Of a stretch of 64,000 bases of DNA, positions 1 to 64,000 are shown piece by piece; within the stretch, counting starts at the first letter, position 1, and each line of letters starts with the position of its first letter. A model generated the notes under the pieces. The model had not been told where the DNA came from. It made no database searches and saw only the letters and a program-made list of their open reading frames with translations. This DNA is from an uncultured Candidatus Binatia bacterium. Lineage in GTDB: Bacteria > Desulfobacterota > Binatia > UBA9968 > CAXXLF01. A program made the position numbers and the translations under genes. Location: contig OZ244621.1 in the NCBI GenBank assembly GCA_965218425.1, positions 1,152,001-1,216,000 on the forward strand. The letters run 5' to 3'.

Positions 1-351
1 TGTCGGACCCAGGACGGGATTGAGAATCCTCTCCTGGTGGATGACTTGCAGGGGACCATGCACCGCCTTTACGGTTTGATGCCAAACATGGTCTTTCTAA
101 TCGACAGGGATGGGAAGATTGCCTACAAGTCCATGTGGACTGACCATGTGGAGATCGAAAACGTGTTGGCGAATATTGCGCAAGCCGACGAGCTTCGGGC
201 CAAGGGACTCCGACTCAAACCCTCCTATACGGAGAAAATCAACTATATTCCGGCCGAGTACTCGGGTAGCCTACGCGACAAGGTATTTGGGCGCTCGGGG
301 CAAAAATCCTGGGACGATTACCGAAACGCATTTACTCCGAGTTGGAAATAA
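1..351 (+). CDS. Thioredoxin-fold redoxin / deiodinase-like protein, 5' partial
   Basis: Frame is open from base 1; LLVDDLQGTMHRLYGLMPNMVFLIDRDGKIAYK resembles the C-terminal half of AhpC/TSA and deiodinase-like proteins. Confidence 0.6.
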   Translation, partial: CRTQDGIENPLLVDDLQGTMHRLYGLMPNMVFLIDRDGKIAYKSMWTDHVEIENVLANIAQADELRAKGLRLKPSYTEKINYIPAEYSGSLRDKVFGRSGQKSWDDYRNAFTPSWK

Positions 352-393
352 CACCCTTGCGGCAAGTCGCAAGGCGGCCCACAAAAAGGGGCA

Positions 394-448
394 TTCAACG
401 ATGGGGTGACATAGAGATTTTGATTCTCTGTGCCACCCCATCGTTGAA
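394..448. terminator. Long hairpin between convergent genes
   Basis: TTCAACGATGGGGTGACA...TGCCACCCCATCGTTGAA near-perfect inverted repeat. Confidence 0.6.
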
Positions 449-479
449 CAGAGGGAATTCCTACCGAGCAAAGGAAATT

Positions 480-1310
480 TTACGATTTCTTCGCCGCTGC
501 CAGGACTGCAGGCATGGGTAACTCAATACCGCCACCCTTTCGATAAGCCGCGGCAGCTTCACGAACAGATTTACGAATGGTCTCCAACGCCTCAGGGAGC
601 TGAGCCCGGAGCGTCCCGGCTGTTCTTACCGTAGCCATTTGCATGACACCGAACAGTGAGTCAGGTGAAGGCAATCTCCAAGTCTGTGGGATTTGCACGA
701 CTTGCGGCATGACGAAACCTGCCTTGAGCAAAGCTTGAACGCATTCTTCCACGTCACTGAAACGAAAGAACGGAGGCCCCGGAGGGAGTGGGACATCCCT
801 TTGACCATGGGCTTGAACCGCGTCAAGAACGATTTTAAAGCCTACCGCTTCCTCCGGCTTGCACCAAACGGTAAAGGCATATCGTCCTGCCTTACTGAGG
901 ACCCGGTGAGCCTCGGAGAACGCCTTTTCTGGATTTCCCAAGTGGAGCAGCCCAAAATTCATCACTACGGCATCGAAACAGCCATCAGGAAAAGAAAGGG
1001 ATTCTGCATCGCCTTCCTGAAACTTGACGTTGGGATATTGTCGGTTGGCCTCCGCTACCATCACCGCCGAGAAATCAATTCCGATGACCTTGGCGCCACG
1101 CTGGGAAGCCGCGGCTGCCACGTAGCCTGGACCCGTCGCCACGTCCAGCAGACGCTTTCCCTCACCTGCCTCCACGGCATCCAAAAGAGGCTCGATTGCC
1201 TGAGAAGTAAGGCTTGCAAAGGCCTCATGGTATTGTTTGGAGACTTTCTCCCACCCTGCATGCTCGAATGATCGGAATGCATTGGGATCTTTTGTCCCTG
1301 AGAATTCCAT
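480..1310 (-). CDS. Class I SAM-dependent methyltransferase (UbiE/Methyltransf_11-like)
   Basis: LLDVATGPG motif I; GDAESLSFPDGCFDAV. Confidence 0.9.
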   Translation of the reverse strand: MEFSGTKDPNAFRSFEHAGWEKVSKQYHEAFASLTSQAIEPLLDAVEAGEGKRLLDVATGPGYVAAAASQRGAKVIGIDFSAVMVAEANRQYPNVKFQEGDAESLSFPDGCFDAVVMNFGLLHLGNPEKAFSEAHRVLSKAGRYAFTVWCKPEEAVGFKIVLDAVQAHGQRDVPLPPGPPFFRFSDVEECVQALLKAGFVMPQVVQIPQTWRLPSPDSLFGVMQMATVRTAGTLRAQLPEALETIRKSVREAAAAYRKGGGIELPMPAVLAAAKKS

Positions 1311-1430
1311 AGCCAGTCTATCTTAACCTAAAATACTTGGCAATGATAATCGAAAGGCTTTGTTGAACCTTGGAAACTGGTATTGGGGAAAAGACGACCC
1401 GCCCAAAGGTGCAAAGCGCAAGTCAGCACG

Positions 1431-1453
1431 AGTAACGAGGACTGAGCACTGAG
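1431..1453. repeat. Degenerate heptamer tandem repeat
   Basis: AGTAACG-AGGACTG-AGCACTG-AGT; reverse-complement relatives at 5757-5790 and 10437-10480. Confidence 0.5.
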
Positions 1454-1670
1454 TGTGGATTAGGAGAAGGGGTAGGGGAAGATAATGTCCAATCCCTTAG
1501 CCTTGACACATTGTGGAATCATTGGATACAAATTGAAGCGACCACGGCGAGCGTTTTCCGAGGCCAAGACCAAGGGTTGGCGCATCCGGGTCTTGATGGG
1601 ATCAATCGGGTGTCCTAAAAGACATGAAAACGAATCGAAGACGTCGATTCCATAGTGAGAGGAGCCAAAT

Positions 1671-2741
1671 ATGCTAGTCATAGACGCCGACGGGCATGTA
1701 GAAGAATCCGCTGCAATGTTCGATTCCCTTGAAGGAGAGTATCGCAAAAGGAGGCCCCTGCCCCTCGGATTTGATCGCGACACGGTTTACGGAGATGCCA
1801 ATGCGGTATGGCTCATCGATGGTAAGACCTACCCAAAACTGTCGGGTAAGGGCGGGGTCACTTTTCTGACGCCAACAGTAATGGAATTGGCAAAGCGTAA
1901 GCCCATTGCGGTTGCGGCCCAGGAACTCAACGATGTCGAGGCTCGTCTGCGAGACCTGGACAAGATGCAGATCGAAAAGCAGGTGGTCTATCCGAGCCTT
2001 TTTCTGACCGCCACAACTGACGACTTGAAGCTCGAGGCGGCACTGTTCCGGGCCTACAACAGCTTCATGGCAAATGCCTGCAAACAATCCGGGAACAGAA
2101 TAAGATTTGCCGCACAGGTACCCATCAGAGACATCGACGAATCCATTAAAGAGCTTCGTAGAGCCAGGGACCTGGGGGCCGTATCGGTGATGCTTTTGGG
2201 GATGGCTTGGGACAAGAAGCTGGGCGAAAAGGAATTACATCCCTTCTATGAGGAAGCGGCCGGCCTGGGTATACCCATCTGCGTCCACCTCGGTTGGGGT
2301 TGCCCGGCCATTACGGAGGTCTTTGATGCGTCGTCAAATTTCTACAGTGCCATTTTACCCGTCCTCATGGGGTTTCATAGCCTCATGCTCTCGGGGGTAC
2401 TGGAGGCATTTCCTCGTCTCAGGCTCGCGTTTCTTGAGTCAGGTTCCCTTTGGGCTCCATACGTTATTCACGAACTGAATCGATCGGGGAAAGTAAAAAA
2501 AGACCCATCGAAATATTTTCGTGAAGGAAGGGTCTTCATCTCCTGCGAGGCGGACGAGAATATCAACTACCTCACCTCACTCCTGGGTGAGGATTCTTTA
2601 GTCCTTGCCTCAGACTACCCTCACGCTGACTCCTTTCGTGAGGAAAACATGGTTAAAGCAATCATGGAAAGAGAAGATGTGCCGCTCAGGGTTAGAGAAA
2701 AGCTTTTGTCCACCAATGCACAATCTTTGTACGGATTGTAG
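1671..2741 (+). CDS. Amidohydrolase_2 family protein
   Basis: IDADGHVEE, VHLG, FLESG, ASDYPHAD. Confidence 0.9.
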   Translation: MLVIDADGHVEESAAMFDSLEGEYRKRRPLPLGFDRDTVYGDANAVWLIDGKTYPKLSGKGGVTFLTPTVMELAKRKPIAVAAQELNDVEARLRDLDKMQIEKQVVYPSLFLTATTDDLKLEAALFRAYNSFMANACKQSGNRIRFAAQVPIRDIDESIKELRRARDLGAVSVMLLGMAWDKKLGEKELHPFYEEAAGLGIPICVHLGWGCPAITEVFDASSNFYSAILPVLMGFHSLMLSGVLEAFPRLRLAFLESGSLWAPYVIHELNRSGKVKKDPSKYFREGRVFISCEADENINYLTSLLGEDSLVLASDYPHADSFREENMVKAIMEREDVPLRVREKLLSTNAQSLYGL

Positions 2742-2825
2742 GCTCGATCATTTTTCTCTGTCGCCGCGTTCTCAGGCGGATCTCTGGCGTGTGGCCCATT
2801 CCAGACACTAGGCTTGGAGGTTATT

Positions 2826-4001
2826 ATGCAGAAAACCGACGTTTACCTCTCCGGCGATTCTCATCTCGAGATAGACTCCAAATGGTGGGTTCATCGGGTG
2901 GCGGCGAAGTATCGTGACCGGGCGCCGCGGGTGGTCCGTCTCCCCAACGGTGGCGACGGGTGGGTAATCGAGGGGAAGCCGCCTCGCCAGGTGGCGGCGG
3001 ATCTATACGGTGGTAAAGGTCGTGAGGCTTGGCAACCCTTCGGACAGACCTATGAGGAAACTCCTGGTACGGGCACTCCCCAACAGCGACTAAAGGAACA
3101 GGACAGAGACGGTATCTCCGCGGAGGTTCTCTTCCCCTGCCAGCAGGCAGGTCCCAAGTTGTGGCGCCAAATTCAAGATGACGACGCTTTCAAGGCAGTG
3201 GTCAGGGGGTATAACGATTGGCTTGCGGAGGAGTACTGCCGAGTGGCCCCTGACCGCCTCATCGGCATGGGGATCTTGCCGTGGACAAATGTCGAAGATG
3301 CCATCCATGAGATGGAGCATTGCGCGAGGATGGGGCTTAAGGGTGTGCTCATGACCGGCTACTCAAACAAGTATCCTTACCCCACGCCTGACTACGACAA
3401 ATTCTGGGCTGCGGCACTTGATATGAATATGCCGGTGACCATTCACGTTGATCTGGATAGGCCGGGTGACCGTGCGGAACCGATGATGGATTACCCCCAG
3501 GAGTCACCAGAGGTAAGAGCGCTGCTGGGCCGTAACGGACTGGTGGAACAGGTATCCAGGTTTGGGCCCGCGCGTGGATCCGGCGCCATCCCTGCTGTTC
3601 AACTTACCCTAAGCGGTGTGTTCGACCGCTTCCCAAAGTTACGAGTGTTCCTGGCTGAGAACCAGATCGGATGGATACCGTTTTTTCTCCAGATGGCGGA
3701 CGTACGGTACGACCGGCATTGCCATTGGTCTAAACGTCTCCTCGGCTTCCAGCCTCTAAGCCGTCCCCCCAGCGAAATTATCCGGGAGCACTGCTGGTGG
3801 GGTTTTCAATACGACCGGGTTGGGGTGGAGATGCGACACCATATGGGCGTTGAGCACCTTATCTGGGGCTCCGACTTTCCCCACCAGGAGTCGGACTGGC
3901 CCGACTCAAAGGACATCCTGGAGCGGAATTTTGCCGGCATCCCGGAAGAGGAAGCACACAAGATGTCGGCGGGAAACGTTATCGACTTTTTCCATTTGTA
4001 G
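2826..4001 (+). CDS. Amidohydrolase_2 family protein
   Basis: SGDSHLE, GVFDRFPKLR, WGSDFPH; GGAGG RBS before ATG 2826. Confidence 0.9.
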   Translation: MQKTDVYLSGDSHLEIDSKWWVHRVAAKYRDRAPRVVRLPNGGDGWVIEGKPPRQVAADLYGGKGREAWQPFGQTYEETPGTGTPQQRLKEQDRDGISAEVLFPCQQAGPKLWRQIQDDDAFKAVVRGYNDWLAEEYCRVAPDRLIGMGILPWTNVEDAIHEMEHCARMGLKGVLMTGYSNKYPYPTPDYDKFWAAALDMNMPVTIHVDLDRPGDRAEPMMDYPQESPEVRALLGRNGLVEQVSRFGPARGSGAIPAVQLTLSGVFDRFPKLRVFLAENQIGWIPFFLQMADVRYDRHCHWSKRLLGFQPLSRPPSEIIREHCWWGFQYDRVGVEMRHHMGVEHLIWGSDFPHQESDWPDSKDILERNFAGIPEEEAHKMSAGNVIDFFHL

Positions 4002-4120
4002 CTCACTTACCTGCAAGAACTCACTTTTTCAGCGAGGGTTTGCACCACAATCGTAACACGCTCGCTCTTGCCAACCCGTTCCATTGCCGCCACACCATTC
4101 GGTAGAGAACTCTGCGTCCC

Positions 4121-4900
4121 TTAAGTTTTTCTCAAACTCTTGAACAGCAGCACATTGAAGATGATAAAAAGCGTTTCATGGCTGATTTGACCAAGCAACT
4201 CAACGGCCTTTGCCCACTCCGGTTTTGGTTGCACGAATCCAATCATCGAATCGCCCAACAGCACACCCACGAGCAATATGATCAACAATAGAGGTATCGA
4301 AATAATCAGGAAAAACAACACGCCGAATCCAAATACATAAATAAAAATATTCTTACCTTGCGTAAGAGCCCTGCTGGTGGAAAGTGCGGACGTCCCGCTC
4401 GTACCTTCGATAATCACCGCATAGGGAGCCAGTATGTAAATCACACTCCAAATAATTCCCGGTATGATAAAAAGGAAAAGGCCACCCAGGACAATGAGGG
4501 AATAGAGTATCCATGTCCACACATAGGGTACCAACAACCTGAGGGACATTAGATAACTTTCCACCACATCGATGGCCTCCCCATCAGAAGCCCTGTGGGC
4601 GGCCACGGTTATGGCAATGGTTGTGAGAGTCAAAGCGAAACCACGGATGACCAGAGTTGCAGCTTCCGGTAGCAAGCCCGCACCCAGTTCAAGCCCCTGA
4701 TCCAGCACTGCGTAGATGGCGAAGAGAAGCAAAAACGTCTGCCACGCCACCCCATAGGTTCTCCAGCTATTTAGGAAGAACTCCTGGACTCCCATGTTGG
4801 CGAAGGAACGATAAATAGGCTTTGTACGAGTTAAATCGTAACCGCAGATACAGCGGGAGGCATCTTCAGTATTCACCGTTCCACAGGCTGGACACTTCAT
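4121..4900 (-). CDS. Membrane protein with N-terminal zinc ribbon
   Basis: CPACG...CICG followed by several hydrophobic helices (LFIIPGIIWSVIY). Confidence 0.75.
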   Translation of the reverse strand: MKCPACGTVNTEDASRCICGYDLTRTKPIYRSFANMGVQEFFLNSWRTYGVAWQTFLLLFAIYAVLDQGLELGAGLLPEAATLVIRGFALTLTTIAITVAAHRASDGEAIDVVESYLMSLRLLVPYVWTWILYSLIVLGGLFLFIIPGIIWSVIYILAPYAVIIEGTSGTSALSTSRALTQGKNIFIYVFGFGVLFFLIISIPLLLIILLVGVLLGDSMIGFVQPKPEWAKAVELLGQISHETLFIIFNVLLFKSLRKT

Positions 4901-4936
4901 GGCATTGATGGATCCGAATATTGTTGTTGATGAAGG

Positions 4937-5230
4937 CTAGAGCCTTTCCGACCAAAGAAATACGCAACCCTCAGGTCCGGCGATGGCTGAATGCTCCACG
5001 TTGCCTGGTATGACGAACCGGTCACCCTTGCGACACTCATAGGAAATTTCACCCACGTTCACTGTCATCTCACCCTGAAGAAAAACCAGGAGTTTTGTCT
5101 CGGGATGACGATGAGGAGCGTAAACGCAACCGGGGGAGGCGGTAATGCAAAGTGGGTGAAACCCTTCCCCTCGAACCTCCTCAGAAATCAGACCCCGATC
5201 AATTCTTTTGTAGTAGTTGGGTTGATACAT
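4937..5230 (-). CDS. Cupin domain protein
   Basis: PHRHPE...GEM...GDRFVIPGNVEH cupin motifs. Confidence 0.85.
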   Translation of the reverse strand: MYQPNYYKRIDRGLISEEVRGEGFHPLCITASPGCVYAPHRHPETKLLVFLQGEMTVNVGEISYECRKGDRFVIPGNVEHSAIAGPEGCVFLWSERL

Positions 5231-5609
5231 GGCAACTGATTCTAGTTTATCGACTTATTCGATTCAACGTTGAGTCAACAACCCGTGAGTTTGTGGGAGC
5301 TGCCTTTTGACCAATTCGATATATTAACTTCATTATCATCACTGACAAAAACTCCTGTTACGGCACAACCCCAAGGTACGATGAAATTAACTTGTACGCT
5401 GAAAACCGTCAGCGAAAAGAAGATGAAGGACCGTTCAATGCATCAACAAACGACAGATCCCTTTGCACAACGGTTAATCCGGTTGGAGCGGTTGAAGTAA
5501 AAAGCGACTGATGCTCAAAAGGCAAAAAAACCTGCGGAATCTCTCGGGTCCTATTTTACGATACGGGAACGTCTTTTGGAGCATACCCTGACGGCATAGC
5601 GCCCAGAGA

Positions 5610-5790
5610 AGCGAGCGGCAAGCAGTTGGCAGCAAGCAGCGGAGACAGTGTCGGGTGTTCAGCAGTCAATTTAGGGTGTAGAGAGTCGGGTATAGAGTCT
5701 GAATTTCTCCCCCTCCTACCCCTACACGCTCAACCCTTCACTCTCTCTTATTTCCCACTCAGTCCTCAGTACTCGTAACTCAGTACTGAG
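5610..5790. repeat. Intergenic degenerate 7-8-mer repeat / palindromic tract
   Basis: AGCAGTTGGCAG.., GGGTGTAG/CCCCTAC units, ACTCAGTCCTCAGTACTCGTAACTCAGTACTGAG. Confidence 0.5.
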
Positions 5791-5804
5791 AGCGCGAAGT
5801 TTTC

Positions 5805-6605
5805 TCAGAAGTGACCCAGTTCCTGAGCGTGTTTGTATATCCCATCATGAAATAGTCCAACATAGTCGGCATTGGTGAGGCAGGAGTACTCAGGGCTCCA
5901 GCCGGGACGGGTCCACACCAGGCCATCCTGTAGCATCGTCTGAAACACGATTTGGGCCACCTGACCATGAGCCATCAAGTCATCCCCATGATCATGGAGG
6001 TCTGCCTCTTCGTGGACCTGAAAATAGTGGAGTTCTGCATCTTTGTACTTGTATTGGTTCAGCAGGGCCGCACGCCACTGTTTCGACCAGTGACCGAACA
6101 TTTCCTCGTTGAGGGAGCGGGCCCACCACTCGATCATAGTGCCTTCGTACACAAGTCCCCTGGCATATTCCGTAAGGGCGCGGCACTCGGGATAGACCTG
6201 ACAGTTGACCATCTCCTCTCGGGTCAAACCAAAGGTCACACCCTGTTCGAGCAATACCTGAATATGTCCTGGGATTTTGGGATTCACCAGCTCATCACTG
6301 ATTTTACCAACGTAGGGACCCAACAGCTCCGGATGACGGGTAAAAAACCCCATGTGCCGCTGGTAGATGATCAGATGAAAATTGTTAATTTCCACTGGAT
6401 AACTATAATAATGCCGCCAAAATAGCTGGAGTGTTTTCTTGGGAAGCTTCCCGGCTCTTAAATCCCGCATGAACGGACCGTCAAAAACCTTCTCCTTCCA
6501 TCGCGTACGCATCTTTTCACAGATCTCAGCGGTGTAGGCCTGAGCCTGCTCGCGGCTATATTGCTGAGCCTGGCCTACCATTGATGATTCTGCCTGCAGT
6601 CCCAT
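5805..6605 (-). CDS. Heme-oxygenase-like diiron protein (CADD/PqqC/TenA fold)
   Basis: DELVNPKIPGH, NEE, YFQVHEEADLHDH ligand pattern; PFMRDLRAGKL N-terminus. Confidence 0.75.
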   Translation of the reverse strand: MGLQAESSMVGQAQQYSREQAQAYTAEICEKMRTRWKEKVFDGPFMRDLRAGKLPKKTLQLFWRHYYSYPVEINNFHLIIYQRHMGFFTRHPELLGPYVGKISDELVNPKIPGHIQVLLEQGVTFGLTREEMVNCQVYPECRALTEYARGLVYEGTMIEWWARSLNEEMFGHWSKQWRAALLNQYKYKDAELHYFQVHEEADLHDHGDDLMAHGQVAQIVFQTMLQDGLVWTRPGWSPEYSCLTNADYVGLFHDGIYKHAQELGHF

Positions 6606-6656
6606 GTTTTTCCTCCCTCGACGATTAACAAACGCTTGTCATTAAACTAGAGCAGG

Positions 6657-7577
6657 CTACGGTAGAGCCAAAGAGACTCCAGTTTCCTGCAGCCCGTTTT
6701 TCAGCTCCGATCTTTCCTGTTCCGTGAACGGGAGACACTCCCACCGGGGAAAGCGTTTTACGGGAAGACCCCTGAGGCGCATGACCTCACAAAAAGTCCT
6801 GCGTCCATGGGCGCCCAGGTATCGCCCCATGACCTGCAAAACCGCCGCGATCTGGTCGTGGACCTTCCTTGCATCGTCATTGCGGCCCTCTTTTAGGGCA
6901 CGCCACATTTTCACGCACAGGTCGGGAAACGGCGTCGTCGGCGGATGAATGGCCCCCCGGGCCCCAAGTTCATAACCAGAGAAAAGCGATAAGATAGAAC
7001 CTGGAAATACACCGATAGAAGGAGGGAGCTTGAAAAGATACCCCAAAAGGGCATCGAAGGTCAAAAACGACACCTTGATGCCGGCTAGGGACGACTCGGG
7101 AGAGATGGCTTCCTGAATCTTCAGGGCCTTTTCCGGTGTGACATGAACCCGGGTCGTTTCAGTGTTGTCATAAATAAATAGTGGAACTCCGGGCACGGCT
7201 TGCGCAACCTTTTTATAATGAGCGATCACCTCATAGTCGTTGTGAGGATAATAGTAGGGTGTAATGAGTGCCAGGGCATCCACACCAAGTCCAGCACCGT
7301 GGCGGGCCAACTCGATGGAGGAGTAGGTGTTGGCCGTACCCACTTGAAGAACGATGGGCACCCTGCCGTTCACCCGCTTTACCAGCCGCTCGCCGAGTCG
7401 TTTGCGTTCGTCAAGCTCCATAACCATCCCCTGGCCATGGGTTCCCAGGGCGAAAAAACCCTGAACACCGCAAGCCAGGTTAAAATCGATCAGAGCATCC
7501 GTACCTGCCTCATCGATACTGCCGTCGTCGTTAAAGGCGGTAGCCATCGGGATAAGAATCCCTTCAATATCTCCCAT
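6657..7577 (-). CDS. DapA/NanA (dihydrodipicolinate synthase family) aldolase
   Basis: GTHGQG, TPYYY, IYDN, Schiff-base Lys in GIKVS. Confidence 0.88.
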   Translation of the reverse strand: MGDIEGILIPMATAFNDDGSIDEAGTDALIDFNLACGVQGFFALGTHGQGMVMELDERKRLGERLVKRVNGRVPIVLQVGTANTYSSIELARHGAGLGVDALALITPYYYPHNDYEVIAHYKKVAQAVPGVPLFIYDNTETTRVHVTPEKALKIQEAISPESSLAGIKVSFLTFDALLGYLFKLPPSIGVFPGSILSLFSGYELGARGAIHPPTTPFPDLCVKMWRALKEGRNDDARKVHDQIAAVLQVMGRYLGAHGRRTFCEVMRLRGLPVKRFPRWECLPFTEQERSELKNGLQETGVSLALP

Positions 7578-7867
7578 GAAAAACCCCTCTCTGCCGGTAA
7601 AGTACTTTTATGTAGCTCTTATATTCATACAACGGCACTGTCAACCCCGATCCGACCAAACTCGAGACCGACATACGAAGGGCCCGACCCAAGCATCCGT
7701 ATGGAATCCATTTAACCGCTTACACAAACGCAAGTACTTCGGATCGGGGTCAAGTGAAGTTAAACATCGCACCTTGACAGCATAACTCCCGGTTAGTTAT
7801 GGTCCGATGCGAGCACAGAGACATCTCTAAGGACCGAAGAACTCTTTAATCCCTTTTGAGAGGCAAT

Positions 7868-9469
7868 ATGGCTTACTATCGTGATCTCAGAAACTGGCTG
7901 GAAACCCTTGAATCCCATGGATACCTTAACCGTATTTCCACATCCATCAACAAGGACTCTGAAATGCACCCTCTGGTGCGACTGCAGTTCCGTGGGCTGC
8001 CGGCAGATCAATGGAAGGGGTGGTTATTCGAAAAAGTCACCGATGCCTCGGCCAGAACCTATGACATCCCCGTGGCCCTGGCGGTGATGGCTCCCAACCG
8101 GTCCGTCTACGCGCTTGGCATGGGAGTCAATACGGCGCAGGAAATAGCCGGCAAGTGGACACAAGCCTTGGCCCACCCCATTCCTCCCCGGATGGTTTCC
8201 TCGGCCTCCTGTCAGGAGGTGGTCTACGAAGGGAAAACACTGGATGAGGCTGGCGGTGTCGGTATACTTCCTGTGCCCATCTCCACCCCAGGTTACGATT
8301 CCGCACCGTTCCTCAGCTCCGGCCACTGGGTAACCAATGATCCCGAAACGGGGGATAGTAACTTTGGCACCTACCGCGGCCAGATAAAGAGCCCCACGCG
8401 AATCGGGTTGTTTTCGTTTCCCTACCAAGACATCAGCCGGCACTGGACCAAAGCTCAAGCCATGGGTAAACCCCTGGAGGCAGCCATAGTCATTGGCTGC
8501 ACACCCAACCTCTCCTATTGCTCCACTTCCCGTCTCACCGTGCCTGAGTACACCGTGGCAGGAGCCATCGCGGGGGCGCCGGTGGAGCTGGTGCGCTGCA
8601 AGACCGTTGATGTACTGGTGCCTGCCAATAGCGAAATAGTGATCGAGGGCATTATCCCTACGGATCAACTGGAGCCTGAGGGGTGCTTCGGTGAGTTTAC
8701 GGGCTACATGGCGCACCGCGAAGCGGACAAGTTCATGAACGTCACTTGCATTACCCATAGACGAGCACCCATCTTTCAGGCCTTCCTGAGCCAGTTCCCC
8801 CCCAGTGAATCCAGCGTGCTCCGGGGCATAGGGCTGGAGAGCGTCATCACGAAGCTGCTCACGGTTGAGCACAGCATCAAAGGGATCCTGGAAGTGGCAC
8901 TGCCGGATGCTGCGGGCAGCCACGGGGTCTGTGTCATCAGGATGAACACCAAAGAAAAGACCCTCAAACCAATGGAAGCGTTACGCGTGGTGGCCGAAAT
9001 GCCCAGGGCTGCGCCAAAGATCGTTATAGCAGTGGACGAAGACGTTGACCCGCGCGACGCCGAAGCAGTCAATTGGGCCATGTCCTACCGGATGCAGCCC
9101 TATCGGGATATCGAGATCCGCGAGACCGCTTTGTCCCTGGGACTGGACTTTTCCATAGCCCCTCCTGATTCCCGAAGAGATGTGGCTTCCATGAAGAGCT
9201 CCGCCATCCTGATCGACGCCACATGCAAGTGGGCCTATCCTCCTACCTCCCTTCCCCAGAGACCGTTTATGGAGAAGGCACAGTCCATCTGGGAGGAGAT
9301 GGGACTCCCTGAGCTCAAGCTTAAAAGCCCATGGTTCGGCGTTAACCTGGGGAGCTGGAGCCAGGAGGACATAGAGGATGCCCAACGGGCCCTCAAAGGA
9401 GAACATTACGCAACCGGGAAAATTAGAGAAGGACAACGGATAAATTTAAAAAAGCCGGAAAAGAAGTAG
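7868..9469 (+). CDS. UbiD family (prFMN-dependent) decarboxylase
   Basis: YYRDLR, NFGTYR, EIVIEG, PEGCFGEFTGY, AVDEDVD. Confidence 0.92.
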   Translation: MAYYRDLRNWLETLESHGYLNRISTSINKDSEMHPLVRLQFRGLPADQWKGWLFEKVTDASARTYDIPVALAVMAPNRSVYALGMGVNTAQEIAGKWTQALAHPIPPRMVSSASCQEVVYEGKTLDEAGGVGILPVPISTPGYDSAPFLSSGHWVTNDPETGDSNFGTYRGQIKSPTRIGLFSFPYQDISRHWTKAQAMGKPLEAAIVIGCTPNLSYCSTSRLTVPEYTVAGAIAGAPVELVRCKTVDVLVPANSEIVIEGIIPTDQLEPEGCFGEFTGYMAHREADKFMNVTCITHRRAPIFQAFLSQFPPSESSVLRGIGLESVITKLLTVEHSIKGILEVALPDAAGSHGVCVIRMNTKEKTLKPMEALRVVAEMPRAAPKIVIAVDEDVDPRDAEAVNWAMSYRMQPYRDIEIRETALSLGLDFSIAPPDSRRDVASMKSSAILIDATCKWAYPPTSLPQRPFMEKAQSIWEEMGLPELKLKSPWFGVNLGSWSQEDIEDAQRALKGEHYATGKIREGQRINLKKPEKK

Positions 9470-9502
9470 TCCCGGTTTTCCTATTTCGAACTTTAGATTC
9501 CT

Positions 9503-10189
9503 TCAGTCCACCCGCGGAAGCGGATCTTTTAAACCGGCCCCGGCAAACCCTTTTTTCCTGAGCAGACAGGAGTCGCAGGAACCGCAGGGGGTGCCCTCAG
9601 GGGAAGCCTCGTAACAAGACCAGGTTAAACCGAAATCAACTCCAAGGGCATTCCCCTGCCTAATAATTTCTGCCTTGGTCATCTGTATCAAGGGCGTGTG
9701 AACCCTGAATTTGCCGTTCCCTTCCACCCCGGCTTTCGTTGCCAGGTTCGCCATCCGCTCAAATGCGTCCACATACTCGCGCCGGCAGTCGGGATAGCCT
9801 GAATAGTCGTAGACGTTGGCACCGAAAAAAAGGTCATTGGCGCCTAGCACTTCCGCCCAACCCAGGGCATGGGAGAGAAAAATGGTGTTCCGTGCCGGAA
9901 CGTACGTCACCGGGATCCCCGAACCGATCTCCTCGGAGGTTCGTCCTTTGGGCACGGGAATATCGGCCGTTAGGGCCGATCCTCCAATGAGACCGAGATC
10001 AAGGTTTAGAATAAGGTGCTCCACGGCCCCTTGGGAGACGGCTATCTTTTTTGCCGATTCCAGTTCTCGAAAGTGGCGCTGTCCGTAGTCGAAGGAAAGA
10101 GCATGGCAGGTATAGCCATCTCTTTTTGCAATGGCGAGGGTCGTGGCGGAATCCAGCCCCCCTGACAGCAAATCGACTGCCTTCGTCAT
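9503..10189 (-). CDS. queC: 7-cyano-7-deazaguanine synthase
   Basis: [33 protein letters not shown]...CGSCDSC. Confidence 0.95.
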
Positions 10190-10354
10190 CAAACTCGCCT
10201 TCGTGCGCCCCGGAGCGGAATGTGTAATTGTGAAAAACAACCGCAACCCTGTGGGAAAATCCAGGAACGAATCTAACCCAAGATCCGCCCAGGCCGGTCA
10301 CCCTCTAATAGATCAACCGCAGATTCTCACCGGCTAGGGAACAGCAAAGCGCTC

Positions 10355-10482
10355 AGAGAAGTGAGCAGTTGGCAGCCCGCAGCAAAGCCGTGGTCGGATG
10401 TCAGCCTGCTTCCTGTCCTACTGCCTGCTCCCATTGCTCAGTCCAGTACTCGTTTCTCGTCACTCACTGGTCGCTGTTCACT
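10355..10482. repeat. Intergenic degenerate heptamer inverted-repeat tract
   Basis: AGTGAGCAGTTGGCAG...CTGCCTGCT...CTCAGTCCAGTACTCG...CTGTTCACT. Confidence 0.45.
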
Positions 10483-10503
10483 CTACCTTAGCGCTGCAAG
10501 ATT

Positions 10504-11541
10504 TCATTTTGGGCGAACCGATTCCAGCTGCGCCTCGCGGATAGCCTTGGCCTTAGCCTCAGTTTTCCTTGCCTCCTCCTCTCGATTGGTTTCCCGCAGA
10601 AGTTCCGCATAGTTCTCCAATCCCGTAGCCAAATAGGGGTGTTCTGCTCCCAGGGACCTTTCCACAATCACCAGCGATCGTCGGTAGAGTGGCTCCGCCT
10701 TGGCATACTGACCCTGGGCCTGGTAGAGCAACGCCAGGTTGTTGAGGTCCGTTGCCACATGGGGATGATTTTTTCCAAGGACCTTTTCATCGATGGCCAA
10801 GGCTCGCCTTTGAAGCAGCTCCGCCTCCTCATACCGTCCTTGATCACGATAGAGTTCCGCAAGGTTATTGAGATCTCTGGCCACATCCGGATGGATTTTT
10901 CCCAGGGCCTTCTCATCGATTTTCAGGGCCCGTTGCAAAAGAGACTCTGCTTCACCGTACTCTTGCAGTGCGAGGTGAAGCATCGCCAGATTATTGAGAC
11001 TCGTGGCCACATGGGGGTGGTCGGGTCCCAGGGCTTTTTCCAAGATCGCCAGGGCTCGCCGGTGCAGCGGCTCCGCCTCATCGTACCTTTCCTGCTCTTG
11101 ATAAAGCGAGGCCAAATTGTTGAGGTTCGTAGCGATATCAGGGTCGTCCGGGCCCAAGGCCTTCTCATCGATGGCAAGAACCCGTTTGTGCAGCGACTCG
11201 GCCTTTACGTACTTGCCCTGAACGTAGTAGAGCATTGCCAGATTGTAGAGACTCGGGACCACTTCCTCGTGTTCCGGGCCAAAGACTTCCTCTCGGATCG
11301 CCAATGCTTTTGTCAATAGAGGTTCGGCCTTGGAATACTTACCCCGCTCATAGTATTCTTGCGCCTTTTTGTTGAAGCTTGCGGCCAAACTCAGATCTTT
11401 GAGACCGTAGGTTTTTTTTTCTTGAGTTTCGGCAGCACTCGCTTGTTGGGTTGCGGACAGGAGCAAGAACAGGGCGGCACTCCCAAAAAGGCAGAATAAA
11501 CCGTCCCTCAAATGCTTATGGCAATTGTTATTTAATTTCAT
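10504..11541 (-). CDS. Secreted tetratricopeptide repeat protein (kinesin-light-chain-type 42-aa TPRs)
   Basis: Signal peptide then about 6 repeats of HPxVAxxLNNLAxLYxxQGxYxxAExLxxRAL. Confidence 0.92.
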   Translation of the reverse strand: MKLNNNCHKHLRDGLFCLFGSAALFLLLSATQQASAAETQEKKTYGLKDLSLAASFNKKAQEYYERGKYSKAEPLLTKALAIREEVFGPEHEEVVPSLYNLAMLYYVQGKYVKAESLHKRVLAIDEKALGPDDPDIATNLNNLASLYQEQERYDEAEPLHRRALAILEKALGPDHPHVATSLNNLAMLHLALQEYGEAESLLQRALKIDEKALGKIHPDVARDLNNLAELYRDQGRYEEAELLQRRALAIDEKVLGKNHPHVATDLNNLALLYQAQGQYAKAEPLYRRSLVIVERSLGAEHPYLATGLENYAELLRETNREEEARKTEAKAKAIREAQLESVRPK

Positions 11542-11908
11542 CTTGCTCCTGGCCCGAGCCGACCAAAGAATTTACCATCAGCATGGTATCACTTTTCTCT
11601 TTGCTTGCGACGGGAGCTTTTCGTCTTCGGACGGGGAGCCCTTTTCTTTGGCGCCGGTTTGTGATTTTAGGTTTTTCGACCTTCCGAGGCCTGCTGATGA
11701 AATCCGGAACCAGCCCAACCTGTTCAGACCCTTTTTTCAATATGACTTTATATAGTCCGCGCCCCTTAATGCCACCGGCTTGCACTTTTAGTAAAGTATG
11801 AACTATGTGTCAATGAAGCCGGCTATTCTCAACCGTTACTCGAAATAGATAAGGTGCGGGGCAAAATGTCATATGACCAAAAAACACCGGATACACTAGA
11901 CGACTCCG

Positions 11909-13243
11909 ATGGACATTGACGGCCCCTCCCCATCCGCCGCCATTCCCCGGGCCTGGCCCTTTAAACATGTTTTCTACGGATGGGCAATCGTCATCGCAGC
12001 CCTGGTGGCTTCCTTTGGATCGGTGCCGGTTTTCGGTCCCGTGCTGGGCGTCTTTATCGTTCCCATGCAGCAGGAGCTGGGCTGGTCCCGGGCCACCATT
12101 TCTCTAGCCTTTACCATAGGGAGCATGACCGGCTCCGTTACCACTTTTATCATTGGTTCCCTCCTTGACCGTTACGGAGCTCGCATAATCGTCGCGTGCA
12201 CAGGGATCATTATCGCGGGGGCAATGCTGGGCCTAGCGGTTATGGATCACCCCTGGCAGTTCTGGCTCTTTTTCGGCATAGGCCGAGGGGCGGCGCTTGC
12301 GGGCATTCAGGTAGGAACCTCAGTGGCCATTGCCAACTGGTTCATCCGAAGACGTGGCAGAGCCATGGCCATTAAAGGAATGGGACTCCGTATCGGGCAG
12401 GCAACGTTTCCCTTGATCATCTTTGCCATCATGGCTGTCTCCACCTGGCGGCACGCCTATGCCGCGCTGGCCGGACTGACCTTTTTGTGCATCGTCGTGC
12501 CCTCCACCCTGTACATTCGGCGACGGCCGGAGGATATGGGCCTTTACCCGGACGGCATGGCTCCCGTTGCTGAATCATCTAACGGAGCTTCGGGCACGTT
12601 GACTCCCACCCAAAGTCGGCAACAGGGCCACGAGGAGTCCTGGACCCTCGCCGAGGCGCGGAGGACCCCTGTATTTTGGATTATCGTGCTGTTCACGCTC
12701 CTTGCTCCCTTCGCCCTGGGATCCCTGAACCTCCACATGGTGGCCAACTTTCAGGACCAGGGGATTTCCGCAGGTGTAGCGGTCAGTATTCTGTCCATCT
12801 TCGCCGCCATCTCTTCATTAACCGTTTTACCCTGGGGTTTCCTAACAGAGCGCGTGCATGTCCGATACGCCTGCATGCTCATGTGTTTGTTTCAGGGGCT
12901 GTCCATTTTCCTGATCATCATGGCGAAGACCGCACCCGTTGCCGTGGCCTTCGGGCTAGCCTTCGGCATTGCCCAGGGAGGCTGGACCGTTATGCAGAAC
13001 CTTGTCTTTACCGACTACTTTGGCCGCCGTCACGCCGGCGCCATCAGAGGATTTGCGTCACCCTTTAGGCTACTGGGACCGTTGGGGCCGGTTTTCACCG
13101 GATATATTCGCGATGCGACGGGAAGTTATATTCTCGCCTTTAAAATACTGGCAGGGGTCTTTATCGCCATGTTTATACTGATGCTCGTTGCCGTCCCTCC
13201 GACAAAGGGTTCCTCCACTGAGGAACAAAACGGCGCCCGATGA
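11909..13243 (+). CDS. MFS transporter (OFA/MCT-like)
   Basis: FYGW, GSLLDRYGAR, WFIRRRGRA, DYFGRRHAGAIRG; about 12 TM helices. Confidence 0.92.
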   Translation: MDIDGPSPSAAIPRAWPFKHVFYGWAIVIAALVASFGSVPVFGPVLGVFIVPMQQELGWSRATISLAFTIGSMTGSVTTFIIGSLLDRYGARIIVACTGIIIAGAMLGLAVMDHPWQFWLFFGIGRGAALAGIQVGTSVAIANWFIRRRGRAMAIKGMGLRIGQATFPLIIFAIMAVSTWRHAYAALAGLTFLCIVVPSTLYIRRRPEDMGLYPDGMAPVAESSNGASGTLTPTQSRQQGHEESWTLAEARRTPVFWIIVLFTLLAPFALGSLNLHMVANFQDQGISAGVAVSILSIFAAISSLTVLPWGFLTERVHVRYACMLMCLFQGLSIFLIIMAKTAPVAVAFGLAFGIAQGGWTVMQNLVFTDYFGRRHAGAIRGFASPFRLLGPLGPVFTGYIRDATGSYILAFKILAGVFIAMFILMLVAVPPTKGSSTEEQNGAR

Positions 13244-13503
13244 ACGGGTAACCTCCGATACGTGACCCATGGGGGACGATTCAGTCCCCGACGGCAAACC
13301 GTAACATCTTGACCGGAAATAAAATCGACCGAGGGCTTGATGGTTAGCGAGTTATCGATGCACGGTACGGACAACCGTGAACAGCTCGCTGATGCCTGTC
13401 TCGCTCCATCTTAACTCGACCGTGGAGAAACGAGCTTGGCCCATGGCGGATCGTAAGGGATTTGCCGGCAATGATTCCCCGAACCGATCGAGCCGGACCG
13501 GGG

Positions 13504-14298
13504 TTAGAGATTGAAGCGACGAACATAGCTCCGCAGCAAAAACGCCCAGAGTTTCACCGCCATTTCGGCCGCGTAGTTCATTCCCCAATTGGGACGTACT
13601 TCGGTTAGCCCCTCCTCAAACACTCGCCGGAGCAAATAGGCGTTCTCGCTTCGGGTGCCGAAGGCGCCACCCCCATTTTTGTCTTGGCTCAACCGCGCGT
13701 TCAGCTCCCAGTACTGAATGTCTTCCTCACCCAGACCAAATTGTTCGGCAAGCGCTTTGCACCACAGGCGGGCGTAAGGCTCAAAGGCGCTACCAAACTG
13801 ACCGGCCACTACTTCGGCAAAGGTTCCTTCCGAGTGTAATCGGCCAAAAAAAGCCACAAACCTTCTGAGATCCCCAATGGGCTGAGTTTGATTCATCTGT
13901 GCTTCCGCAATACCCAAGGTCAGCACCAATCGGCGAAGCAGCAGTGTGCGACCGCCCGCCTTAGGACGAGTGAGCTCGCAGGAAATCCTCTCGAGGTATT
14001 CCTCTTCTATATCCGTGTGGGCTCGACAGATTTGAATGAAGCGCTTGTAAAGTCGGCTAAAGCTGGCCGCCAGGGGTCTATGCAGGAGATACCAATCGAG
14101 GGTGGCCGCCTGCAGCGCCTCCTTGGGCAGGTCACGGGCCTCTAATCGCTTGGTGAACGGATGATCCAGGATATACGTACTGACAAGGTCATCGGTGAAT
14201 TTCAAAAGGGTCGCGGCCCGCTCCTCCGCTTCGGCCGGCGCCATCCTGACCCTTTGGGGTTGGTTGATCTCTAGTTGACTCAAATCAGGCTGCTCCAA
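13504..14298 (-). CDS. Heme-oxygenase-like/TenA-fold protein, metal ligands apparently degenerate
   Basis: ILDHPFTKRL, and C-terminal EEGLTEVRPNWG similar to 5805-6605; lacks the HxxxDxxH motif. Confidence 0.6.
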   Translation of the reverse strand: MEQPDLSQLEINQPQRVRMAPAEAEERAATLLKFTDDLVSTYILDHPFTKRLEARDLPKEALQAATLDWYLLHRPLAASFSRLYKRFIQICRAHTDIEEEYLERISCELTRPKAGGRTLLLRRLVLTLGIAEAQMNQTQPIGDLRRFVAFFGRLHSEGTFAEVVAGQFGSAFEPYARLWCKALAEQFGLGEEDIQYWELNARLSQDKNGGGAFGTRSENAYLLRRVFEEGLTEVRPNWGMNYAAEMAVKLWAFLLRSYVRRFNL

Positions 14299-14307
14299 TG
14301 ACCGGAT

Positions 14308-15900
14308 CTAAGGCTTGATACGGTTGGCCTTGGCCTTTTCCCCGGTAATGAAGTGATCTCCTTTCAACGCCAACTCCGCTTCTTCCTCGTCCTGCTCGCT
14401 CCATACCCCGAGACTGTATCCGTACCACGGCATGCGAGGTTTGAGTTGAGGCAATTTCAACTCTTCCCAGATCGCCTTGGCGTTTTCCATGAACTCTTTT
14501 CGCGGCAAAGACACGGGGAGATAAGGCCAAGGCCGAGTGGCATCGATCAACAGGGAGGTCATCTCCGCCGCCCTTCTCTCGGCAGTGGTGGCGGTGGGGG
14601 GAGCGGCCGAAGGATCCAACCCCGCGTATTTCCCCTTGGCAACCGCCACGTCTTTGTCAGGGACCACATTAAAGCAGATAGCCCAATTGATCATGGCCGG
14701 GTCAAAGATATCGATATCTTCATCCACGGCGACGGTGATTTTAGCGAAGGGCCCCACGAACCCGGCGGTGGCATGAAGTGCCCGCCACACCTCGGCGCTG
14801 CTTCTCTTCCTTGTTTTGATAACGCAGTAGGACTGACCGCTGCCGCTCACTTCATCATGCAGGGCCACGTCCAGCACACAGTCGTTGCCGCTGTCATACC
14901 TGAGGTACTTGTACAGGATCTTCTCCGTGCCCGTGTGTTTGATCTTGCTGCTTTCGCTGGGAGGAAACTGGCTAATGAGAGCGCTGTATATGGCGTCCCT
15001 TCGGTGCGTGATAGCGGTGACCTCCATATAGGGGGAGTTGCCGCGCGGACCTAAGTAACCCGTGTACTCACCGAAGGGCCCTTCCGGCTCAACCGTATCC
15101 GTCGGGATCACTCCTTCGATGACGATTTCCGCCGTAGCCGGCACCTCGATGTCCACCGTAACGCATTTGACCAGCTCGATGGGCTCGCCTGCCAGACCGC
15201 CTGCCAGTCGATACTCGTCGAAATCATAAGGGATCTTGGCGGTGGCGGCGTAGGCAACGGCAGGAACCGAACCGATGATAACGGCCGCCTCCAGGGGTTT
15301 CCCCATGGCCATGCACTTTCTCCAGTGCTGCCCCATGTGCTGTCCGGTAAAAAATCCTCCCGTCCGATCGGGCCCTTTGATCTGCCCCCGGTAGTTGCCG
15401 ATGTTGTAAACACCCGATTCGGGATCCTTGGAAACCCAGTTCGCAGAGGTTAGATAGGGTGCATTGTCAAAACCGGGAGTCGAAATGGGTACGGGGAGCG
15501 TCTCCAAACCGTGGCCGTTCAACAGATCGCTGCCCTGCCGAACCACCTCATGAACTGGCCCGCTGCCGACCGTTACCGGCGGCTGCGCCCTCAACTGGGC
15601 ATTGGTCCAGGTGTCGTGGATTTCTTCCGGCTTACACATGAGCCCCATGGCATAGATCTCCGTCGACGCGGCGAGGGTGCCCACGGAAACGGGCATGTCG
15701 TATTTTCTCCCCTTCACGTCCACGACGTTCTCAAAAAGAAAGGCCTTGCGCTGATCTTCTTCCAAACCGCGAAACTGCCACCTGACCAGCGGCATTAACT
15801 CGGTATCCTTATTGACCCGGCGTTGGATCCTCAACAATTTCCCTCTCTCCTCCAGAGCCGCCAGGTGTTCTCTCAAGTCGCTATAATATTTGCTCTTCAC
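14308..15900 (-). CDS. UbiD family decarboxylase
   Basis: YYSDLRE, NIGNYR, PEGPFGEYTGY, AVDEDID. Confidence 0.92.
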   Translation of the reverse strand: MKSKYYSDLREHLAALEERGKLLRIQRRVNKDTELMPLVRWQFRGLEEDQRKAFLFENVVDVKGRKYDMPVSVGTLAASTEIYAMGLMCKPEEIHDTWTNAQLRAQPPVTVGSGPVHEVVRQGSDLLNGHGLETLPVPISTPGFDNAPYLTSANWVSKDPESGVYNIGNYRGQIKGPDRTGGFFTGQHMGQHWRKCMAMGKPLEAAVIIGSVPAVAYAATAKIPYDFDEYRLAGGLAGEPIELVKCVTVDIEVPATAEIVIEGVIPTDTVEPEGPFGEYTGYLGPRGNSPYMEVTAITHRRDAIYSALISQFPPSESSKIKHTGTEKILYKYLRYDSGNDCVLDVALHDEVSGSGQSYCVIKTRKRSSAEVWRALHATAGFVGPFAKITVAVDEDIDIFDPAMINWAICFNVVPDKDVAVAKGKYAGLDPSAAPPTATTAERRAAEMTSLLIDATRPWPYLPVSLPRKEFMENAKAIWEELKLPQLKPRMPWYGYSLGVWSEQDEEEAELALKGDHFITGEKAKANRIKP

Positions 15901-16214
15901 TGTGGTAACCCCATTGATATGAATTCGGCAGGAGACTCGACTCAGGTTTTCTTGATTTTCTCCTGCTTATAGACGTGGATTTGACCTGCTTAACATCGCG
16001 TTCTCATACAGTCAAGCCGGCCTTATGCACCCCTGAAATCCCGCCGCCTCACAACCCGTTTCCCCGCAACGATCGAGCCCGGTAAATCAGGGCGGTTGCC
16101 GGAGGCCGCGGAATAAAGTACTGGCACTCTGTGAATTCTTGAGATAAAAGGTGGAATGTGTCGGTTAGCCGTCACCCCGAGAAGGACAACGACGATACCG
16201 CAAGGAGAACAACC

Positions 16215-18467
16215 ATGGCAAGCGTGAAATCCGTGATTGGTGCGCCCATCGGCCGTGTGGAGGGAACCGAGAAGGTGAGCGGCCATGCCACCTATGCGGC
16301 GGACGTACGGCTCCCCGGGACTCTATGGGCGAAAGTGCTCCGAAGCCCCCATCCCCACGCTCGAATTACCCGTATCGACGCCTCCCGCGCACGAAAGGCC
16401 GAGGGAGTCAGAGGGGTCGTCACGGGCAAGGACGTCACAGGCTCATACATGGGTAGAGTCATCCGGGACATCCCGGTGCTCTGCTGGGACAAGGTGCGTT
16501 TCGTCGGAGACCGCGTGGCGGCGGTGGCGGCGGATACGCTGGAGGCGGCAGAGGCGGCGCTGGAACTGATCGAGGTGCGGTACGAAGAGTTGCCGGCTGT
16601 ATTCGACCCCCTGGAGGCCATGCAGCCCGGCGCCCCAAGGCTGCACGACGACGTGGCCGGTTACGATGGAGCTCCCGAAGACATTCTCATTCCTGACGTT
16701 CCCAACGGGTTGAACCGACTCACCTGGGGCAAAGGGGACATCGAACAGGGCTTTCGGGAAGCCGACCTGGTATTGGAACACACCTTTCGGATACCCATCC
16801 GGCACCAGGGGTACATTGAGCCGCAGACCGCGCTGGTGTCTATTGACGACGACGGCCGCGTGCAGGCCTGGGTATCCACCAAGAGCCCCTACTCCACGCG
16901 GAGTCAACTCGCCAAGGCCATTGACGTCCCGCAAGAGATGATCCGAATAAACGCCGTAGACGTGGGCGGGGACTTCGGCGGCAAGGGCGACGCAATGGAA
17001 CTGCCCATCTGCTATTTCCTGGCCCGGCAGACAAAGCGGCCCGTGAAAATCGTGCACACCTACACGGAGGAGATAACCGCCGGCAACCCAAGCCATCCCA
17101 CGGTCGTCACCGTCCGCTCGGGGATCAAGAGAGACGGGCGCATTGCGGCCCGCTATCTGAAAGCCGTGCATTCGAGCGGCGCTTACGGCGGACAAAAGTT
17201 TGTTCGGGCCACCCTCGGCGGGGCGGGAACCGCAGGCCCCTATCGCATTGACCATGCCTTCATGGAGGCCATCCAGGTATACACGAACATTTTGCCCTGC
17301 GGCTTTTGGAGGGCCCCCGGCGCCCTGCAAGCCATGTACGCCGTCGAGTCGCATATGGACCTGCTCGCTCGGGAGCTGAAGATGGACCCCGCCGGATTTC
17401 GTCTGAAAAACATGCTCCGAGAAGGGGAAGAGAACGCCATAGGGAGACAAATGGAAGGGGTCAAGGCGCGCGAAACCCTCCAGGCCGCCCTGGATGCGGC
17501 CGGCTGGCGGAAACGTAAAGCTAAACCCAATGTCGGCCGCGGCATCGGAATGTACGAGAGGTTCACAGGGGCCGGCCCCAGCTGGATCGGCCTGACCGCG
17601 GAGCCCGACGGCGCTTTGACGCTGTTAACCGTAAGCGGTGATCAAGGCTCGGGGCTTCGCACCGTTTTATGCCAAGCAGTGGCCGCGGAGATGGGCGTCC
17701 CCATGGAACGGGTGCGGGTCGTGACGGGCAATACCGACGCGGTTCCGTACAGTATCGACATCGGTTTCGGCGGCAGCCGCTCCACCAATATCGGCGGCCA
17801 GGCCGTGATCGGCGCCTGCGGCGAGCTCAAAGCGAAGCTATCGGCCCAGGCCGCTCGAATGTTGGAGTGCGCCGAAGAAGATATTGATTATAGCGGCGGT
17901 CGGTTCCGGCCGCGTCAGAAGCCGAAGCGGGCCGTAGGCCTGGCCGAAGTCGTCAAGAATATGAACGGCGGCGGTCCCGTTACGGTCACCACCAAAGTCG
18001 ATGTGCCGAGGAAGTTCTCTTCCACCTCCTTTGTGGCTCAGGTGGCCGAGGTGGAGGTGGACCCTGAAACGGGCCAGGTGAGGCTTCACCGGTTCATCTC
18101 CGCCCACGACGTGGCAACCATTATCAATCCCATCGGCCATCAAGGGCAGATCGACGGCGGCTCGGTAATGGCCATCGGCACGGCTATGATGGAAGAGATC
18201 GTCGTCGAGGACGGGAAGGTCACCACCACGAACCTGGGCGAGTACAAGCTTCCCAACATCGCGGACATACCCAAGCTGGAAACGGTGCTGGTGCGGTCCG
18301 AAAGCGGCCCGGGCGCCTATCAGACAAAGGGCATCGGTGAAATGGCCAACGTCAGTCCGCCGGCGGCCATCGCCAACGCCGTGGCCGACGCGACGGGAGC
18401 GCGGCTGTTCGATCTACCCATCACGTCGGAAAAAGTATACAAGGCTCTCCGGGACGGGAAATCATGA
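16215..18467 (+). CDS. Xanthine dehydrogenase/CoxL-family molybdopterin-binding subunit
   Basis: RSPHPHARI, VGGDFGGK, WRAPG, GQIDGG, KGIGE. Confidence 0.92.
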   Translation: MASVKSVIGAPIGRVEGTEKVSGHATYAADVRLPGTLWAKVLRSPHPHARITRIDASRARKAEGVRGVVTGKDVTGSYMGRVIRDIPVLCWDKVRFVGDRVAAVAADTLEAAEAALELIEVRYEELPAVFDPLEAMQPGAPRLHDDVAGYDGAPEDILIPDVPNGLNRLTWGKGDIEQGFREADLVLEHTFRIPIRHQGYIEPQTALVSIDDDGRVQAWVSTKSPYSTRSQLAKAIDVPQEMIRINAVDVGGDFGGKGDAMELPICYFLARQTKRPVKIVHTYTEEITAGNPSHPTVVTVRSGIKRDGRIAARYLKAVHSSGAYGGQKFVRATLGGAGTAGPYRIDHAFMEAIQVYTNILPCGFWRAPGALQAMYAVESHMDLLARELKMDPAGFRLKNMLREGEENAIGRQMEGVKARETLQAALDAAGWRKRKAKPNVGRGIGMYERFTGAGPSWIGLTAEPDGALTLLTVSGDQGSGLRTVLCQAVAAEMGVPMERVRVVTGNTDAVPYSIDIGFGGSRSTNIGGQAVIGACGELKAKLSAQAARMLECAEEDIDYSGGRFRPRQKPKRAVGLAEVVKNMNGGGPVTVTTKVDVPRKFSSTSFVAQVAEVEVDPETGQVRLHRFISAHDVATIINPIGHQGQIDGGSVMAIGTAMMEEIVVEDGKVTTTNLGEYKLPNIADIPKLETVLVRSESGPGAYQTKGIGEMANVSPPAAIANAVADATGARLFDLPITSEKVYKALRDGKS

Positions 18468-18613
18468 AAGCCGGACTTCTGTCGCCCCGCGTCACCCCAC
18501 CCGGCGGCCCGGAGACACACGATCATGCGCATGGACGGCCCGAACTCATAGCCGACCATGTGCGATTTATCCGCCCAAGAGCTTTATCCCCCGGAAAATA
18601 AGGAGACTGGATC

Positions 18614-20515
18614 ATGTCGGCGTCAACGGAACTGTTCCCAAAACAACGAACGACGAGACTTCCCGGCGGTTACATGGGAAAAATCCTGCGGGTCAATCTC
18701 ACCTCCGGTTCCACGAAGGATGAAAACCTGCCCGAGGAGCCTTTGTTGAGAAGATTGATCGGCGGCCAGGCGCTGGCATCGTACATCCTGCTCAATGAGC
18801 TGCCTCTGGACGCCACGCCCTTCGGGCCTGAAAGCAAGGTGGTGCTGATGACCGGGCCCATCACCGGCAACGGATTGACGCCGGGCGGCACCAAGTTCAC
18901 GGCCGTCTATCTCAGTCCCCTCACGGGAAATACACTAGGGCGCGGAGCATCGAGCGGCTTCTGGGGGATCTATCTCAAGGCCGCCGGTTACGACGGGCTC
19001 ATCATCGAAGGGGCGGCATCGAGACCTGCCTATTTATTCATTCATGACGGGAAGGCGGAGCTTCGCGACGCCACGAAGTTCTGGGGGCAAGGCACCAGGG
19101 CGACAGAGGACAACCTGCGCGCGGAAGTGGGGCTCAAGGATGCCAAGGTCCTCTGCATGGGGCCTGCGGGTGAGAATCTCAACCGCGCCGCCATGCTGTG
19201 CAACGACTACAACCATTTTGCCGCCCACAGCGGTGGAGCGGTCTTCGGATCGAAAAAGCTCAAGGCGATCGTCGTGAGCGGCTCCATGCGCCCCAGGATT
19301 TCCGACAAGGCACTCTTGCTGAACGCCGGGATGCGCTGGCGCAAGATCTTGGCCCCGCAGACCGTAGAAGAAAAAAAGACCAAGATGGGTCACGGGGAGT
19401 CATGGGGAGCCCTCAACAACCTCAACTGGCGCAGCACCGAGATCAGCGACCACAACCGCGGCTTCAATCAGAACCGCGTGGTGCTGCGGCCTTGCTTTCA
19501 ATGCGCGAGGCTTTGCCCCTGGGACGTGGAGATCCAAGAGGGGCCCCACAAGGGAACCCTGGCTCACTTCAACGCCGGGGGCGAATGGCTGGACGCTTTC
19601 TTCAATCTCGGCATCAAGGGGAATTCCGTCCTCTACCTGTCGGAGCGCATCAATGATCTCGGCATAGAGTGCAGCCACTTTTCCTGCGGCGCGGGAGTCG
19701 CCTTCGAGGCCTGGGAGAAGGGCATGCTCAAGCCCGACCGGACCAACGGCCTGAAACTGGAGTGGGGAAACGTCGAGGCGGTGGACGGGCTCCTCGAAAT
19801 GGCCGCGCGCCGCGAGGGCTGGTTGGGCAACCTGCTGGCGGACGGACCCAAGCAGTTGGCGGAGGCCATCGGCGGGGACGCGCCCAATTGGGCGGTGCAC
19901 ACCAAAGGCGGAACTCCCGCGATGCACGAATGGCGGCCGCTGTTGGGTCAGATGCTCAGGGAGCTGGTCGGCAGCGGGGGCATGAAACCTCAAGGGGGAG
20001 GCTCGGTAAGTCCTCCTCCGGACCTTCGCTTCCGGGAGAAGTGGGGCCCGCTGGACCGAGACGACCCGCAGGGCTGGCCGCGGTCTCAAGTCCTCTCCGA
20101 ACAGTACCGGCAGTTCTGCGGCATCAGCGGCGGATGCTGGTTCGCCCAGGTGCCGCATAAACCCGACGGCCTCAACTGTATTACGGACACCGTCAATTCA
20201 ACCACCGGGTGGGACTTCGACCTAGAGGAAGCCATGGCGGCCGGCCATAGAAGCATGATTCTTCAAAGCCTGTTCGGCACCCAGAGGGGCTGGTCCGCCG
20301 AACTGGACTGGAAAGACGTGGGCCCCAGATTCCTGGAACCCATTCCCGACGGCAAGTACAAAGGGTTCACCATCGCCAAATGGTTGCCCGGCATGGTCTA
20401 CGAATACCACCGGCTCACCGAGCGCGACGAAAAAACCGGCCGTCCCTCGAAAAATGTCCTGACCCGACTCGGCCTCGAGGAATTCATGGACTGGAGCCAG
20501 CCCGACTCCATCTAG
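18614..20515 (+). CDS. Aldehyde:ferredoxin oxidoreductase family (W/Mo-pterin)
   Basis: GYMGKILRVNL, SPLTG, GPAGEN, GAVFGSKKLKAI, CFQCARLC. Confidence 0.9.
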   Translation: MSASTELFPKQRTTRLPGGYMGKILRVNLTSGSTKDENLPEEPLLRRLIGGQALASYILLNELPLDATPFGPESKVVLMTGPITGNGLTPGGTKFTAVYLSPLTGNTLGRGASSGFWGIYLKAAGYDGLIIEGAASRPAYLFIHDGKAELRDATKFWGQGTRATEDNLRAEVGLKDAKVLCMGPAGENLNRAAMLCNDYNHFAAHSGGAVFGSKKLKAIVVSGSMRPRISDKALLLNAGMRWRKILAPQTVEEKKTKMGHGESWGALNNLNWRSTEISDHNRGFNQNRVVLRPCFQCARLCPWDVEIQEGPHKGTLAHFNAGGEWLDAFFNLGIKGNSVLYLSERINDLGIECSHFSCGAGVAFEAWEKGMLKPDRTNGLKLEWGNVEAVDGLLEMAARREGWLGNLLADGPKQLAEAIGGDAPNWAVHTKGGTPAMHEWRPLLGQMLRELVGSGGMKPQGGGSVSPPPDLRFREKWGPLDRDDPQGWPRSQVLSEQYRQFCGISGGCWFAQVPHKPDGLNCITDTVNSTTGWDFDLEEAMAAGHRSMILQSLFGTQRGWSAELDWKDVGPRFLEPIPDGKYKGFTIAKWLPGMVYEYHRLTERDEKTGRPSKNVLTRLGLEEFMDWSQPDSI

Positions 20516-20549
20516 GATTATCGACCGCGGACGGCGCAGAGAATCAAAT

Positions 20550-20675
20550 GGAAACCGGCCGGATTTTCCCGGGCGTTTAGGGCTCGAAAAACGGGCCTGA
20601 AACGTCAGTAAAATAGCGCCGGGCGGCGCCTCATGAATCCCCCCTTCATTAGAACGCGACCATCCCGAGTGGAAG
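20550..20675. repeat. About 125 bp repeat (module D) shared with 55072-55197
   Basis: GGAAACCGGCCGGATTTTCC..GGGC..TTTAGGGCTCGAAAAA...CGGGCGGCGCCTCATGAATCCCCC..CATT.GAACGCGACCA in both places. Confidence 0.8.
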
Positions 20676-20753
20676 AGGGCATGTCCTGTCATGCAACTGC
20701 AAGGGCAAGCTCAGGTCCTCGCCGACCTTGGCATGGCTATATGCTCTTCCCTG

Positions 20754-21167
20754 CTATGGACGGGCGGCTTCATCGTCAGGCCGGACCACGAGGTCAATCT
20801 CGACGAGGGCGTCGAGCGCCAACCCCGTAACACCGATGCAGGTGCGCCCCGGCATACGCCCCGGAGCAAAGTAGGCGGCGTATACTCCATTCATGGCGGC
20901 GTAGTCGGCGAAATTCAACAGGTAGACGCGGGCGAACACGGTGCGGTCGAGGGAAGTGCCCAGGCCGGTGAGCACGGTTTGCAGATTCCGCATCACTTGA
21001 TGCGTCTGCTCGACAATGCCGCCCGGGACCAAGCGATCCCCAGTCTTCGGGTCGGACGGCAATTGCCCGGTGACGAAGAGAAATTCACCGGCCCGCACGG
21101 CATGGCTGTATGGCGCCGTAGGCGGCGGGGGCGGGGCTCCGGGCGCCATTAGAAATTCGAGAGCCAC
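20754..21167 (-). CDS. RidA/YjgF/UK114 family protein
   Basis: APYSHAV, TGQLP, MNGVY..YF, PGRTCIGV, VEID; GTG start after AAGGA. Confidence 0.9.
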   Translation of the reverse strand: MALEFLMAPGAPPPPPTAPYSHAVRAGEFLFVTGQLPSDPKTGDRLVPGGIVEQTHQVMRNLQTVLTGLGTSLDRTVFARVYLLNFADYAAMNGVYAAYFAPGRMPGRTCIGVTGLALDALVEIDLVVRPDDEAARP

Positions 21168-21677
21168 GGTTTGGGTTCCTTTCCGGTCACATCCCCTTGT
21201 CCCTGGCTGTGACCGCCGCATCATTAAATTTGTCGATCTCGGCGACCGGCTCGTTCATGTGCGTGCGGCTTGGATTGACGGCGGAACAGCGCCCAATCTT
21301 AGGCATCCTTGCCGCGTCTCCAAGACCTCTTTGCCTACGGTAAGATAAACGTCGCCGATAAACAACCTCTATGCCGTTTGCCGTTTCCCCAAAATGACCG
21401 GCGTTCTTAAAGCCTCACAACCTTGCCTTATAAAAGAGGCCTGTTCTCTTGGCAGACCAGGCTCGAACAGTGAGCGCCGAAAGCGCTATCGGCGCTTGAC
21501 GACGCCATTCCGCGCGTTTTGTAAAGATCGGACTTCCGACACGGGCTGTCAGGCCGTGTCGTGAAGGTTCTTCGCATCCCGCGACCTCAACATGTGAATG
21601 GCAGTTATGCGGATGTCTCTGTTTTTATATTCTTTCCCCCTCCTGCATCGCTTTGCTTCCGATCGTTTCGCATCCCA

Positions 21678-21707
21678 CTTGACAGCTCAAGGAACCGTAC
21701 TTAACTT
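21678..21707 (+). promoter_or_regulatory. Sigma70-type promoter of hsp20 with a palindrome over the -35
   Basis: TTGACA-N17-TAACTT; CTTGA-CAGC-TCAAG palindrome at 21678-21691. Confidence 0.55.
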
Positions 21708-21772
21708 TTTAACATGTCAGGACACGGCGATATCGGCCGGTGAGGAAAAGAACGAGAAGGAGGGACAATACA

Positions 21773-22249
21773 ATGAGAGACTTAACAAGGTGGAATCCCA
21801 TTTCAGAGTTCACAAGCGGGCTCGGGGAATTTGACGATCTATACGATCGCTTTCTCGGCCATCCGTATCGCGCAAGCCAGGAGGTTGCCCAATGGCGCCC
21901 GACGCTGGAATCCTACACCAAGGACGGCAAGACTTTCGTGCGGCTGGACCTGCCCGGCATTGATCCGACGGACGTGGACATCGTCGCGGAAAACGGCTTC
22001 CTGACCATCAGCGGGGTGCGCAAAGGGGCAAAGGACGTGGAAGAGAAAAACTACCACTATCGTGAGACCTCCTTTGGAAAGTTCGAGCGGCGTCTGATCC
22101 TGCCTAAAGGTACGGACACCGGCCAGATTGCGGCACGCTACGACAAGGGCGTCCTGGAAGTTTCCGCGTCGCTGCCGATCCACCTTTCTCCCAGGAAGGT
22201 GGAGATCCAGGTCGATGGCGGCAAGAGCGATCCGAGCCAGGCGGCCTGA
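21773..22249 (+). CDS. Hsp20/alpha-crystallin small heat-shock protein
   Basis: LDLPGID, LTISG, FGKFERRLILP, ARYDKGVLEV. Confidence 0.93.
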   Translation: MRDLTRWNPISEFTSGLGEFDDLYDRFLGHPYRASQEVAQWRPTLESYTKDGKTFVRLDLPGIDPTDVDIVAENGFLTISGVRKGAKDVEEKNYHYRETSFGKFERRLILPKGTDTGQIAARYDKGVLEVSASLPIHLSPRKVEIQVDGGKSDPSQAA

Positions 22250-22275
22250 GCCGAGCGCTGGAGGCGTGGCAATTC

Positions 22276-22311
22276 GGGGGACCCTGGCCAAGCGAGGGTC
22301 CCCCTTTTTTT
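22276..22311 (+). terminator. Rho-independent terminator
   Basis: GGGGGACCCT...AGGGTCCCCC 10-bp stem followed by T7. Confidence 0.85.
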
Positions 22312-22521
22312 ATCCGATTGTTTATCCGCCTTCGCCGAGGACAACGGGAACAATTCCATAGGAGGCGTCATCGACGGTCGGCCCTTGCTCTTGAAACTAA
22401 ATCGACCACACAAGACGCGCCCTTTATCATGTTGCCTTACCCCGCTGCCGCTGCCGATCGGCTGGACAAAAAAACACTTTCGCACTGTTGGTGAGAACGC
22501 AAAGCAGGCAAGGTATCCGCG

Positions 22522-23826
22522 TCACCCCCTGCGGCCGCCGACTTCCGTCCCGGGCGCGTGTGCCTCAGTGATATTCAAGTGGCGGAGGCTCCGGTTGGGC
22601 AAGACCGCCAGGAAAACGAAGGCAAGCACCGCCACTCCTCCCGCGACCAGCGCGAAGGGCGCCGTCGTCAGCGCCGCCACAAGGGCAAACTGCACCTCGC
22701 CCACCGGCCGCACGCCGGAGTGCGTCATCGCCCACAGCGCCATGACCCGCCCTCGGAACTCGTCGGGCACCATGAGTTGCAGGCAGCTCTGGGAGGCCAC
22801 GCCGAAGATGGAGCTGCCGACTCCGGAGATCCATAGAACCGCGAGCGTCACCAGGTACCACTGGGACAGCCCGAACAAAATCGCGGAAACGCCGAGCATG
22901 AGCGAGCCGATCACGGTCCACTTTCCCTGGTCCCGAGCGGCCATCCAACGGGCGCCGATCACCGCCCCGATAAGGCTGCCGACGCCCTGCGCGGTAAACA
23001 TCATCCCCAGCGCCTCGGGGCCCATTCCCAATACGTCTTTCGCGACCACCGGGAACAGCACCTGCATGGCGAGCCCGAACAGCATGTTGACGTACACGAC
23101 GCTGATGAGGGAAGTGTAGATGCGGTTGGTCCACACGAAGCGCATCCCTTCCACCGTGCTGGACAGCATGCTTCCACGGCGCACTCTTGCAATAGGCGGC
23201 ACCTGCAAGAAGAGCAACACGAAGATATAGACGGCCAGGCCCGCCGCCGTGATGGTAAAGACCGTCCCCGCTGCCAGCATGGCGGACTGGGTTTCTCCCA
23301 TGACGCCGGCCAGGACGAAACCCGTAACCACCGGTGAGAATACCCGCGTGCCGGGGTGGACGGTGGCATTCAGACCCACCGCGCTGGGCATTGCGGCCCG
23401 GTCAACCAGGTGCGGAAAGAGCGACTGGCGCGCCGGCTGCTCGAACACGCCCAGGCACGAGTGGAGAAAGCTCGCCAGGATGACATGCCAGACCTCCACC
23501 GTTTGGATGAAGCACAGCGCGGCCACTACGCAGAGGATGAGCATGTCGACCGTCTGGGCGGCGATGAGCAAACGACGCTGGTCCACCCGGTCCGCCAAGG
23601 CGCCCCCGAGCAGCGCCAAAGCGGTCGCCGGCACCGCCTGGGCCAGGCTGTTGGCCCCAAGCAGAAGCTTCGACCCGGAAAGCTCGTAGATGAGCCACCC
23701 CTCGGTGATCCACAGCATCTGCTTCCCGGCGATGGAAATAATGTGACCGGTCCACCACTGGCGGAAGGGGCGGGATCGTAAGGCGGGGAACGCCCCCAGC
23801 ATGTCACGCAAGCCGTTTAGCAACAA
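22522..23826 (-). CDS. MFS transporter (DHA3/MFS_3-like)
   Basis: ALRSRPFR, GGALADRVDQRR, PARQSLFP, VPDEFRGRVMA. Confidence 0.92.
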   Translation of the reverse strand: MLLNGLRDMLGAFPALRSRPFRQWWTGHIISIAGKQMLWITEGWLIYELSGSKLLLGANSLAQAVPATALALLGGALADRVDQRRLLIAAQTVDMLILCVVAALCFIQTVEVWHVILASFLHSCLGVFEQPARQSLFPHLVDRAAMPSAVGLNATVHPGTRVFSPVVTGFVLAGVMGETQSAMLAAGTVFTITAAGLAVYIFVLLFLQVPPIARVRRGSMLSSTVEGMRFVWTNRIYTSLISVVYVNMLFGLAMQVLFPVVAKDVLGMGPEALGMMFTAQGVGSLIGAVIGARWMAARDQGKWTVIGSLMLGVSAILFGLSQWYLVTLAVLWISGVGSSIFGVASQSCLQLMVPDEFRGRVMALWAMTHSGVRPVGEVQFALVAALTTAPFALVAGGVAVLAFVFLAVLPNRSLRHLNITEAHAPGTEVGGRRG

Positions 23827-24322
23827 TGGCGCCTCTTTCCCTGCGGTACGCTTGAAAATGCGCGCTGAATATACGCCGTTTATCGTCCAAGGTACAATCC
23901 CGACCGGATTTATCCATCCCTCTCAACAAGCGGAGATCTCCCCGGCCGGGTTCAACCGACCGTAGCAACTATCCCGCCGGACGGTTGAAGGACGAATCGA
24001 TAGGCCGCCGGACCCCGACGGACTTGAATCCGCTCGAGATCGATGCATCAAAAGCTTGACCCTCCGCCCGGCAGGAGGACGAAACGGCAGGAAGGCGAGC
24101 CTGACCGCACTCGCGGGCCGTTCGGGGTTGAGTTTCTTCAGAAGGCGACGCGGAAATGAGGACAGAGGCCGCTGACCCCGGGCTTTCACACCCTTTGCGC
24201 CGCCTCGGACGGGAAAAAACGGCAAGATGACACGCCCGGCCGCGCTCTCTATATAGTTCGTCCCCGCTTTGTCTTGGTTCTCTTCAGACCGTTTGACGCT
24301 TCCTGATCGAAGACAGCGGAGT

Positions 24323-25414
24323 CTAACTGGTCTTCTGAAGAAGCGGCATCCTCACCTCGGCGCCGTTCTTAGCGCACTCCTCCTCATACATCTCGCGGAT
24401 TCGCGGATCTTCGTCTTCGTACTCGATCTGATGTCCGCCTTCCTTGGTGCTGGTAGCGAAGTTCTCGACGTGTTCGCCATGTCCTACCGCGATTCGGTAT
24501 TTTTGTCCTCCGTACCTCAAAGCCAGATAACGCGCCGGCTCCGGGCCCGTATTGAAGTGCTGGTGAAACCACATATTCGGAGGCACCTCGACGCTTCCGG
24601 CCTGCCAGTCCACGCGTTTCGGCGCTTCCCCCTCGGGCCAAAGGGTGCTGTACCCGCTGCCGCTCAGGATCACCACGTGGGCGGCGGGTCCGTGGCGGTG
24701 AGCTTTCTTGTAGGTTCCGACCGGAAACTCGCTCACATGAGCGGCGAGAGTCCCTTCGGATATTTCGAGGGTCAGATTGCGGTCGTCCTTGCCCCGCCTC
24801 GGTCTTTCGTACAACCGGCAGGTCTTGACGTCCGGCATAAAGTTCGTCTCCCAGATTGTGCTGTAACCGGCGAGGAATCGCCCTTTGCCGGAAAAATAGT
24901 CGGGTTGCCCGTTATATCGATCCTTAAAGGCAAAGGGATTCTCAAATATGAAATCCAAGTTGTGAAAAAGGTTGATTACCAACGGCGCGTTCGTATAAGA
25001 GATAAATCGAACGGGGCCGTCTCCCTGCCCGTTAAACATCTGATACCAGGTGTTAAGGGGTGGAGCGAAGAGACTTCCCTCCTGCCACTCGAAAGTATGT
25101 TTCTCGCCATCGTCCCCCCACACTGTCGTAGCCCCCCGACCCTTGAGGATATAAATAATCTCTTCGATAAGGTGTCTCTGCGGCTTGATGCTGCCGCTCG
25201 GTGGAATCTCGCAAACATAGCAGTCCGCGACGCCGCCGGCGCCGTCCAGGCAGATGTAAGTTCCGAAAGCGCCTTTTCTATCCCAGCGTTCGAGCGCCAC
25301 CGTATTCAGATCATCGATGTGGAAGCCCTTGATGACGGGAATTTTTTCGCGCTCCAAAAACTTTTCGTAAGTGCTGAGCGGGCTGATGGTTGCTTGAGGG
25401 GTCGGCTGGATCAT
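24323..25414 (-). CDS. Bicupin protein (gentisate dioxygenase-like)
   Basis: QRHLIEE...FEWQEGSLFAPPLN and KAHRHG...PPNMWFHQHFN. Confidence 0.8.
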   Translation of the reverse strand: MIQPTPQATISPLSTYEKFLEREKIPVIKGFHIDDLNTVALERWDRKGAFGTYICLDGAGGVADCYVCEIPPSGSIKPQRHLIEEIIYILKGRGATTVWGDDGEKHTFEWQEGSLFAPPLNTWYQMFNGQGDGPVRFISYTNAPLVINLFHNLDFIFENPFAFKDRYNGQPDYFSGKGRFLAGYSTIWETNFMPDVKTCRLYERPRRGKDDRNLTLEISEGTLAAHVSEFPVGTYKKAHRHGPAAHVVILSGSGYSTLWPEGEAPKRVDWQAGSVEVPPNMWFHQHFNTGPEPARYLALRYGGQKYRIAVGHGEHVENFATSTKEGGHQIEYEDEDPRIREMYEEECAKNGAEVRMPLLQKTS

Positions 25415-25516
25415 GGAACACCTCGTTGTCAGTTTATTAAAACTCTCCTTGCACGGCGGAAACTCTAAAAGCCTTACACGATTTTGCGGCAAGGGGTCAA
25501 GTCCGCTCTTGGCTCC

Positions 25517-25734
25517 TTAGCTGTCGCGGAAAAAGTCCTCCACCGCACTCGAGTCGTTGGAAGGTCGAGTGTGAGCCCGGGTTTTCCCTTTCCCGTCGAT
25601 TGCATTTACCCGGGCGTATCGTTCGTGATAGTCTATCCTGACGTAAAGCATAGGGTCTTCTCCTTTCAGATTTGACGGCCGTTGCAACCGCCATCCTGCT
25701 GGAGCTTGACCCCTTTTTTATGTTGCCTGACACC
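25517..25734 (-). mobile_element. Module A copy 1: element end plus 44-codon IS110-like N-terminal remnant
   Basis: End GGTGTCAGGCAAC; AAGGAG RBS; ORF 25651-25517 MLYVRIDYHERYARVNAIDGKGKTRAHTRPSNDSSAVEDFFRDS. Confidence 0.7.
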
Positions 25735-25766
25735 GTTTTCTGTGCAATTCCGTGAACGCGAAATCC

Positions 25767-26501
25767 ATGACAAACCCGGTAAATGAACATACGTCGAAGA
25801 ACACGCATAACGTCGTAGAGCGGTTCCTGCGCGGCTCCGAAAGCGTGAAGATGGTGCTCGACATTCCAGCTGGCGAAGGGTCTTTCACGCAGCGACTGAT
25901 CTCAGATTACGAAGTCACGTCTGCCGACGTGCAGGACTTCCTGAAGGTCGAGGGCGGCACGTATGCCCGGGCTGACATGATCGAGCGGCTACCGTGGGAT
26001 GACGGGACGTTCGACGCCGTCGTGAACATCGACGGCATTGAGCATATTGAACGACAATTTGACTTCATCCTGGAGTGCCACCGCGTCTTGCGCCCAGACG
26101 GTTACCTCATCATATCGACGCCCAATATCTCGGCGCTGCGTTCGCGCTGGCGTTACTTGATTACGGGGTTCCACAACAAGGGCAAGGTTCCGCTCGACGA
26201 GACACATATCACGCCCTGGCATCACATTGCGCTCCTCTCGTTCCCCCAGTTGCGTTACATGCTTCACCGCTCGGGATTCCGGATCACCGACGTGACGACG
26301 AACCGAGTCAAGACGGTCAGCTGGATTTATGCGCCCCTGGCACTCCTGGCGTATGTAGTGACGAAGTGGGTCTTCTACAAGGAAGAGAAGGACCCGGCTC
26401 AACGTGAGCGTAACCGCGAGATCATGAAGCAGATGTTCAGCTACGACGTCCTGTTCGGCGAGACGCTAATCCTTCGAGCTAGGTCACTTCCCGATTCCTG
26501 A
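25767..26501 (+). CDS. Class I SAM-dependent methyltransferase (Methyltransf_11)
   Basis: VLDIPAGEG, LPWDDGTFD, GIEHI, HRVLRPDG, STPN. Confidence 0.88.
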   Translation: MTNPVNEHTSKNTHNVVERFLRGSESVKMVLDIPAGEGSFTQRLISDYEVTSADVQDFLKVEGGTYARADMIERLPWDDGTFDAVVNIDGIEHIERQFDFILECHRVLRPDGYLIISTPNISALRSRWRYLITGFHNKGKVPLDETHITPWHHIALLSFPQLRYMLHRSGFRITDVTTNRVKTVSWIYAPLALLAYVVTKWVFYKEEKDPAQRERNREIMKQMFSYDVLFGETLILRARSLPDS

Positions 26502-26536
26502 CTGCGCCGCGCTCCTTCGGAACATTGCTCGAAACC

Positions 26537-26627
26537 ACTGTCATTCACGCCTTTTTGCTATTCCGGGTTCCCTTCCCCTTCGGATTCCGGCTTGTATCGT
26601 GCCAATTCTCTCTTGGAACATCCTGTC
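26537..26627 (-). repeat. Module A copy 2 (right part)
   Basis: TTCCGGGTTCCCTTCCCTTCGGATTCCGGCTTGTATCG core. Confidence 0.8.
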
Positions 26628-26706
26628 TTCTCCAGCCGAATGGCTGTCTCCGGTGACATGGCCGCATGGGACATTCGGCGCCCACGGCTGCCTCACATGC
26701 GGGGAT

Positions 26707-27099
26707 TTACAGCAGCGACACACCCTCAAGCCGTGCCGCCTTCTGATCGAAGGTGTAAAGGGGATGTGCCCCGGATCGTTTCGCCGCCGCCAGGATTATC
26801 AGGTCGGAAAATCCGGAGCCACCCGCCCGGTATCGGAACGCTGCGCGGGCTACATCGTCGGCTGCCTCGACCACGAGACCATCGGTCGCCACCAGCTCTT
26901 CCAGTATCGTCGCAATCCGGTCGCAGGAATAGCCATAGGCCCTCTCCAACACCCAGGCGAGCTCAACCGTTACCTCCCGGCACACGTAGCCGGGCCGACC
27001 GGCGGTGAGCGATTCCAGGAGTGTCCGGGCGGCTTCAGCCTGTTCGGCGTCATCACGCACGAGGTAGCGGACAAGGACGTTGGTATCGAGTGCGATCAT
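26707..27099 (-). CDS. vapC: PIN-domain toxin
   Basis: IALDTNVLVR, E, FSDLII, TFD. Confidence 0.9.
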   Translation of the reverse strand: MIALDTNVLVRYLVRDDAEQAEAARTLLESLTAGRPGYVCREVTVELAWVLERAYGYSCDRIATILEELVATDGLVVEAADDVARAAFRYRAGGSGFSDLIILAAAKRSGAHPLYTFDQKAARLEGVSLL

Positions 27100-27329
27100 C
27101 CCTCACACGCCCCATCGGCGATGGCCCGCTCCATTTCCTCCACCGTGACGGCGGGGCCGTCATGCCGGAGGGCGCCGAACAGTCGGCTGATGGGGCGCAC
27201 GGGCAGAATGCGCACTTCGCCGTCGGCGATAACGTAGCGTACCCGGTCCCCGGCCTGCAGGCCAAGCGACTCCCGCACGGGCTTGGGCAGGGTCGTTTGC
27301 CCCCTCTTTGTGACAGAAGATTCGATCAT
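27096..27329 (-). CDS. vapB: AbrB/MazE-type antitoxin
   Basis: VTKRGQTTLPKPVRESLGL..GD; 4-bp overlap with vapC. Confidence 0.88.
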   Translation of the reverse strand: MIESSVTKRGQTTLPKPVRESLGLQAGDRVRYVIADGEVRILPVRPISRLFGALRHDGPAVTVEEMERAIADGACEG

Positions 27330-27352
27330 GACAACTCCTCCTATGGCCTTTC

Positions 27353-27381
27353 AATATACTGAACGGCCTTACTTTTGTCAA
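27353..27381 (-). promoter_or_regulatory. Sigma70 promoter of vapBC
   Basis: TTGACA-N17-TATATT on the minus strand. Confidence 0.7.
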
Positions 27382-27544
27382 TAAATAAGGGATTTCTTGT
27401 AATCTCCGCACCTTCGTGGCTCATCATCCGCCGGTCTCCCTTTCTCCTCGCCCCGCCCGACATCTTTCCCTGCGCGCCGGTAAGTAACCGCTGAAGACTG
27501 GAGTTAGCCCGATTCGACCCCGATTTCTAAAACCCGAGAGCTTC

Positions 27545-27678
27545 CCCGCAGCGGGGTCATCGGGCCTGGTCGATACCTTGGCGACGTGGGCCGCGCCCCT
27601 TTTTTCGTCGATGAGCACCAGATCGGTGAACGTGCCGCCGATGTCCATCCCCAGGCGGATTTGCAAGACTTTACGCAT
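27545..27678 (-). pseudogene. Hydantoinase/oxoprolinase N-terminal remnant
   Basis: IRLGMDIGGTFTDLVL...KVSTRPDDP, then homology is lost. Confidence 0.75.
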
Positions 27679-27694
27679 CCTTCCGCGTTCGACA
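27665..27694 (+). repeat. 30-bp direct repeat, copy 1
   Basis: AAGACTTTACGCATCCTTCCGCGTTCGACA; 28/30 identical to 28379-28408. Confidence 0.85.
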
Positions 27695-28231
27695 TTATTT
27701 TTTGCAATTCTTCCTGCCGGCCAATTTTTCCGAAGTCGTCATTCCGAAATTACATTCCCTGATGAATTCACCATCTCCGGAGCGGCCGTACACCACGTCG
27801 CCATTCTCGTCATAGATGGTCTGGGTGATCGACACGACTTCGCCCCGATGGTGCTGAACGATGAGCACCTGCTCGTTCCCCGGCTCCCCGACAAAAACAT
27901 CGGTGAGGTATCTCTCCGTGCTCGTGCTCACGACGGGGACGGCGGCGTCTGCCAGGAAACTGACCTTTACGGTGTTGTCCCGATTCACCGTTACGGAACA
28001 GCTTTCCCCCGTCGTTTCAAAACCCACCATGAGTCTTTGCATGAAGCCCCTCGCGGGTATGTGGACGCAACCATGGCGTGTTCCCGCCTTCAATTTTTCC
28101 TGGCTTCGAGGCGGGTGCGATAGAAGCCGCTTCACATAGCTTTTGGTCAAGGGCTGCTCGGCGGCGCTATTGCAGATTATTGCAAAGAGAAAAAAAAGTG
28201 TGGAAATCAAAACGAATTTCATCTTTTTCAT
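27695..28231 (-). CDS. Secreted hypothetical protein
   Basis: MKKMKFVLISTLFFLFAIICNSAA signal peptide; GAGGG RBS; several Cys. Confidence 0.7.
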   Translation of the reverse strand: MKKMKFVLISTLFFLFAIICNSAAEQPLTKSYVKRLLSHPPRSQEKLKAGTRHGCVHIPARGFMQRLMVGFETTGESCSVTVNRDNTVKVSFLADAAVPVVSTSTERYLTDVFVGEPGNEQVLIVQHHRGEVVSITQTIYDENGDVVYGRSGDGEFIRECNFGMTTSEKLAGRKNCKK

Positions 28232-28378
28232 TCAACGCCCCTCATATGATATGCCAATCCACGTCACCATGTCATCGAAACGCCTGAAAATGGGCCGAAA
28301 CGACTGTGCCCGGCTCCCTCACCCAAACCGCGCCGCGCGACCGAACCGGAGCAGCTCCCGATTTCCGGGCAAGTTGAT

Positions 28379-28408
28379 AAGACTTTACGCATCATTCCGC
28401 GTTCGGCA
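28379..28408 (+). repeat. 30-bp direct repeat, copy 2
   Basis: AAGACTTTACGCATCATTCCGCGTTCGGCA. Confidence 0.85.
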
Positions 28409-28468
28409 GTATGTCGCCATCTTGAACGATGGGTTTTCCATCGAACCAGACCGAAGGCGCCCGCAACC

Positions 28469-28744
28469 GGTATCAGGTAACATGAAAAAGGGGTCAAGCT
28501 CCAGTAGGATGGCGGTTGTAGCGGCCGTCAAACCTGCAAGGAGCAGACCCCATGCCTTACGTCGGGATAGACTGTCTCAAACGATACACGCAGGTATATG
28601 CCATCGACGAGAAAGCACCGCATCCATTTCTTTGGTTGACCGCGTCCAACCGGACAGGACGTTCCAAAAGAGAATCGGCGCGATACAAGCCGGAATCCGA
28701 AAGGGAAGGAAACCCGGAACAGCAAAAAGGCAAGTATGACCCGG
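28469..28744 (+). mobile_element. Module A copy 3: full MITE-like unit of about 275 bp
   Basis: GGTATCAGGTAAC...TATGACCCGG ends; IS110-like MPYVGIDCLKRYTQVYAIDEK; tail FQKRIGAIQAGIRKGRKPG*. Confidence 0.75.
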
Positions 28745-29064
28745 TTTTCAACGGGGAGCTGAGAAGGGACTCAATCGCAGTTGTAGAATTAGGGGCACGG
28801 TCAGTAAGGCACATACACAGAATAATTGAAGGAATTGACGGGAGTCTAAGGGTGCAACGCATTTTCAAGGAAAAGGCCCACCTCAGAACCTCGTTAAAAA
28901 TGGACGAAGGATAGGTTATTCACCTGACAGGCCACACTCGCCGTTGCTCATGGTTCCTCCGGGGCCATGAGACCCGCCAGGTCGGCCGCCTACGACTTCC
29001 GCACCGCCTCGCGGCGCTTCTCGATGCCGGCGTATGGCATGGGGGTTTCTCCCGGATTACCGGG

Positions 29065-30126
29065 TTATCGTCGCCCGCTTTTCCTGACCGCCGGCGCCGG
29101 CGTGCCGTCGACGCAGTTCAGTTGCGCCTCTCCGCCCTCAAGCAGCGCCTCGAGCACATCCCGTTCAGCGGGATCGACGCTCAACCCGTATTCCAACTTT
29201 ACCTGGATCACTCGTTGCGCAAACCATGCGCCGTGTCGGGCCGGCATCCATTCGGCTGCGTCCCGGTCACTTTTCTGCGACCGGTTCACCGCCCGATCCG
29301 CGATCGTGAGGTTATCGAGGTCGCGGGCGATAGCCCGGCGCCGACCGTCAGCGATTCCGCTATCGTGCGCCTCCGCCAGCGCAACGATGTGCTCTATGTC
29401 CGTCGCAGCGGTCCCGTTCGCCGTGATGTCGAACGCGATGCACGAGTACGGTGTGTGGACCTGCCCGTTCGCCTTCATCGTCGGCGGCAGCGCTGCGATG
29501 ATCTCGTCCTCCAGGGTCCTGTAGCCCGTCCCGAAGGCGTCGCGGTCGTAGCCGTCCCGCGGCCGCTCTTCGCAGACCTTCACCCCACGCCAAGTCTCCG
29601 CGTCAGCCGGGCAGCCCTGCGTATCCAGCGGCGGCTGCGGCTGGACATTGGGGATATAGCCATTGGGGTTCGAAGCAGAGTCACAGGCGATACCATCGGT
29701 GTCCGTGTCGCTCGATCGGCTCCGCTCCAGCCATGCGTAGATGATGCCGGTGCCGTCACGGTCGTCCTGGTACGCAGGCAACCTCAGGCCCTCATCACGG
29801 CCTTCCGCTTCAGCGCATATCAGGTCGCCGTTCCCGTTAGCATCCCAGTATGAGAAGTCGTTGTGCGATTGCGCTGCCACTGGCGGTGCGGGGAGCAGCA
29901 TCAGAACGCCGAGCAGGACGGCTGAGATTCCGTGGCTCCCGTGAGCTTGCAACTTGGGCGCCCTACCTAACAAGGCTTGAAGCTGGTTCCAATTTCGTGG
30001 GCAGCCTGGTCCTCTTGACATGGTGCGCAAGTCGGCCCTGCTGAGGAACACTTTTCGGCGGGCAGATCCTCGGTTCATCAAATGATAGACTGCACCCCGA
30101 TATTCAATGCGTAAGGGCCGTGACAT
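29065..30126 (-). CDS. In-frame chimera: Y1 transposase N-terminus (32 aa) plus secreted DUF1524/HNH-like nuclease
   Basis: MSRPLRIEYRGAVYHLMNRG..RRKVF; then a signal-like segment, DANGNGD, DIEHIVALAEAHDSG, NL..NRSQKSD..EW; cargo may start at Met 30021. Confidence 0.7.
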   Translation of the reverse strand: MSRPLRIEYRGAVYHLMNRGSARRKVFLSRADLRTMSRGPGCPRNWNQLQALLGRAPKLQAHGSHGISAVLLGVLMLLPAPPVAAQSHNDFSYWDANGNGDLICAEAEGRDEGLRLPAYQDDRDGTGIIYAWLERSRSSDTDTDGIACDSASNPNGYIPNVQPQPPLDTQGCPADAETWRGVKVCEERPRDGYDRDAFGTGYRTLEDEIIAALPPTMKANGQVHTPYSCIAFDITANGTAATDIEHIVALAEAHDSGIADGRRRAIARDLDNLTIADRAVNRSQKSDRDAAEWMPARHGAWFAQRVIQVKLEYGLSVDPAERDVLEALLEGGEAQLNCVDGTPAPAVRKSGRR

Positions 30127-30311
30127 CGAAAGCCTTAATTACAGTTCACATTCCAATTATCGACAAAATACTTGGCCCCTTCGCCTTGCCGGCGCCCCGG
30201 TTGCGTCCGGTCGTTTGCAGGAAGACACGCGGGCCATCGACCGGGGAGAGGGCCGCATTAGCCCAAATTAAATTAGCTCATAGCCCATAATTTTTCCGTT
30301 TCACAAGCCGC
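30031..30311. repeat. About 280 bp repeat (Y1 transposase 5' end, TIR, flank) shared with 35585-35868
   Basis: Colinear match including TTATCGACAAAA(T/G)ACTTG(G/A)CCCC at 30157-30179. Confidence 0.85.
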
Positions 30312-30500
30312 GTGAGACTCGCGTATGTTTGAAGTCCCGGACCTAGGGTCGGCGCGCGGTGTCATTCGACACGTCGTCGAAGCCCGGTGTGGCGGTTTCA
30401 TGGGGCGTTTCCTGAAACTAACGGAATGGGGGAACGAATGAGATTGCGGGGGTGCTCGCAGTTCGAACTGAGACAATACCAATATGAAGGAGGCAGTACG

Positions 30501-32384
30501 ATGTTTATCCCCCAAATTGGGTTCTTAGCCAAATCAAAAAATGCAAGTGCTTCCAGTGTCTTGTGGGCGCTTGTTTGTGTTTTCATGCTGTCCGGTTGCG
30601 CAGGGGGGGGAGGGGGAGTCACCCTCATGCCACCGCCTACGACACCGCCTAAGCCGGTGGACCCAACGCCGGGCTTGCCGCTCCCTTCGGGGCATGGGTT
30701 GATGGCAGGCCAGATCACGGTGGCGGCGGGGGCATCGGAAGAGCACGGCAATGTTGTGGTGACGTGTCCCGCGGGCGGCGGTGCGTGCGCGGTGACGGTG
30801 GCGGCGGACGGCACGGCGGTTTACGACAGGACGGGCGGCACGCCCACTTTCATATTTGCACATTGGACATACGAGCGGGACAACCCTACAGCGGAGGACT
30901 TGCTGGATCACTGGAACAAACCGGAGCAGTTGCGCACAGCATTGGGGCTGTCAGTGGTTGATGCCGCGGACATCGCCGACCGAAAGAACGCTCTAACGGA
31001 GTTGCTCAATTCGGCCGGAGGCGATGCAGCCGAGACCGGGACCCGGCTCCGCAACGTTCGGCCGGAGGATGTCGAGATCATCGGCGAGCGGAACGGAATC
31101 ACCTACGGGCGGTGGACGGGCGGTCCGGCCGGAACCTTCAACATCGATTTTGACTACAGATTCGCTCCCGAGGCCACTCAGGAACAGCGGGCGCGGATAG
31201 AACGGGCTGGCAAGTCCTGGTCTTGGCGTCTGGATGACGAATCGCGGAGATTTACGGTCGAAGCTGGTCAGCAGGTAGCGCGCAGCAGGACGATCGACGG
31301 GGTTCCGGTCGAAGAACTGCGAGTGGACGAAGACGTAACAACAGATGGCTTGGTGATCTTCGTTGACTTCCACGGTGGCACCCGGCGAAGCAGGGGCGGA
31401 CCCAGCATCTCGAGCCGAAGCGCTCGGGAGCAAGGCGACTTCCACCCCTACGCCGGTAGCATAAGAATCGGGACACCCCGCTTCGATGAAGTTTCCGAGA
31501 GAGGCAACCTCCGGCTGACCGGCCTTCTCGCCCATGAGATCGGGCACGTGATGGGAATCGGGTCAACCCTGAGACGAGACCCCTTCGTTGCCCACGTAGA
31601 CGAGGCGGCATATACCTTTACCGGGCCCAACGCCGTGGCAGAGCATGGCGGGCCTGTCCCGTTCCAATGGCTGGACAACAACCGTAATTCAGTTCCGCCA
31701 CGCACCCCAGGAGCGAGCGTGGATTGGGTACATATAGGCCCATGCGGTTCCGTCATGTCCTACTGCCGTCACGAATACGACATATATGCTCCCACCGAGC
31801 TGGACTTCGCATTCCTCAAGGATATCGGCTACGAAGTCCTTGATCCAAGTGTCGCGGAAGAGCCGGAGATTTACGGGTATGGGGCTTGGGGCCGCTACAG
31901 CGCATGGGGCGCGGGCGTGGAGCGTACCATCACCCATGACGCAGACATCCGTGGCAGCTTCAAGGATCTCGATACCCGAGACGCCCTCCATGCCACAGCA
32001 GACGCCTTCGGCTCAGCTCCCACCACGCCACTAACCGACAGCATCCAAGGCACCGCCACCTGGTCCGGCTCCCTCTTAGGCGTGGACATCGGCCAACCCA
32101 TGCTGCCGCCGGTGTTCGGCAACGCGGAGCTCAACGTGGACCTGGCCACTCTTAGGGGTTCCGCCCAGTTCCGTGACCTCACAGTGCACGTGGACAGCGT
32201 TTCCACCGCGTTCCGCGCTCCTGAGCTGCAATACAGCATCAACGTTAACGGCAACACTTTCTCCGACGCCGCGGGCCATGTCCAGGGCGGATTCTTTGGC
32301 CCCAATCATGAAGAGATGGCGGGTGTGTTGGATGACAGGGCTGCGGCTGTTAGCTTGCTGGCGGGATTTGGCGGGAGGCGGTAA
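30501..32384 (+). CDS. Lipoprotein: zincin metalloprotease plus C-terminal TbpB-like beta-barrel
   Basis: Lipobox LSGC, Gly/Pro linker, HEIGHVMG, HIGPCGSVMSY, GFFGPNHEEMAGV. Confidence 0.8.
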   Translation: MFIPQIGFLAKSKNASASSVLWALVCVFMLSGCAGGGGGVTLMPPPTTPPKPVDPTPGLPLPSGHGLMAGQITVAAGASEEHGNVVVTCPAGGGACAVTVAADGTAVYDRTGGTPTFIFAHWTYERDNPTAEDLLDHWNKPEQLRTALGLSVVDAADIADRKNALTELLNSAGGDAAETGTRLRNVRPEDVEIIGERNGITYGRWTGGPAGTFNIDFDYRFAPEATQEQRARIERAGKSWSWRLDDESRRFTVEAGQQVARSRTIDGVPVEELRVDEDVTTDGLVIFVDFHGGTRRSRGGPSISSRSAREQGDFHPYAGSIRIGTPRFDEVSERGNLRLTGLLAHEIGHVMGIGSTLRRDPFVAHVDEAAYTFTGPNAVAEHGGPVPFQWLDNNRNSVPPRTPGASVDWVHIGPCGSVMSYCRHEYDIYAPTELDFAFLKDIGYEVLDPSVAEEPEIYGYGAWGRYSAWGAGVERTITHDADIRGSFKDLDTRDALHATADAFGSAPTTPLTDSIQGTATWSGSLLGVDIGQPMLPPVFGNAELNVDLATLRGSAQFRDLTVHVDSVSTAFRAPELQYSINVNGNTFSDAAGHVQGGFFGPNHEEMAGVLDDRAAAVSLLAGFGGRR

Positions 32385-32488
32385 AAATTGCAGGTGGCCG
32401 CTTTGGTTTGACGCGCCGCGGCCGGCGCCGGGCTCCGCGGCGCAGGACGAAAAAGCAGGGTTGCTCTTACTGATGGTATCTGGGGGCC

Positions 32489-32619
32489 GGCGTCATGCCT
32501 GCCTTCTTGCTGTTCTGGGTTCCCTTCCCTTTCGGATTCCAGCTTGTATTGTGCCAGCTCTCTTTTGCAATCTCCTGTCCGTTTGGACGCGGTCCACCAA
32601 AGCATGGATGCGGTTCTTT
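32489..32619 (-). repeat. Module A copy 4 (right part)
   Basis: GGCGTCATGCC end; TTCCCTTCCCTTTCGGATTCC core; encodes KNRIHALVDR on the minus strand. Confidence 0.8.
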
Positions 32620-32621
32620 AT

Positions 32622-32750
32622 CGTCGGCGTAGCGGATCAACAATAATTGAGAATGGCCTGGAAAATCCGAGAAATTCCGGGGCGAAACGACCCGTAAATC
32701 GCCCATGCAAAGCCCCTTAAAGGGGTGTGCATCGACCGCGCTCGATGCCG
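32622..32750. repeat. Module D copy (IS-end-like), shared with 38064-38190
   Basis: GTCGGCGTAGCGGATC..AATAATTGAGAATGGCCTGGAAA.TCCGAGAAATTCCGGGGCG...CGCCCATGCAAAGCCCCT. Confidence 0.8.
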
Positions 32751-32769
32751 CCGGAAACAGAAAAACGTC

Positions 32770-33055
32770 ATGCATGCTGGGAGTCGATACGGGCCGAAAC
32801 GAGCGCGGTGGCGTGGTCGTTGGCGGGTTCAGATTCAGGATTACTTGATTGCCGTTGTGCAGAACATCGAGCTGATGATTGTTCATGCACGGCCAAAACC
32901 CAGAGCCGTATTGGCGGCAGCAACGAGGTCGGTCATTCGCTTTGCGGCCCCCCATCCAATGGTCTTGCAGCAAGCCGTCATAGCTTGAGCAAACAAACAC
33001 GTTATAGCTCGATTGGATCTATTGCGCTATTGAACCGACGTTTGGGCAACAGACC
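32770..33055 (+). mobile_element. IS1182-like transposase 3' remnant and right end
   Basis: RYGPKRARWRGRWRVQIQDYLIAVVQNI; terminus TTTGGGCAACAGACC. Confidence 0.6.
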
Positions 33056-33127
33056 GAAAAGATTTGACCCCTTCGCCGGAGGCCGCCATGCGGTCGGTCC
33101 ACATCCTCTGCCCAGGTACCGGGACCA

Positions 33128-33232
33128 TAACGGGCGCGTATCGATCACCCCAGCGGGTAGGAGCATTATCTCCCTGGGAGGCTCCGTCCCGCCGGGGATC
33201 TTGACGGCTGTGGCTACGCAGTAGAAAGGCAT
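33128..33232 (-). pseudogene. Possible Mu-like phage protease (gpI) N-terminal fragment
   Basis: PPREIMLLPAGVIDTRP resembles the 'IQLLPAG' start of Mu-like protease. Confidence 0.4.
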
Positions 33233-33281
33233 CCCCCCTTATACAATATGTGGTGGAGTGTACAAGGCCCAGGCACAATAT

Positions 33282-34118
33282 CTATATGTCGTTGTCGGGT
33301 TCTTTGGGTGGGTTATCGGAGAGATGGGTGTCCGTTGTGGACGGCCGCTCGGGCGATGGCTCCTCTTGAGAGACCTTTTTCTTTGGCGTCCGTTTTTTTT
33401 TCGGGAGCGAAATCCTGACCTGCTCAAGTTCAGATAGCGCGGCATCGTTCAGCAAACGTCGTATCCCGGCGAGGATGTCTTCCGGGGGCAACGCGATCCG
33501 ATAGTCTCGTCGGATCTTGTGCCGAATGGCACTGATGACGGGCTCGCAAAGTATCGCCCGGAGCAGGCTGCGGGGGTCGAGAACTTTTGTTTTGCGCCAC
33601 AACTCGTCCAACGCTCCTCGTCGGATATTTCGATGGGACAGGAGTTCCAGTCCATCGGCAATCACGGACATCTCGGACGTTACAAAGTCCCACGAGTAGA
33701 TGAGTTGGGTCTGCGGAGGCTGCTCGAATAAGATGTGATAGAGCCGCCACTCTTTAGAGTTCGTGAGGAGCATCCATTCGCAACCCGCGTTGATAGCATA
33801 GGACACGGCTTGACGAATGTGTTTCGATCCGAGCTCGACGTTAACCCTCTTGATCTCCACCACGATTGCCGGCTTCGCGTTGTCGGTGCCATCTACGCAT
33901 ATAGTGAAATCCATGTGCTCTGTTTCACCTGCGCCGCGCACCGCTTTTTCACGAGAGAGGTGCTTGAAGGGGTCGTACCCCATAAGGAGTTCGAAAACCC
34001 GCTCTACACGTCTCCTGGTTTCCGCCTCGTTGCAATCAAGTCGTTCCGCCTCTTGGATCATGTGCTGGGTGTCGACGATGTTACGCCGGAGAACCTTGTC
34101 CACAGACTTTCGTTCCAT
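33282..34118 (-). CDS. HsdR_N-like stand-alone PD-(D/E)XK nuclease
   Basis: NEAETR, MGYD, DF...VEIKR, RQAVSYA, W.LLTN..EW.LY. Confidence 0.8.
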   Translation of the reverse strand: MERKSVDKVLRRNIVDTQHMIQEAERLDCNEAETRRRVERVFELLMGYDPFKHLSREKAVRGAGETEHMDFTICVDGTDNAKPAIVVEIKRVNVELGSKHIRQAVSYAINAGCEWMLLTNSKEWRLYHILFEQPPQTQLIYSWDFVTSEMSVIADGLELLSHRNIRRGALDELWRKTKVLDPRSLLRAILCEPVISAIRHKIRRDYRIALPPEDILAGIRRLLNDAALSELEQVRISLPKKKRTPKKKVSQEEPSPERPSTTDTHLSDNPPKEPDNDI

Positions 34119-34419
34119 TTGGAATGCCTCCTTAAGCAGCATAAATTGACCGAATTTCAGGGCCGCTCATAAAACCATCCTCTGCATTGAATCGCTACTT
34201 ATTTATTTTCTGAGATTGTACTCGCCAAGGAAGCGTCAGTAAAGAGGTCAAATCTTTTGTTGACAAATAACATCTTCCAGATTCTCCAGCCGCCTCCAAA
34301 ATCTTCTATCTGCCTCACGCTTTAAGTGAATCCCATGGCACGCCCAGCCCACTGCACCGCAACTCTTCACTCCATACTCCCTGGCTGCTTCCACCAACGT
34401 CATGTCGCTTGGCCTCTTC

Positions 34420-35530
34420 ATCTTTGACCTTGAAGAACGCCCGGGCTCTTCTTTGCGCGAAGCTGCCTCTGCCCGCACGGATCGGGATCTGGAACGCCTG
34501 AGAGAGATTGTCGATGATGTCCTGGCGTCTCTTTATCTGCCGCCCTTCGGCGGTGTTGGGGGGGTGGTAGTTATTTTTTAGCGGGGTGGAAGATTGGGGT
34601 ATGTCGTCCTGCCTCATTTTGAAATCGGGCAGGCCGTAGGCGTGCGGGTCCTCTGCTATAGCGGGATTGGGGGTATATCCTTCGGGACTATCAACCCTTC
34701 CCGGTCCGCCTTGGTTTTGATCTTGATACACTCCTCCGCCCACTTCCTGTATCTTTCCGGTTGGGCTCCCTTCCTTGATTCCAAGGAACGATGGAACTCC
34801 TTCCATTCCTTCAAGGAAGAATACAGTGTTGGCGGGTCTATTGTTGAGATTAATTCCTCCTGGTTCGGTGTCATAGTATATACTCCCAAGCGTGTGAAAA
34901 TACCTGAAGGAATCTTCTACGATATCCGCATGCCGGCTGTCAAGGGTCGTGGCGTAATCGACATAACCGAACCGGTGAGACACTCGCCACACTATGTCCT
35001 AGTGAATCCGTTGCGCGTCATCGGCCGTCAATTTTTTTTCGTTCACTCTCACTTGGATCGCCAGTCTCACGGCCTCGCTTACGTTATCCAGCATTCTCCT
35101 CAATCGCCTTACGCCTTTTTGTTGAGACTGCCAATCCTTAAGCTCCTTTGTCATCTTGGCCGCATATACGCTGCCATTGGAGCCAACGGCCACTATGGAA
35201 TCCATGCCTATGTAAGTTAAGGCCAGTACGTCATCCGGGCTCAAGGGCCTCATTCTCGGATGATTGTGGTACAGGGTGATCTTGCGGTTGGCCTCGCTCA
35301 TCGTTTTCTTTAGATCGGGGGTAAAGGATATCTCCGACTTCTGATGAACACTCCCGGCGTGGGAATTGCCGCTGATACTATCGACCAACACCATATGCTC
35401 GAAGCCGTCCTGCTCCCCTTTCCCTAAGACGTGTTCTATCGCTCGCTTCGGCGCTTCTGAGGTAATGCCTAAGGCACATCCCAACTTTCCTCCCCTCGTT
35501 CTCCTCTCCTCTGCAGCTCCTCACCGGATC
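34420..35530 (-). pseudogene. Fragment of phage polyvalent/MuF-like protein (JAB-like domain) with in-frame stop
   Basis: EHMVLVD...LYHNHP...SPDD; ORFs 35484-34999 and 34992-34315 are in the same frame separated by one TAG. Confidence 0.5.
34656..34874 (-). CDS. Small hypothetical protein nested in an alternative frame
   Basis: MTPNQEELISTIDPPTLYSSLKEWKEFHRSL...; GGGAG RBS upstream. Confidence 0.4.
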   Translation of the reverse strand: MTPNQEELISTIDPPTLYSSLKEWKEFHRSLESRKGAQPERYRKWAEECIKIKTKADREGLIVPKDIPPIPL

Positions 35531-36110
35531 TTCCACCCCCCATAGATCGTGTGCCTGTGAAACCGTCTTCAGAAATTCCCCATAGTCGGCCCTGCTGAGG
35601 AACACCTTTCGGCGGGCGGATCCCCGGGTTCATCAAATGATGGACTGCACCCCGATATTCAATGCGTAAGGGCCGAGACATTGAAAGCCTTAATTACAGC
35701 TCACATCCCAATTATCGACAAAAGACTTGACCCCATCGCCTCGCCGGCGCCCCGGTTGTGTCCGGTCGTTTGCAGGAAGACGCGCGGGCAATCGAACGCT
35801 GCAAGGGTCGTGCATTTGGCCAAATTATAATATCCCATAGGCCAAAATATTTCAGTTTGACAACCCGCCTGCGACTCATCGATCCTATAATGTGATCAAA
35901 CCCTTGTGTAACGGTGATGATGAACTCCAATCAACAGAGCCTCCTGTGTCGGGTCTTGTGCCGAATACAATAACCCAACCAAGGTTCGGATTAGCTATCC
36001 GAGCTGGGTGAATAGGCAGAACTTCACACATTATCTCTGCGATAGTTGCAAATAGCCCGGCAATTTCGCCCGGTCATAATATTTCTCTAACTAGGAGGTT
36101 TCGATTCGAA

Positions 36111-37610
36111 ATGAAAACGATATGTGGGATTTTTACAGGCATGATAGTGTTCGTGGCGCTGGGTTGTGGAGGCACAAGCTCTAGTTCCAATTCCAATTTG
36201 CTCAATCAGAGTCCCGCGCTTAGGTACCCTGGTCGGGATTATCGTAACACCGCGGGAGTGGATATTCGTGATACCTGGAAAGAGACGAGCCCTATAAAGT
36301 CCCATTTCGGCCTGGAGCCTGGGGGTACGCCAATCGGCGGTCTTATTGATCATGCCGATCTTCCACAATTCAAAACGTCCGCGTGGACAATCCTGGGGTC
36401 AAAGAACGGTATCACTTACGGACAACAAATGTCGGGTCCCACAGACACCATCGACATTGATTTCACCGGATACTTTGCGGAATTGCCCGACTACGTGCAG
36501 GGCGCGCTGGAGCGGGCGGGGAAGTCCTGGTCTTATAGGCTGACCGACAAACTGGGTTCGCATCTATCAACGGATTCGCCTGTGACTGGGGTTACTAGAG
36601 TGGACGGACGAATTCCACCACGCAGCGTCGATGGTATTCTGATTGATATCGATTCCGATTATAACAACCCCGCGTGGGATTATGTTTGGGGGTATTCTCG
36701 TGGGACTTATCGGACCACTCAGACGGTAGGGGGGGACTTTACGGTCAGGACTGGTTGGGTCGATTTGGCGGCAACTACTATCGAGCAGGGTGATAGTTGG
36801 CTGGCACATATCGCTTCTCATGAAGTTGGTCACGCCATCGGACATAGTGCGACACATAATACGTTGCCAGAGACCATTGCCCGTTATGTGGACTTTGACC
36901 GGGGAGTATGGACCGGACCGGCATTGACGGCGGCTAATCGAGGCAGGAACGTGCCTTTCCAGGACCTTGACGGCGAAACGGATTTTGGTCACTTGGGTGC
37001 TTGCGCCATGATTATGTCCTATTGCGGTAATCCGATTGAAATCCCGCATGAGTTGGATTTCGCTTTCATGAAGGACATTGGCTACACCGTGGAGGACTCC
37101 TATCCTACAGTGCCCGAACAATACAGTTACGGCGCATGGGCGGAACATTCGGCTTGGGGTGTGTTGGCGGCTAGAAGTTTGACTTTCGCTTCCTATGGTA
37201 TAACCGATCATATTACGGTGCAGGCAGATGCCTTCGGGAACCCATCTAACACGGATTTTGCTGGTTCACATATCGGGACGCTACAGTGGAACGGTTCCTT
37301 ATTGGCGACGGATTTGGAGAAATTCGCGCCGGTTTTTGGCGATACACGTATTGTGTTGTCAGGTGACACCTTGGACGGCACTGTCTCATTTACGAATCTC
37401 CGTACGGTAAAAGATGCGGAAGGCGAGGTAGCGCTCATGCCGTGGCGCAGAGCTAGTTTAGGGTACGGCGTCAAGGTGGAAGGGAATAGTTTCAGGGATG
37501 TCGGTGAAAAAGTCAGCGGGGATTTCTACGGCCCGCAACACGAGGAAGTGGCCGGTGTCTTGAACGATGGGCCTGCAAAAATTCTGGGGGCTTTTGGCGG
37601 CACCAGATGA
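36111..37610 (+). CDS. Lipoprotein: zincin plus TbpB-like barrel (paralog of 30501-32384)
   Basis: Lipobox ALGC, HEVGHAIG, HLGACAMIMSYC, DFYGPQHEEVAGV; AGGAGG RBS. Confidence 0.82.
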   Translation: MKTICGIFTGMIVFVALGCGGTSSSSNSNLLNQSPALRYPGRDYRNTAGVDIRDTWKETSPIKSHFGLEPGGTPIGGLIDHADLPQFKTSAWTILGSKNGITYGQQMSGPTDTIDIDFTGYFAELPDYVQGALERAGKSWSYRLTDKLGSHLSTDSPVTGVTRVDGRIPPRSVDGILIDIDSDYNNPAWDYVWGYSRGTYRTTQTVGGDFTVRTGWVDLAATTIEQGDSWLAHIASHEVGHAIGHSATHNTLPETIARYVDFDRGVWTGPALTAANRGRNVPFQDLDGETDFGHLGACAMIMSYCGNPIEIPHELDFAFMKDIGYTVEDSYPTVPEQYSYGAWAEHSAWGVLAARSLTFASYGITDHITVQADAFGNPSNTDFAGSHIGTLQWNGSLLATDLEKFAPVFGDTRIVLSGDTLDGTVSFTNLRTVKDAEGEVALMPWRRASLGYGVKVEGNSFRDVGEKVSGDFYGPQHEEVAGVLNDGPAKILGAFGGTR

Positions 37611-37932
37611 GACTGTTCGCAATCCAGCATATCCTATCCCGCGAGAGAAGATGATGGCACCCGGTAAGGTAAGTGCAGCATCGCGGCGGCCCTGCGCAAC
37701 CGGGTAGGGTGATCTACGTCAAGTGGCTACTCGGTACCGCGTTGCCTCAAGGGGCTGAAAGAGCTGCAATGGATCTTCATGTAATTGCCGGTGAGATCGA
37801 GTGTCTTTTGAGCTTCACTGGCGCATACGGCGAGCCCGCAATGTTTTCTAAGTAAGTCCCCGTTATGGACCTTCGCAAGTTAAGACGTACTTCAGTCTAT
37901 CGATCCTGGCGATCATAATACTTAGCAGCCCA

Positions 37933-37992
37933 TTGTGGGGGTCAGACCTTGACACTTGACATGATTCATCTCGCCTTCTCAAAAGTTATTGA
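37933..37992. repeat. Module B copy 1 (Y1 element right end)
   Basis: TTGTGGGGGTCAGACCTTGACACTTGACATGATTCATCTCGCCTTCTCAAAAGTTATTGA. Confidence 0.85.
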
Positions 37993-38000
37993 ACAAAGAC

Positions 38001-38190
38001 AAAAGGGTCAAGCCCTGGCAGGGTGGCGGTTGCAGCGGCCGTCAAACCTGAAAGGAGAAGACCGTCGGCGTAGCGGATCGGAAATAATTGAGAATGGCCT
38101 GGAAAGTCCGAGAAATTCCGGGGCGGAACGACCCGGAAACCGCCCATGCAAAGCCCCTGAAAGGGCCGTGCATCGACCGTGCTTGACGCC
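38001..38190. repeat. Module A copy 5 (left part, 38001-38063) fused to module D (38064-38190)
   Basis: AAAAGGGTCAAGC...GGCGGTTGCAGCGGCCGTCAAACCTGAAAGGAGAAGACC joined to GTCGGCGTAGCGG. Confidence 0.75.
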
Positions 38191-38480
38191 AGCGATGCCC
38201 GAGCAATTTACTCACCAGGGCAGGTTCTTCCCGGACATGACAGCGTGGCGGGCTAACTTGCGGCTGAGGTCATGAATCCGCAGCTTATCCACCTAGGTGT
38301 CCGCATCGTTCTTCCGTTCCGCTCAGAGGCTAGGGCGTTACGAGCCGTTGAGCATCTGCCAGGCCGACGGCAACGTGCCTGTCGCTGGTTCCCTGTATGC
38401 ATGGCGCCGTGTTACACTTGCCACCTTTACCCGCGGGACAGGTGACGACGACGGCGAAACGCGCAGCGACAACAAAGAGG

Positions 38481-38684
38481 ATGACCGGAACGAACACGAA
38501 ACTGACGGCGGCTGTCGAAACCTATTTCGCCGATCTCTTACGGGTGCGCTCCTCGGGCGGCGCGACCGTGGAGCGGTCGAGCTACGGGCCGCTCGCCAAT
38601 CTGCTGAACGCGGCAGGCGCGACGCTCAAGCCGAAGGTGTGCTGCGTCGGCGAGCTTGCCGACCAGGGCGCGTGCGATGAATAG
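38481..38684 (+). pseudogene. N-terminal remnant of a Type IIG/ISP-like restriction-modification enzyme
   Basis: AVETYFADL.RVRSSGGAT.ERSSYGPLANLLN..G..LKPKV.CV.ELADQGA; stops before the expected PD catalytic motif. Confidence 0.55.
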
Positions 38685-38744
38685 CCTTGTGAGATGCACC
38701 ACTCTGGTGTAATATGGTGCTATAACTGATCGGAGGGTTAGCGG

Positions 38745-38963
38745 ATGGTCGGAATGGAGGGACAGAAAGTGAGAAAAACGCTACCGCCACATCGTGTATC
38801 AGTGAGTTTCCCGCCGGAGTTATACGAGACTTTGGAAACGGTCGCGCGGCAGAAAAAAGTGTCGGTGGCGTGGGTCGTACGTGACGCGGCTGAGAGGTAT
38901 GTCGCTGAGCAATGGCCCCTGTTCGCAACAGATGACAGGGACCGATATGAACGATACAGATGA
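38745..38963 (+). CDS. Ribbon-helix-helix (CopG-like) regulator of the R-M operon
   Basis: RVSVSFPPELYETLETVARQKKVSVAWVVRDAAERY. Confidence 0.85.
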   Translation: MVGMEGQKVRKTLPPHRVSVSFPPELYETLETVARQKKVSVAWVVRDAAERYVAEQWPLFATDDRDRYERYR

Positions 38964-39762
38964 CGAATATTTGCGGATCGTACTTGATGCGATTCGAGTC
39001 TGTGCGCACTACAAGCCGAAATTCGGTCAGGGAGCGAAGGGCGGTGGTTTGACGTTGGAACAGTTCCGTGACCTCTATCAGGGAGACGCCTTCTATAGCT
39101 GGTTCGGGTTGGATAACCCGATGATGTACGCGGCACACAAGGCTGCCGGAGGCATGACGAGTGTGTACCGGCAGATCGGAATTGGGTGCGAGAGGTTGTT
39201 TCGCAGGGTGGTGAAAGATTCTTTCGAATTGTCAGAAGAAGATGTGACCTGGTCGTATCAGGTGACGTTGCCAAGTGGACGGAAGCGAACACTGTATCTA
39301 GACGGGCGGGTACCTCTTGAGAAGATCGGCAACAAAGACAAACGGGAGCGTTTCCGTGGGTGGATGAGGGATTCTGCGAAGATGCTGGATGTTGAACAGA
39401 AGGTATTCGAGAGCTTGACGGGCACGATTTTTGAGATCCGGCAGGGTTATAAGAGCAAGGACTCGAAACGGCAGAATGCCGATATCGCCAACGCTGCCAC
39501 GGCCTACACGAAAGGGTATTTTCCTTGCGCAGTGATCTTGTCGGGACAAATCGACAGCGATGTGCTTTTGCGGTACCGTGCCGAGAAATGGTCGGTTGTG
39601 ACAGGGATTGTCGGTGCAACAGACCCGCTGATATCGACATATGACTTCATGCGGAATGTCATTGGATATGACTTATCGGCGTTCTTTGAACGGAATAGTT
39701 CCACGCTTCGCGAGGAGATCGACACCATTCTGATAGCCCTTTTAGCCCCGGAGGCGACATGA
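38947..39762 (+). CDS. Putative Type II restriction endonuclease
   Basis: LDG...FEIRQGYKSKDSKRQN PD-(D/E)XK-like; lies between regulator and MTase. Confidence 0.7.
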   Translation: MNDTDDEYLRIVLDAIRVCAHYKPKFGQGAKGGGLTLEQFRDLYQGDAFYSWFGLDNPMMYAAHKAAGGMTSVYRQIGIGCERLFRRVVKDSFELSEEDVTWSYQVTLPSGRKRTLYLDGRVPLEKIGNKDKRERFRGWMRDSAKMLDVEQKVFESLTGTIFEIRQGYKSKDSKRQNADIANAATAYTKGYFPCAVILSGQIDSDVLLRYRAEKWSVVTGIVGATDPLISTYDFMRNVIGYDLSAFFERNSSTLREEIDTILIALLAPEAT

Positions 39763-41006
39763 GTGTAGTTGCCAGAGAAAAACTTCGCCAAAGAGCGGAC
39801 TATACGCATAAGTTCAACGCAAAGACGGGGCGGCATGGCTGGTTACGGCTGACACCTGCGTACTCGGTGAAGATTGTTGAAGAGCTTATGGACCAGTACG
39901 AAGAACCGTTGCGCGTGCTGGACCCGTTTTGTGGAACGGCGACGACAGCGCTGAGTGCGGCGTATCACGGGCACGAAGGCGTGACGACGGATATCAACCC
40001 GTTCCTGGTCTGGCTCGGCCAAGCGAAGATGGCGCAATACTCTGGTGCCTCGATAGTTTCGACACGTCGGGCATGTGCACGGGTGGTTGAGTCGGTGAAA
40101 CGGGGAGCGGTTGAGCCGGTGAAAGCGCCGCCTATTCATAACATTGAAAGATGGTGGTCGCCGGAAGCGCTGGAGTTTTTATGCACACTGAGGGCCGGTA
40201 TCGAAGCAGAAAGTAGGTACAATTCGCCGGAAAGGGCGTTTCTGCTGGTAGCGTTCTGTAGAACTCTGATCGAACTTTCGAACGCGGCTTTCAATCACCA
40301 ATCCTTGTCTTTTAAAGATGACGGGCAATTGCATCTCCAGCTCGATATCGACATGAGGCATGTGTTTAGCGAAGACGTGCAGTTCGTGTTGGAAGGTGCG
40401 GGGGAGAATCCGGAAGGAACGGGAAATGTAGTTTTCGGTGATTCCAGGAAGCTGCCGGGGGTAGTAGACGGCTCCTTCGATTTGGTGATTACGTCTCCGC
40501 CATATGTAAACCGGATGTCGTACATCCGTGAGCTGCGGCCGTACATGTATTGGCTCGGATTTCTGAATAACGGTCGGGATGCTGGCGAGCTTGACTGGAC
40601 GGCAATCGGTGGCACATGGGGGGTAGCAACAAGCAGACTGATTGATATGGAACGTCCAGGGGAGCCGTTTAAGCACCCGCTGCTCGATGAGGCATTGAAC
40701 GGGATAGCGCATCACGACAACAAGAGCGGGAAGATACTGGCAAGTTACGTGGCGAAGTATTTCGATGACATGTGGGAGCACTTTAATTCTCTAATCCCCG
40801 TGCTGAGCGAGGGCAGTGAGGTGCATTACATCGTGGGGAATTCCACGTTCTACGGTGTGCTCCTGTCGGTCGAGAGGCTATACGCGGCGATGCTTGAACG
40901 CTTGGGGTTTAAAGGGGTCGAGTGCCGCGCGATACGTAAGCGGAATTCAAAGAAAGAGTTGTTTGAGTTCGACGTTTCGGCGCGATGGATCGGGCGGAAG
41001 CCATGA
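39759..41006 (+). CDS. Amino-DNA methyltransferase (N4-C type, alpha motif order)
   Basis: Motif I VLDPFCGTAT before motif IV ITSPPY; ATGA overlap with REase. Confidence 0.88.
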   Translation: MSVVAREKLRQRADYTHKFNAKTGRHGWLRLTPAYSVKIVEELMDQYEEPLRVLDPFCGTATTALSAAYHGHEGVTTDINPFLVWLGQAKMAQYSGASIVSTRRACARVVESVKRGAVEPVKAPPIHNIERWWSPEALEFLCTLRAGIEAESRYNSPERAFLLVAFCRTLIELSNAAFNHQSLSFKDDGQLHLQLDIDMRHVFSEDVQFVLEGAGENPEGTGNVVFGDSRKLPGVVDGSFDLVITSPPYVNRMSYIRELRPYMYWLGFLNNGRDAGELDWTAIGGTWGVATSRLIDMERPGEPFKHPLLDEALNGIAHHDNKSGKILASYVAKYFDDMWEHFNSLIPVLSEGSEVHYIVGNSTFYGVLLSVERLYAAMLERLGFKGVECRAIRKRNSKKELFEFDVSARWIGRKP

Positions 41007-41081
41007 AGACGACTACGGATATGTAGTGGGAACAGTTAACGGATGAAGTGAAAGCAAAGAGTGATAAGCGATGTATCTTTG

Positions 41082-41588
41082 ATGAATAGGGAAGCGAGCA
41101 ACGAAAAGAGAGGAAGCGCAACGGCTCAGCCGTACGGTAGGCAGGCCGCGTTGCTTACGCTCGGGATCGCTCCAGTGATTTTTTCCAGTGAGCGAGTGCG
41201 GATTGGGCGCCTCGATCCGGAAGAACACGGGCTCATCAGGGATCTTCGTCTCGAACATCGGGGAACACATGCATTTCGCTTCGATGCCAGGGACATGAGG
41301 ATCGCGAATATCGGTCTCCGGCCGGATGTCGCGCCAATGGGGGAGATTGAAGAGGTTGCGGTCGGGAAGCACTTGTTGCTGCTGGCGGTGGCTATCGAAC
41401 ACCAGCTCTGGCACTGGCTGTCAGGCAGTCGGAAAATACTGCATCGCTTCCACCCGTTGATCTGTCTTGGCAACCGGGACCGGCTGTTGACGAAGGCGTT
41501 ACAGGAAGTCGGCATACAGTCGCCGGATACGCGACTTGATGTTGTCGCCAAATGGTCATTCGGTTTGCGTTGTGGGGTCAGACCTTGA
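41082..41588 (+). pseudogene. Truncated prokaryotic Argonaute N-domain (long-B / RsAgo-like)
   Basis: Colinear resemblance, recalled by eye, to the RsAgo N-terminus; cut at module B (41570). Confidence 0.55.
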
Positions 41589-41766
41589 CATTTGACATGA
41601 TTCATCTCGCCTTCTCAAAAGTTATTGAGAGAGCGCTAAAGCTCTCCCGCCACCGTCGCCTCCCAGGTTGCACTGTCCCGACACCACGGGGCGGCGGCTG
41701 CTGCAATATGCGTCAAGACGCCGTCGCATGACGTGGAGCGGCTCGGCCATGTCGTCTTTTGAAACC
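41570..41766. repeat. Module B copy 2
   Basis: Near-identical to 54681-54878; minus strand ends ATG TCA AAT GTC AAG GTC TGA CCCC (MSNVKV*). Confidence 0.88.
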
Positions 41767-42022
41767 GGCGTCAGGCACGCCTTATTGCTACTCCGGGTTC
41801 CCTTCCCTTTCGGATTCCGGCCTGTATTGCGCCAATTCTTTTGTGGAACGTCCTGTCCATTTGGACGCGGTCCACCAAGGCATGGATGCGGTTCTTTCCC
41901 GTCAATTGCATTTACCTGGGCGTATCGCTTGTGAGAGCATGGGGCCTTCTCCTTTCAGGTTTGATGGCCGTTACAACCACCACACTACTGGAGCTTGACC
42001 CCTTTTTCATGTTACCTGACCC
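41767..42022 (-). mobile_element. Module A copy 6 (near-complete)
   Basis: Ends GGGTCAGGTAAC / GGCGTCAGGCAC; encodes KNRIHALVDRVQMDRTFHKRIGAIQAGIRKGREPG. Confidence 0.8.
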
Positions 42023-42272
42023 ATGTTTCTTTTTTAGTAGGCTGTCAGCCTAATGATGAGCAAACTCCTGTTTAGCGTTATTGGATCGTCAATCAGGGCG
42101 GCTTTGGCCAGCTCCCGGGTAGTGGGTCATCACTAATACCTTAAATTAGTAATGTGTTCATGGAGCAGGGGATTTTGGTAGTCTCTCAGTTTGAAATTCA
42201 GTGTGCCCCCAGCTTGAAGGTTGTCAACCAGTAATAGACGGAGTATTCTTGAGTTACAAGGAGGATCTAGAA

Positions 42273-42437
42273 GTGAAAACTTCAACTGCCGAGAGCAAAA
42301 ACTATAAGTGTCCGAAGTGCGGTGACGATCTTACACAAGACCGGAAGGGTCAAGGCTTTGTAAGACACAAGAGTAATTCAGACTGCTATTATGAAAAAGG
42401 GGATAGAGATCACCCGACCCTGCGGTTGGGTAAATAA
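42273..42437 (+). CDS. Small Cys-rich (zinc-ribbon-like) protein
   Basis: AGGAGG RBS, GTG start; YKCPKCG...H...C. Confidence 0.55.
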   Translation: MKTSTAESKNYKCPKCGDDLTQDRKGQGFVRHKSNSDCYYEKGDRDHPTLRLGK

Positions 42438-42515
42438 GTATTTAATTCCCTTTCAATGTAGTCGAGAGGGTCGAATGCATCGTTTTAGCTCCGGCGGATT
42501 GATGTGGCAGGCGGC

Positions 42516-43769
42516 ATGAGTATTGGTAGAAACACGCAAACCGAGTGCAGACCGAGGGACGCTGTCTATCTGGACTATGCCGCAACGACGCCTGTCGACA
42601 CGCAGGTCATTGCGGTGATGATAAGGTATCTGGGGTTAGAGGGGATCTTCGGTAACGCTGCGTCGCGGTCACACCGCTTTGGACGCGAAGCCGAAGAGGC
42701 AGTGGAGATGGCACGAGAGCAAGTAGCCGAACTCATCAATGCTGATCCATCTGAGATTGTTTGGACATCGGGGGCTACTGAGTCCGTCAATTTGGCGATC
42801 AAGGGCGTAGCGCATGGACATGCCGACCAGGGCAAACATCTTGTCACTTCGAGTCTGGAGCACCATGCTGTTCTGGATTCATGCGATCAATTGGCCCGCG
42901 AAGGATATGAAATCACTTATGTTGACCCTGACCGGGACGGCCTGATCTCCCCAGAGCATGTGGAACAGGCCCTGAGAGACGACACCATTCTTGTCTCCCT
43001 GATGCATGTGAACAATGAAGTCGGGACCATCACCGACATCAAAGCGATAAGCGAAATAACCCGTGCCCGCGGGATCGCATTCCATGTGGACGCCGCACAA
43101 GGCGCGGCGCGTCTATCCCTCGACTTGCGCTCGATTCACGCGGACCTTGTTTCCCTTAGCGGACACAAGATGTACGGGCCAAAAGGTATCGGAGCGTTGT
43201 ACGTGCGTCACCGACCCCGCGTCCGGATCGAACCTCAGATACATGGCGGAGGTCAGGAACAGGGTATCCGCTCGGGGACGCTTGCGACACATCAAGTGGT
43301 CGGCATGGGCAAGGCCGCACAATTGACGTGTGAACGCCGAAAGCAAGATGTCGAAGCTGTCGCCGTGCTCGATCACCGCTTGCTGGAACGTCTTGCAGAT
43401 ATTGAGCACACCTTTATAAACGGCAACGAAACGCATCGTGTCTCAGGAATTGCAAACGTTGGCTTCGCATGCGTCGAGAGTGAGTCCCTCATGATGTCGT
43501 TGAAGGATGTTGCCATCTCATCCGGGTCGGCTTGCACCTCGTCCCACGTTGAGTCGTCCCACGTCTTGCGATCGCTAGGTTTGCCCGACGACCTTGCGAG
43601 TTGTTCAGTCCGCTTCAGCCTCGGACGATTCACGACCGAGCAGGAAGTCGACTTTGCTGCAGAGCGTGTGAGGGAATCCGTAAATGCGCTACGCCAATTG
43701 TCTCCCCAATGGAGATCGCTCCACCGAAACATTCGTAAAACTAAACCAAATCGCGTTCGTACTGATTAG
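42516..43769 (+). CDS. dndA: Cysteine desulfurase (DndA/IscS)
   Basis: [26 protein letters not shown]; immediately upstream of dndC. Confidence 0.88.
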
Positions 43770-43775
43770 TATGAC

Positions 43776-44969
43776 ATGAACGAGCACATCCAATTTAGAA
43801 ACATCGCAAGCGGCGACCATGGTAACATCTTCCATGTTGTCAAGCGTCTTGACGTCGCCATGGACGCCATTCGAAGAGAATACCTGCGAAAGCACGTCGA
43901 TCCGTGGGTGCTGGCCTATTCGGGCGGAAAGGACTCGACCCTGCTTCTTCAACTAACGTGGGAGGTGTTGGCATCGCTCCCTGTCCGTGATCGACGGCGT
44001 AAGATCTATGTCGTGGGCAACGACACGCTTGTCGAGTCGCCGTTGGTGATCCAGCATCTCAGAACCACTATGGCGACGATCAAGGATGCTGCTGCTGCGG
44101 ACGGACTGCCAATCGAGACGCAGATCACGAGGCCGCACATCGACCAGACTTTCTGGGTAAACGTGATTGGGCGCGGTTACATTCCCCCGACGCGGAACTT
44201 TCGGTGGTGTACCGATCGGATGAAAATCCTTCCGACTACCCAGCTCCTTGACGGACTCGTTCGATCACACAAGCGCGTTGTGCTACTGGTGGGAACGCGA
44301 AAAAGCGAGTCCGAGAATCGGCGCCGCAACATGACGAAGCATGGCGTTTCTGCAACCAAGATGAATCCTCACAGTTCCGTGGAACGCTGTCGAATGTTCG
44401 CGCCGCTGGCCGAATTCGAAGACCAGGACGTTTGGCTAATCCTGATGCAGCGAAAGCCACCGTGGGGCGGCTCGCATCGAGATCTAATCACGCTGTATCG
44501 TAATGCTGGAGGTGGAGAGTGCCCGTTGGTGCTGTCCAAGGCCGATGCCCCGTCATGCGGAACGACCTCGCCCAGGTTCGGTTGCTGGACATGTACGGTC
44601 GTAAAGAAAGATCGGAGCTTGCGAGGCTTGATTGATTCCGGTCACGAACACGCAGAAGTCTTCGCACGTCTCTTCGACTTTCGTGAGTGGCTGGTCCAAC
44701 TGCGTGAAGACAACGCAAATCGCCAGCGAGTGCGGAGGGACGGAAACTCCAAATCTCGTGCAGATGGAACCCTCGTGATGGGACCCTTCACGCTTGATGT
44801 TCGCGAACGTATCCTGCGCCGACTAAAGGTGCTCGAAGACGATACTAGGCAGCAACTCATTTCCGAATCTGAGCTTGATGTTATCAAAGACATCTGGCGT
44901 TGCGATCAGGTTCGAGAAGAGTGTCGCACTGCGTTACGCAACACGTTCGCCGACGGAGCCTCAGTTTGA
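43776..44969 (+). CDS. dndC: DNA phosphorothioation sulfurtransferase DndC (short form)
   Basis: AYSGGKDS, FWVNVIGRGY..P...FRWCTDRMKI, GTRKSES, GECP, RFGCWTC. Confidence 0.93.
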   Translation: MNEHIQFRNIASGDHGNIFHVVKRLDVAMDAIRREYLRKHVDPWVLAYSGGKDSTLLLQLTWEVLASLPVRDRRRKIYVVGNDTLVESPLVIQHLRTTMATIKDAAAADGLPIETQITRPHIDQTFWVNVIGRGYIPPTRNFRWCTDRMKILPTTQLLDGLVRSHKRVVLLVGTRKSESENRRRNMTKHGVSATKMNPHSSVERCRMFAPLAEFEDQDVWLILMQRKPPWGGSHRDLITLYRNAGGGECPLVLSKADAPSCGTTSPRFGCWTCTVVKKDRSLRGLIDSGHEHAEVFARLFDFREWLVQLREDNANRQRVRRDGNSKSRADGTLVMGPFTLDVRERILRRLKVLEDDTRQQLISESELDVIKDIWRCDQVREECRTALRNTFADGASV

Positions 44970-46756
44970 CAACTCAGCGCCAGACGGTCATTGAGGCGGA
45001 GGCGATGTTGTTTTCGGACCTTTTCCCCCAGGGCCGATTCGCCGTCCCGTGGCACCAGCGCTACTACGATTGGAAGCCGAGCGATGTCCGAGCACTTCTC
45101 TACGATATCGATGAAGCGATCAAGGAAAAGCGCGAGTGTTACTTTCTGGGTGCGGTGATGCTGGTTGAAGTCGAACCTAGAAAATGGGAGATCAACGACG
45201 GCCAACAACGAATGGTAACAATATCGCTGATCTGTGCCGCACTTTGCCGACGATTCGCTCGGGAAGAAAGGGGTTCGCAACGTGAAGGGCTCGCGCTGTG
45301 CATGCTGTTCGATCTGAACACTAATAGCGTCTCGACTTCAGACGACGTGGAACGCTACACTCCCCGGATTTCCCCACCGCAGAACGACGCGGCGCGGTAT
45401 CACCAGTTGATCCGTGGCAACACGATTGGAACCAACGGCAAGCTCACCGCCGCATGGGCAGAGATTGAAAAATTCTTCACTCCGATGAGTCAGGAAAAGT
45501 CGAAGGAGTATTTCGACTTTCTTTACAAAAAGTTGGAAATTACCTGCTTGCAGGTTCCGTCAAACATAGATTCGAACGCGGTGTACGAGACGCTTAACTA
45601 TAGAGGCAAGAAACTCGACGATTTGGACCTGATCCGTAATCATCTGTATTCGCACTTCAACGTGACCGGCGAATCCGAGAGAAGGCAATCGATACATGTG
45701 AATCTTGAGAGGATCCGCACAACGATTGCCAGCACCACAAAGGCATCCGAATACTTGCGTTGTCACCTGCAATGCCGGTTCGGCTTCCTTAGCAAGGACA
45801 ACTTCTACCGCGACGTACGTTCTGCCATTAAAACACGGAGGAATAATGAGCGCGGGCCGACGGGTTCCCAGGCCGACTACGTCTTCCACCTAACGAAACA
45901 AATCTCTGCTCCTGAGTCTCTGCAACTCTTCCAGACGATGACGGCAAAAGGCCCAGAACCGGAATTTATCAGGGCGTTCGAAAAGGACTCTGGGACAACA
46001 AATTCACCGAGGAATCTAGAAGTTTTTTTTCGGGAGTTGGGTGCATATAAGGTCACTCAGCCCCTAATTTTCGCCATGTTGACCAGGTACATACGTGAAT
46101 CGGACGGCGGAACAAAGAGGCAGATTGCAAGGTCCGTCAATAAAAACCTGAGTCGCTTGGCGACATTCGTCCTCAGAACGGCATTTGTTGCACCTAAGTT
46201 TGAGCCTTCGCATTTCGAAACAAAGTTTTCCAACTATGCCAAACACATCGCAACCGCCAACGTCCTTCCTAATGACAAATTTGCTGATTTTCTAAAGGAA
46301 TGCGATGCTTCAGAACACGGAGTGCTAGATGACTCCAAGTTCCAAAACGCTATGGTCGAGGCGACGATGAAGGACAAAAAAAAGATCAAGCGGTTTCTGC
46401 TCGGGATTAATCGCAACATACAACACGGTGCACGGCTATTGAACGAGCAATCCTGTAACGTCGAGCACATACTGCCAGAATCTTCGCAACACTGGAGTGC
46501 TTGGACCAGCTTCAAGGATGTCGATGGGAGCGAGTGGGTTAATAGAATCGGGAATCTGACCCTGGTGGGACCGGCGGACAATCAGCCTGGACCGAAGTAT
46601 AATGGTGATTTTGCGAAGAAGCGCGAGAGCTATCGAGGCAGTGAAGTCGCGCTTACCCGTGAGCTGAGCAAACACGTTGATTGGACCCCTACCACCGTCG
46701 AAGCGAGACAGCGGGAGTTGGCGAAACGAGCCGCGCGTGTTTGGACGTTCGTTTGA
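44966..46756 (+). CDS. DUF262 + DUF1524 protein (GmrSD/SspE-like)
   Basis: P..QR.Y.W, FLG, DGQQR, YETLNYRG, VEHILP, IGNLTL; TTGA overlap with dndC stop. Confidence 0.9.
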   Translation: MTTQRQTVIEAEAMLFSDLFPQGRFAVPWHQRYYDWKPSDVRALLYDIDEAIKEKRECYFLGAVMLVEVEPRKWEINDGQQRMVTISLICAALCRRFAREERGSQREGLALCMLFDLNTNSVSTSDDVERYTPRISPPQNDAARYHQLIRGNTIGTNGKLTAAWAEIEKFFTPMSQEKSKEYFDFLYKKLEITCLQVPSNIDSNAVYETLNYRGKKLDDLDLIRNHLYSHFNVTGESERRQSIHVNLERIRTTIASTTKASEYLRCHLQCRFGFLSKDNFYRDVRSAIKTRRNNERGPTGSQADYVFHLTKQISAPESLQLFQTMTAKGPEPEFIRAFEKDSGTTNSPRNLEVFFRELGAYKVTQPLIFAMLTRYIRESDGGTKRQIARSVNKNLSRLATFVLRTAFVAPKFEPSHFETKFSNYAKHIATANVLPNDKFADFLKECDASEHGVLDDSKFQNAMVEATMKDKKKIKRFLLGINRNIQHGARLLNEQSCNVEHILPESSQHWSAWTSFKDVDGSEWVNRIGNLTLVGPADNQPGPKYNGDFAKKRESYRGSEVALTRELSKHVDWTPTTVEARQRELAKRAARVWTFV

Positions 46757-46901
46757 TGCTTGATACACCACAACTTCGGCGTCTCGCCGAGGACCATCTC
46801 CACGTTCCCACGACGCTTCATAACTAAACAATGAGAAAGTATCAGGTCCTTGTCTTTGTTCAAATTCACGATTGAAATGAGACGTTGGGGAGTATGTTGT
46901 C

Positions 46902-47111
46902 ATGAAAATATCAAAAGATGAAATTGAACTCATATCAAAGATCGCTGCCGATCACGAAATCAAAGGTGATGTGATCGTACAACTTCTTGAGCTTGAAGAG
47001 GAATTTCCAGATGTTCACGCGTGGGGAGCACGTGCAAATCTTAAACGTAAAATTGCTCAAACACTTGAGCAAGCAGCAAATCAGGCGAACCCGACCGATC
47101 CTAATCGATGA
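46902..47111 (+). CDS. Small Dnd-associated helical protein (resembles a detached DndC C-terminal tail)
   Basis: ELISKIAADH...QLLELEEEF...RANLKRKI; ATGA overlap with dndD. Confidence 0.65.
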   Translation: MKISKDEIELISKIAADHEIKGDVIVQLLELEEEFPDVHAWGARANLKRKIAQTLEQAANQANPTDPNR

Positions 47112-49144
47112 TCTTCAAACGCATACGCCTTGAGAACCTGTTTGCCTATAAGGGTATTCAGGAAATTGATCTTACGGGGTGCGGTAAGGGAAGGAACATT
47201 ATTCTTATTTCTGGCCGCAATGGTACAGGTAAAACAAGCTTTATCAATGCTGTCAAACTTCTATTCCTTGGCGCTAACGATCAGCGTCTGCGACGTGTTG
47301 GCTTCCCGCCTACGACTCTTGCCACAGGCCAATTTGTTCGGGGTGTTCCGGGCGTGTGGTCCGGTTTGTTCAACACTCAAGCGCGACGCGACGATTCTGA
47401 ACGAGCGTCAATATCAATCATTTGGGAAGAAGAAGATGGAGTTGAGTTTGAGGCCCGACGAAGCTGGCGTTTGAATGGTCCTAGCTACGAAGAGAACCTC
47501 GATCTATACAAAAACGGAGAAGCGTCAAATCCAGACGACGTCTCCTTGCAGCTTGCAGAAAAACTGCCGCACGACTTTGTGCCGTTCTTCTTTTTTGACG
47601 GCGAACAAATTCGTGAACTTGCCGAAGCGGAGGAGGATATCACTGCAAATGAGATCGAACGCATATTGAACCTCTCCTTTGTGGGCGAAATAGAACAGGG
47701 CGTGTCGGAATTCGTACGGCAGCGTCGCCGTGAGGCGCTACCCGAAGAAACGCAGGTTCGAATACGACGTGCCGAGGGAGAACTTGCCACGAAACAGGCA
47801 GAAAAAGCGGTGGCGGAAAGACGGCTGATGAATTTTCAAGAGGCCATCCAGAAGACCGAGTCCCGCAAACGTGAACTGACGGTCGAGAGGGACGAATTAC
47901 GTACCGGTGTTTCCGACGCGGACCGACTGCTTCTCGAACAACGCCTGGAGACGTTGGAATCGCAAAGATCGGATTTGGCCCGTAAGATCAGCGAGACTCT
48001 GCCGCCAGAGGCGCCGTTCCTCGCAAACCTTAAACTAACACTCCGCGCATACGGGGATGTAGAAACCGTCGTATCGGCACGAGCCGCTCAGGAACTTGGG
48101 AGGCTCGACACTCTACGTCGAGAACTGCCCCACCGGCTGCTGGATCAGGAGCCACACCCTGAAACGCCGCTCGACCCATCCCAGATTGAACACTTACGCG
48201 GGAAGCTCCTATCGCTCATAGAAGAATATACTACTCTGGAGACAGCAGATCAGTTGCCATCCTATCTCCGAACACTCGATCTTGCTAGCGCCCAGAGTTT
48301 GCGCGACCGTTACCTAATTTGGGTTCGCGAGGGCGTAAGACACAGACGTTCCATCGCCACAGAGTTACAACAGATACGCAAGCTTACTGTAGAGGCGGAA
48401 CAAACGACGGAAGAACTAGCCCGGGTATCTGTCGCGTCGAAGGGCCACCTTCAACGCTTTCGCGAGATATCCAAGGAGCTTGACGAACTCGATAATGAAT
48501 TAGCCGCTAAGCACGAGGATGTCGGAAAGGTTGAGGCCGAAATCTCTCAATGCGCGCGCACCATATCCGAAACCCGTAAGCAAGTCGCCGCGCTTGAAGA
48601 AGAACACGAACAAGCCAGAATGACTGGCCAGACTGTCCAATACGCAAGACATGTCGAGGCAGTTCTGCACGAATATAGAGCACGCCAAAGAGAGTTGAGG
48701 CGCACCTCTGTCGAAAAACGCATTAACGAGAAACTGGGTATTCTTCTAGCCGAACACGGACAAATCGGGCGCGTAAACCTCAGCAACCGGTTCATAATGA
48801 CGTATTATGACAAACATGATCAAAAAATTGGGCGCGTAAGTATTTCTGCCGGCATGAAGCAGCTCGTCGCAACAGCATTACTGTGGGCACTAAAGGACGA
48901 ATCCGGTAAGAAGATACCTCTGGTCATCGATACACCACTTGCTCGCATCGACCGCCGAAATCGCGCGCGTCTTTTGGACTCCTATTACCCTAATGCGGGG
49001 GAGCAGGTCATTGTGCTCCCCACAGACAGCGAGATTGATGACAGCCAGTTACTGCATCTCGCTCCACATATTGCCAAAAGGTACCGGATAGAGAATGTCG
49101 ACGGCGAAAACGCCAAGATTGTTCTGGATCAAACCAATGTCTAA
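47108..49144 (+). CDS. dndD: DNA sulfur modification SMC-like ATPase DndD
   Basis: GRNGTGKT, FFFFDGEQI, long coiled coil, ISAGMKQ, VIDTPLARID, YYP....QVIVLPTDSEI. Confidence 0.92.
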   Translation: MIFKRIRLENLFAYKGIQEIDLTGCGKGRNIILISGRNGTGKTSFINAVKLLFLGANDQRLRRVGFPPTTLATGQFVRGVPGVWSGLFNTQARRDDSERASISIIWEEEDGVEFEARRSWRLNGPSYEENLDLYKNGEASNPDDVSLQLAEKLPHDFVPFFFFDGEQIRELAEAEEDITANEIERILNLSFVGEIEQGVSEFVRQRRREALPEETQVRIRRAEGELATKQAEKAVAERRLMNFQEAIQKTESRKRELTVERDELRTGVSDADRLLLEQRLETLESQRSDLARKISETLPPEAPFLANLKLTLRAYGDVETVVSARAAQELGRLDTLRRELPHRLLDQEPHPETPLDPSQIEHLRGKLLSLIEEYTTLETADQLPSYLRTLDLASAQSLRDRYLIWVREGVRHRRSIATELQQIRKLTVEAEQTTEELARVSVASKGHLQRFREISKELDELDNELAAKHEDVGKVEAEISQCARTISETRKQVAALEEEHEQARMTGQTVQYARHVEAVLHEYRARQRELRRTSVEKRINEKLGILLAEHGQIGRVNLSNRFIMTYYDKHDQKIGRVSISAGMKQLVATALLWALKDESGKKIPLVIDTPLARIDRRNRARLLDSYYPNAGEQVIVLPTDSEIDDSQLLHLAPHIAKRYRIENVDGENAKIVLDQTNV

Positions 49145-49147
49145 GGA

Positions 49148-50647
49148 ATGACCATGGACAAATTTTATTTCGGACGAGATGAACGAGCTTTCATGTTCCG
49201 CGTGATAGAAAAAGGAATGCTGCAAAAGCCAGGCCAAGCTCCACAATGGTGGGTTGTACGCCTCGCCTTGGCAAAATCTTTACAATTCGAAGAGCCTCCC
49301 AACGATGATAAGTTTGCGCCGCCACCGCATGTCCAAGGCGGAAGCGAGTTGCACCTTGATCAGATTACCGGAAAAGATAAGGGCGGATTGGAAGATTATA
49401 CACGCGCGTTGAAGCTTTTGCTGTCGGCACGTCATGGTGCCGACCTTATAAGCAATGATGCACTTTTTGAAGAGACACTACACAGACATATACGCAGAGG
49501 TCTTCATGAAATAAAAATTTCGTGGCGTGAAAATTCTGATTTCTTTGATTATTTGTATCAAGATTTGTTCTTTGAGAAGTTTACAAACGAATCCGGTGAG
49601 ACAAGCCTCGGCGATATATCAAATGAAGACCTGACTTTAGCACTGCATAAGATAGGGGTACGCGTTGAGGTTGAACAAAAACTTGATGGCCCAAGATTGT
49701 CGCGCTTCAGACTTGTTTTATCCGGTGTCGACGATTACGACAAACTACGAAGAAACATCGACGATCTCAACTTTATTCTTGGTCTGAGTGCTAACAGCAT
49801 ATCGTTTGAATTGGGTGGGGGCGAACGCAGGATTGTCTTGGACATCCCGCGACCAATGTCCATCTGGCACTACATAAAATGGGCTGAGGCTCAGAAGGCT
49901 CTTCAGGAAACGTCCTACCGCTTGCCTGTCTGTTCGGCTACCGACGTTCTGGGCGTTCCCATTTCTTTTGATTTGGCCTCCGCGCCCCATCTCTTGATAG
50001 GCGGCACCACTGGTAGCGGGAAAAGCATCTGTGTCCACGCGATCATATTGTCGCTGATTGTGTGCGTTGAGCGCCCGGAGTTGGTTCTCGTTGACCCGAA
50101 GGCTGTCGAGTTGACGGCGTATACGAACTACGGAAATCTGAGAGGAGGCCGTGTCATTACAGATATGGCTGATGCGAGGGCTGTTTTTCAAGAACTTGTG
50201 AAGACGATGGACCAAAGGCAAAAGGACTATATGTCTATCGGCGTGCGCGACATCGACGAAGCTCGGAAAAAGGGTAGCGATGACCGCAGCATTGTGGTGG
50301 TCGTCGACGAACTGGCAGACCTTGTCCTAGGAAACCCAGAGGTTGTCGGTCCACTTGTCCGTCTTGCCCAAAAGGCGCGCGCTTTTGGCATTCATTTAGT
50401 GTTGGCCACACAGCGCCCAGAGGCAGGAACATTTCCCGGCCTGTTACGGTCCAACATACCAAGCCGTATCGCGCTGACTGTCCAGAAAAATTCCGAGTCA
50501 CGGATCATCCTGGATGAGGGAGGCGCGGAGAACCTGCTCATGCGGGGCGACATGCTTGTACGCATGGTCGGTCAGAAGACAATCCGCGCGCATGGCGTCA
50601 GCGTGTCGCAGTCGGATATCGAAAGGGTTCTTGCCGAACATGGCTAA
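49148..50647 (+). CDS. DndE-like domain fused to FtsK/SpoIIIE ATPase
   Basis: N-terminal WVVRLALAKSL..GSEL..QITG..HIRRGL (DndE-like); C-terminal PHLLIGGTTGSGKS, VDELADL, ARAFGIHLVLATQRP; no TM or gamma domain. Confidence 0.8.
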   Translation: MTMDKFYFGRDERAFMFRVIEKGMLQKPGQAPQWWVVRLALAKSLQFEEPPNDDKFAPPPHVQGGSELHLDQITGKDKGGLEDYTRALKLLLSARHGADLISNDALFEETLHRHIRRGLHEIKISWRENSDFFDYLYQDLFFEKFTNESGETSLGDISNEDLTLALHKIGVRVEVEQKLDGPRLSRFRLVLSGVDDYDKLRRNIDDLNFILGLSANSISFELGGGERRIVLDIPRPMSIWHYIKWAEAQKALQETSYRLPVCSATDVLGVPISFDLASAPHLLIGGTTGSGKSICVHAIILSLIVCVERPELVLVDPKAVELTAYTNYGNLRGGRVITDMADARAVFQELVKTMDQRQKDYMSIGVRDIDEARKKGSDDRSIVVVVDELADLVLGNPEVVGPLVRLAQKARAFGIHLVLATQRPEAGTFPGLLRSNIPSRIALTVQKNSESRIILDEGGAENLLMRGDMLVRMVGQKTIRAHGVSVSQSDIERVLAEHG

Positions 50648-51815
50648 CGAAGAGCGCAATATCCACATCCGCGACTTCCGTCTGGTTAAGCTCACACTCG
50701 TAGATGTTGGCCCATTTCGGGAGTATTATGAAATAGACTTTACTGGCGCACCGCTATCCACAGGTGCCGAGAAGGGCAGTGAAACCGCGTGCGAACCAGC
50801 AAATTTTTTCTTGTTACTTAGCAAGAATGGTTTCGGCAAAACCACGGCCCTTGAGGTGATCACGCTACTTTTTGATCTGCTCGGCAAATCTGAAGCTTCC
50901 CGTTTTGGCCATTACGACCTCGATGATGGCACGGGTAAGATACAGGCAGATTTTCGTGCTAACTGGTCTATCGACGACTCGCGCTCACCCGTCCTTCTTT
51001 CGATCTGGGCGGGAAGCGAAGGACCCGTTTATGTTTGGACCAAAAGTGATATCGAGTCTGTTGCGAATGCCTCTGAGTGGGCCAAGGTAGGCTTTGTACG
51101 TTCGCGATCATCAGACCGGATAGAGCTTGGGCCAGGAACAAACGAACTTGGCAAGATCCTCGCAACGGCTATCCGGCACGCGGTCGGCACACCGCCGCCA
51201 GCGCTGTTCGGAGAGGGTTTTGATCTGCCGACAGTGCTCTTCTTTCCAGCCGACCGCGCCGTAAGGCGCCCGCCACTTGCGGGCCGTGCAGTGTCGAGGC
51301 CGGAGCACTGGGGATATCGACCGTCCTTTCGGTTTGAAGTCGACGGGACTGAGTGGGCGAACTCCCTTGACAATTTGTTGGTTTGGCTCTCGTGGCTGGC
51401 GGACGACAGAGACCGTGTCTTGCGAGAATACGTTGAGAAAACCGTATTTATGGATGGCAGAAAAGGATTACTGGAAGTAGACCGTGAGCGACTATCCGCC
51501 AATGTCAAGACACCCGACGGGGTACATCCGCTCTACAACCTCAGCCACGGTGAAAGGCAGGTGTTGCAACTTCTTGTACGCACACCGGTCCACATGACGA
51601 ACAGCACGATTTTGCTGATCGATGAAGTCGAAATGCACCTGCATCCAAAGTGGCGGGTCACACTATTGGAAACGCTCAAAGTGCTTGTCAAAGATTTTGA
51701 GGGCCTTTCAGTAATTGTGACAACCCATGAGCGCGAACTCATACAGGTGTTTCAACATGAAGTGCCCGAAGAGGGCTTAGTGAAAGGTGGATTCTTGATC
51801 GAGCAGGACTTGTAA
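50640..51815 (+). CDS. ABC-type AAA_21/AAA_15 ATPase (AriA/OLD-like)
   Basis: KNGFGKT, LSHGERQ, LLIDEVEMHLHP, TTH; overlaps upstream stop. Confidence 0.88.
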   Translation: MANEERNIHIRDFRLVKLTLVDVGPFREYYEIDFTGAPLSTGAEKGSETACEPANFFLLLSKNGFGKTTALEVITLLFDLLGKSEASRFGHYDLDDGTGKIQADFRANWSIDDSRSPVLLSIWAGSEGPVYVWTKSDIESVANASEWAKVGFVRSRSSDRIELGPGTNELGKILATAIRHAVGTPPPALFGEGFDLPTVLFFPADRAVRRPPLAGRAVSRPEHWGYRPSFRFEVDGTEWANSLDNLLVWLSWLADDRDRVLREYVEKTVFMDGRKGLLEVDRERLSANVKTPDGVHPLYNLSHGERQVLQLLVRTPVHMTNSTILLIDEVEMHLHPKWRVTLLETLKVLVKDFEGLSVIVTTHERELIQVFQHEVPEEGLVKGGFLIEQDL

Positions 51816-52690
51816 TGCCGAACTTAAGAGAGCTGGGGGACAGCAATGCTGTTGATAATAAGTATGTCGACCGGATCGTGTTTTATGTAGAAGGTGAGGA
51901 TGATAAAAGTCTTCTGACTGTCTACTTGTTGAAGCATTACGTCTCTAAAGTTGAAGTCAAAACGCCATCAGCATTGGGAAGCGGTTACCTGGGGGTAATT
52001 CAACGGGTTAGCCAAGAGCGAGGTATGAACGGAAAAATCTTCGGCATAGTCGATGGTGAAGCGCTTTTGCCCTTGGGGCATGTTTCGATATACAAAGAGA
52101 TGTTTGGAGGATGGAATTGGATCACCCTTCCTAAATTTGACGGCATTTACTTTATTCCGTGTTGGGAGATAGAAAACCTTCTCTATATTAGAGATATTTT
52201 GCCACAGACGCTTATTGCCCTTCAGCCTGTATCGAAGCTCTCGCGTTTGACTGAAAGATCTGTCGAAAACATCATCCTGACGGAGGCATTCCGACTTTCA
52301 GAGTTATCTTCGTTGAATTTAGCACTTTTAGCAGAGTCGTATGATACAATAAGAGCAGAAACAAAATCGAACATTGAGAAAAGACATGATTTACTTACGG
52401 AAATTGGGACGACGATCGCCTCGTTAGATAAGGCTCACTTAGTGAAAAATGGGTATGATAATTGGAGGCAATTTTTTCGCGAGCTCCTTCGAGGGAGCCG
52501 AACACGAGACAAAATATACGATGAATTTATTAGTCGTGTTGACGGGAAGGCATTATCTATAAGATTGAGTAAAAAATTAAATGTTCAACCCGACATTCGT
52601 TCAACACTCGCGTACAATTTTTCCAATAATAAGAAAACAATGAAAATTATTGACGCGCTATTGGAAACGGTCAATCGGCGCGTTCCGTGA
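51815..52690 (+). CDS. DUF4435/TOPRIM-like protein (AriB-like)
   Basis: FYVEGEDD, GIVDGE, WEIENLL; TAATG coupling to ATPase. Confidence 0.72.
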   Translation: MPNLRELGDSNAVDNKYVDRIVFYVEGEDDKSLLTVYLLKHYVSKVEVKTPSALGSGYLGVIQRVSQERGMNGKIFGIVDGEALLPLGHVSIYKEMFGGWNWITLPKFDGIYFIPCWEIENLLYIRDILPQTLIALQPVSKLSRLTERSVENIILTEAFRLSELSSLNLALLAESYDTIRAETKSNIEKRHDLLTEIGTTIASLDKAHLVKNGYDNWRQFFRELLRGSRTRDKIYDEFISRVDGKALSIRLSKKLNVQPDIRSTLAYNFSNNKKTMKIIDALLETVNRRVP

Positions 52691-52902
52691 ATTGTGGCTA
52701 ATCATCTGAAATTGAAGTATGCTTCAATAATCGTTACGCAAGCCGTTGCTCGTATTAACCTAAATTTTGCAGTTGATGCTGGTGCACAGCTATCGTTTGG
52801 AGGGTTTTTCAACCAGTTGGTGCAGTCTGAAGGGGCGTGAGCCATCGCTGTCGACCCGGTTGTCGACCTCCGGGATATTCTTTAACGCTTCGATCAGGAA
52901 TT

Positions 52903-53014
52903 AGTGTCGGGCACACTTTTTTGCTATTCTGGGTTTCCTTCCCTTTCGGATTCCAGCTTGAATTGTACCAATTCTCTCTTGCAATGTCCTGTCCATTTGG
53001 ACGCGGTGTTCTAA
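52903..53014 (-). repeat. Module A copy 7 (right part)
   Basis: Core TTCCCTTTCGGATTCC; same break GGACGCGGT|GTTCTAA as copy 8. Confidence 0.8.
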
Positions 53015-53232
53015 TTGGCCCTCTCCGACAGAAAGAACATTACCGTGAGGCGGCAATTAGCTACCCCAAGCAAACGGGCCGGCCGTCCCGCGAGACTGTG
53101 CCGTTATTCCAATCACTTGACACTGGGGTAAGTGCAGAATCGTGGCAACACGTAACTGCAATCTGGACGGGCCGGAGATCCGAAAGCTAGTTTCACGACG
53201 TGGAGGCTAGGCTGCCTCACAGTGTTTAGGCT

Positions 53233-54324
53233 TTATCGATTAGCATTCCGAAGTTCGCGATGAATGATCCGGTGACAGTTTGCGCATAGGCACATCAGGT
53301 CTTGCAGTTGCGTATTGTGTCCGGGCGGCATGTCGGCTAACGGAAGTTTGTGATGCACATCGATGCACGCATCACCGATATCGATCCCATAGACTTCTGC
53401 CGGATCTAGTCCGCAGCGTTCGCATAGCAATCGGCCGTGTTCACTTATGAACGCCGCCTTTTTTGCCGGTGCAAGCCCCCATCCCCGCTCGCGTTGAAGG
53501 TGGATTACATACTTCGGGTGCCCTTCGATCCAATCGCGTTCGTCCGGGTTTGGCGGTACTTCAACGGGTTGGACCGGCCCGTCCTTCGGGACGATCCGGT
53601 ATCCGGCGGCGGTGATCGCTTTGAAGCAGGGGGTTCCGATGCCACCCACAAAGTGATACGGCAAAACCTCGAAGCCGAGAGCTTCGGACACCGCTAGACC
53701 GAACACGGCCTTAGGTGCAAGGCGCGACCCGTCCTCGGTAATAACGTCATAGTCAGTGGATTCACCGAACGAATGCTCGCCTGAACCGAAAAGAAGCCGT
53801 TGCACCGCACGCCAGATGTGTTCGGCAGATACCGGCTGCAACTCTGCAGCCCGTAGCCTTTTGCGTCGGTTTGAGGCTGCGCCAGTCTCGCCCCAGCCTG
53901 CAATCCGGGCGATCCGCTCGCCGGGGGGATTTCCGGTAAATGCGAAACGAAGCCTTTTTGTGGAATTTCCACGGTTGTTTCGGTTGTTCGGATCACGACC
54001 GACCGCAGCCATTCTGTTCGAGAATCTGGTGAACAATTCAGACGGCGAAACCTGAGTGTCTTCGGGAAGGAGTATTTTTCTTTCCTCCATTGGCAAATTT
54101 TGGACACGACTGCTGTCTACCCACACTCCGACCAACGTCAGGTCCGATTGATCGATTCGCTCGAGAAGAATACGCAGTGCCTCACCATATTTAGTGTTTT
54201 GTGCGTTGGTGGTGTCTTTGGTTCCGCCGCGCGAATGCAAAATTAGTTTTCCTTCCTGTACTTCGAAATGAGCATCCATTGGAGTACCGGAATCATTGTG
54301 GAATTTGTATAAGGTTACCGACAC
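53233..54324 (-). CDS. McrA-like HNH endonuclease with N-terminal accessory domains
   Basis: EG...H..RER; CERC...IDVHH...CLCANCHRIIH; middle YDV...APKAVFGLA...FVGG (ScoMcrA head-like). Confidence 0.85.
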   Translation of the reverse strand: MSVTLYKFHNDSGTPMDAHFEVQEGKLILHSRGGTKDTTNAQNTKYGEALRILLERIDQSDLTLVGVWVDSSRVQNLPMEERKILLPEDTQVSPSELFTRFSNRMAAVGRDPNNRNNRGNSTKRLRFAFTGNPPGERIARIAGWGETGAASNRRKRLRAAELQPVSAEHIWRAVQRLLFGSGEHSFGESTDYDVITEDGSRLAPKAVFGLAVSEALGFEVLPYHFVGGIGTPCFKAITAAGYRIVPKDGPVQPVEVPPNPDERDWIEGHPKYVIHLQRERGWGLAPAKKAAFISEHGRLLCERCGLDPAEVYGIDIGDACIDVHHKLPLADMPPGHNTQLQDLMCLCANCHRIIHRELRNANR

Positions 54325-54480
54325 AACCGGATCCTATCGTGTTTGTTGTCTGCGTCCCAGGCCTCGTGCATCATGAGCTGGGCCCGCGACAGCGCATTAC
54401 CGCCGCCTACATTGACCCGGTCGGCCAATGAGACTCCAGTGATCTGCGTCATCACGCCCTCGATCGCGCATCGACCGGGC
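54325..54480 (-). pseudogene. Fragment of helical-repeat hypothetical protein
   Basis: ALSRAQLMMHEAWDA...RIRL truncated at the HNH gene. Confidence 0.35.
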
Positions 54481-54680
54481 AAATGCAGAGGTGGCGTGGG
54501 GGCATGCGGCGCAGCATTCTTTGTACTGACGAGCAGCGGTTTTTTGCCGTTCTTACGGCAGTTCTTGCTGATACGCATAGGTGGAATACCAAGGGTGCTT
54601 CAAGGGGTGGTAGTTTAGCAAATTCCGCCTCGGATCGCTTGTGGTTTTTTTCGTCCTCTCGAGCGAAATTGGAGCCGATG

Positions 54681-54990
54681 TTGTGGGGGTCAGACCTTGA
54701 CATTTGACATGATTCATCTCGCCTTCTCAAAAGTTATTGAGGGAGCACTAAAGCTCTCCCGCCACTGTCGCCCCCCAGGTTGCACTGTCCCGACACCACG
54801 AGGTGGCGGCTGCTGCAATATGCGTCAAGACCCCGTCGCATGACGTGGAGCGGCTCGGCCATGTCGTCTTTTGAAACCGGAGTCATGCCCGCCTTTTTGC
54901 TATTCTAGGTTTCCTTCCCTTTCGGATTCCCGCTTGTATCGTGCCGATTCTCTCTTGCAATGTCCTGTCCATTTGGACGCGGTGTTCTAA
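54681..54990. repeat. Module B copy 3 plus module A copy 8; direct repeat of 41570-41871
   Basis: About 300 bp colinear match. Confidence 0.88.
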
Positions 54991-55035
54991 CCAGCGCAAC
55001 CCACGGCTCATCACTCCGTCATCACGGCTTGAATA

Positions 55036-55197
55036 TCGGCGTAGGCGGACGGAAATAATTGGATATAGGCCGGAAACCGGCCGGATTTTCCGGGGCATTT
55101 AGGGCTCGAAAAAGGGCCCTGCAAGGGCCGTTAAATCGGGGCGGGCGGCGCCTCATGAATCCCCCCTCATTGGAACGCGACCACCGTGAGTAGAAGG
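55036..55197. repeat. Module D copy
   Basis: TCGGCGTAGGCGGACGGAAATAATTG start like 32622 and 38064; remainder matches 20550-20675. Confidence 0.75.
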
Positions 55198-55277
55198 AGT
55201 TACGTCTTGTGTGGTCGATAACGTGTTTCGATTATTTCTACGGTCATGGCTCTACCTCTCGGAGTCGAATTTGATGG

Positions 55278-55387
55278 TGCACTGTTGCAAAGTTGCTTTG
55301 GAGGTGTTTTCGGTGTCTGTAAGTCATCGATTCTGTGATACCTGATTTTCGGTTTTTACCTGGAAAACCCAACTTTGCGGCAGTGCC
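55278..55387. mobile_element. 110-bp MITE with IS26/IS6-like terminal inverted repeats
   Basis: TGCACTGTTGCAAAGTTG ... CAACTTTGCGGCAGTGCC (15/18). Confidence 0.7.
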
Positions 55388-55556
55388 CCGCACGTTCCCT
55401 CTTTTCCCTGGTCATCAGGAAGTCTCGGTACGATCCACCCACTAAAACGAACGCCGGTTGATCCAAGTCGATGCTTCTATTTCCGTCCGCCATCGGTTAT
55501 AACCATGACGGTAAAAGAGGACACATCGAAAACCTGTCAGGTTCACGGGAGACGCT

Positions 55557-55970
55557 ATGGTCTTCTTCGGGATCAATGTATTCGCCGTCTTAACCGGCGC
55601 TGTTGCGAGCATGGCCGCCGGGTTCGTGTGGTACGCGGTTTTGTTTACGCAGCCATATCTCAAAGAGCTTGGAAAGTCTCCCGAAGAGCTGGCCGAAGGG
55701 CCAAGCATGCTCGCCGCTTCGTCGCTTCAGTTTCTGGGATGCATTGCGATAGCGGCCACGCTGGCATGGCTAATGTCCCGCACGGGAATGCAGAGTGTCA
55801 GCCAGGGAGCGGCTCTGGCGGTTCTGGTCTGGCTCGGCTTCGTCGCGGCGGTTGTAGGCCCCATGTATGCCTACCAGGCGTTCTCATTGAAATTATTCGG
55901 CATCGTCAGCGGAAACATGCTCGTGATCCTGGTGATCTCCGGGGCAATCATAGGGGCGTGGAAAACTTAA
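55557..55970 (+). CDS. DUF1761 family membrane protein
   Basis: IN.FAV...GFVWY..LF..; four TM helices. Confidence 0.8.
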   Translation: MVFFGINVFAVLTGAVASMAAGFVWYAVLFTQPYLKELGKSPEELAEGPSMLAASSLQFLGCIAIAATLAWLMSRTGMQSVSQGAALAVLVWLGFVAAVVGPMYAYQAFSLKLFGIVSGNMLVILVISGAIIGAWKT

Positions 55971-56111
55971 CCGTTCGTTCACCGACTCGATCGGACGAAT
56001 CCGGCGATTGAGACTCGTCCTCCCCGCAGGCAGGGATGCGCGGCGAGAGACGGAACCGCCGACTTGTGCAATCCGGTATGTAATCCCCCGTTTTTTGTGT
56101 ATTATCTCAGC

Positions 56112-56618
56112 ATGTGTTTCTTGGGAAGCTTCTTTTTTCTGTTGGTCATCCCTCTTGCTCAGGGAATGAACTTGCAAGGTAAAGACGACATCGCCGAGAA
56201 AAGTCCTTTCATCTCCGGTCTTTTGCCTTTAAGGCCGACTTCCGCGCTTGTGTCTCAAGCGGCCGGTGCAAGGAAACAGGGGGTAGAAACCCCTGTCGAA
56301 AAACCGGAAGATGCTGCCGTATCTCAAGAGCCTTGGTACGAGATGATGACGCAGGGAATCATCCTGGCTTTTCATGAGTGGCCTGATGAACGGGAAAAAA
56401 CCTTGATCTTGCAGGCAACGGAAAAAGCGGGTCTGAAAAAATCGAAAGAAGAGCTTCCTTATACCAAAGTGTGGTTTTTCAGATGGACCGACAATGAATT
56501 GCGACATGTGATAGAGGCTCATATGACCTGTGTGAGAATCTCTAAGATTTTTTCCTTGAGATACTGTAGGCCGGAACGCATGCCCAGGCCTAGAGATATC
56601 GGGCCGACACCTCGATGA
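56112..56618 (+). CDS. Secreted hypothetical protein
   Basis: Hydrophobic N-terminus; no recognisable family. Confidence 0.5.
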   Translation: MCFLGSFFFLLVIPLAQGMNLQGKDDIAEKSPFISGLLPLRPTSALVSQAAGARKQGVETPVEKPEDAAVSQEPWYEMMTQGIILAFHEWPDEREKTLILQATEKAGLKKSKEELPYTKVWFFRWTDNELRHVIEAHMTCVRISKIFSLRYCRPERMPRPRDIGPTPR

Positions 56619-56705
56619 AAGTCCCATCATAAGACGTTTTCCTGCGATATTTATACATATCGACGCACATGCCGTCCCGACGTTAATCCGATAAAGGGGC
56701 GGTCC

Positions 56706-57788
56706 TTACGAGAAGCCGTACAGGCGTTTGGGATTATCGGCCAGGATCATCCGGATCGTGCTTTCGCTCAGGTCGCCGCGACTCTCCAGATCTTGAGCCA
56801 GGCGGTCTTCCCGGAACGCATCGCCGTGGGGAAAATCGGTCGCGGTTACGAGAAAATCGTCACCCAGCTTGTTCGTCACGTAGGCAAGGTCTTCTTTCGG
56901 AAGACAGCCGACGAACACGCGGTCTCCGAGCAACTCTTTCGCCCTGTTCTTCCTTTGCAGTCCCGACACGATACTCACGGTCCAATCACAACCAGCCTCG
57001 AGAAAGGCCACGCGCAACCTGGGGAACTCGTCGAGCAGGTCGGACTCGAGGATCTGCGTGAATCCGTATTTCACGTAAGGGCCGCTCACAAGGCCTTTTC
57101 CCAGCGGGTGAACGAAGGGGAAGGTCCGGGGCCCCGGTCGAGGCATGCCTTCGAACATCCGCGAGATGGTGGGGCTGCTCCCGTTCCCGGTGTGGACGGT
57201 GACGGGGATATCCTGACGTTCGGCCTCTTCATAGATCGCATAAAAGGACGGATGGGTTATGGGTATGTCCCACTCGATGCCGTGAACGAAAATGCCTGCA
57301 ACGGAGCCGCGCCGCTTGAGCTGCTTCAATTCCTCGATTGCCAGGTCGGGCCTCCTCCAGGGAAGAACGGCCGCAAACCAAAGCCGTCCGCCCGATTGGT
57401 TGCACCGGTCGGCCATGAACCGGTTGTAGCTTCTGGCCAGTGCGGCTTCCAATTCCACGTTCTCGCTCGGGCAACCCAACCAGAGAGAAGGGAAGATCAC
57501 CTGCTTTTCAACACCGAGGGTGTCGAGAAATCCCAATCTCCCCTGGACGTCGTTCAACTCTTGAACGGGGATCGGAACCCCTTTTTCCGACGCTTGCTTC
57601 ATCAGAGTCGGGGTTGCGGCGTAAAGGCGCAGTTTATAATCGATAACCCAGGCGGCGTTTTGCCCCCCAAAGCAGGTGTCTTCGGGCAGTTGAATCGGCA
57701 GGGGCCGGTAAGGGTAAAACTCGGGCTCGAGGAATTGCCAGGTTTCAACGCTCTCTTCAACGTGGGCGTCGGAGTCGATGATCATCAT
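56706..57788 (-). CDS. Amidohydrolase_2 family protein
   Basis: IDSDAHVEE, VHTG, FLEAG, TDFPHGD. Confidence 0.9.
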   Translation of the reverse strand: MMIIDSDAHVEESVETWQFLEPEFYPYRPLPIQLPEDTCFGGQNAAWVIDYKLRLYAATPTLMKQASEKGVPIPVQELNDVQGRLGFLDTLGVEKQVIFPSLWLGCPSENVELEAALARSYNRFMADRCNQSGGRLWFAAVLPWRRPDLAIEELKQLKRRGSVAGIFVHGIEWDIPITHPSFYAIYEEAERQDIPVTVHTGNGSSPTISRMFEGMPRPGPRTFPFVHPLGKGLVSGPYVKYGFTQILESDLLDEFPRLRVAFLEAGCDWTVSIVSGLQRKNRAKELLGDRVFVGCLPKEDLAYVTNKLGDDFLVTATDFPHGDAFREDRLAQDLESRGDLSESTIRMILADNPKRLYGFS

Positions 57789-57839
57789 GGGGCTGCCTCC
57801 GTAATCCTGCTTAACCGACTATGGCCTCGGACAATGGGG

Positions 57840-58622
57840 TCAAGAACCGCCATGGGCCGGAACGATCGCGCCATTGACGAAAGAAGCGGCATCGGACGCC
57901 AGGAAGAGGGCGACCCCGCCGATATCGTCCGCCACCCCTGCGCGACCCACGGCGATCCGTTCCACCGCCGCTGACAAGTCCCGCATGTCCCCTCCGACTC
58001 TCGGCGTATTGATAAAGCCGGGGGCGATGGCATTCACCCGGATCTCGGGCTTCCACTGGTGGGCCATGTTTACGGTGAGACTCATGACGGCGGCCTTGGC
58101 GGCGGCGTAGGCGGCCATATCGTCGCCCGTGGGATTGCCGAGTCCCGCCGTGGAACCGATGTTGATAATGACGCCTTTCCCCTGGGACTTCATAATGGGG
58201 ACAACGGCCTTGGCGCAGAGAAATGCGCCCTTCACATTCACCTGGAAGGCTCCCATGAAATCCTCTTCACTCAACTCGAGGAGCGGACCGCGGGTAAATT
58301 TCGGGGTGTAGTCGCTGCGGCTATAGGAGCCGCCGGCTACATTGGCGAGAATATCGATGCGTCCGAATCTCCGCATGCTCTGCTTCACCATCTCCGCAAC
58401 CTGGGCGGCGCTGGAAACGTCGACGGTCACCCCGATGGCCTGAGCGCCCAGGGCCTCCGCCTCCGCAATTGCCGGCGGGATCTCTTCGGGCGGCACCGAG
58501 GCGAGAACCAGGTTTGCCCCGGCTTTGGCGAAGGCCCGTGCGCATCCGCGCCCGATGCCCCCGCTCCCTCCCGTAATGACCGCCGTTCGTCCCTCAAGCG
58601 AAAAACGGGATAAATCCGTCAT
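57840..58622 (-). CDS. Short-chain dehydrogenase/reductase
   Basis: TGGSGGIG, YAAAK, VNAIAPG. Confidence 0.93.
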   Translation of the reverse strand: MTDLSRFSLEGRTAVITGGSGGIGRGCARAFAKAGANLVLASVPPEEIPPAIAEAEALGAQAIGVTVDVSSAAQVAEMVKQSMRRFGRIDILANVAGGSYSRSDYTPKFTRGPLLELSEEDFMGAFQVNVKGAFLCAKAVVPIMKSQGKGVIINIGSTAGLGNPTGDDMAAYAAAKAAVMSLTVNMAHQWKPEIRVNAIAPGFINTPRVGGDMRDLSAAVERIAVGRAGVADDIGGVALFLASDAASFVNGAIVPAHGGS

Positions 58623-58656
58623 GGCTCCCCCTCATGCTTATACTTTGCGCCATGGG

Positions 58657-59748
58657 CTAGATACCGTAAAATGCCCTGGGATTGGCGGAAAGAACCTTCC
58701 GTTTCACATCGTCTCCAAGGTCTTCCATGGCCTTGAACCTCGAAATGGCGTTGAGCTCGCTGGATGTGTCTCCATGGCCGTAGTCCGTCCCTATGAGAAG
58801 ATTCTCCTCCCCTACGTAGGACATGACGTAGGGAAAATCGTCGTCCGTCTGGGTGGTGGAGTAAATGTTGTATTCCCGAAATGGGTTGCCGGGAACGGGA
58901 TGGGCGCTCCCCATGGACCGTCTTATGGTCTCGTGGATTATCCAGGGAACCCACTGACATGACACCTCGATGAAGCCCCACCGAAGTTTGGGAAAAACCC
59001 GCGGGATCTCGCTCATAATCAGGGCAAAGCAGGCGGTGACGGTGGGCACGCGAAATGTCGAAAACCCCCCACCGGCTTCGTTGGTCAGCATTTTCATCAA
59101 TTCCGGGTTCCCGTTTGCAAGATGGACGGTTATGGGCAGGTCGAGGAGCTGGGCCTCGTCGTATATGGGGTAAAAAAACGGATCGGTCATGACCCGATCC
59201 CTTTCGAAGGGTCGCATGCAGACGCCGACGGCTCCGTGCTCCTTGGCGAAGCGAATCTGCGGCGCGGCTTCGGAGGGCGTCAACGACGGGATCACACAGG
59301 TCCAGCGCAGGCGCCCTTGCCCGCGCTTCCACACGTCGGCCATCCAACGGTTCCAGCCCCAACAAAGCGCCGTCTCCGCGTCCGGCCTGCTCGTGACGGG
59401 TGAGATCCACATGGAATTATACAACACCTGAACGGCGATCCCCAACTCGTCCATATGCTTCAGTCGCAGACTCACATCGTCAAGCTCTCGGGATTGGATG
59501 GGCGTTGCCACGACCCGACCGAACTTCTTCACGTGTTCCGCGGCCTGGGTCTCGTTGGGTGAAGGAAATTTATTGCCCAGGAATTCCCCGTCCAGGAACC
59601 ATCGTCCCCTTTCCGAGTTGTCCGGCAGGGGGACAAAGGTTGGACGGTACTTCTTCTCAGACGGCTCGAGATAGTCCCACACCTGCTCGTTTTCCACCAC
59701 GTGGGCGTCGGCGTCAACAATGCCCGTATTCGCCTGCGTCGTCGTCAT
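58657..59748 (-). CDS. Amidohydrolase_2 family protein
   Basis: VDADAHVVE, VHLA, GTDYGHGD. Confidence 0.9.
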   Translation of the reverse strand: MTTTQANTGIVDADAHVVENEQVWDYLEPSEKKYRPTFVPLPDNSERGRWFLDGEFLGNKFPSPNETQAAEHVKKFGRVVATPIQSRELDDVSLRLKHMDELGIAVQVLYNSMWISPVTSRPDAETALCWGWNRWMADVWKRGQGRLRWTCVIPSLTPSEAAPQIRFAKEHGAVGVCMRPFERDRVMTDPFFYPIYDEAQLLDLPITVHLANGNPELMKMLTNEAGGGFSTFRVPTVTACFALIMSEIPRVFPKLRWGFIEVSCQWVPWIIHETIRRSMGSAHPVPGNPFREYNIYSTTQTDDDFPYVMSYVGEENLLIGTDYGHGDTSSELNAISRFKAMEDLGDDVKRKVLSANPRAFYGI

Positions 59749-59793
59749 ACACGCCTCCTTTTGTCTTAAAACGGCAACAGTTTCCTCGAAACC

Positions 59794-60534
59794 TCACCCG
59801 GCCTGGACTCCGCCGTCCACCAGGATATCCGAGCCGGTGATCATATCCGAGTCCTTGGAAGCGAGGAATACGGCTGTCCGCGCCACATCTTCCGGCGTGC
59901 ATTGGCGCCCCACCAGATTGGTGACTTTCCAGTCACGGGGCTTCTCACCCGGACCAACCACCGTCCTGACCCTGTTGGGCGTAATGCTGTTAACCCGGAT
60001 ATCGTAGGGAGCAAGCTGCATGGCCAGCGACCGGGTGAGGTTCAGGACGCCTCCTTTGGCCGAGGGGTAAGCAGTGGCGTCGGTTCGTCCTCGATGCCCA
60101 GAGGTGGAAGCGATATTGATAATCCTACCCCCCCGACCCGCCCCCGCCATACGCTTGGCCGCATACTTGGTGCAGAGAAAAACACTCTTCAAGCTAACGG
60201 CGATGACCCGGTCCCAGTCGCTCTCGTCAAGTTCCAGCACGTTCTTACGGTCCACCACCCCTACGTTGTTCACCAGTACATTCACGGCCCCCCATCTCGC
60301 CACCACCTGAGCCACCATCTGCTCCACCTGGGCGCCGGATGTAACGTCACACCTCATAGCCGCTGCCGTGTCGGGCCGACTCACGTTGATGGACTGCGCC
60401 ACGGACCTGGCTCTTGCCTCCTCAACGTCCACCACGGCCACACGGGCGCCCTCCTCGGCGAAGGCCCGCGCAATCCCCTCTCCGATGTTGCGCCCCGCGC
60501 CGGTCACGATAGCAATACTATTTTCAAGCCTCAC
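59794..60534 (-). CDS. Short-chain dehydrogenase/reductase
   Basis: TGAGRNIG, VNNVG, YPSAK, VDGG; GTG start after GGGAGG. Confidence 0.92.
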   Translation of the reverse strand: MRLENSIAIVTGAGRNIGEGIARAFAEEGARVAVVDVEEARARSVAQSINVSRPDTAAAMRCDVTSGAQVEQMVAQVVARWGAVNVLVNNVGVVDRKNVLELDESDWDRVIAVSLKSVFLCTKYAAKRMAGAGRGGRIINIASTSGHRGRTDATAYPSAKGGVLNLTRSLAMQLAPYDIRVNSITPNRVRTVVGPGEKPRDWKVTNLVGRQCTPEDVARTAVFLASKDSDMITGSDILVDGGVQAG

Positions 60535-60557
60535 GGCGGCGCCTCCCGACGGACCCT

Positions 60558-60797
60558 CTAATCCCTTCCATTCCCTCCCCGGATCCTCCCTTTCACCCAT
60601 AGCTTCGCCAACTCCAGAGCGCAAGAGTCGGCCTCCCGTTGCGAGTCGAAACTAGCCCTTCTTCGGCCAAAGATGGGTATGGATTTCACGCCTTTGCCAT
60701 CTTCAACGATGATGGAGGCCCGGGGAACCCAGCCCCCGTTTTGAAGTTGATAGGATGTCAGCTCGATGGTATGATCTTGGTAAGACACCTTTTTCAT
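60558..60797 (-). CDS. Small hypothetical protein (HlyU/CV_2116-like)
   Basis: YQDHTIE...GGW...F.SQREAD..ALELAK.WV pattern. Confidence 0.55.
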   Translation of the reverse strand: MKKVSYQDHTIELTSYQLQNGGWVPRASIIVEDGKGVKSIPIFGRRRASFDSQREADSCALELAKLWVKGRIRGGNGRD

Positions 60798-60819
60798 TTT
60801 GTATTGCGCAGAGCCCCCC

Positions 60820-60972
60820 CCGAACCGAAATCCAGATCTCGAAGCTCGAAATCTCAAATAAACCGACGCGCCAGATCTAGAATCCGAAATCCGAAACAGG
60901 ATCGTTTGGAATTTTACGTTGTTCGATCATTCGGATTTGCTTCGAATTTTGGATTTCGAGCCTCGAATCTGC
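60820..60972. repeat. Inverted arrays of degenerate heptamer CGAAATC / GATTTCG
   Basis: ..CCGAAATCC..CTCGAAATC..TCCGAAATCCGAAAC / TTCGGATTT..TTGGATTTCG. Confidence 0.65.
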
Positions 60973-60981
60973 AGTTTCATT

Positions 60982-61989
60982 TTAACCTGGCGTACGTTGC
61001 GCCTTTGCGCGAGCTGTCCTTTTCGTGACGGCGTCCGGGTTATGCACGCGAATGGGACTGCCGGCAATATATGCCGACACATTCTCTACCGTCATCTCCA
61101 CCCACGGACCGTAGGACTCACGGGTCGTCCACCCTGCGTGCGGGGAAAGAAGAAGATTCTCCAGATGACGGATGGGCGAGTCGTGAGGAAGGGGTTCCTC
61201 CATAAACACGTCGAGGGCCGCTCCGGCTATACGCTTTGCAGCCACGGCCTCCAGCAAAGCCGGTTCATCGGTTATGGCCGCGCGTGCGGTATTCACAAGG
61301 TAAGCCGTCTGCTTCATCGAACCGATTCGCTCGCGACTCACCAGTCCTCGCGACAGGTCCGACAGGGGAAGATGGATTGACACGAAATCCGATTCCCGCA
61401 TGACGTCGTCAAGCTCCAGGCGCTCTACGCCGCTTTGCAGGGCGCGCTCTTCAGTGAGGGTAGGCCCCCAGGCCGCAACGCGCATCTCCAGCGCGGACGC
61501 GGCCCTGGCCACTCGAGTTCCGATCTTGCCCATGCCGAGGATGCCGAGGGTCTTGCCTTGCACGGATCCAAAGAGCTCAATGGGCCAATGACCCCGGCGC
61601 ACGGCAAGGTCGTTCTGGGGGATTCGGCGCGTGAGGGAGAGCATGAAAGCGATGGTGAGCTCCGCCACCGAGGGGGACGATCCCCCGGGCGCATTGGCGA
61701 GCAGAATCCCGCGACGGGTGGCCTCGGACACATCCACATGGTAAAAGTGGGACCCCGTATTGGAGACTAGGCGGAGGTCGGGGAGCCGGCCAAGCAATTC
61801 CGCGGTAAACCTGGTGCGCTCCCGGTTGGCGATGATGATCTCGACCCCGCCGAGCGCCTCCACCAGGGCATCCTGGGAGGGAAAAGGTTCCTCGCAAACG
61901 GTTACGTCACACCTCCGGCGCAAATGTTTTACCGCATCCGAAGGGCCGAAGACGCGGTGGTAGTCATCGATTACTGTAACCTTTTTCAT
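60982..61989 (-). CDS. D-2-hydroxyacid dehydrogenase family
   Basis: GILGMGKIG, VNTARA, DVF..EPL, SPHAG. Confidence 0.93.
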   Translation of the reverse strand: MKKVTVIDDYHRVFGPSDAVKHLRRRCDVTVCEEPFPSQDALVEALGGVEIIIANRERTRFTAELLGRLPDLRLVSNTGSHFYHVDVSEATRRGILLANAPGGSSPSVAELTIAFMLSLTRRIPQNDLAVRRGHWPIELFGSVQGKTLGILGMGKIGTRVARAASALEMRVAAWGPTLTEERALQSGVERLELDDVMRESDFVSIHLPLSDLSRGLVSRERIGSMKQTAYLVNTARAAITDEPALLEAVAAKRIAGAALDVFMEEPLPHDSPIRHLENLLLSPHAGWTTRESYGPWVEMTVENVSAYIAGSPIRVHNPDAVTKRTARAKAQRTPG

Positions 61990-62238
61990 GATTCCATCCG
62001 ATTTCCATGAGACCGCCGCGGGTTTACACCCGTGGTATCCTCTGATTCTTCGGCGAAATCCACCGAGGCTCCTCCTTGCTTGCTCCGCCGAATCGGCCTC
62101 GGCTGCGAAGGCGGATGTTCTTATAGCACGGCCCTGGAACTGATTTCCACCGTAGCAAGTTGTTGCCTGCAGGGGGGTTGACCGGGAGACGAGGCATGGC
62201 AATATTCGGATTCACTGTTCAGAGCACCGCGTTGTCGG

Positions 62239-62430
62239 TTGAGCAATGAAAGCCTTTGGCATACGTTTATCATCGTCTTGATCTTTATCAGTCAGGCCGT
62301 CTCTCTCGCAGGGGCGCCGGACCCACAGGATCTCGCGAAACTTAAACCGCCCACTTTTTCACCTCCAGACAAAGCGCCGGCATTTGCCCTCAACAACCCT
62401 GAGGGTAGAGAGATAAGCCCTGCCATTTGA
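62239..62430 (+). pseudogene. Possible truncated TlpA/redoxin N-terminus
   Basis: Signal-like segment then KAPAFALNNPEGREIS*, stopping before any CxxC. Confidence 0.35.
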
Positions 62431-62577
62431 TTCGAAAGAACCTCCAAGACCCGTTCCATTCCAATTCTAGCCTTGACCGCAGTGGATAGCACTAAAAGCC
62501 TTTTACCCCTTCACGCCCGGTGGCATCCATTGAGAAGTTATCGGTGTAATGAAACTCCATGGACCGACTTGTGCCTG

Positions 62578-63498
62578 TCATTTCATGATGTCGAGAACGA
62601 TCAGTTCATAGGGCATGGGTATGCTCTTCCACTTTGGTCCGGCTTTCCTTTCAATCACATCAAGATTCAATCTCATAATGCCAAAGAGCACAACCTCGTC
62701 GTTGACCTCAAGACTTCCGGCGCTTTTATCCGCCGTCGTCCCCATGATGGTGAGCGCACGGAGGTTCCTTTCCATAAAGCCGTCTCGGTGCACCACCGCC
62801 ACATCAAACACATGTCCATCTTTACGCTTTTCAGCGACGCTCATCACTACGGCAAGGAGGGTCCAGTGGCTGAAACCGGTCCTTGACCCTTTGACGGCAA
62901 TATAGGGCTCTCCCTCCTTATCAACACGGCGAATCGAGATTTTTCTTCTGTTCAAGGTGGAGGGCAGCTTGCCCCCACGATGTCCGATAAAGGGAATGTC
63001 TCTCTTTTGGACCCCTCGGGTCATCTCCAGAAACGAGATGCCACCCAGGCGAGTCAGCGGATGGAGTTGCACCATATGATCCGGGGTCGAGCTGGTGTAA
63101 CGGGCCAGCGGGTCACATTCGCATTGTCGTTTGCCCCCCTGGGGAGGGTGTTCCAGCCACACCCGTAGAACCCCTTCCGCCTCAAGGACTTGTCCCTCGA
63201 GGGGCTTGAGCTTGCGGGACCAGTAATTCGCAGGCGTCCTTTCCGGTTGAGAACAGGCATTTTTGATCCCTCCCAAGATAGCGACCCTGATGTCTTTGCT
63301 TCTGAGCGGAACGTGAAGATTGCAGTCCTTTTCAATGGGCCGCGCTTTTTCCCCGATGTGTTCGGGGGTCGCCCGGATGGTAACGAGAATATCATGTCGG
63401 TGCTTCTTGACCACACGCTCACGAAGCCAGATCTCCGCTGCTAAAAGACTGGAAGGAGCAACGAGCAATAATAATACGACGCTGAGGAAGCTTGTCAT
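62578..63498 (-). CDS. Secreted hypothetical protein
   Basis: Signal peptide; DCNLHV, WLEHP, HMVQLHP; GGAG RBS. Confidence 0.7.
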   Translation of the reverse strand: MTSFLSVVLLLLVAPSSLLAAEIWLRERVVKKHRHDILVTIRATPEHIGEKARPIEKDCNLHVPLRSKDIRVAILGGIKNACSQPERTPANYWSRKLKPLEGQVLEAEGVLRVWLEHPPQGGKRQCECDPLARYTSSTPDHMVQLHPLTRLGGISFLEMTRGVQKRDIPFIGHRGGKLPSTLNRRKISIRRVDKEGEPYIAVKGSRTGFSHWTLLAVVMSVAEKRKDGHVFDVAVVHRDGFMERNLRALTIMGTTADKSAGSLEVNDEVVLFGIMRLNLDVIERKAGPKWKSIPMPYELIVLDIMK

Positions 63499-64000
63499 CT
63501 GATTCTCCAGGCCAAAGGCATAGCACGAATCACGTGATCATGAAGAGCATCAAAGCGGTTAAAATTCTTTGCGGGTTTGGTGTCGTGACGCGATAAACCT
63601 TGTTGAAGCGGGTCTGTAGCAGCTTCCATCGGTAAGATTCCATTGATATTGATTCAATTGCAGGCTATCTAATGTCCAGCTTATTTTTTTGAGACCGAGA
63701 ATGCGAATCGCGGCGATATTTATTTTGCTTTTGGCTTTTGCTCCGCTAACGGCTTGCTCCCCCAAGGTCGGCGGCAAGGAGTGATGCGAAGAGATGAAGA
63801 AAAAATCCAAAGGGGATTGGACTGCAAACGAAGCCGCTGATTTTGCGAAGCACCGAGTGATGGGGTGGGCGCCTTCAATTAACCGACGGTCAACACTCGC
63901 GAATTGGCCGGTGTTTCCCTTTAGGGCGACACAGCAATGCTAAGGGTCTGGGGCAGGAAAGATTCATCCAACGTTCAAAAGGTGGTGTGGTGCTGTGACG

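Follow-up and report, generated by a model that had tools for sequence, protein, structure and literature searches.

We report that a 36-kb region in a 64,000-nucleotide stretch of the genome of an uncultured Candidatus Binatia bacterium (the window) is probably a defence island, specific to this strain, that occupies an insertion hot spot downstream of an AOR gene. The recurrent sequence modules within it are best read as a nested graveyard: ends of non-autonomous transposons left behind in flexible defence islands, between which DNA has been recombined and duplicated. We assign this explanation as a whole a probability of roughly 0.6. The identity of the pieces, their clustering, the strain-specificity of the islands and the duplicated segments shared by islands are direct observations.

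The island occupies window positions 20534-56696, between the AOR gene and amidohydrolase/SDR genes, and is missing from this site in two relatives. In relative G001, both flanks are matched (C2:60210-64629 to window 16114-20533 at 87% identity and C2:69958-74034 to window 56697-60797 at 85%) and 5.3 kb of unrelated DNA without modules lies between them, while in G002 the AOR gene is followed by 0.4 kb and then by the SDR gene. Genome comparison likewise found a second island of the source genome to be strain-specific. The modules are common to the source island, G001 and G002 and the cargo differs among the three genomes. Such a comparison with related genomes had been suggested in the preliminary description of this region, which was made from the window alone.

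The cargo was characterized by a Pfam scan of 149 open reading frames (ORFs) of at least 76 aa in the 19-58 kb segment, with PADLOC profiles for defence genes, and it agrees with the cargo listed previously. On the plus strand it includes a SAM-dependent methyltransferase (25752-26498; Methyltransf_11, 1.3e-11), a TbpB-like lipoprotein (30387-32381; TbpB_B_D, 6.9e-6; paralog at 36111-37607), a type II restriction enzyme and methyltransferase (38881-41003; REase_II 2e-80, MTase_II 2e-26), a Dnd/Ssp-type phosphorothioation cluster (42504-50644, also supported by Pfam) consisting of DndA/SspA (SspA 2.7e-159), DndC (2.3e-113), a GmrSD-type HEC-06/Orf5 protein (HEC-06 4.5e-72), DndD/PbeC (PbeC 1.8e-100) and a DndE-FtsK/SspH-like protein (SspH 1.6e-44), and an AAA_21 ATPase with a DUF4435 protein (50514-52687; Pfam 1.1e-15 and 7.3e-6) that weakly resemble PARIS AriA and AriB (PADLOC 6.9e-16 and 5.8e-7). 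The minus strand carries a VapC (PIN) toxin with an AbrB/MazE-type antitoxin (26710-27329; PIN 4.5e-15, MazE_antitoxin 4e-9), a nuclease-like ORF (29068-30126; weak GmrSD_C match below cut-off, E=6.7e-4), an HSDR_N_2 domain protein (33285-34142; 7.4e-10) and a type IV restriction-like HNH nuclease (53236-54324; Pfam HNH 2.4e-4, PADLOC mREase_IV 3e-9). Cut genes are indeed present: an Argonaute N-terminal fragment (41061-41585, plus strand; pAgo_II positions 2-129 of 724, E=2.9e-11) ends where a B module begins at 41569, and an N-terminal fragment of a hydantoinase/oxoprolinase (27427-27678, minus strand; Hydant_A_N positions 1-38 of 176) was also seen, the 34-nt start of which recurs at 28379-28412. 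Consistent with the earlier statement that no intact transposase or integrase is present, neither these 149 ORFs nor 23 flank ORFs gave a transposase or integrase match in Pfam.

The commonest module had been described as a single family with eight copies. The repeats exist at the places indicated, but they comprise two unrelated modules, A proper (six copies) and P (four copies), which are adjacent in a composite P-A unit, and the single family is rejected. Judged by its sequence, A comprises the final 35-77 codons of a Y1/HUH transposase gene (Y1A) together with its stop codon and inverted-repeat end. Its plus-strand copy (28630-28751) lies inside a P-A unit. The five minus-strand copies are found at 26531-26673 (A match 26540-26627, covering A positions 24-111 at 88.6%); at 32481-32623, where A (32487-32602) is followed by a P remnant of ~20 nt (32603-32623) and cut by an E module; at 41762-41878 (Y1A residues 288-325 by tblastn at 41774-41887); at 52903-53038 (A match 52918-53007, Y1A residues 283-325 by tblastn); and at 54874-54983, where A together with segment X matches Y1A residues 275-325 (54886-55038, 74.5% identity, E=1.5e-14).

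An intact Y1 transposase with matching ends, which had been envisaged as acting in trans, exists as a single genomic copy of Y1A at C1:2583267-2584241, 1.4 Mb from the island. The 325-aa protein matches PF01797 (Y1_Tnp, 2.7e-17) and PF08299 (DnaA_C HTH, 1e-5), and its translation contains what we take to be the HUH and Tyr motifs. The gene is bounded by ~26-nt inverted repeats that match the A ends, the right one overlapping the stop codon, and the collinearity with A and X runs through the C-terminus and the stop codon into the flank. A tblastn search of the genome with Y1A yields 49 loci, in which the A copies begin at residues 288-291, 275 or 249-256; four copies retain residues 1-55 together with 249-325, a sign that deleted forms were amplified.

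Module P is identifiable as the left end, with the initial 22 codons, of an IS1111/IS110-type element that went into the terminal repeat of Y1A. Its window copies include a decayed P+H unit (25526-25753, minus strand; P 25588-25738), which consists of Y1A-repeat flank, the left end and the first ~43-52 codons of the transposase gene and matches residues 1-43 of protein P0002. A complete P-A unit (28458-28766, plus strand; P 28465-28615), chimeric and MITE-like, contains the Y1A repeat, the left end of the IS1111-like element including 22 codons, then Y1A codons ~290-324 and the stop codon (tblastn residues 290-324 at 28629-28733) and finally the Y1A right inverted repeat. The remaining copies are P positions 20-85 within a mosaic (37998-38063, plus strand) and a minus-strand P-A unit (41894-42019). 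A paralogous copy (L013) encodes an ORF of 56 aa, which aligns to PF01548 positions 1-42 below the cut-off (E=0.0044) and is 70-77% identical to full-length PF01548+PF02371 proteins, and the left end also lies upstream of at least 40 metagenomic copies. Alignment of 24 genomic P-A units shows sharp ends; the same 75-nt deletion, with a 7-nt repeat at its borders, recurs in seven units and a 36-nt deletion in three, again as expected if deleted forms were amplified. A GTCAGG-type flank is present in 24/24 P-A and 5/5 P-H units, and among full-length relatives a 3' non-coding word tracks the left flank in 13/13 loci of one flank type and 8/8 of the other, with 1/22 misfits, which fits the seekRNA mechanism of IS1111/IS110 elements as outlined in PMC11187229.

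An intact IS1111-like parent of P was not found in the five family genomes searched, and no right end or guide-RNA region of such an element is left in the source genome. The element leaves the inner part of A unexplained, and A is not its right end, so the deletion model for P-A is a reconstruction; the ancestor it requires, a full Y1A element with the IS in its left repeat, was not found, and neither a target-site duplication nor an empty site was identified. The P-H and P-E-F units lack the Y1A right end, yet occur in 5-6 copies each, and were therefore copied by something other than Y1A mobilisation, possibly by segmental duplication.

Module B is recognizable as the inverted-repeat end of a second Y1 element, Y1B: a 17-nt word of B stands on either side of the intact Y1B gene, in perfect inverted orientation. 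The three reported copies of B are present, at 37933, 41569 and 54681, and are 84-90% identical over 73 nt. The Y1 5' ends reported earlier are two direct repeats on the minus strand (30030-30255 and 35584-35810, 90-93% identical) and belong to a third Y1 type, with 19 copies in the genome; the ORF starting at 35681(-) has a RAYT-like N-terminal motif, and a paralogous 5' end (C1:691591-691740, 94.6% identical) matches Y1B residues 1-50 (tblastn E=3e-4). Inverted ends of this type surround a 1054-nt insert in the G element (34237-35733, minus strand), with passenger ORFs at 35002-35484 (161 aa, scoring 0.95 to clusters of hypothetical proteins) and 34318-34992 (225 aa); an insert-less form is represented by a contig joint (34417>35472). 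Profile and tblastn matches thus bear out the proposed transposon derivation of the modules, and the Y1/HUH origin of A, B and the 5' ends.

D/E-type copies were found at 20550, 32626, 38067 and 55036-55283, in line with the D copies previously noted. The D/E ends resemble the ends of rve-type ISs, and F and D/E derive from DDE-type ISs. The left island junction carries a D-type module (20550-20689, plus strand), a direct repeat of 55072-55200 (88% over 96 nt) with 17 genome matches. At 32624-33077 (plus strand) an E module, the first 18 nt of which resemble the right end of a 1123-bp rve_3 IS, is joined to F. The F module represents the 3' ~300 nt of an IS5/IS1182-like IS with its inverted repeat, and shares 96% identity with the ends of a 1636-bp IS (5 copies) whose transposase matches DUF772, DDE_Tnp_1 and DDE_Tnp_1_6. 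Repeat searches, with tblastn for the latter two, resolve three mosaics: B + P(20-85) + E + K (37933-38331, plus strand); B + Bx on the plus strand followed by a P-A unit on the minus strand (41569-42035); and B + Bx (plus), A+X (minus) and a D-D2 element whose candidate right inverted repeat occupies 55478-55510 (54681-55510). Module-module junctions recur at fixed points, and the B-P-E mosaic also stands before McrBC in G001. Neither A nor B has a copy beyond 20550-55283 in the window, in line with the earlier observation.

The genome contains 50 copies of A, 45 of P, 19 of B and 18 of D. They are strongly clustered rather than uniformly scattered, in keeping with the preliminary description: 81 of 89 module patches fall in 11 clusters that make up 5.9% of the genome, and the patches occupy 22 of 90 50-kb bins, compared to a random mean of 56. 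The clusters coincide with strain-specific islands. Some cargo segments are duplicated between islands. Of 304 ends of duplicated segments, 29 fall no more than 50 nt from a module, versus 0.7% of random points, but this control is overly permissive since modules are dense inside islands (by our own rough estimate, the expectation there is ~13%).

The preliminary description interpreted the modules as a cassette-like platform, functionally like an integron, driven in trans by a Y1/HUH transposase or by recombination between modules. In terms of the elements identified here, the intact Y1A, and perhaps Y1B, would act in trans on DNA bracketed by its inverted ends, and the A and B ends would serve as active sites of recombination at which cargo is captured and exchanged and defence islands are built. 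The intact Y1A with matching ends, the retention of modules in three genomes with differing cargo, and the two occurrences of the G element, with its Y1-type ends around passenger ORFs, are in its favour, as are inward-facing A pairs that bracket vapBC and a lipoprotein (26531-28766), a copper amine oxidase and a Fic protein. A also sits just 3' of plus-strand cargo operons in the island, and after McrBC in G001, and faces gene tails rather than heads 28:14 genome-wide, but the hand-counted ratio with ORFs of at least 150 aa (22:12) is not significant by a rough estimate. Moreover, 6/7 A ends of the island point in the same direction, so most blocks are not bracketed by inward-facing ends, and the 10.5-kb Dnd/PARIS block lies between ends that face away from it. 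Each bracketed cargo is unique, hence neither a second insertion site nor an empty one is available, and since each cargo-carrying end pair is seen once no cargo can be said to move as a unit. The A copies are old, given their mean pairwise identity of 84%, many share an in-frame stop, and the Y1A protein is only 55-75% identical to them; a conserved hairpin or attC-like fold in A was not detected (alifold -5.6 and -4.0 kcal/mol, z-scores -1.5 and -0.5). Consequently, the Y1 origin and a possible trans-acting transposase are supported, the integron-like mechanism is not demonstrated, and we consider the platform unlikely; the modules do not constitute one recombination site but the remains of at least four mobile elements unrelated to each other. 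It is quite improbable that selection instead maintains some modules, above all B/Bx, because they serve neighbouring cargo as promoters, terminators, small RNAs or protein-binding sites, their transposon origin being incidental. B (97.8% identical, 17 copies) and Bx (94.9%, 10 copies) are well conserved, and B is 98-100% identical in G001 and G002, which are other genera, against 72-87% for flanking core genes, so that B does not resemble neutral debris, a point that also weighs against the nested-graveyard explanation; it contains TTGACA words, and A tends towards gene 3' ends. However, recent spread could equally give high identity, the orientation of B to the next gene is 11 co-oriented versus 8 opposed, A lacks a conserved fold, and Rfam gave nothing above E=0.59 in 19-58 kb.

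Passive accumulation alone, in which insertions are tolerated in non-essential islands or arrive with foreign DNA and there is neither targeting nor a role in rearrangement, is very unlikely. The islands are strain-specific with many decayed genes, and GC content changes block by block from 47% to 61%, but intact multi-copy ISs are dispersed (73 copies in 47/90 bins) and not enriched in module clusters (6/73 copies in 6.8% of the genome), the IS1111-like element inserts sequence-specifically into the Y1A repeat (evidence of self-targeting limited to this element), and both the fixed junctions and the duplicated cargo speak against it. That repeats produced chimeric joins and an unreal island order is hardly credible: all contigs of four public short-read runs end inside modules and none crosses one, but X2 contigs (25001-25700, 25689-26584, 31061-32542, 41993-44231) run from unique cargo into module edges with 0 differences to the window, the genome is one 4.46-Mb contig, and similar module-cargo mosaics are present in G001 and G002.

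The nested-graveyard explanation begins with A as the 3' end of the RAYT-like Y1A element with its DnaA_C HTH. An IS1111/IS110-type element, probably RNA-guided, entered the Y1A repeat right after a GTCAGG word, and later deletions would have produced the chimeric units P-A, P-H and P-E-F, which multiplied; B, the third-type 5' ends and G are ends of two further Y1 element types. Clustering may have arisen from elements inserting into each other's ends and being copied along with island DNA, and the dispersed homology may promote recombination that shuffles and truncates cargo. The single intact Y1A may have mobilised A-ended units in trans.

Several known systems are similar in part. As in RAYT/REPIN systems (as characterized in PMC5581495), a Y1/HUH gene with one intact copy is associated with ~50 genomic repeats of its flanking terminal sequence, non-autonomous and with no target duplication seen, and Y1A homologues are named RayT or REP-associated tyrosine transposase in public sources. 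In contrast to those systems, what recurs is the 3' end of the transposase gene itself with a 26-nt inverted repeat rather than a short REP hairpin or REPIN doublet, Y1A has the DnaA_C HTH extension, scores 72 bits against NF047646 (cut-off 80) and has several diverged paralogues per genome, and the copies cluster in islands instead of spreading over extragenic space. IS200/IS605 elements and their miniature derivatives share the Y1_Tnp catalytic domain and the multiplication of internally deleted copies with both ends, but to our knowledge have no terminal inverted repeats, whereas the elements here have repeats of 17-26 nt and a transposase about twice as long; TnpB was not found. Integron arrays and CALINs also place short recurring sequences, with an orientation bias and a tendency to lie 3' of the gene, between unrelated, often promoterless-looking cargo, but the window ORFs scanned gave no IntI or tyrosine-recombinase match, there is no attC-like imperfect hairpin, the spacing is 1-11 kb rather than one gene, and the modules are heterogeneous. 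Enterobacterial BIMEs and Neisseria NIMEs/dRS3 are likewise mosaics of short modules with recurrent junctions, and in Neisseria an IS110-like recombinase targets them and they accompany variable gene blocks; their sequences and hosts are different, and the modules described here are traceable to named transposon ends.

The seekRNA/bridge-RNA elements IS1111/IS110 provide a parallel for P, the left end of a DEDD-transposase IS whose full-length relatives carry the left-flank word in the 3' non-coding region, as in the elements treated in PMC11187229. Fixed-position insertion into another repeat family, with persistence of truncated and chimeric modules, is shared as well: ISPa11 and ISPpu9 insert into REPs and ISKpn4 and ISPst6 into attC sites (instances given in PMC11187229 and PMC12288879), and ISPpu9/MITEPpu9 are described as undergoing modular transposition into REP/BIME clusters (PMC12288879). 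Here a Y1 element provides the target with its terminal repeat, and the source genome has no intact copy of the IS. P-A as a MITEPpu9-type hitchhiker of the IS1111-like element is excluded because it lacks the IS right end. We conclude that, while a dedicated gene-cassette machine is not shown, the modules mark variable islands throughout the genome of this bacterium.

A library of repeat modules was made from the window (P, A, B, Bx, E, F, D, D2, G, H and K), and the organism's own genome, a single contig of 4.46 Mb here called C1, was searched by BLAST with the window segment 20-57 kb. Each window module has tens of copies in the genome: 50 of A, 45 of P, 19 each of B, F and G-5' (one end of the G element described below), 18 of D, 13 of E and 11 of Bx. 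In pairwise comparison, copies of A are on average 84% identical, those of D and E 87-88%, of P 89%, of Bx 95% and of B 98%. Within the window all modules lie between 20550 and 55283. Repeat finding recovered them at the places named in the preliminary description, including three copies of B, four D/E-type copies and two "Y1 5' ends" (30030-30255 and 35584-35810). The eight sites that it had grouped as "module A" are genuine repeats but not a single module; they comprise six copies of A, four of P and one short P remnant, A and P being different modules that frequently stand side by side. Likewise, its attribution to a Y1 transposon holds for A, B and the 5' ends but fails for P, the IS1111-like component of "module A". 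The original observation is real and partly mislabelled. Pfam detected no transposase or integrase, in agreement with that description, either in 149 ORFs (at least 76 aa, 19-58 kb) or in 23 flank ORFs, which encode ordinary metabolic enzymes. No Rfam family was found in 19-58 kb or in six full-length IS loci, and the window has no tRNA gene, which rules out a tRNA integration site.

The parent of module A is one of four Y1 genes found in the genome by a PF01797 search. This gene, Y1A (C1:2583267-2584241, 325 aa), is intact, lies inside another module cluster and is flanked by repeats collinear with A, i.e., it provides the Y1 transposase with matching ends that the first reading lacked. Its product combines a Y1_Tnp domain (PF01797, E=2.7e-17) with a DnaA_C helix-turn-helix (E=1e-5); its best NCBIfam match is NF047646, the REP-associated tyrosine transposase, at 72.0 bits, and both genes scored against this model (72.0 and 65.6 bits) fall under the curated cut-off of 80. 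Proteins of the Y1-plus-DnaA_C family number at least 7875 at E<=1e-10 among 8000 candidates scored, and many of them are labelled RayT or transposase in public sources. Modules X and A align collinearly with the end of Y1A, from its last ~50 codons through the stop codon into the flank. Inverted repeats of ~26 nt flank the gene, with the stop codon inside the right repeat, and this right end is carried by 50 A copies compared to one intact Y1A. Among the 49 Y1A-derived loci detected by tblastn, A copies have three kinds of start: residues 288-291 (the P-A units described below), residue 275 (next to an abutting D/E-type element) and residues 249-256. In four copies residues 1-55 are joined to 249-325, and these are therefore derivatives that multiplied with an internal deletion. 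A lacks a conserved fold on both strands (alifold, with weak z-scores), and none of its 50 copies forms an inverted doublet with an adjacent A.

Module P has a different source. Together with module H, to which it is joined in P-H units, it reads as transposase codons 1 to 52-56. The best-preserved P-H copy (locus L013) matches PF01548 positions 1-42 with E=0.0044, under the cut-off, and its 56-aa fragment has 70-77% identity over its whole length to full-length proteins of 331-355 aa with PF01548 and PF02371; the predicted transposase of the P parent is accordingly of the DEDD type (PF01548 + PF02371). Full-length IS1111-like elements are numerous in metagenome contigs and match P in the sequence upstream of the gene. 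These relatives start directly after the word GGGGTCAGG or CTAGCAGG, and the 8-nt word of the left flank recurs ~16 nt past the transposase stop codon (L024-L049). Among 22 evaluable loci with a conserved 3' region (seven more were excluded for frameshifts), the 3' word tracks the flank in 13/13 loci of the GGGGTCAGG class and 8/8 of the CTAGCAGG class, with one misfit in 22; the 8-nt word, which changes together with the flank, is GGGTCAGG in 13/13 loci and CTAGCAGG in 8/8. Since there are only two flank classes among the 22 loci, they represent few independent events. In the IS1111-type layout, according to the available text of PMC11187229, a downstream non-coding region gives a seekRNA that selects the target, and the word past the stop codon looks like the guide segment of such an RNA, in the metagenomic relatives only. 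At three loci (L038, L040 and L051) the element lies within one arm of a long palindrome. No intact IS1111-like copy was found in the five genomes searched within the family; the fragments in this genome are N-terminal and reach residue 63 at most, and the right-end and guide motifs of the element have no match in it. The idea that A supplies a right end or a guide-RNA region to this element was rejected, as A is unlike the 3' regions of at least 80 metagenomic and genomic loci. The two intact IS110-family genes in the genome belong to an unrelated IS of 1804 bp, which has no homology to the modules and was discarded as their parent.

Side by side, P and A form a composite (the P-A unit) of an IS1111/IS110-like left end and a Y1A 3' end. 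The 24 P-A units are 173-287 nt long with sharp ends of ~15 nt in inverted orientation, and they have the traits of a MITE, namely short length, absence of coding capacity, many copies and sharp inverted-repeat ends. The word GTCAGG forms the left flank of 24/24 P-A and 5/5 P-H units, and this word, which precedes the IS1111-like element, is located inside the Y1A terminal repeat. In our reconstruction the left repeat of a Y1A element received an IS1111-like insertion, and a deletion from codon 22 of the IS to codon ~290 of Y1A would then have left a ~280-nt chimera with a complete right repeat and the outer left repeat; we infer these steps, because the intermediate was not found. Some deletions are common to several units (75 nt in seven, with a 7-nt direct repeat at the bounds, and 36 nt in three), and these forms were therefore copied after they arose. 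Visual inspection of the 24 units in alignment showed no target-site duplication.

Module B derives from a second intact Y1 gene, Y1B (C1:1404083-1405018, 312 aa, PF01797 E=9.6e-14). The first 17-25 nt of B equal an inverted repeat present on both sides of Y1B, whose stop codon also lies inside its repeat; the repeat 17-mer occurs 23 times in the genome with two mismatches or fewer, compared to ~0.7 expected by chance by our own estimate. Identity is 97.8% among 17 copies in this genome and 98-100% in the sister genus, against no more than 72-80% for core genes nearby (copies compared: window 37933-38000, 41570-41628 and 54681-54740; C6:718036-718108 in the same-genus genome G001; C1:1259547-1259605 in the sister-genus genome G002). 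Such identity suggests either very recent spread or selection. A role of B as a mobile promoter was rejected, since 11 copies are co-oriented with downstream genes and 8 opposed. A third Y1 type is represented by its two ends, the "5' ends" and the G-5' module, which in the window enclose a 1054-nt insert with passenger ORFs (35002-35484 and 34318-34992, both on the minus strand) and no transposase; a second copy lies at C1:1684437-1685370, and an insert-less form is present in public contigs. The 161-aa passenger ORF scores 0.95 to clusters of uncharacterised bacterial proteins, the nearest named clusters being JAB/RadC-like with low scores throughout, and an Atlas search with the 225-aa ORF gave low recognition and no lead. 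Elsewhere in the genome a 1.34-kb stretch (C1:2039739-2041079) has inverted Y1B-type terminal repeats at its edges and ORFs without Pfam matches inside, and is possibly another non-autonomous element with passengers. Module F corresponds to the final ~300 nt of an IS of 1636 bp that is present in 5 copies and encodes a transposase with DUF772, DDE_Tnp_1 and DDE_Tnp_1_6 domains. The D/E-type modules have a partial assignment, limited to their first 18 nt: these are similar to the right end of an IS of 1123 bp that has an rve_3 transposase.

The region that holds the modules is a genuine flexible defence island, at 20534-56696. G001 is collinear with the window on both sides (16114-20533 and 56697-60797, identity 85-87%) and holds 5.3 kb of different DNA without modules in between, while in G002 only 0.4 kb separates the AOR gene from the SDR gene after it; the site is therefore variable, and the interval is an island specific to this strain. 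When the whole island was compared with G001 and G002, the matches were confined to modules, IS ends and one module-adjacent small ORF, with no cargo gene in common. A second module cluster (C1:1.92-1.95 Mb) behaves in the same way in the relatives, and the module clusters of G001 and G002 hold other cargo, including McrBC, HEPN, caspase-like and Schlafen/AlbA_2 proteins, Vsr, a type I restriction fragment, group II introns and ISs. Comparison with related genomes, which the preliminary description had proposed, shows modules kept while cargo differs. In G001, near-identical group II intron reverse transcriptase genes (L109:7157-8506 and L111:11216-12565) directly adjoin A/D modules in two different clusters.

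Pfam and PADLOC bore out the cargo initially listed: a SAM methyltransferase, VapC with an AbrB-type antitoxin, two TbpB-like lipoproteins, an HSDR_N_2 protein, a type II restriction enzyme (2e-80) with its methylase, a Dnd/Ssp phosphorothioation cluster (SspA/DndA, 2.7e-159; DndC, 2.3e-113; GmrSD-type HEC-06/Orf5; DndD/PbeC; SspH-resembling DndE-FtsK), a weak AriA/AriB-like pair and an HNH nuclease. The gene order of the Dnd cluster is unusual among Dnd systems: the GmrSD-type gene (DUF262/DUF1524, HEC-06/Orf5-like, 44900-46753) sits between dndC and dndD, and a DndE domain is fused to an FtsK-type ATPase (SspH-like, 49148-50644). GC content shifts from block to block between 47% and 61%. Genes had been described as cut at module edges, and two genes are visibly cut. 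One is a hydantoinase fragment covering 38/176 profile positions. The other, a 175-aa ORF at 41061-41585, matches only positions 2-129 of the 724 in the class II pAgo profile and stops where B starts (41569); it is the remnant of a pAgo defence gene truncated by a B-Bx-A-P mosaic. A 34-nt direct repeat (27665-27698 and 28379-28412), equal to the start of the hydantoinase gene, flanks a 0.68-kb lipoprotein segment, a 97% identical copy of which adjoins a P module at C1:1940761-1941388. Five public runs hold parts of the window; their short-read contigs match the cargo to the module edges with 0 differences and break inside every module. Their joints, with sides of 20-50 nt, derive for the most part from other copies of the modules, and they show no circles.

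Genome-wide, the modules are clustered rather than uniformly scattered, in line with the first reading. Of 89 module patches, 81 fall into 11 clusters that make up 5.9% of the genome, and the patches occupy 22 of 90 bins of 50 kb (random mean 56, minimum 46 in 2000 trials). In contrast, 73 copies of intact multi-copy ISs occupy 47/90 bins (random mean 50) and only 6 lie inside clusters, so mere insertion tolerance fails to explain the clustering. The islands are linked by low-copy duplicated segments with 87-99% identity, whose ends lie within 50 nt of a module in 29/304 cases compared to 0.7% of random points, a control that is lenient because module density inside the islands is high. A 4.1-kb segment inside another module cluster (C1:1922931-1927012) is 95% identical to C7:981415-985498 of G001, with flanking core DNA at 84-87%, which suggests a recent horizontal exchange of island DNA. 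On the scale of the chromosome, 86 of the 89 patches lie within 0.185-2.93 Mb, around the skew-inferred origin (~1.8 Mb), and the terminus-side 38% holds 3 patches compared to 35 of the 73 intact IS copies.

The reading that we consider best supported, with a probability of about 60%, is a nested accumulation of non-autonomous transposon ends combined with recombination and duplication between islands. The preliminary description had proposed instead a cassette-like gene-accretion platform, driven in trans by a Y1/HUH transposase or by recombination between modules. An active Y1-driven platform of this kind is unlikely, even though an intact cognate Y1 gene is present, the modules are conserved while the cargo is not, and inward-facing A pairs bracket vapBC with a lipoprotein (26531-28766), a copper amine oxidase and a Fic protein. 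A also sits after plus-strand cargo operons in the island and after McrBC in G001, but its orientation relative to neighbour genes genome-wide is 28:14 (22:12 with ORFs of at least 150 aa; our own count), and B has no orientation link to downstream genes. Six of the seven A ends of the island point in the same direction, and most blocks, the Dnd/PARIS block included, are therefore not bracketed; each bracketed cargo is unique and the A copies are old. Nor does A orientation flip at the skew-inferred origin: A(-) copies are in the majority on both sides (19:10 and 17:4), and the replication-linked orientation expected of single-strand Y1 transposition was rejected. The likeness to integrons is superficial and confined to layout. 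An integron-like cassette function is not supported, given the lack of an attC fold in A, the unbracketed blocks and the uniqueness of every bracketed cargo; an attC/integron reading was likewise discarded, A having no conserved hairpin and the window no integrase (no IntI or recombinase family among 172 ORFs scanned). In its broadest form the proposal would make the Y1A and Y1B ends live substrates, with a RAYT-like Y1 transposase bearing a DnaA-type tail mobilising any DNA between two inverted ends of 17-26 nt, and the A and B ends a lineage-wide scaffold for defence-gene capture, inter-island exchange and strain swaps, i.e., an HUH counterpart of the integron; we regard this as improbable.

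The known systems nearest to this mosaic are RAYT/REPIN systems and those IS1111/IS110 elements whose targets are other repeats. Elements of the IS200/IS605 type have subterminal hairpins and no terminal inverted repeats, unlike Y1A and Y1B, which are flanked by inverted repeats of 17-26 nt. RAYT/REPIN systems, as far as the consulted part of PMC5581495 describes them, share with this genome a low-copy Y1 gene whose flank is an abundant genome repeat; there the repeat is a REP hairpin, whereas here it is a gene end with a true inverted repeat, confined to islands, and the A copies form no REPIN doublets of short palindromic REP hairpins. ISPpu9 and its MITE-like modules, in the portion of PMC12288879 consulted, offer a precedent for modular, truncated and hitchhiking pieces.

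Most of the mosaic has been traced to named elements, the D/E modules and the inner part of A only in part. Three points are documented for the Binatia, an uncultured lineage that has received little study: a family of RAYT-like Y1 elements that have true inverted repeats and whose dispersed repeats are gene-end fragments rather than REP hairpins; an IS1111-type element that targeted the end of another transposon and gave rise to an amplified chimeric MITE; and transposon fossils found near-exclusively in strain-specific defence islands, in contrast to the dispersed intact ISs. If the ends are inactive, the island is a well-resolved example of nested transposon debris that marks flexible regions and probably recombines them; if they are active, they would constitute a new route of defence-island assembly.

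Follow-up and report, generated by a model that had tools for sequence, protein, structure and literature searches.

The locus at 34241-35738 of the window (the whole stretch of 64,000 nucleotides analysed here) raises the question of what kind of element could hold, between one pair of inverted repeats, both ends of a Y1 transposase gene together with phage-like DNA. The original prediction read it as a new class of Y1 element, bounded by terminal inverted repeats (TIRs), that captures foreign fragments. We find that it is very probably a decayed, non-autonomous TIRtron derivative that carries a polyvalent-protein module. The element class is a known one, and the cargo-bearing derivative is modestly novel. 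TIRtrons are one-gene elements of ~1.0 kb that encode a TIRYT, a RAYT-like Y1 HUH transposase with a DnaA_C-like HTH tail, between 20-25-bp inverted repeats of the GGGGTCA type. The features of the window copy are collected in Table 1.

Table 1 Coordinates of the element, its transposase remnants and its insert in the window.
Feature	Position	Strand	Basis or remark
Whole element	34241-35738		very probably a decayed TIRtron derivative
Left terminal inverted repeat, 3' end of the minus-strand gene	34241..34266	(-)	repeat arm 34246-34266, 18-copy alignment, intact copy
C-terminal TIRYT remnant, aa 263-319 (MKRPSDMTLVEAAREYGVKS...QQKI*)	34248..34422	(-)	ORF 34248-34478; L026 1556-1732, 81% identity
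Chimeric frame through the insert	34315..35484	(-)	interrupted by TAG in window copy
Foreign insertion, 1,049 bp, orientation same as transposase gene	34423..35471	(-)	between aa 262 and 263
Highly diverged patch relative to second own-genome copy	34640..34780	(-)	dS 0.54, dN/dS 0.86
Second patch	34843-34915	(-)	replaced by 76 other letters in other studies' contigs; joint 34842/34916
In-frame TAG nonsense codon	34999..35001	(-)	35000 T>C elsewhere
Transposase remnant aa 241-262 (DPVRSCRGEENEGRKVGMCL), between deletion junction and insert	35472..35536	(-)	matches L026 1491-1555, 80% identity
Junction of 573-bp internal deletion	35531..35537	(-)	alignment to intact copy
N-terminal TIRYT remnant (MSRPLRIEYRGAVHHLMNPG...HDLWGVE)	35538..35681	(-)	+1 frameshift near 35626
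Right terminal inverted repeat, upstream of gene start	35712..35738	(-)	ends ...GACTTGACCCC at 35734

The inverted repeats, predicted as 19/23 matches, are present as 21-nt arms at 34246-34266 and 35712-35732 that are 86% complementary. The left arm reads AGAGGTCAA, with the core GGTCAAATCTTTTGTTGACA at 34246-34265, and the right arm reads GGGGTCAA, equal to 7/8 positions of the motif GGGGWSAS. As predicted, the transposase stop codon (34248-34250) lies within the left arm. An alignment of 18 own-genome copies of the left end has a sharp outer edge, homology beginning at AAAG(G/A)G-TCAAATC, with flanks that are unrelated except for one similar pair; the right ends in this genome terminate at ...GACTTGACCCC. 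No target duplication is evident at the element ends. A search for an empty site, with the left flank against the two nearest genomes, gave no match, and neither did Rfam on 33000-37000 at E<=1.

The coding remnants at the two ends are parts of a single gene. An intact copy in a genome of the same genus (locus L026, 771-1730) encodes a protein of 319 aa, matched by Pfam Y1_Tnp (1.9e-13) and, at aa 228-291, by Bac_DnaA_C (7.3e-9), and containing both the HUH motif (MPNHYHL, aa 57-63) and the tyrosine-bearing RYVHLNP. Checked for the same TIRs, this homologue was found to have a perfect 20-bp TIR, identical to the core 20-mer of the window's left arm, with its stop codon inside the TIR. The window remnants are collinear with the intact protein at 76-81% DNA identity: 35738-35538 corresponds to the TIR, 5'UTR and aa 1-48, and 34422-34246 to aa 262-319, the stop and the TIR. 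The claim that the start and end of the transposase are both retained is therefore borne out, and the two halves, which might have come from different families, belong to one. The frameshift in the start also stands, as one surplus base near 35626 relative to other copies; it is absent at 35626 in contigs of other studies. Pfam found nothing significant in the window's own pieces. The C-terminal remnant covers the tail and the last part of the DnaA_C-like HTH domain, the Bac_DnaA_C domain being clipped by a deletion and split by the insert.

That deletion accounts for the missing catalytic core, which had been described as swapped for foreign DNA. It is in-frame, spans 573 bp and takes out aa 51-241, with which both the HUH motif and the catalytic tyrosine are lost, so that the window copy does not encode a functional transposase. 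The core was not swapped for the insert, because three own-genome copies of ~400 bp, each with both ends, have the same deletion and no insert, and in the window the insert lies ~63 bp from the deletion junction. One further, divergent end pair was found; all four are pseudogenes, and no intact TIRYT with this TIR occurs in the genome. Because aa 51-241 are deleted and no own-genome copy is intact, the window element is, as judged from its sequence, a non-autonomous derivative rather than a functional TIRtron. The in-frame deletion produced the ~400-bp form, now present in several copies. We infer that an intact TIRYT, with TIRs that match, mobilised these shortened forms in trans; such a gene occurs in the same-genus genome and not in the window's. 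The intact copy with its perfect TIR and the natural mini-elements are ready substrates for TIRYT biochemistry.

Transposons of this build were named TIRYT/TIRtron in 2013 (Di Nocera, De Gregorio & Rocco, BMC Genomics 14:522, PMC3733652), with the TIR consensus GGGGWSAS, and TIRYTs form subclass 2.1, with Bac_DnaA_C/HTH tails, in Quentin et al. (2018, BMC Genomics 19:475, PMC6006769). In the portions of these papers on which we draw, the likeness to the window's family extends to the RAYT-like Y1 gene framed by TIRs that start GGGG(W)(S)A, to the downstream arm that overlaps the 3' end of the gene and, in the intact copy, to the C-terminal Bac_DnaA_C/HTH; the eighth motif position is A in the window element and S in the published consensus. 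The predicted TIR-bounded Y1 class is therefore real, but it has been in print since 2013, and the headline of a new class falls. The same portions describe some TIR families as repeated, in the form of dimers. This fits the ~130-bp TIR pairs seen in 17 of the 79 metagenome loci matched by TIR pattern; 3 of the 79 contain full-length elements of ~1.0 kb with both TIRs. Among the loci of relatives from many phyla, 59/81 are framed by paired GGGGTCA-type arms with identity at 15 or more of 24 positions, and in a separate test arms with the GGTCA-type motif scored 12-33, against 7-13 for direct-orientation and shuffled controls. The window copy differs from TIRtrons in lacking the catalytic core and in carrying a foreign coding insert, and the portions of PMC3733652 and PMC6006769 used here make no mention of internally deleted gene-bearing copies or of cargo.

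We next consider the insert. The 1,049-bp insertion of foreign DNA entered one ~400-bp copy, where it separates codon 262 from codon 263. The junctions are clean, with no target duplication, target loss or microhomology, and the bases that flank the insert correspond to the neighbouring L026 positions 1555 and 1556. The foreign piece may have come by an illegitimate, end-joining-like event rather than through capture machinery of the element's own. Both insert junctions are spanned by contigs from two other studies, and the genome holds one other insert copy (1684405-1685208), whose left junction is identical to the window's and whose right half has been lost to the end of another GGGGTCA-type repeat. 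The insert-bearing form is thus present at a second own-genome locus as well as in the DNA sampled by the two other studies, and the window copy now bears the TAG in the insert frame and the frameshift in the transposase remnant. None of 120 other genomes of the order contains a match to the insert. Single-stranded folding of the insert ends and both TIRs gave z values of -0.4 to +0.7, with no subterminal hairpins at the insert ends. By eye, the insert ends have a weak, imperfect inverted similarity (~13/18 columns, with gaps), absent from the output of the repeat search, which we treat as chance.

The insert codes for a JAB/MPN-like domain (~aa 5-156) that a helical, Pro/Gly-rich linker joins to the initial ~77 aa of another region conserved in polyvalent proteins. 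The domain has a JAB/MPN fold, and its HxH...S..D metal-site motif falls on the structural elements where it is expected. Among 25 homologues, N69 is invariant, and H68, H70, P71, S77 and D80 are each retained in 90% or more. At E<=1e-3 the insert protein matches 302 library proteins, and most of the 150 listed among these exceed 1,000 aa. A Pfam scan of six matches found ddrB-ParB, LPD38 (two), InPase or Phage_Mu_F in five and nothing in the sixth, which places the homologous module inside giant multidomain proteins with marker domains. Protein P0004 holds four tandem modules of the insert-like kind. Polyvalent proteins are known from phages and conjugative elements, and RadC/JAB-type domains within them were reportedly treated by Iyer and colleagues in 2017 (J Bacteriol 199:e00245-17). 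The window module shares with those domains the JAB/MPN fold, the HxH...S..D motif and the setting in giant multidomain proteins of phages or conjugative elements. It differs in that the Pfam JAB and RadC models found no match in the window, in a spacing of 6 residues between HxH and S, and in standing alone inside a dead transposon.

Annotated relatives are confined to DarB-like polyvalent proteins of phages (30% identity, E 4e-13). The description of the insert as phage-like is thereby weakly favoured, though no close donor was found and plasmid tblastn with the whole insert gave no match. The more specific prediction, of a broken JAB-like polyvalent-protein fragment, agrees with what we find, the break being a single in-frame TAG. 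In PHROGs the first 156 aa matched only phrog_10691 (E 0.0074) and the last 191 aa matched nothing; the last 191 aa also had no match in phage tblastn. An IMG/VR scan with the insert protein gave 13 pattern matches, of which 0 were confirmed. A profile search of PDB sequences returned RadC 2qlc only (E 0.045), and a word-indexed protein search for longer relatives returned one match, P0001.

The chimeric frame through the insert starts at a TTG (35484) with the purine-rich GGGGAGGAAAG just before it, both in transposase-remnant DNA, and it stops at 34315, within the left remnant but out of that remnant's own frame. The insert may once have been expressed as a stand-alone JAB-like protein from these start signals of the remnant. 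Where the window has TAG, the second own-genome copy and the contigs of two other studies have TGG (Trp), as does a 235-aa protein from a further assembly. Between the window and the second copy, over 209 codons outside the variable patch, dN/dS in this frame is 0.19 (Fisher p 2.5e-8), and the five other frames give 1.46, 1.14, 2.76, 1.51 and 0.33 in the same comparison. Among the differences listed against the other studies' contigs, 15/32 are synonymous. Read from this substitution pattern, the insert frame has evolved under purifying selection.

Such selection could mean that the gene is, or recently was, domesticated, with the dead element serving as the expression platform for a JAB/MPN-like protein kept by the host, for example for use in phage conflicts, and the window copy being a recent loss-of-function allele. 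The frame-specific constraint speaks for this reading, as do the open frame in other assemblies and contigs, the intact motif residues, the purine-rich stretch directly ahead of the TTG, and the start of the insert within ~4 codons of the domain N-terminus in stand-alone homologues (query residue 9 = P0043 residue 5). However, both own-genome copies are broken, the window's by the TAG and the second by truncation at the N-terminus, with loss of the HxH motif. The chimeric frame has different 3' ends, and with them different C-terminal ends, in the two copies, which makes a single conserved protein less likely. The promoter and terminator scan gave 3 promoter-like sites against 2.1 expected and 0 terminators. 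Part of the low dN/dS could also reflect recombination with unseen functional relatives, to which the two replaced patches in Table 1 would testify. On balance, we regard domestication as rather doubtful. If the module does prove functional, a host can retain a single domain of an invader's multidomain protein on a dead transposon.

It is unlikely that a TIRtron-derived mini-element acquired a complete JAB/MPN module, of phage or conjugative origin, and then carried it as selected cargo to new loci and strains. Since the second copy has lost its right half, movement of the composite as one TIR-to-TIR unit stays putative. If this selected-cargo reading is true, the element would be the first cargo-bearing member of its transposon class, and would mark a route for single 'weapon' domains from the polyvalent proteins of invaders to become host genes.

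The broader claim of the original prediction, a Y1 class in which foreign fragments are regularly taken up between the TIRs in the manner of Pack-type elements, as a possible record of phage encounters, is very improbable. A foreign fragment does lie between TIRs here, at two loci with an identical left junction and in contigs of two other studies, and its annotated relatives are phage proteins. Like Pack-MULEs and other cargo-carrying transposons, this is a non-autonomous TIR element that holds an unrelated gene fragment and exists in more than one copy. But one cargo type is all that was found, in two own-genome copies and the contigs of two other studies, rather than different cargos in different copies; there is no sign of repeated capture, and the transposase is of another class than in Pack-MULEs. 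By tblastn, the cargo occurs in 0/79 of the metagenome TIR-pattern loci. All 59 TIR pairs at the 81 relatives' loci span 902-1,230 bp, in a survey that covered spans of 850-1,300 bp within 1.5-kb flanks. The junction groups of the other left ends in this genome, which look like 'mosaic' copies, reflect nested insertion by other short repeat families, and the position of the insert off the deletion junction also argues against replacement of the core. These results lend no support to capture as a property of the class.

That the arms are REP-like hairpins and the gene a domesticated single-copy RAYT, with copies made by host-segment duplication only, is hardly credible. In its favour, the REP-associated tyrosine transposase model NF047646 is the best NCBIfam match of the intact protein, a perfect palindrome of 5 bp or more that starts at GTCA is present in 36/59 TIR pairs, and the right end is duplicated with its flank along with lipoprotein-gene upstream regions. 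Against it, the score of 73.2 bits is below the model cut-off of 80, the TIR word never stands alone in the genome (31 matches at up to 4 mismatches, the good ones all at element ends), the left-end flanks are unrelated apart from the one similar pair, the same-genus genome holds multiple whole-gene copies, and in this species the 5-bp palindrome of the arms has no more folding strength than shuffled sequence. RAYT/REP (REPIN) systems do share with the element the Y1 HUH superfamily, a gene between two inverted short palindromic units and non-autonomous doublets; here, by contrast, REPs tagged with GTAG are absent, the terminal word does not occur scattered by itself, the gene is multi-copy, and the intact protein is about twice as long, with an HTH tail. 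IS200/IS605 elements end in subterminal hairpins on one strand, without TIRs. The window's family resembles them in the Y1 HUH fold (Pfam Y1_Tnp) and in having no evident target duplication, but it has TIRs, its ends fold like shuffles, and the intact protein scores 17.2 bits with NF033573, against a cut-off of 55.

With the window counted, the genome contains 17 left ends and 8 right ends of the family. The window's right end, together with ~65 bp beyond the TIR, is shared with window 30030-30243, and part of that flank recurs at genome position 2764084, each time upstream of paralogous lipoprotein genes; at least some copies have therefore spread by segmental duplication rather than transposition. 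In other contigs, joints that go back from 35739 to 34239 and from 35721 to 34239 might be head-to-tail copies or circle junctions; the genome itself has right and left ends in the same order, 0.8-1.25 kb apart, and we draw no conclusion from the joints. A candidate 846-bp TIR pair at locus L136 was set aside because of 4 mismatches in one arm and the lack of clear content. Taken as a whole, the genome gives clear evidence that TIRtrons act as sharp-ended units which give rise to gene-bearing deletion derivatives and insert into each other. This one genome contains GGGGTCA-ended repeats of at least two, and probably four, families.

An intact relative of the element was found by a search of related genomes in G001, which belongs to the same genus (locus L026, 771-1730, 319 aa). 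Its protein, with the N-terminus MSRPLRIEYQGAVYHLMNRG and the C-terminus VVICQQKI*, matches Y1_Tnp (1.9e-13) and Bac_DnaA_C (7.3e-9) in Pfam. The best NCBIfam model is the REP-associated tyrosine transposase at 73.2 bits, below its cut-off of 80, and for the IS200 model the score is 17 bits (cut-off 55). The two arms around the gene form a perfect inverted repeat of 20 bp, GGTCAAATCTTTTGTTGACA, one lying 51 nt upstream of the gene start and the other overlapping the stop. The terminal inverted repeats (TIRs) originally predicted for the window element are real, there and in this intact relative, and the predicted frameshift and stop codon within the TIR were likewise confirmed (see table).

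Aligned to L026 by BLAST, the window element resolves into three collinear blocks, so the two transposase halves belong to one family, and a deletion and a separate insertion distinguish them from the intact gene. The deletion removed aa 51-241, including the HUH motif MPNHYHL and the motif RYVHLNP, whose tyrosine we take to be the catalytic one of the Y1 family. The foreign insert (34423-35471, 1,049 bp) interrupts the gene between two neighboring positions of the intact copy, and its junctions show no duplication, loss, or microhomology relative to L026. The deletion junction is ~63 bp away from it, so foreign DNA did not replace the core. The original observation was largely right, with its structural reading corrected from a swap to two events, a deletion and, apart from it, a clean insertion. 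Examination of repeats and end folding gave no transposon hallmarks for the insert itself. We favor a model in which the foreign piece would have been captured at a break by an end-joining-like event; a role for the Y1 enzyme in its insertion is possible.

Features of the element, its short forms, and a second repeat type (window coordinates unless marked "genome")
Feature	Position	Strand	Remarks
Inverted arms of element	34246-34266 and 35712-35732		21 nt, 86% complementary; within the element at 34241-35738
Transposase N-terminal start	ATG at 35681	-	opens MSRPLRIEYRGAVHHLMNPG
Frameshift in transposase remnant	near 35626	-	one-base insertion, then other frame ...FLSRADYGEFLKTVSQAHDLWGVE-DPVRSCRGEENEGRKVGMCL
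Transposase C-terminal remnant	stop 34248-34250	-	MKRPSDMTLVEAAREYGVKS...QQKI*, stop within left arm
349-codon frame between remnants		-	open save TAG at 34999-35001
Block 1	35738-35538		L026 714-913; TIR, leader, aa 1-48
Block 2	35536-35472		L026 1491-1555; aa 241-262
Block 3	34422-34246		L026 1556-1732; aa 262-319, stop, TIR
~400-bp form	genome 691349-691754		same deletion, no insert; frameshifts or stops
~400-bp form	genome 1566750-1567181		same deletion, no insert; frameshifts or stops
~400-bp form	genome 1680209-1680583		same deletion, no insert; frameshifts or stops
Fourth short locus	genome 3880809		divergent; frameshifts or stops
GGGGTCAGACCTTGACA copies	37938-37955, 41574-41591, 54686-54703		

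The insert frame has one relative in its own genome, at 1684405-1685208 (aa 69-349, 76.5% identity), and a search of 120 further genomes from the order gave none. An exhaustive HMMER search returned 302 proteins at E<=1e-3, mostly longer than 1,000 aa among the 150 matches listed. Residues ~5-180 match an internal module of these giant proteins, which occurs four times in one of 3,937 aa (P0004). Residues ~270-349 match a separate region of other giant proteins at 45-50% identity, and because these alignments reach the last residue of the query, the insert's end probably cuts this conserved region. Five of six hits scanned against Pfam carry ddrB-ParB, LPD38 (two), InPase, or Phage_Mu_F, and the sixth carries nothing. 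In the part of their work that concerns these domains, Iyer et al. (2017) describe all four as markers of polyvalent proteins, in which they also place RadC-type JAB domains. A structure model of residues 1-156 (25 aligned sequences, mean pLDDT 89) retrieved RadC 2qlc as the top Foldseek match (E 2.5e-3), with mainly JAB/MPN chains ranking below it. Conservation in the same alignment is at least 90% at H68, H70, P71, S77, and D80 and complete at N69. Together these lines support the prediction of a JAB-like polyvalent-protein fragment. Its description as phage-like is plausible, but the matches are all distant and the donor was not found. Among annotated phage sequences, five records belonging to three phages gave weak matches; those annotated as DarB-like antirestriction proteins come from Sinorhizobium phage PBC5 (30% identity, E 4e-13) and Agrobacterium phage Atu_ph08. 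A plasmid search gave no match.

The second own-genome copy has a left junction identical to the base and a different left flank, and reads TGG in place of the window TAG. Excluding a strongly diverged patch (34640-34780), 27.5 synonymous changes over 141.2 sites and 20.5 non-synonymous changes over 485.8 sites separate the two copies (dN/dS 0.19, Fisher p 2.5e-8). The five other frames give 1.46, 1.14, 2.76, 1.51, and 0.33, the last being the antisense frame that has its wobble positions in common with the ORF frame. Protein-guided estimates are 0.38 with the patch and 0.24 when it is left out. By these codon counts, past purifying selection has left a clear mark on the cargo frame. Contigs from sequencing runs of two other studies (X5 and X6) span both insert junctions at ~95% identity. 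The cargo-bearing derivative is present at two loci in its own genome and in related populations. The contigs have C at 35000, giving the codon TGG, and 76 other letters in place of 34843-34915; 15 of the 32 listed differences are synonymous, with 79 more beyond those listed. Two proteins of other assemblies in the 90% cluster of the window's first ORF have W at the stop position. Both patches, 34640-34780 and 34843-34915, are strongly diverged in other copies at similar length within surroundings 92-95% identical, a pattern suggestive of local diversification or of recombination with relatives not seen here. A possible start codon of the cargo frame is TTG 35484, in remnant DNA just after GGGGAGGAAAG; the frame ends at 34315, inside the left remnant. 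The second copy is cut at window-equivalent 35197, where it meets the end of a further repeat of GGGGTCA type, and so lacks the HxH motif. A conserved product is argued against, since both own-genome copies are broken, the 3' ends of the frame are unlike, and a promoter scan gave no signal above chance.

The source genome, a single contig of 4.46 Mb, contains 27 segments matching the element by BLAST, with 17 left ends reaching the TIR and 8 right ends, window included. Aligning 18 left-end copies showed a sharp onset of homology at (T/C)AAAG(G/A)G-TCAAATC, with left flanks unrelated except in one similar pair; right ends terminate at ...GACTTGACCCC. Left ends are 86-92% identical pairwise without clear clades, and the copy at 3880809 diverges at 67-70%. 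The TIR word has 31 hits at <=4 mismatches, the close ones all at element ends and none standing alone. No intact gene with this TIR was found in this genome, where the four Y1_Tnp matches are other genes. The window right end plus ~65 bp beyond the TIR recurs at window 30030-30243, and part of the flank at genome 2764084, each upstream of paralogous lipoprotein genes and with a common internal truncation point. Part of the element's spread was not through transposition. The putative lipoprotein paralogues in the window (30387-32384 and 36111-37610, both +) carry HExxH and a weak C-terminal TbpB C-lobe match, and each follows a right-end remnant and a common upstream stretch, a pattern resembling segmental duplication in which a gene was copied along with transposon debris. 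The left end adjoins a 286-aa HSDR_N_2 protein (type I restriction R-subunit N-terminal domain, 7.4e-10; 33282-34142, -).

A second unit of the same kind, an intact TIRtron (L023, genome 1404076-1405066, 991 bp), has the TIR GGGGTCAGACCTTGACA and a 323-aa Y1_Tnp frame (MARPLRLQFPGATYHV...). GGGGTCAGACCTTGACA has 22 copies at <=2 mismatches, three within the window, and the second insert-bearing copy breaks off at an end of this type. At least two further families of short repeats occur in dozens of copies each. The words GGGGTCAGGTAACATG and GGGGTCAAGCTCCAG, both abundant, are part of ~150-bp repeats (e.g., genome 2933840-2933990) that interrupt several left ends of the element. "Mosaic" left ends were therefore rejected as alternative cargo, and serial Pack-like capture is not supported, as the other junction variants among own-genome copies are nested repeats. 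Units of ~115-280 bp encode the C-terminus of an L022-type Y1 protein, and a short frame at window 32493-32600 (-), ending AGTIQAGIRKGREPRTARRQA, matches the C-terminus of the Y1 protein of locus L022 itself (329 aa) and is probably another transposase-gene remnant. These families nest within each other and within the element, forming "repeat islands" at genome ~185-236, 658-695, 1177-1207, 1560-1580, 1677-1696, 1929-1945, and 2752-2787 kb.

The predicted class of TIR-bounded Y1 elements exists but is not new. Where they treat these units, Di Nocera et al. (2013, PMC3733652) named TIR-flanked RAYT-like genes "TIRYT" and the units "TIRtrons", with the common motif GGGGWSAS and moderately abundant TIR repeat families, often dimers. 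Quentin et al. (2018, PMC6006769), in their account of subclass 2.1 (Bac_DnaA_C/HTH tails), equate it with TIRYT. These were the only two papers containing "TIRYT" in a full-text search. The novelty lies in the cargo-bearing derivative alone: a TIRtron deletion derivative with a polyvalent-protein module that bears clear signs of past purifying selection goes beyond the literature searched. Our survey of 81 loci (the best 80 of 571 relatives from genome contigs, plus L026) agrees with the published description. In 59 of them, arms of the GGGGTCA type pair up (identity of at least 15/24, often 22-24/24) over a span of 902-1,230 bp; L026 falls outside this filter, as its right arm starts with ACGGTCA. 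When 62 loci were scored independently, GGTCA-type arms reached 12-33, and direct-orientation and shuffled controls 7-13. In 36 of the 59 pairs an arm has a perfect palindrome, 5 bp or longer, that starts at GTCA, so the predicted contrast of "hairpins, not TIRs" was too sharp, yet in this species shuffled sequences fold as well as the palindrome does. Scanning metagenomes for the TIR word yielded 79 loci, three with full-length ~1.0-kb units bearing both TIRs and 17 with TIR pairs whose arm starts lie 107-122 bp apart. The latter are ~130-bp units of two inverted TIR copies around a ~85-nt spacer, present in many environmental contigs (L119, L124, L126, L128, L133, L144, L145, L147, L155, L163, L171, L175-L177, L185, L188, and L195), and are miniature, REPIN-like members of the same TIRtron family.

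Follow-up and report, generated by a model that had tools for sequence, protein, structure and literature searches.

Introduction

Several defence enzymes related to Dnd-type DNA phosphorothioation have been described. One report presents DndI, a DUF262/DUF1524 protein, as a sulfur-sensing nickase partner of Dnd (PMC11662687), and HEC-06 appears as a stand-alone defence in another (bioRxiv 10.1101/2024.01.29.577857). MAD3-MAD4 forms a 2:2 complex with ATPase and DNA-cleaving functions (PMC13662399), and nucleases are reported inside Dnd neighbourhoods in 80% of taxa (PMC10853773). According to a review, Riemerella cannot write the modification without DndEi (PMC6435447). DndE::FtsK fusions and the small protein are already in print, as are DUF262/DUF1524 nucleases, either sulfur-sensing (DndI, SspE) or stand-alone (HEC-06), and split ABC/Toprim nucleases (PARIS, MAD3-MAD4). 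The list of known Dnd partners in the initial annotation of the locus studied here is incomplete: it omitted DndI, the embedded nucleases, the published DndE-FtsK fusion, and the small protein.

Results and Discussion

Organization of the operon

The stretch of DNA analysed here (the window, 64,000 nucleotides) belongs to a bacterial genome that consists of one contig of 4.46 Mb and is 97% complete. As initially annotated, it contains eight co-oriented genes whose ORFs are all present and open on the + strand, with overlaps at 44966, 47108, 50640, and 51815 according to sequence reading or ORF coordinates. We consider it fairly probable that these genes make up an intact operon for Dnd-type DNA phosphorothioation and defence in which two modules have been joined: module A (42504-46756) and module B (46902-52690), with a junction at 46756-46827. 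The features are as follows.

41574-41871, no strand: direct repeat, left copy, 298 nt (partner copy 54686-54983)
42504-43769, +: DndA/IscS-type cysteine desulfurase, alternative ATG at 42516; first gene of module A
43776-44969, +: DndC, short form, 397 aa; PP-loop/Fe-S sulfurtransferase with no Sp-like tail; module A
44966-46756, +: DUF262 NTPase and DUF1524 HNH nuclease, GmrSD-type, 596 aa, DndI/HEC-06 family; module A
46756-46827, +: SNF2 helicase gene stump, 23 codons; junction between modules A and B
46902-47111, +: Sp (Sp-DndD small protein), 69 aa, predicted helical; first gene of module B
47108-49144, +: DndD (TIGR03185); module B
49148-50647, +: DndE::FtsK fusion, DndEi type, 499 aa (PF08870 and FtsK_SpoIIIE); module B
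50640-51815, +: compact ABC ATPase, 391 aa (AAA_21, AAA_15), partner of the Toprim protein; module B
51815-52690, +: AriB-like Toprim (DUF4435) protein, 291 aa (AriB by PADLOC and Foldseek); module B
52901-53039: shorter copy of the 298-nt repeat's family, just past the operon end
54686-54983, no strand: direct repeat, right copy, 298 nt (partner copy 41574-41871)

Motif inspection across the operon found the Walker, signature, PP-loop, DGQQR, and HNH-type motifs intact, and the set contains one each of DndA, DndC, DndD, and DndE. DndC, DndD, Sp-DndD, and FtsK scored above their curated cut-offs and DndE at its cut-off. Profile searches of the 4.46-Mb genome detected neither DndB (PF14072) nor DndFGH (TIGR03236/7/8), the DndFGH absence being the weaker evidence because the three models had no match in any of 14 control genomes; the single DndE detected in the genome is the operon's own. 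The earlier view that this Dnd locus is non-canonical, brings candidate effectors of its own, and lacks dndB and dndFGH is supported. PADLOC has no one model set that names the architecture in full.

Module A and its relatives

The DndA protein matches PF00266 (1.5e-83), PADLOC SspA/DndA (about 1e-158; DndA 3e-158), and the NCBIfam IscS subfamily (577.9 bits, cut-off 548). DndC carries an SGGKDS motif and a Cys cluster and matches TIGR03183 with 346 bits (cut-off 290; model positions 5-365 of 447) and PADLOC DndC at 2.3e-113 (positions 9-386 of 481). DndA is 56-66% identical to its counterparts in loci of the host's class that carry a DndA-DndC-nuclease trio versus 37-42% to those in DndE::FtsK loci, and the corresponding values for DndC are 60-72% (L101-L108) versus 42-49%.

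The third gene starts with a TTG that overlaps the dndC stop codon (alternative ATG at 45005). Its product matches GmrSD_N (1.5e-23) and GmrSD_C (6e-22) and contains DGQQR and VEHILP-type HNH motifs. Among PADLOC models, HEC-06 (4.5e-72, full length) ranks ahead of "Orf5" (2e-51) and SspE (1.9e-14), and the best solved structure is DndI (9JFL, 2.3e-10, both domains matched), whose sulfur-sensing Tyr25, however, aligns with His30 of the operon nuclease.

In all eight other nuclease-bearing genomes of the host's class, the nuclease gene lies directly after a short dndC and overlaps it, and dndA is located upstream of this pair in five of the eight. The next genes encode either SNF2 and ParB or GIY-YIG and DndB, and one such partner is always present. 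DndE::FtsK was not found in the eight class genomes carrying the trio; in the five trio genomes searched, three of them single-contig, we detected no DndE, and no DndD scored above the family cut-off. Since this DndC lineage works without detectable DndD or DndE, the compatibility of DndC with Sp, DndD, and DndE::FtsK is an assumption. Judged by gene neighbourhoods, the trio appears to be a fixed set in the host's class, where its usual partners are other DNA-handling proteins. We found no published description of such a trio without DndD and DndE in the part of the literature covered.

The Sp, DndD, and DndE::FtsK core of module B

Sp matches PF20306 (6.9e-11; Pfam Sp-DndD 42.5 bits, cut-off 27.2), and its stop codon overlaps the dndD start. 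It is encoded upstream of DndD in 26/26 loci whose contig includes the DndD 5' end and forms the C-terminal part of a DndC fusion in L001, L019, and L027. RefSeq labels it "DNA modification system-associated small protein". About 133 of 145 representative relatives are shorter than 150 aa, and none of the matches of DndC::Sp length (about 440-470 aa) has a C-terminal match position; Sp is mostly free-standing, so the "DndC tail" is a minority form. Complex prediction scored Sp-DndD at 0.53, with 0.08 for the best of three controls; at least 82% of contacts are common to the runs, and the partner pLDDT is at least 73. Of 157 solved complexes, 116 passed the mark applied, as did 2 of 215 mismatched pairs, and passing scores of at most 0.60 comprise 18 of the 157 solved complexes together with both passing mismatches. 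The model lends weak support to an Sp-DndD complex.

DndD reaches 293 bits against TIGR03185 (cut-off 246) and has intact Walker A, signature, and Walker B motifs. Its best PADLOC match is PbeC (1.8e-100), but motif inspection revealed no conserved CxC motif, which PbeC has. In DndE::FtsK, residues 29-123 match DndE (PF08870; 25.1 bits, cut-off 25), and the motor part matches FtsK_SpoIIIE (3e-36), the FtsK motor 2IUU (8.6e-50), and, in PADLOC, mad8 (4e-28). All four aligned sequences keep Walker A and Walker B unchanged. More than 120 full-length clusters of this fusion exist, annotated only as FtsK/SpoIIIE or DUF87.

The comparison covered 30 loci whose DndE::FtsK is of the full-length type: the window itself, three genome loci, and 26 metagenome loci. 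The ABC gene and then the DUF4435 gene lie directly 3' of DndE::FtsK in 28 of the 29 loci having downstream sequence, a recurrence of the annotated gene order, although the loci are interrelated and cannot be counted as independent events. Among DndD, DndE::FtsK, ABC, and DUF4435, distance matrices correlate with r = 0.94-0.97 (23 complete loci; Mantel p <= 0.001). In every case the FtsK domain forms one protein with DndE, including in loci without any nuclease pair: L019 and Aureimonas pAU20f encode DndC-Sp-DndD-DndE::FtsK and no such pair. L019, with its DndC::Sp-DndD-DndE::FtsK, indicates that the ABC-Toprim pair is dispensable for the Dnd core. A second DndD is present in 21 of the 30 loci (13 with a stand-alone DndE, eight beside a long DndC). 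Module B would represent a block of five genes that other Proteobacteria inherit together. In the part of the literature covered, we found no account of a dedicated ABC-Toprim pair whose divergence follows that of DndD and DndE::FtsK.

The ABC-Toprim pair

The ABC ATPase matches AAA_21 (1e-15) as well as AAA_15. Its model (pLDDT 91) has PtuA and retron ABC ATPases as nearest folds and is closer to PtuA than to AriA, which it matches by sequence at 5e-7. Only 206 of 5.8 billion proteins match at E <= 1e-30, which makes this a narrow family. In plasmids, 2 of 72,556 matched at E <= 1e-5, both adjoining DndE::FtsK, and no ordinary PARIS ATPases were among these matches. Among homologs sharing at least 60% identity with the proteins of the window, the longest contigs of 6 of 11 DndE::FtsK clusters are the same size as ones among 13 ABC clusters. 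This distribution argues for a family dedicated to DndE::FtsK loci.

The Toprim protein scores 26.3 bits for DUF4435, just below the Pfam cut-off of 27, and matches PADLOC AriB (5.8e-7); the PADLOC AriA and AriB matches cover only parts of the models. Foldseek with its model (pLDDT 79) gave AriB in PARIS complexes on top (8UX9_A, 1.5e-4; 8V46_D), followed by OLD C-terminal regions. Across 23 sequences, residues E26, D30, D80, E118, E120, and K245 never vary.

The junction and flanking repeats

The SNF2 stump, overlooked in the first reading, lies in the gap between genes 3 and 4. A profile of the 24 residues preceding the YQWEGV motif in the SNF2 genes of L101, L105, L106, and L108 had its sole match in the six-frame window at this position (E 7.4e-9; next 0.66; 2158 pieces), and tblastn gave 54% identity over 28 aa. 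The stop codon of the stump lies exactly where YQWEGV starts in the intact genes. This 23-codon stump shows that module B replaced an earlier SNF2 partner of the trio, and the operon is a recombinant of two separately evolving modules. The two 298-nt repeat copies flanking it are 92% identical to each other, and two related genomes (G001 and G002) hold multiple copies of their family. A genome of the same genus lacks the whole region, and DndE::FtsK occurs in 1 of 123 genomes of the host's order. A longest contig size of 718,746 bp is common to the closest homologs of DndE::FtsK (78%), of ABC (84%), and of the nuclease (65%), which suggests, from contig size and not adjacency, that this composite also persists in another organism.

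Alternative explanations

The initial annotation saw one integrated new defence type whose restriction arm comprises the DUF262 nuclease, the FtsK motor, and the ABC/Toprim proteins. Co-oriented, mostly coupled genes and the lack of detected dndFGH in the 4.46-Mb genome fit this reading, but the two modules have different relatives and separate histories: the nuclease is found in 0/29 other DndE::FtsK loci and belongs to the class DndA-DndC trio (8/8), and the eight trio genomes yielded no DndE::FtsK. The motor, always fused to DndE even where the nuclease pair is missing, is part of DndEi; as DndEi is reported to be required for modification in Riemerella (PMC6435447), it provides no evidence of a restriction arm. 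We regard a single integrated type as very unlikely. Equally improbable is that the composite arose by accident in a recent recombination and that its halves fail to cooperate, leaving only the GmrSD-type nuclease (type IV-like) and the ABC-Toprim pair active. The truncated stump, the repeat-flanked region missing from the same-genus genome, the rarity of DndE::FtsK in the order, and HEC-06 relatives that defend alone (bioRxiv 10.1101/2024.01.29.577857) would suit such an accident; the eight open genes with intact catalytic motifs, the set of exactly one DndA, DndC, DndD, and DndE, and the suggested second organism with the composite argue against it.

Two further readings are unlikely, though less so. 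Module B could be a reader and restriction machine and not a writer, DndD and DndE::FtsK patrolling and ABC-Toprim cutting in parallel to PbeABCD or MADS ATPase-nuclease modules, with the trio writing without DndD/DndE. The second DndD, with DndE or a long DndC, would make the module B proteins redundant for writing in those loci, and the five trio genomes lacking detected DndE and DndD as well as the PbeC and mad8 matches point the same way. Yet DndEi is reported as essential for modification in Riemerella by the review cited above, L019 and pAU20f resemble pure writers, DndD lacks PbeC's CxC motif, and the trio always has its SNF2+ParB or DndB+GIY-YIG partner, in exactly whose place module B is found. 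The ABC-Toprim pair, for its part, might be an autonomous PARIS-type abortive-infection system riding along independently of the sulfur mark, in which the AriA-like ABC holds the AriB-like Toprim until a phage anti-restriction protein frees it. The AriB structural matches, the AriA and AriB sequence matches, and the core without the pair in L019 favour this, and PARIS-like genes reportedly occur inside restriction or BREX loci. Against it, the pair is translationally coupled in 28/29 loci and co-diverges with DndD and DndE::FtsK, both plasmid ABC matches lie beside DndE::FtsK with no ordinary PARIS ATPases, and the AriA/AriB matches span only parts of the models.

Proposed mechanism

In the preferred reading of two joined modules that form a modification and defence operon, each module likely has its own DNA-cutting defence enzyme; the sulfur modification, the role of Sp, and the targets and timing of the nucleases are what we infer. 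DndA would pass sulfur from cysteine to the Fe-S/PP-loop enzyme DndC, and Sp, fused to DndC in some relatives, may link DndC to DndD. DndD and DndE::FtsK would scan and translocate DNA and choose the sites at which sulfur replaces a backbone oxygen. The two nucleases could then hit unmarked DNA or the infected cell, the DUF262-DUF1524 NTPase/HNH nickase acting as DndI or SspE do and the ABC-Toprim pair in the manner of MAD3-MAD4 or PARIS, as a split nuclease of the OLD type. The Toprim (DUF4435) gene is the fastest-evolving of module B.

Gene content of the operon

The initial annotation had read the eight genes at 42.5-52.7 kb as a distinct, phosphorothioation-linked defence operon that lacks dndB and dndFGH and carries its own effectors. 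ORF calls confirmed eight open, co-oriented genes, the start/stop overlaps at 44966, 47108, 50640, and 51815 proved real, and Pfam, PADLOC, and NCBIfam models bore out the proposed gene identities. Catalytic motifs are intact in all eight genes. We refer to genes 1-3 as module A, or the trio, and to genes 4-8 as module B.

Genes of the operon, all on the forward strand
Module A, 42504-46756
Gene 1: cysteine desulfurase; PF00266 1.5e-83; above the cut-off of the IscS-subfamily model; DndA model TIGR03235 at 418 bits, below its cut-off of 480
Gene 2: DndC, 397 aa; TIGR03183 346 bits (cut-off 290), model positions 5-365 of 447; PP-loop motif and Cys cluster
Gene 3: DUF262+DUF1524 protein, GmrSD-type, 596 aa; overlaps dndC
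Module B, 46902-52690
Gene 4: Sp, 69 aa, Pfam Sp-DndD; PF20306 42.5 bits (cut-off 27.2)
Gene 5: DndD; TIGR03185 293 bits (cut-off 246)
Gene 6: DndE::FtsK; PF08870 25.1 bits at a cut-off of 25 (27.7 bits in the genome search); FtsK PDB 2IUU 8.6e-50
Gene 7: compact ABC ATPase; partial AriA model match
Gene 8: DUF4435 protein; 26.3 bits, below the cut-off of 27; AriB 5.8e-7

Family models placed at the operon the component genes of a Dnd modification module, i.e., DndC, DndD plus DndE, and a linked cysteine desulfurase. They also found the hallmarks of the DndEi type, namely a DndE that is fused to a HerA/FtsK ATPase and adjoins DndD, together with the Sp-DndD small protein. This DndE is the single copy in the 4.46-Mb genome. 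In agreement with the initial annotation, the same single-contig genome gave no match to DndB (PF14072) or to DndF, DndG, and DndH (TIGR03236/7/8); the DndFGH absence is soft because these models were silent in every control genome as well. The observation was confirmed, while the interpretation as a distinct defence type was supported only in part. As a Dnd-type set the locus is known in kind, and it is the ABC-Toprim partner (genes 7 and 8) and the trio occurring without DndD/DndE that may be new elements. We consider it reasonably probable that the operon encodes sulfur-based DNA modification together with restriction, for which there are two candidate effectors.

DndEi-type systems with a 'clade-3' HerA/FtsK share with the operon DndC, Sp, a DndD-clade ABC ATPase, and DndE::FtsK in the same order. 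DndE-HerA/FtsK (DndEi) systems are reportedly treated in Zheng 2016, and Krishnan 2020 is the source that Rakesh, Aravind & Krishnan 2024 cites for 'clade-3' HerA/FtsK-DndE. The available text of the 2024 study (PMC10853773) already contains the fusion of 'clade-3' HerA/FtsK to DndE, its position beside a DndD-related ATPase and a small protein, duplicated DndD/DndE pairs, and abundant embedded nucleases. The same text treats DndD and DndE as the obligate core, leaves about half of Dnd gene sets without a known restriction partner, and names mark-reading nucleases as an open question of the field. DndEi is also covered in the accessible part of a review (PMC6435447). Three restriction branches, dndFGH/sspFGH, sspE, and pbeABCD, are distinguished in the available text of a 2025 review (PMC12707154), from which DndI, published in 2024, is absent.

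Module B is inherited as a unit

A one-genome-per-species scan with DndE::FtsK yielded three loci, and a metagenome scan with a four-sequence alignment yielded 80, 26 of them with a full-length relative at 45-49% identity. Profiles derived from the three species-scan loci and the window were then scored against all ORFs, for a total of 30 loci including the window. An ABC ATPase gene followed by a DUF4435 gene lies directly behind DndE::FtsK in 28 of the 29 loci with downstream sequence, an addition that distinguishes them from the DndEi-type arrangement. The sole exception (L019) has DndC::Sp-DndD-DndE::FtsK amid housekeeping genes. Sp is located 5' of DndD in every locus where the contig includes the DndD 5' end (26 of 26); the remaining four are cut. 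The pairwise distances of the four proteins DndD, DndE::FtsK, ABC, and DUF4435 are correlated across 23 complete loci (r = 0.94-0.97), and mean identity is 0.55 for DndE::FtsK versus 0.29 for DUF4435, the fastest-evolving part. Since the DndE::FtsK loci are kin, these synteny counts show inheritance as a unit and not independent acquisitions. The ABC proteins form a narrow family, with 206 members at E<=1e-30. In a set of 72,556 plasmids, just two genes match it at E<=1e-5, each next to one of the only two full-length-type DndE::FtsK genes present.

Most DndE::FtsK relatives carry two DndD/DndE pairs, as in the annotated example of Mesorhizobium amorphae plasmid pM0123d. Thirteen of the 30 loci have a DndD2 with a stand-alone DndE2, placed either directly upstream or, in convergent orientation, downstream and mostly beside DndA and a short DndC; eight loci have a long DndC with another DndD. 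The four loci with a single pair, i.e., the window, L001, L019, and L027, lie at the base of both main clades in a DndE::FtsK tree with a midpoint root only.

DndE::FtsK cassettes without the ABC-Toprim pair are found at 6025-10872 of L019 and on the Aureimonas plasmid pAU20f (L090), where a TusA sulfur-carrier gene follows DndE::FtsK and a DGQHR protein is encoded upstream. On pM0123d (L089), a 'DNA phosphorothioation-associated DGQHR protein 1' (DndB-like; 13601-14818) is convergent to a nine-gene two-module Dnd cluster. The same cluster is split into many short annotated ORFs on a Rhizobium sp. RCAM05350 plasmid (L091), through either decay or assembly errors.

The ABC ATPase and the DUF4435 protein are a predicted OLD-type pair

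The DUF4435 protein was modeled from a 23-sequence alignment (pLDDT 79). Its best solved matches are AriB chains in two PARIS complexes, with OLD-family C-terminal regions next, and six of its acidic or basic residues are invariant. By fold, the ABC ATPase model (pLDDT 91) is closest to PtuA and to the ABC ATPases of retrons; by sequence, AriA is matched weakly. These fold and sequence matches identify the two proteins as a predicted split OLD-type ATPase-Toprim pair.

PARIS (AriA/AriB), which is released by anti-restriction proteins and cleaves tRNA, likewise has adjacent, overlapping ABC ATPase and DUF4435/Toprim genes, and the Toprim fold here is nearest to AriB. However, the pair in the operon belongs to a narrow subfamily tied to DndE::FtsK and its ABC fold is nearest to PtuA. 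Neither PARIS model was matched over its full length, AriA being covered only at positions 230-303 of 304 and AriB at 2-108 of 236. HEC-01 and MAD3-MAD4 of MADS are also split OLD-type pairs, and MADS, which in the accessible description includes the ATPase MAD8, further resembles the operon in combining an ABC-Toprim pair with an FtsK-like ATPase in a modification-linked operon. MAD3-MAD4 of the methylation-linked MADS form a 2:2 complex with ATPase and DNA-cleaving activity, according to the available text of PMC13662399. In PADLOC searches of the eight ORFs, the FtsK part of DndE::FtsK matched mad8 at 4e-28 and a partial mad3 match was obtained at 3.8e-12; mad4 and a methylase gave no match, and the eight mad genes of MADS, a methyltransferase among them, are not all present.

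The available texts of PMC10853773, PMC12707154, and PMC6435447 contain no description of an ABC-Toprim pair after DndE::FtsK, which Krishnan 2020, Zheng 2016, or the PMC10853773 supplement may show. A full-text search of the accessible literature returned nothing describing such a pair together with Dnd.

Sp and DndD

Sp is fused to the DndC C-terminus in L001, L019, and L027, and an Sp-like segment occupies positions 404-458 of two PADLOC DndC models. Of the 145 hits of an Sp profile search in 1.84 billion representatives, some 133 are shorter than 150 aa, so the free-standing form is the norm; RefSeq already has a name for this small protein. Complex prediction scored Sp with DndD at 0.53 versus 0.08 for the best of three controls, with contacts agreeing between runs by at least 82% and a partner pLDDT of at least 73. 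In the benchmark for this score, 116 of 157 solved complexes and two of 215 mismatched pairs attained the mark; at scores of 0.60 or under, only 18 of the 157 solved complexes did, along with both passing mismatches. The prediction weakly supports an Sp-DndD complex, and Sp may serve as an adaptor between DndC and DndD.

The top PADLOC match of DndD is PbeC, and PbeABCD resembles the operon in that a small protein, a DndD-like ATPase, a DndE cognate, and a nuclease form a module beside Dnd modification genes. It possesses an ABC ATPase with a CxC motif in its coiled coil and an HKD nuclease fused to an SF2 helicase, whereas the operon has no conserved CxC or HKD/SF2 and its DndE is fused to FtsK. 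DndD has two Cys only, neither of them invariant in 19 sequences, and the missing CxC motif rules it out as a PbeC/CxC ATPase. Pfam detected no HKD or SF2 domain in the eight ORFs.

The nuclease belongs to a DndA-DndC lineage of its own

PADLOC assigned the nuclease to HEC-06 as its best family (4.5e-72, positions 11-556 of 558) and matched it to 'Orf5' models at 2e-51; judged by its place between Dnd and Pbe models, 'Orf5' is taken as a putative Dnd-linked DUF262/DUF1524 gene. HEC-06, in the accessible part of its description, is a validated stand-alone GmrSD-like defence that is also embedded within other systems (Hma). Both have DGQQR and an E-H HNH motif and lie inside another multi-gene system, but HEC-06 is an occasional insert and the nuclease a fixed DndC neighbour in its lineage. 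The best solved structure is DndI (PDB 9JFL, E 2.3e-10, low similarity), according to the available text of PMC11662687 a sulfur-sensing nickase that works with IscS-DndBCDE. Like the nuclease, DndI of Salmonella Cerro 87 is a 596-aa DUF262 NTPase plus DUF1524 HNH protein with DGQQR that is encoded with dnd genes. It sits in a dndFGHI operon, whereas the nuclease gene overlaps dndC and travels with it, and DndB is absent. The sulfur-sensing Tyr25 in the N-terminal hydrophobic patch of DndI aligns with His30 of the nuclease in a HMMER alignment that is uncertain at such identity.

SspABCD-SspE follows the same logic and order, with a cysteine desulfurase and a PAPS-reductase-type enzyme, then a DUF262-DUF1524 nuclease. 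An Ssp system was ruled out by the PADLOC scores: SspE matched only the N-terminal part of the nuclease (1.9e-14), SspD scored 2.9e-7 versus 2.3e-113 for DndC, and SspB and SspC had no match among the eight ORFs. SspA, SspD, and SspE are equated with DndA, DndC, and DndB in the available text of Rakesh 2024 (PMC10853773), where DndC-DndB pairs a PAPS-reductase-type enzyme with a ParB-superfamily protein. Both SspD-SspE and DndC-DndB are similar to the fixed adjacency of DndC and the nuclease.

None of the 29 other DndE::FtsK loci has the DUF262/DUF1524 gene, which raised the possibility of a window-specific insert splitting dndC. The nuclease family is large (707 proteins at E<=1e-20), and in a 401-genome sample of the host class a full-length copy at 44-60% identity is present in nine genomes including the host's; within this sample, full-length DndE::FtsK occurs in the host genome only. 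The nuclease gene overlaps the end of a short DndC in all eight other genomes, with DndA upstream in five of them. This constant neighbour rules out the insert, as does Sp being mostly free-standing. The DndC of the window is 60-72% identical to DndC of the trio loci versus 42-49% to that of DndE::FtsK loci, and its DndA 56-66% versus 37-42%. By these identities, DndA and DndC of the operon are of a lineage other than that of the DndE::FtsK loci.

Downstream of the trio, the other genomes have either an SNF2 helicase and a ParB-N protein (L101, L105, L106, L108) or a small protein and DndB (L102, L103, L104, L107). The small protein is GIY-YIG in L102 and L103 and had no Pfam hit in L107 and no PADLOC hit in L104. 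Five trio genomes, three of them single-contig, were searched: DndE was not found and no DndD scored above cut-off, with sub-threshold DndD-like genes elsewhere in two. We found no description of a DndA-DndC-DUF262/DUF1524 trio in the accessible literature.

The loci with SNF2 and ParB-N also contain HTH_ParB and MBL-fold genes. In L103 (G205, 9097-10866), the DUF262/DUF1524 gene is broken into two ORFs by one in-frame TAG and is likely a pseudogene.

An SNF2 remnant marks the junction of the two modules

At 46756-46827, overlapping the nuclease stop, 23 residues match the N-termini of the four SNF2 genes, and the frame stops exactly at the start of the SNF2 YQWEGV motif. A 24-position SNF2 N-terminal profile found this as the sole spot in the six-frame window (2158 pieces; E 7.4e-9, next best 0.66). 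The stump indicates that module B replaced SNF2 and whatever followed it, and provides direct evidence that such systems can exchange their DNA-handling half as a cassette. Remnants of ParB, MBL, GIY-YIG, or DndB were not detected anywhere in the window by tblastn (all E > 0.08). G+C content amounts to 0.54 for module A and 0.50 for module B. A same-genus genome lacks the whole operon, with conserved DNA resuming at about 56.7 kb, and in the window the operon is flanked by 298-nt direct repeats at 41574 and 54686. DndE::FtsK, ABC, and the nuclease have their closest homologs at 78%, 84%, and 65% identity, respectively, and the longest contig is 718,746 bp in all three cases; by this shared figure alone, the composite of both modules may exist in one further organism.

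A broader, joint reading takes Sp-DndD-DndE::FtsK-ABC-Toprim as a self-contained modification-reading restriction machine and the trio as a DndC-based modification without DndD/DndE; we regard it as tentative and rather unlikely. If true, DndFGH, SspE/DndI, and Pbe would be joined by the ABC-Toprim pair as another, as yet unnamed, arm of restriction for DNA bearing the sulfur mark, and module B would be a sulfur-based equivalent of the ATPase-nuclease modules of MADS. For the trio, SNF2+ParB, DndB+GIY-YIG or, here, module B would be interchangeable partners in DNA handling, and its independence of DndD/DndE would contradict the obligate-core view in the available text of PMC10853773. 

Trio loci without DndD/DndE in complete genomes cast doubt on the indispensability of these proteins, and the SNF2 stump favours a modular view of backbone modification, as 'chemistry module plus DNA-scanning module'. 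The operon as a predicted modification and restriction system offers two clonable effector candidates within 10 kb: a DndI/HEC-06-like predicted nickase welded to DndC across a whole bacterial class, and an ABC-Toprim pair co-diverging with DndD and DndE::FtsK in at least 28 loci.

Genomic surroundings

The region around the operon is a defence island in which each gene cassette is bounded by a family of mosaic repeats of 70-300 nt. Related genomes contain these repeats dozens of times over; in one of them, G001, a single 20-kb query gave 72 matches.

Mosaic repeats in the window
28470-28750
32487-32750
37930-38190
41570-42020
52900-53040
54680-55080

Promoter-like sites, which are low-confidence consensus matches, number 16 in the window versus 8.8 expected, and terminator-like sites 13 versus 13.0 expected, i.e., chance level; a tRNA scan found no tRNA gene in the window. 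Just upstream of the operon, at 38881-41006, a type II restriction enzyme gene (PADLOC REase_II 2e-80) overlaps a type II methyltransferase gene (2e-26). A 175-aa ORF at 41061-41588, which may be a gene fragment, has a match of 2.9e-11 to a class II prokaryotic Argonaute model that is confined to model positions 1-129 of 724. Between two repeat copies after the operon, at 53233-54324 on the reverse strand, lies a gene whose 363-aa product has an HNH domain at its C-terminus and weakly matches a type IV restriction enzyme. Two ORFs at 30387-32384 and 36111-37610 have TbpB-like C-terminal beta-barrel matches, and their flanks (30030-30255 and 35584-35810) are 90-93% identical, which suggests a duplicated cassette.

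Follow-up and report, generated by a model that had tools for sequence, protein, structure and literature searches.

Dnd systems modify no more than a part of their target motifs; how they find these, and which energy-driven step they need, is the question on which the locus described here bears. We report that a stretch of 64,000 nucleotides from an uncultured Candidatus Binatia bacterium (contig OZ244621.1; the whole stretch that was analysed is hereafter called the window) carries a gene that joins a DndE DNA-binding domain to a soluble FtsK-type motor, and the position of this gene within a DNA sulfur-modification operon was confirmed. Such a natural fusion of a DNA reader with a well-understood double-strand DNA pump provides a handle on target selection by Dnd systems. 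Our main reading, to which we assign a probability of roughly 55%, is that the open reading frame (ORF) supplies a variant Dnd phosphorothioate (PT) system with its DndE subunit, and that in this system the reader DndE and its tethered FtsK motor would work together as proposed below. Domain identities, the conservation of catalytic motifs, and gene order together with its conservation were established in the analysis. The genes of the operon, listed by their positions in the window, are as follows.

42504..43769, forward strand: dndA / IscS-type cysteine desulfurase (Pfam Aminotran_5, 1.5e-83)
43776..44969, forward strand: dndC catalytic core, 397 aa, without the C-terminal tail of long DndC (TIGR03183)
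44900..46756, forward strand: GmrSD-type (DUF262 + DUF1524) nuclease gene (Pfam GmrSD_N 84 bits, GmrSD_C 78 bits)
46902..47111, forward strand: small protein, 69 aa, detached DndC C-terminal tail (NF005316)
47108..49144, forward strand: DndD-like ABC ATPase with coiled coil, here DndD' (TIGR03185, 293 bits, above cut-off)
49148..50647, forward strand: DndE::FtsK fusion gene (DndE residues 1-140, linker, FtsK alpha/beta motor)
50640..51815, forward strand: AAA_21/AAA_15 ABC ATPase, 391 aa from the ATG at 50640 (Pfam AAA_21 58.9 bits, AAA_15 40.5 bits)
51815..52690, forward strand: DUF4435-like (Toprim-type) putative nuclease (Pfam DUF4435 26.3 bits, cut-off 27)

All eight genes, from dndA to the DUF4435-like gene, are open and tightly spaced. 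The stop codon of the small-protein gene overlaps the start of the DndD' gene (ATGA), three bases separate the latter from the fusion gene, the ABC ATPase gene, with its likely ATG start at 50640, shares eight bases with the end of the fusion gene, and the ABC ATPase and DUF4435-like genes overlap as well. A scan for promoters and terminators gave numbers near chance (16 vs. 9.6 and 15 vs. 14.4), and there are no tRNA genes in the window.

The fusion ORF (49148-50647, + strand) comprises 499 open codons (499 aa) and is located in the dndE position, as the original prediction had it, since it begins 3 bases downstream of a DndD gene (TIGR03185, 293 bits, cut-off 245.85). All motifs that had been named beforehand were recovered from the translation: RLALAKSL (residues 38-45), GSEL (65-68) and HIRRGL (114-119) in the N-terminal part, and GTTGSGKS (286-293), DELADL (387-392) and ATQRP (420-424) in the motor. 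In the AF2 model of the full-length protein (pLDDT 79.8) the DndE domain covers residues 1-140 and is followed by a linker (residues 141-154), an alpha domain (residues ~159-234) and a RecA-like beta domain that extends to residue 499. The linker has a pLDDT below 50 and is, judging from this model, disordered or flexible.

That approximately 140 N-terminal residues would be DndE-like was borne out, because Pfam, AF2/Foldseek and hhalign all point to the DndE fold. Specifically, the Pfam family DndE (PF08870) matches residues 29-123 with 25.1 bits, which is marginal relative to the cut-off of 25; it reached 27.7 bits in the scan of the whole host genome and scores between 21.3 and 33.1 bits in homologues of the fusion. 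Residues 1-150 modelled separately using AF2 (pLDDT 85.6, pTM 0.82) show a strand-helix-helix unit twice plus additional helices, and when this model was compared with the PDB using Foldseek, ranks 1 to 10 were all occupied by DndE chains (5wtu, 7x4e and 4lrv; probability 0.99-1.00, TM 0.62-0.68 by target). The corresponding E-values are modest (0.011-0.083, none ≤0.001), while the next listed unrelated entry has an E-value of 1.5. A profile built from nine N-domains and searched against the PDB sequences likewise had DndE (7x4e) as its top, weak, match (E 0.077). Moreover, hhalign of the N-domain alignment, which also held three fusions of a second lineage that are nearer to canonical DndE, against four stand-alone DndE proteins gave 97.9% and an E-value of 5.9e-13. 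On four lines of evidence together, drawn from sequence comparison and structure models, the N-terminus of the fusion is a DndE domain. It has the double strand-helix-helix fold and the pairing with DndD in common with canonical DndE (PDB 4LRV, 5WTU and 7X4E; PF08870); however, canonical DndE is a stand-alone protein of ~110-140 aa, expected to bind (nicked) double-stranded DNA and to be needed for PT, whereas here the domain is fused to a motor, and the sequence identity between the fusion N-domain and the solved DndE structures is only 12-15%. Other features expected of a DndE are also present, i.e., the operonic partner is a DndD-family ABC ATPase and the genome has DndC.

The second half of the prediction, a complete FtsK alpha/beta motor without membrane or gamma domain, agrees with what Pfam, AF2 and Foldseek each gave. 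Pfam FtsK_SpoIIIE matches the fusion with an E-value of 3.1e-36 (125 bits), and FtsK_alpha (PF17854) was matched in the fusion homologues of two genome contigs (L001 and L002). The top PDB matches of the full-length model are FtsK motor domains (6t8b, 2iut, 6t8g and 2ius; E 3e-24 to 3e-22, 32-34% identity over ~380 columns), and these outrank TcpA, EccC/EssC and HerA in the match list. The motor is a conserved part of the protein, as no variation occurs across 24 homologues (47-78% identity) in Walker A (G286-S293), Walker B (D387/E388) or T421-P424. No gamma-domain family was detected in the fusion by Pfam at E ≤0.01, and the protein ends ~10 residues past the beta domain, so there is no room for such a domain. 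FtsK motors in general are hexameric rings that translocate double-stranded DNA. Cellular FtsK (PDB 2IUS, 2IUT and 6T8B) shares the alpha and beta domains and the Walker A/B motifs with the fusion (32-34% identity) but has in addition a membrane domain, a linker region and a gamma domain that reads KOPS, all three of which the fusion is without. Hallmarks of an FtsK engaged in chromosome segregation are thus absent: the N-terminus is DndE and not a membrane anchor, and gamma is lacking. Reading of the sequence would fall to the DndE domain in place of gamma. In PADLOC the best-matching profiles for the motor are SspH, by its C-terminal motor (150 bits), and mad8.

The host genome, which is a single contig and 97% complete, has one match each for DndC, DndD and DndE, the last being the fusion, which was the only PF08870 match when the whole genome was scanned. 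We found no match for DndB and no second DndD or DndE in this genome, and the fusion is therefore its only candidate DndE. The dndA/IscS gene at the upstream end of the operon scores 578 bits with the NCBIfam IscS model and 418 bits with the DndA model, i.e., under the cut-off of 480 of the latter, and ~525 bits with PADLOC SspA/DndA. For the dndC core, the TIGR03183 score is 346 bits (cut-off 290.4) over profile positions 5-365 of 447, and positions 12-383 of 505 are covered in NF005316. For the 69-aa ORF there is a match, although a weak one (E 0.002), to positions 405-461 of NF005316, a model of long DndC; small proteins of this type match NF005316 in 4 of 8 cases and TIGR03183 in 2 of 8. 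Furthermore, the DndC proteins of L086, L112, L113 and L115-L118 end in a homologous in-frame segment, and in L109 such a segment is attached to a fragment of DndC. Because of these profile matches and the in-frame segment in other DndC proteins, we consider the small protein to be the detached DndC tail. The window and L001, L083, L084, L085, L091, L114 and L119 encode it in an ORF of its own. The short DndC (397 aa) was also considered as a truncation, which was rejected given that other loci, too, have a short core and a separate tail ORF.

Between the dndC core and the tail ORF lies the GmrSD-type gene, which has its probable start at the ATG at 45005. In PADLOC it matches HEC-06 with 241 bits, and the SspE profiles cover its N-terminal part only. 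This arrangement is confined to the window, and there was no GmrSD match in the other 19 loci of the window's lineage (0/19). Downstream of the fusion, the ABC ATPase scores 57 bits with AriA and 55 bits with PtuA in PADLOC, and the DUF4435-like protein 27.9 bits with AriB. PARIS reportedly consists of AriA, an ABC ATPase, and AriB, a DUF4435 protein. The window therefore has an equal domain pair (AAA_21/AAA_15 plus DUF4435), but the PARIS profiles match only weakly here (AriA over the C-terminal part only, and DUF4435 itself just under the Pfam cut-off), and in contrast to PARIS the pair is welded to a Dnd operon. Among DUF4435-like homologues, three of seven reach PF14491 at E ≤0.01, while E26, D30, D80, E118, E120 and K245 are invariant in all seven, such that the Toprim-type acidic residues are kept.

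Relatives of the fusion were identified using its N-terminal 251 residues as query. (A scan of genome contigs that used the full-length alignment returned mostly ordinary FtsK: of the 80 loci kept, 78 had a match confined to residues from 100 on, which left L001 and L002 as the informative ones.) The loci compared were derived from genome contigs (L001, L002), plasmids (L083, L084) and metagenome contigs (L085-L091); the plasmid search returned five records, two of them full-length, and the metagenome search seven loci. To these were added an evenly drawn sample of 400 genomes from the phylum of the L001 genome, where 12 further genomes matched and the surrounding stretches were compared. All N-domain matches in this sample (13/13) were in open frames of 502-574 aa. 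The same query gave no match in viral contigs, in 400 other genomes of the host's class (0/400) or in 400 other genomes of its phylum (0/400). Because matches were missing from both class and phylum, the cassette looks foreign to the host lineage. With a profile of the N-domain searched among 1.84 billion entries we obtained 225 cluster representatives at E ≤0.001, 105 of these at E ≤1e-10; among the best 150 of the 225, 67 are 440-560 aa long, and many of the shorter ones look like pieces of a fused protein. The second fusion lineage is also large.

Gene order was compared by BLASTP of stop-to-stop frames of all loci against the window proteins. L087 and L091 are near-identical and were counted once, which gives 20 distinct loci of the window's lineage, the window included. 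A homologue of the AAA_21 ATPase is found directly downstream of the fusion in 18 of these 20, and a DUF4435-like gene follows it in the same 18 (that of L085 was assigned by position and alignment and not by BLASTP). Within the evenly drawn sample this pair follows the fusion in 10 of 12 loci. The exceptions are L115, with DndC-DndD'-fusion followed by NUDIX and hydrolase genes, and L119, where the small protein, DndD' and the fusion are located amid housekeeping genes with no DndC within 7 kb. Moreover, DndC, mostly with the tail in frame, is situated directly before DndD' in 8 of the 12 sampled loci, and two more loci end at a contig edge. The conserved cassette thus consists of the dndC core, the DndC-tail small protein, the DndD-like ATPase, DndE::FtsK, the AAA_21 ATPase and the DUF4435-like Toprim protein. 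A canonical DndD-DndE pair adjoins the cassette in 4 of the 20 loci (L083, L084, L085 and L087/L091). In L083, L084 and L087/L091 the order is dndA-C-D-E, small protein, DndD', fusion, ATPase, DUF4435, whereas in L085 the canonical pair is convergent with the cassette; in these, i.e., on a Mesorhizobium amorphae plasmid and in three other loci, the cassette is beside a complete canonical dndA-C-D-E set. No second DndD/DndE pair was detected in the compared stretches of the 12 sampled genomes. L109 represents a partly decayed copy with a DndC fragment and a split ATPase gene. In the second fusion lineage (L088-L090) the N-domain is nearer to canonical DndE, and the modules are ordered dndC, small protein, dndD, fusion, without the ATPase/DUF4435 pair (L088 is too short to judge); the L090 module is flanked by integrase genes.

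Fusions of this kind have been described. Rakesh, Aravind and Krishnan (NAR 2024; PMC10853773) report, with reference to Krishnan et al. [quoted passage not shown] As they are described there, the window shares with those fusions the DndE and FtsK-class motor in one polypeptide, the adjacent DndD-related ATPase, the PT neighbourhood and a motor related to DndH/SspH, and there is no essential difference. Since the fusion is already published, a claim of novelty for it is unsupported; the window is a further example of the described DndE-FtsK fusion system, with a function that is predicted. The main text of PMC10853773 makes no mention of DUF4435, the AAA_21/DUF4435 pair, PARIS, GmrSD or DUF262, and a link between DndD and DUF4435 was not found in the literature searched, the scope of which lay outside Krishnan 2020 and the supplement of Rakesh 2024.

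A second precedent is DndEi, an extended DndE of Riemerella and other Bacteroidota with helicase and ATPase activity in its extra domain, as described in a review (PMC6435447). According to the same source, inactivation of the helicase abolished PT modification, and the GAAC/GTTC target had a stimulating effect on the ATPase. By its description, the DndEi protein from Riemerella anatipestifer (Zheng et al., J Biol Chem 2016, via PMC6435447 and PMC7464106) resembles the fusion in being an extended DndE with an ATPase/helicase domain needed for PT. DndEi is reported from Bacteroidota, whereas the named relatives of the window fusion are Proteobacteria among the matches listed; Riemerella is absent from the matches listed for the window fusion, and both Riemerella and Flavobacterium are absent from those listed for the second-lineage fusion of L089.

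How might the fusion work? Most likely it assists the DndD-type ATPase in finding and preparing target sites, while ATP-driven movement or duplex opening would come from the FtsK ring. We infer every physical interaction and every activity of the cassette proteins in the following scheme. The DndE domain, which would act as a double ribbon-helix-helix reader of the sequence, would dock on the neighbouring DndD-like ABC ATPase, and the two would jointly search duplex DNA for their target motifs. As in FtsK itself, the motor part presumably assembles into a hexameric ring; it would then use ATP to move or locally open the DNA, upon which DndC, the detached tail protein and the cysteine desulfurase DndA would insert sulfur into the backbone. 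The AAA_21 ATPase and the DUF4435/Toprim protein may act as an accessory nuclease-type effector, and with them the cassette would function in defence, either abortively or in the manner of restriction-modification; the pair looks like an optional nuclease arm, and the L115 module without it is what would be expected if the pair is an add-on effector. The proposal made at the outset, that the motor may aid scanning or couple to downstream effectors, is consistent with the conserved ATPase/DUF4435 pair and with the published scanning model, in which a co-phylogeny argument presents DndD and DndE as a scanning core (PMC10853773). As the genome has no other DndD or DndE, DndD' and the fusion would have to serve modification here.

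This last point bears on an alternative that we regard as unlikely, namely that the small protein, DndD' and DndE::FtsK are counterparts of PbeB, PbeC and PbeD and constitute a sensor, not a modifier. The trio would sense the PT status of DNA and direct the ATPase/DUF4435 nuclease against unmarked DNA, the FtsK motor taking the place of PbeA's SF2 helicase and the Toprim protein that of its HKD nuclease. The best PADLOC match of DndD' is indeed PbeC (335 bits, vs. 287 for DndD), which counts against our main reading. PbeABCD (Xiong 2019), as re-annotated in PMC10853773, is a similar set near dnd genes: PbeB is a small protein encoded ahead of PbeC, which like DndD' is an ABC ATPase of the DndD family, and a DndE cognate comes next. 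The sensor alternative also accommodates the ATPase/DUF4435 pair in 18/20 loci and the cassettes that follow a complete canonical dndA-C-D-E (the M. amorphae plasmid and three other loci); given the canonical DndD-DndE pair next to the cassette in those 4/20 loci, the fused pair there need not be the modifier. In addition, L119, lacking DndC within 7 kb, indicates that a DndD'-fusion pair can exist without sulfur chemistry nearby. However, neither the host genome nor the compared stretches of the 12 sampled genomes provide a second DndD/DndE that could do the modifying, DndD' passes the TIGR03185 (DndD) cut-off, and the small protein is a piece of DndC that is usually fused to DndC, which ties DndD' to the sulfur enzyme. 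PbeABCD has the HKD-SF2 helicase PbeA and a CxC-type ATPase; the window cassette has neither and instead has the fused FtsK motor and the ATPase/DUF4435 pair. DndD' has two Cys residues but no CxC motif, and no HKD nuclease or SF2 helicase family was detected in the ORFs neighbouring the fusion.

The motor could, on the other hand, serve mainly to engage invading DNA during transfer, replication or packaging and bring it to the nuclease, without aiding self-modification, a role that we find distinctly unlikely. Its closeness to the SspH C-terminal motor in PADLOC (150 bits) agrees with this, as does PMC10853773, which groups DndE-fused motors with some DndH motors and proposes that captured motors engage invading DNA. 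Yet modules without the nuclease partner retain the motor (L115, L119 and, in the second lineage, L089/L090), and the DndEi ATPase/helicase is reported to be necessary for modification itself (PMC6435447). Very unlikely, finally, is that the window copy is decaying or disabled, the GmrSD gene having split dndC from its tail and left the fusion gene intact but idle. A GmrSD gene between the DndC core and tail is seen only in the window and in 0/19 other loci, this foreign-looking gene might impair the system (a point that also weighs against our main reading), and a partly decayed copy does exist elsewhere (L109). Against this, all eight window genes are open and tightly spaced, and L001, L084, L085, L091 and L114 likewise encode core and tail in two ORFs, so that the split form is a normal state.

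As the fusion itself has already been described, the window adds one more, slightly unusual example, whose local oddity is a GmrSD gene that separates dndC into core and tail. That the ATPase/DUF4435 pair is so constant a partner points to a restriction arm distinct from DndFGH. Beyond this, a broader interpretation, which we put forward tentatively and at somewhat less than even odds, is that the cassette (dndC core, tail, DndD', DndE::FtsK, AAA_21 and DUF4435) might represent a self-contained PT-based defence in which the FtsK ring would thread DNA and the PARIS-like pair would act as executioner, and that the GmrSD/SspE-like nuclease taken into dndC may possibly serve as a second PT-sensing effector.

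In one related locus (L084), NCBI annotates a gene product as "DNA modification system-associated small protein". This product corresponds to the C-terminal tail of DndC, which is encoded by a separate ORF in some genomes and fused to DndC in others. The following features of the window lie within or around the dnd cassette:

30387-32384 (+), 665-aa protein, C-terminal barrel TbpB-like
33282-34142 (-), HSDR_N-domain (type I restriction) protein
38881-41588, type II restriction enzyme and methyltransferase pair, then a 175-aa fragment partly matching a pAgo profile
44900-46756 (probable start 45005), GmrSD-type DUF262+DUF1524 nuclease gene
46902-47111, DndC-tail small protein
52837-53190 (+), unassigned 117-aa ORF
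53233-54324 (-), HNH protein with weak likeness to type IV methyl-directed restriction enzymes

The tail, or tail segment, was also found in L086 (1762-1971), L112, L113 and L115-L118. In the window, the GmrSD-type gene sits exactly in the gap between the DndC catalytic core and the detached tail ORF, and no GmrSD-type gene was seen in the remaining 19 loci with the cassette. Its predicted protein shares the DUF262+DUF1524 domain pair with the PT-sensing SspE, and matches the SspE profiles in its N-terminal part only.

The type II enzyme, which scores 268 bits against PADLOC REase_II, and the methyltransferase pair lie a short way upstream of the dnd genes. The fragment that follows them matches the pAgo profile over its first ~130 positions only. 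This region has the appearance of a defence island. Many ORFs neighbouring the HSDR_N and TbpB-like genes lack Pfam matches. On the 3' side, the 117-aa ORF and the HNH protein gene directly adjoin the cassette.

Further observations come from three other loci:

L109 7543-12974, partly decayed cassette copy
L119 8620-12470, three-gene module, small protein-DndD'-DndE::FtsK
L090 4014-11736, second-lineage module, dndC-small protein-dndD-DndE::FtsK

In L109 the ATPase gene is broken into two frames and the tail is joined to a mere DndC fragment. The L119 module, which is without DndC and the nuclease pair (AAA_21 ABC ATPase and DUF4435-like protein), is flanked by an adenylosuccinate synthetase gene and a His-tRNA-synthetase-like gene. 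Finally, given the integrase genes on both sides, one on each, the L090 module looks like a small mobile island.
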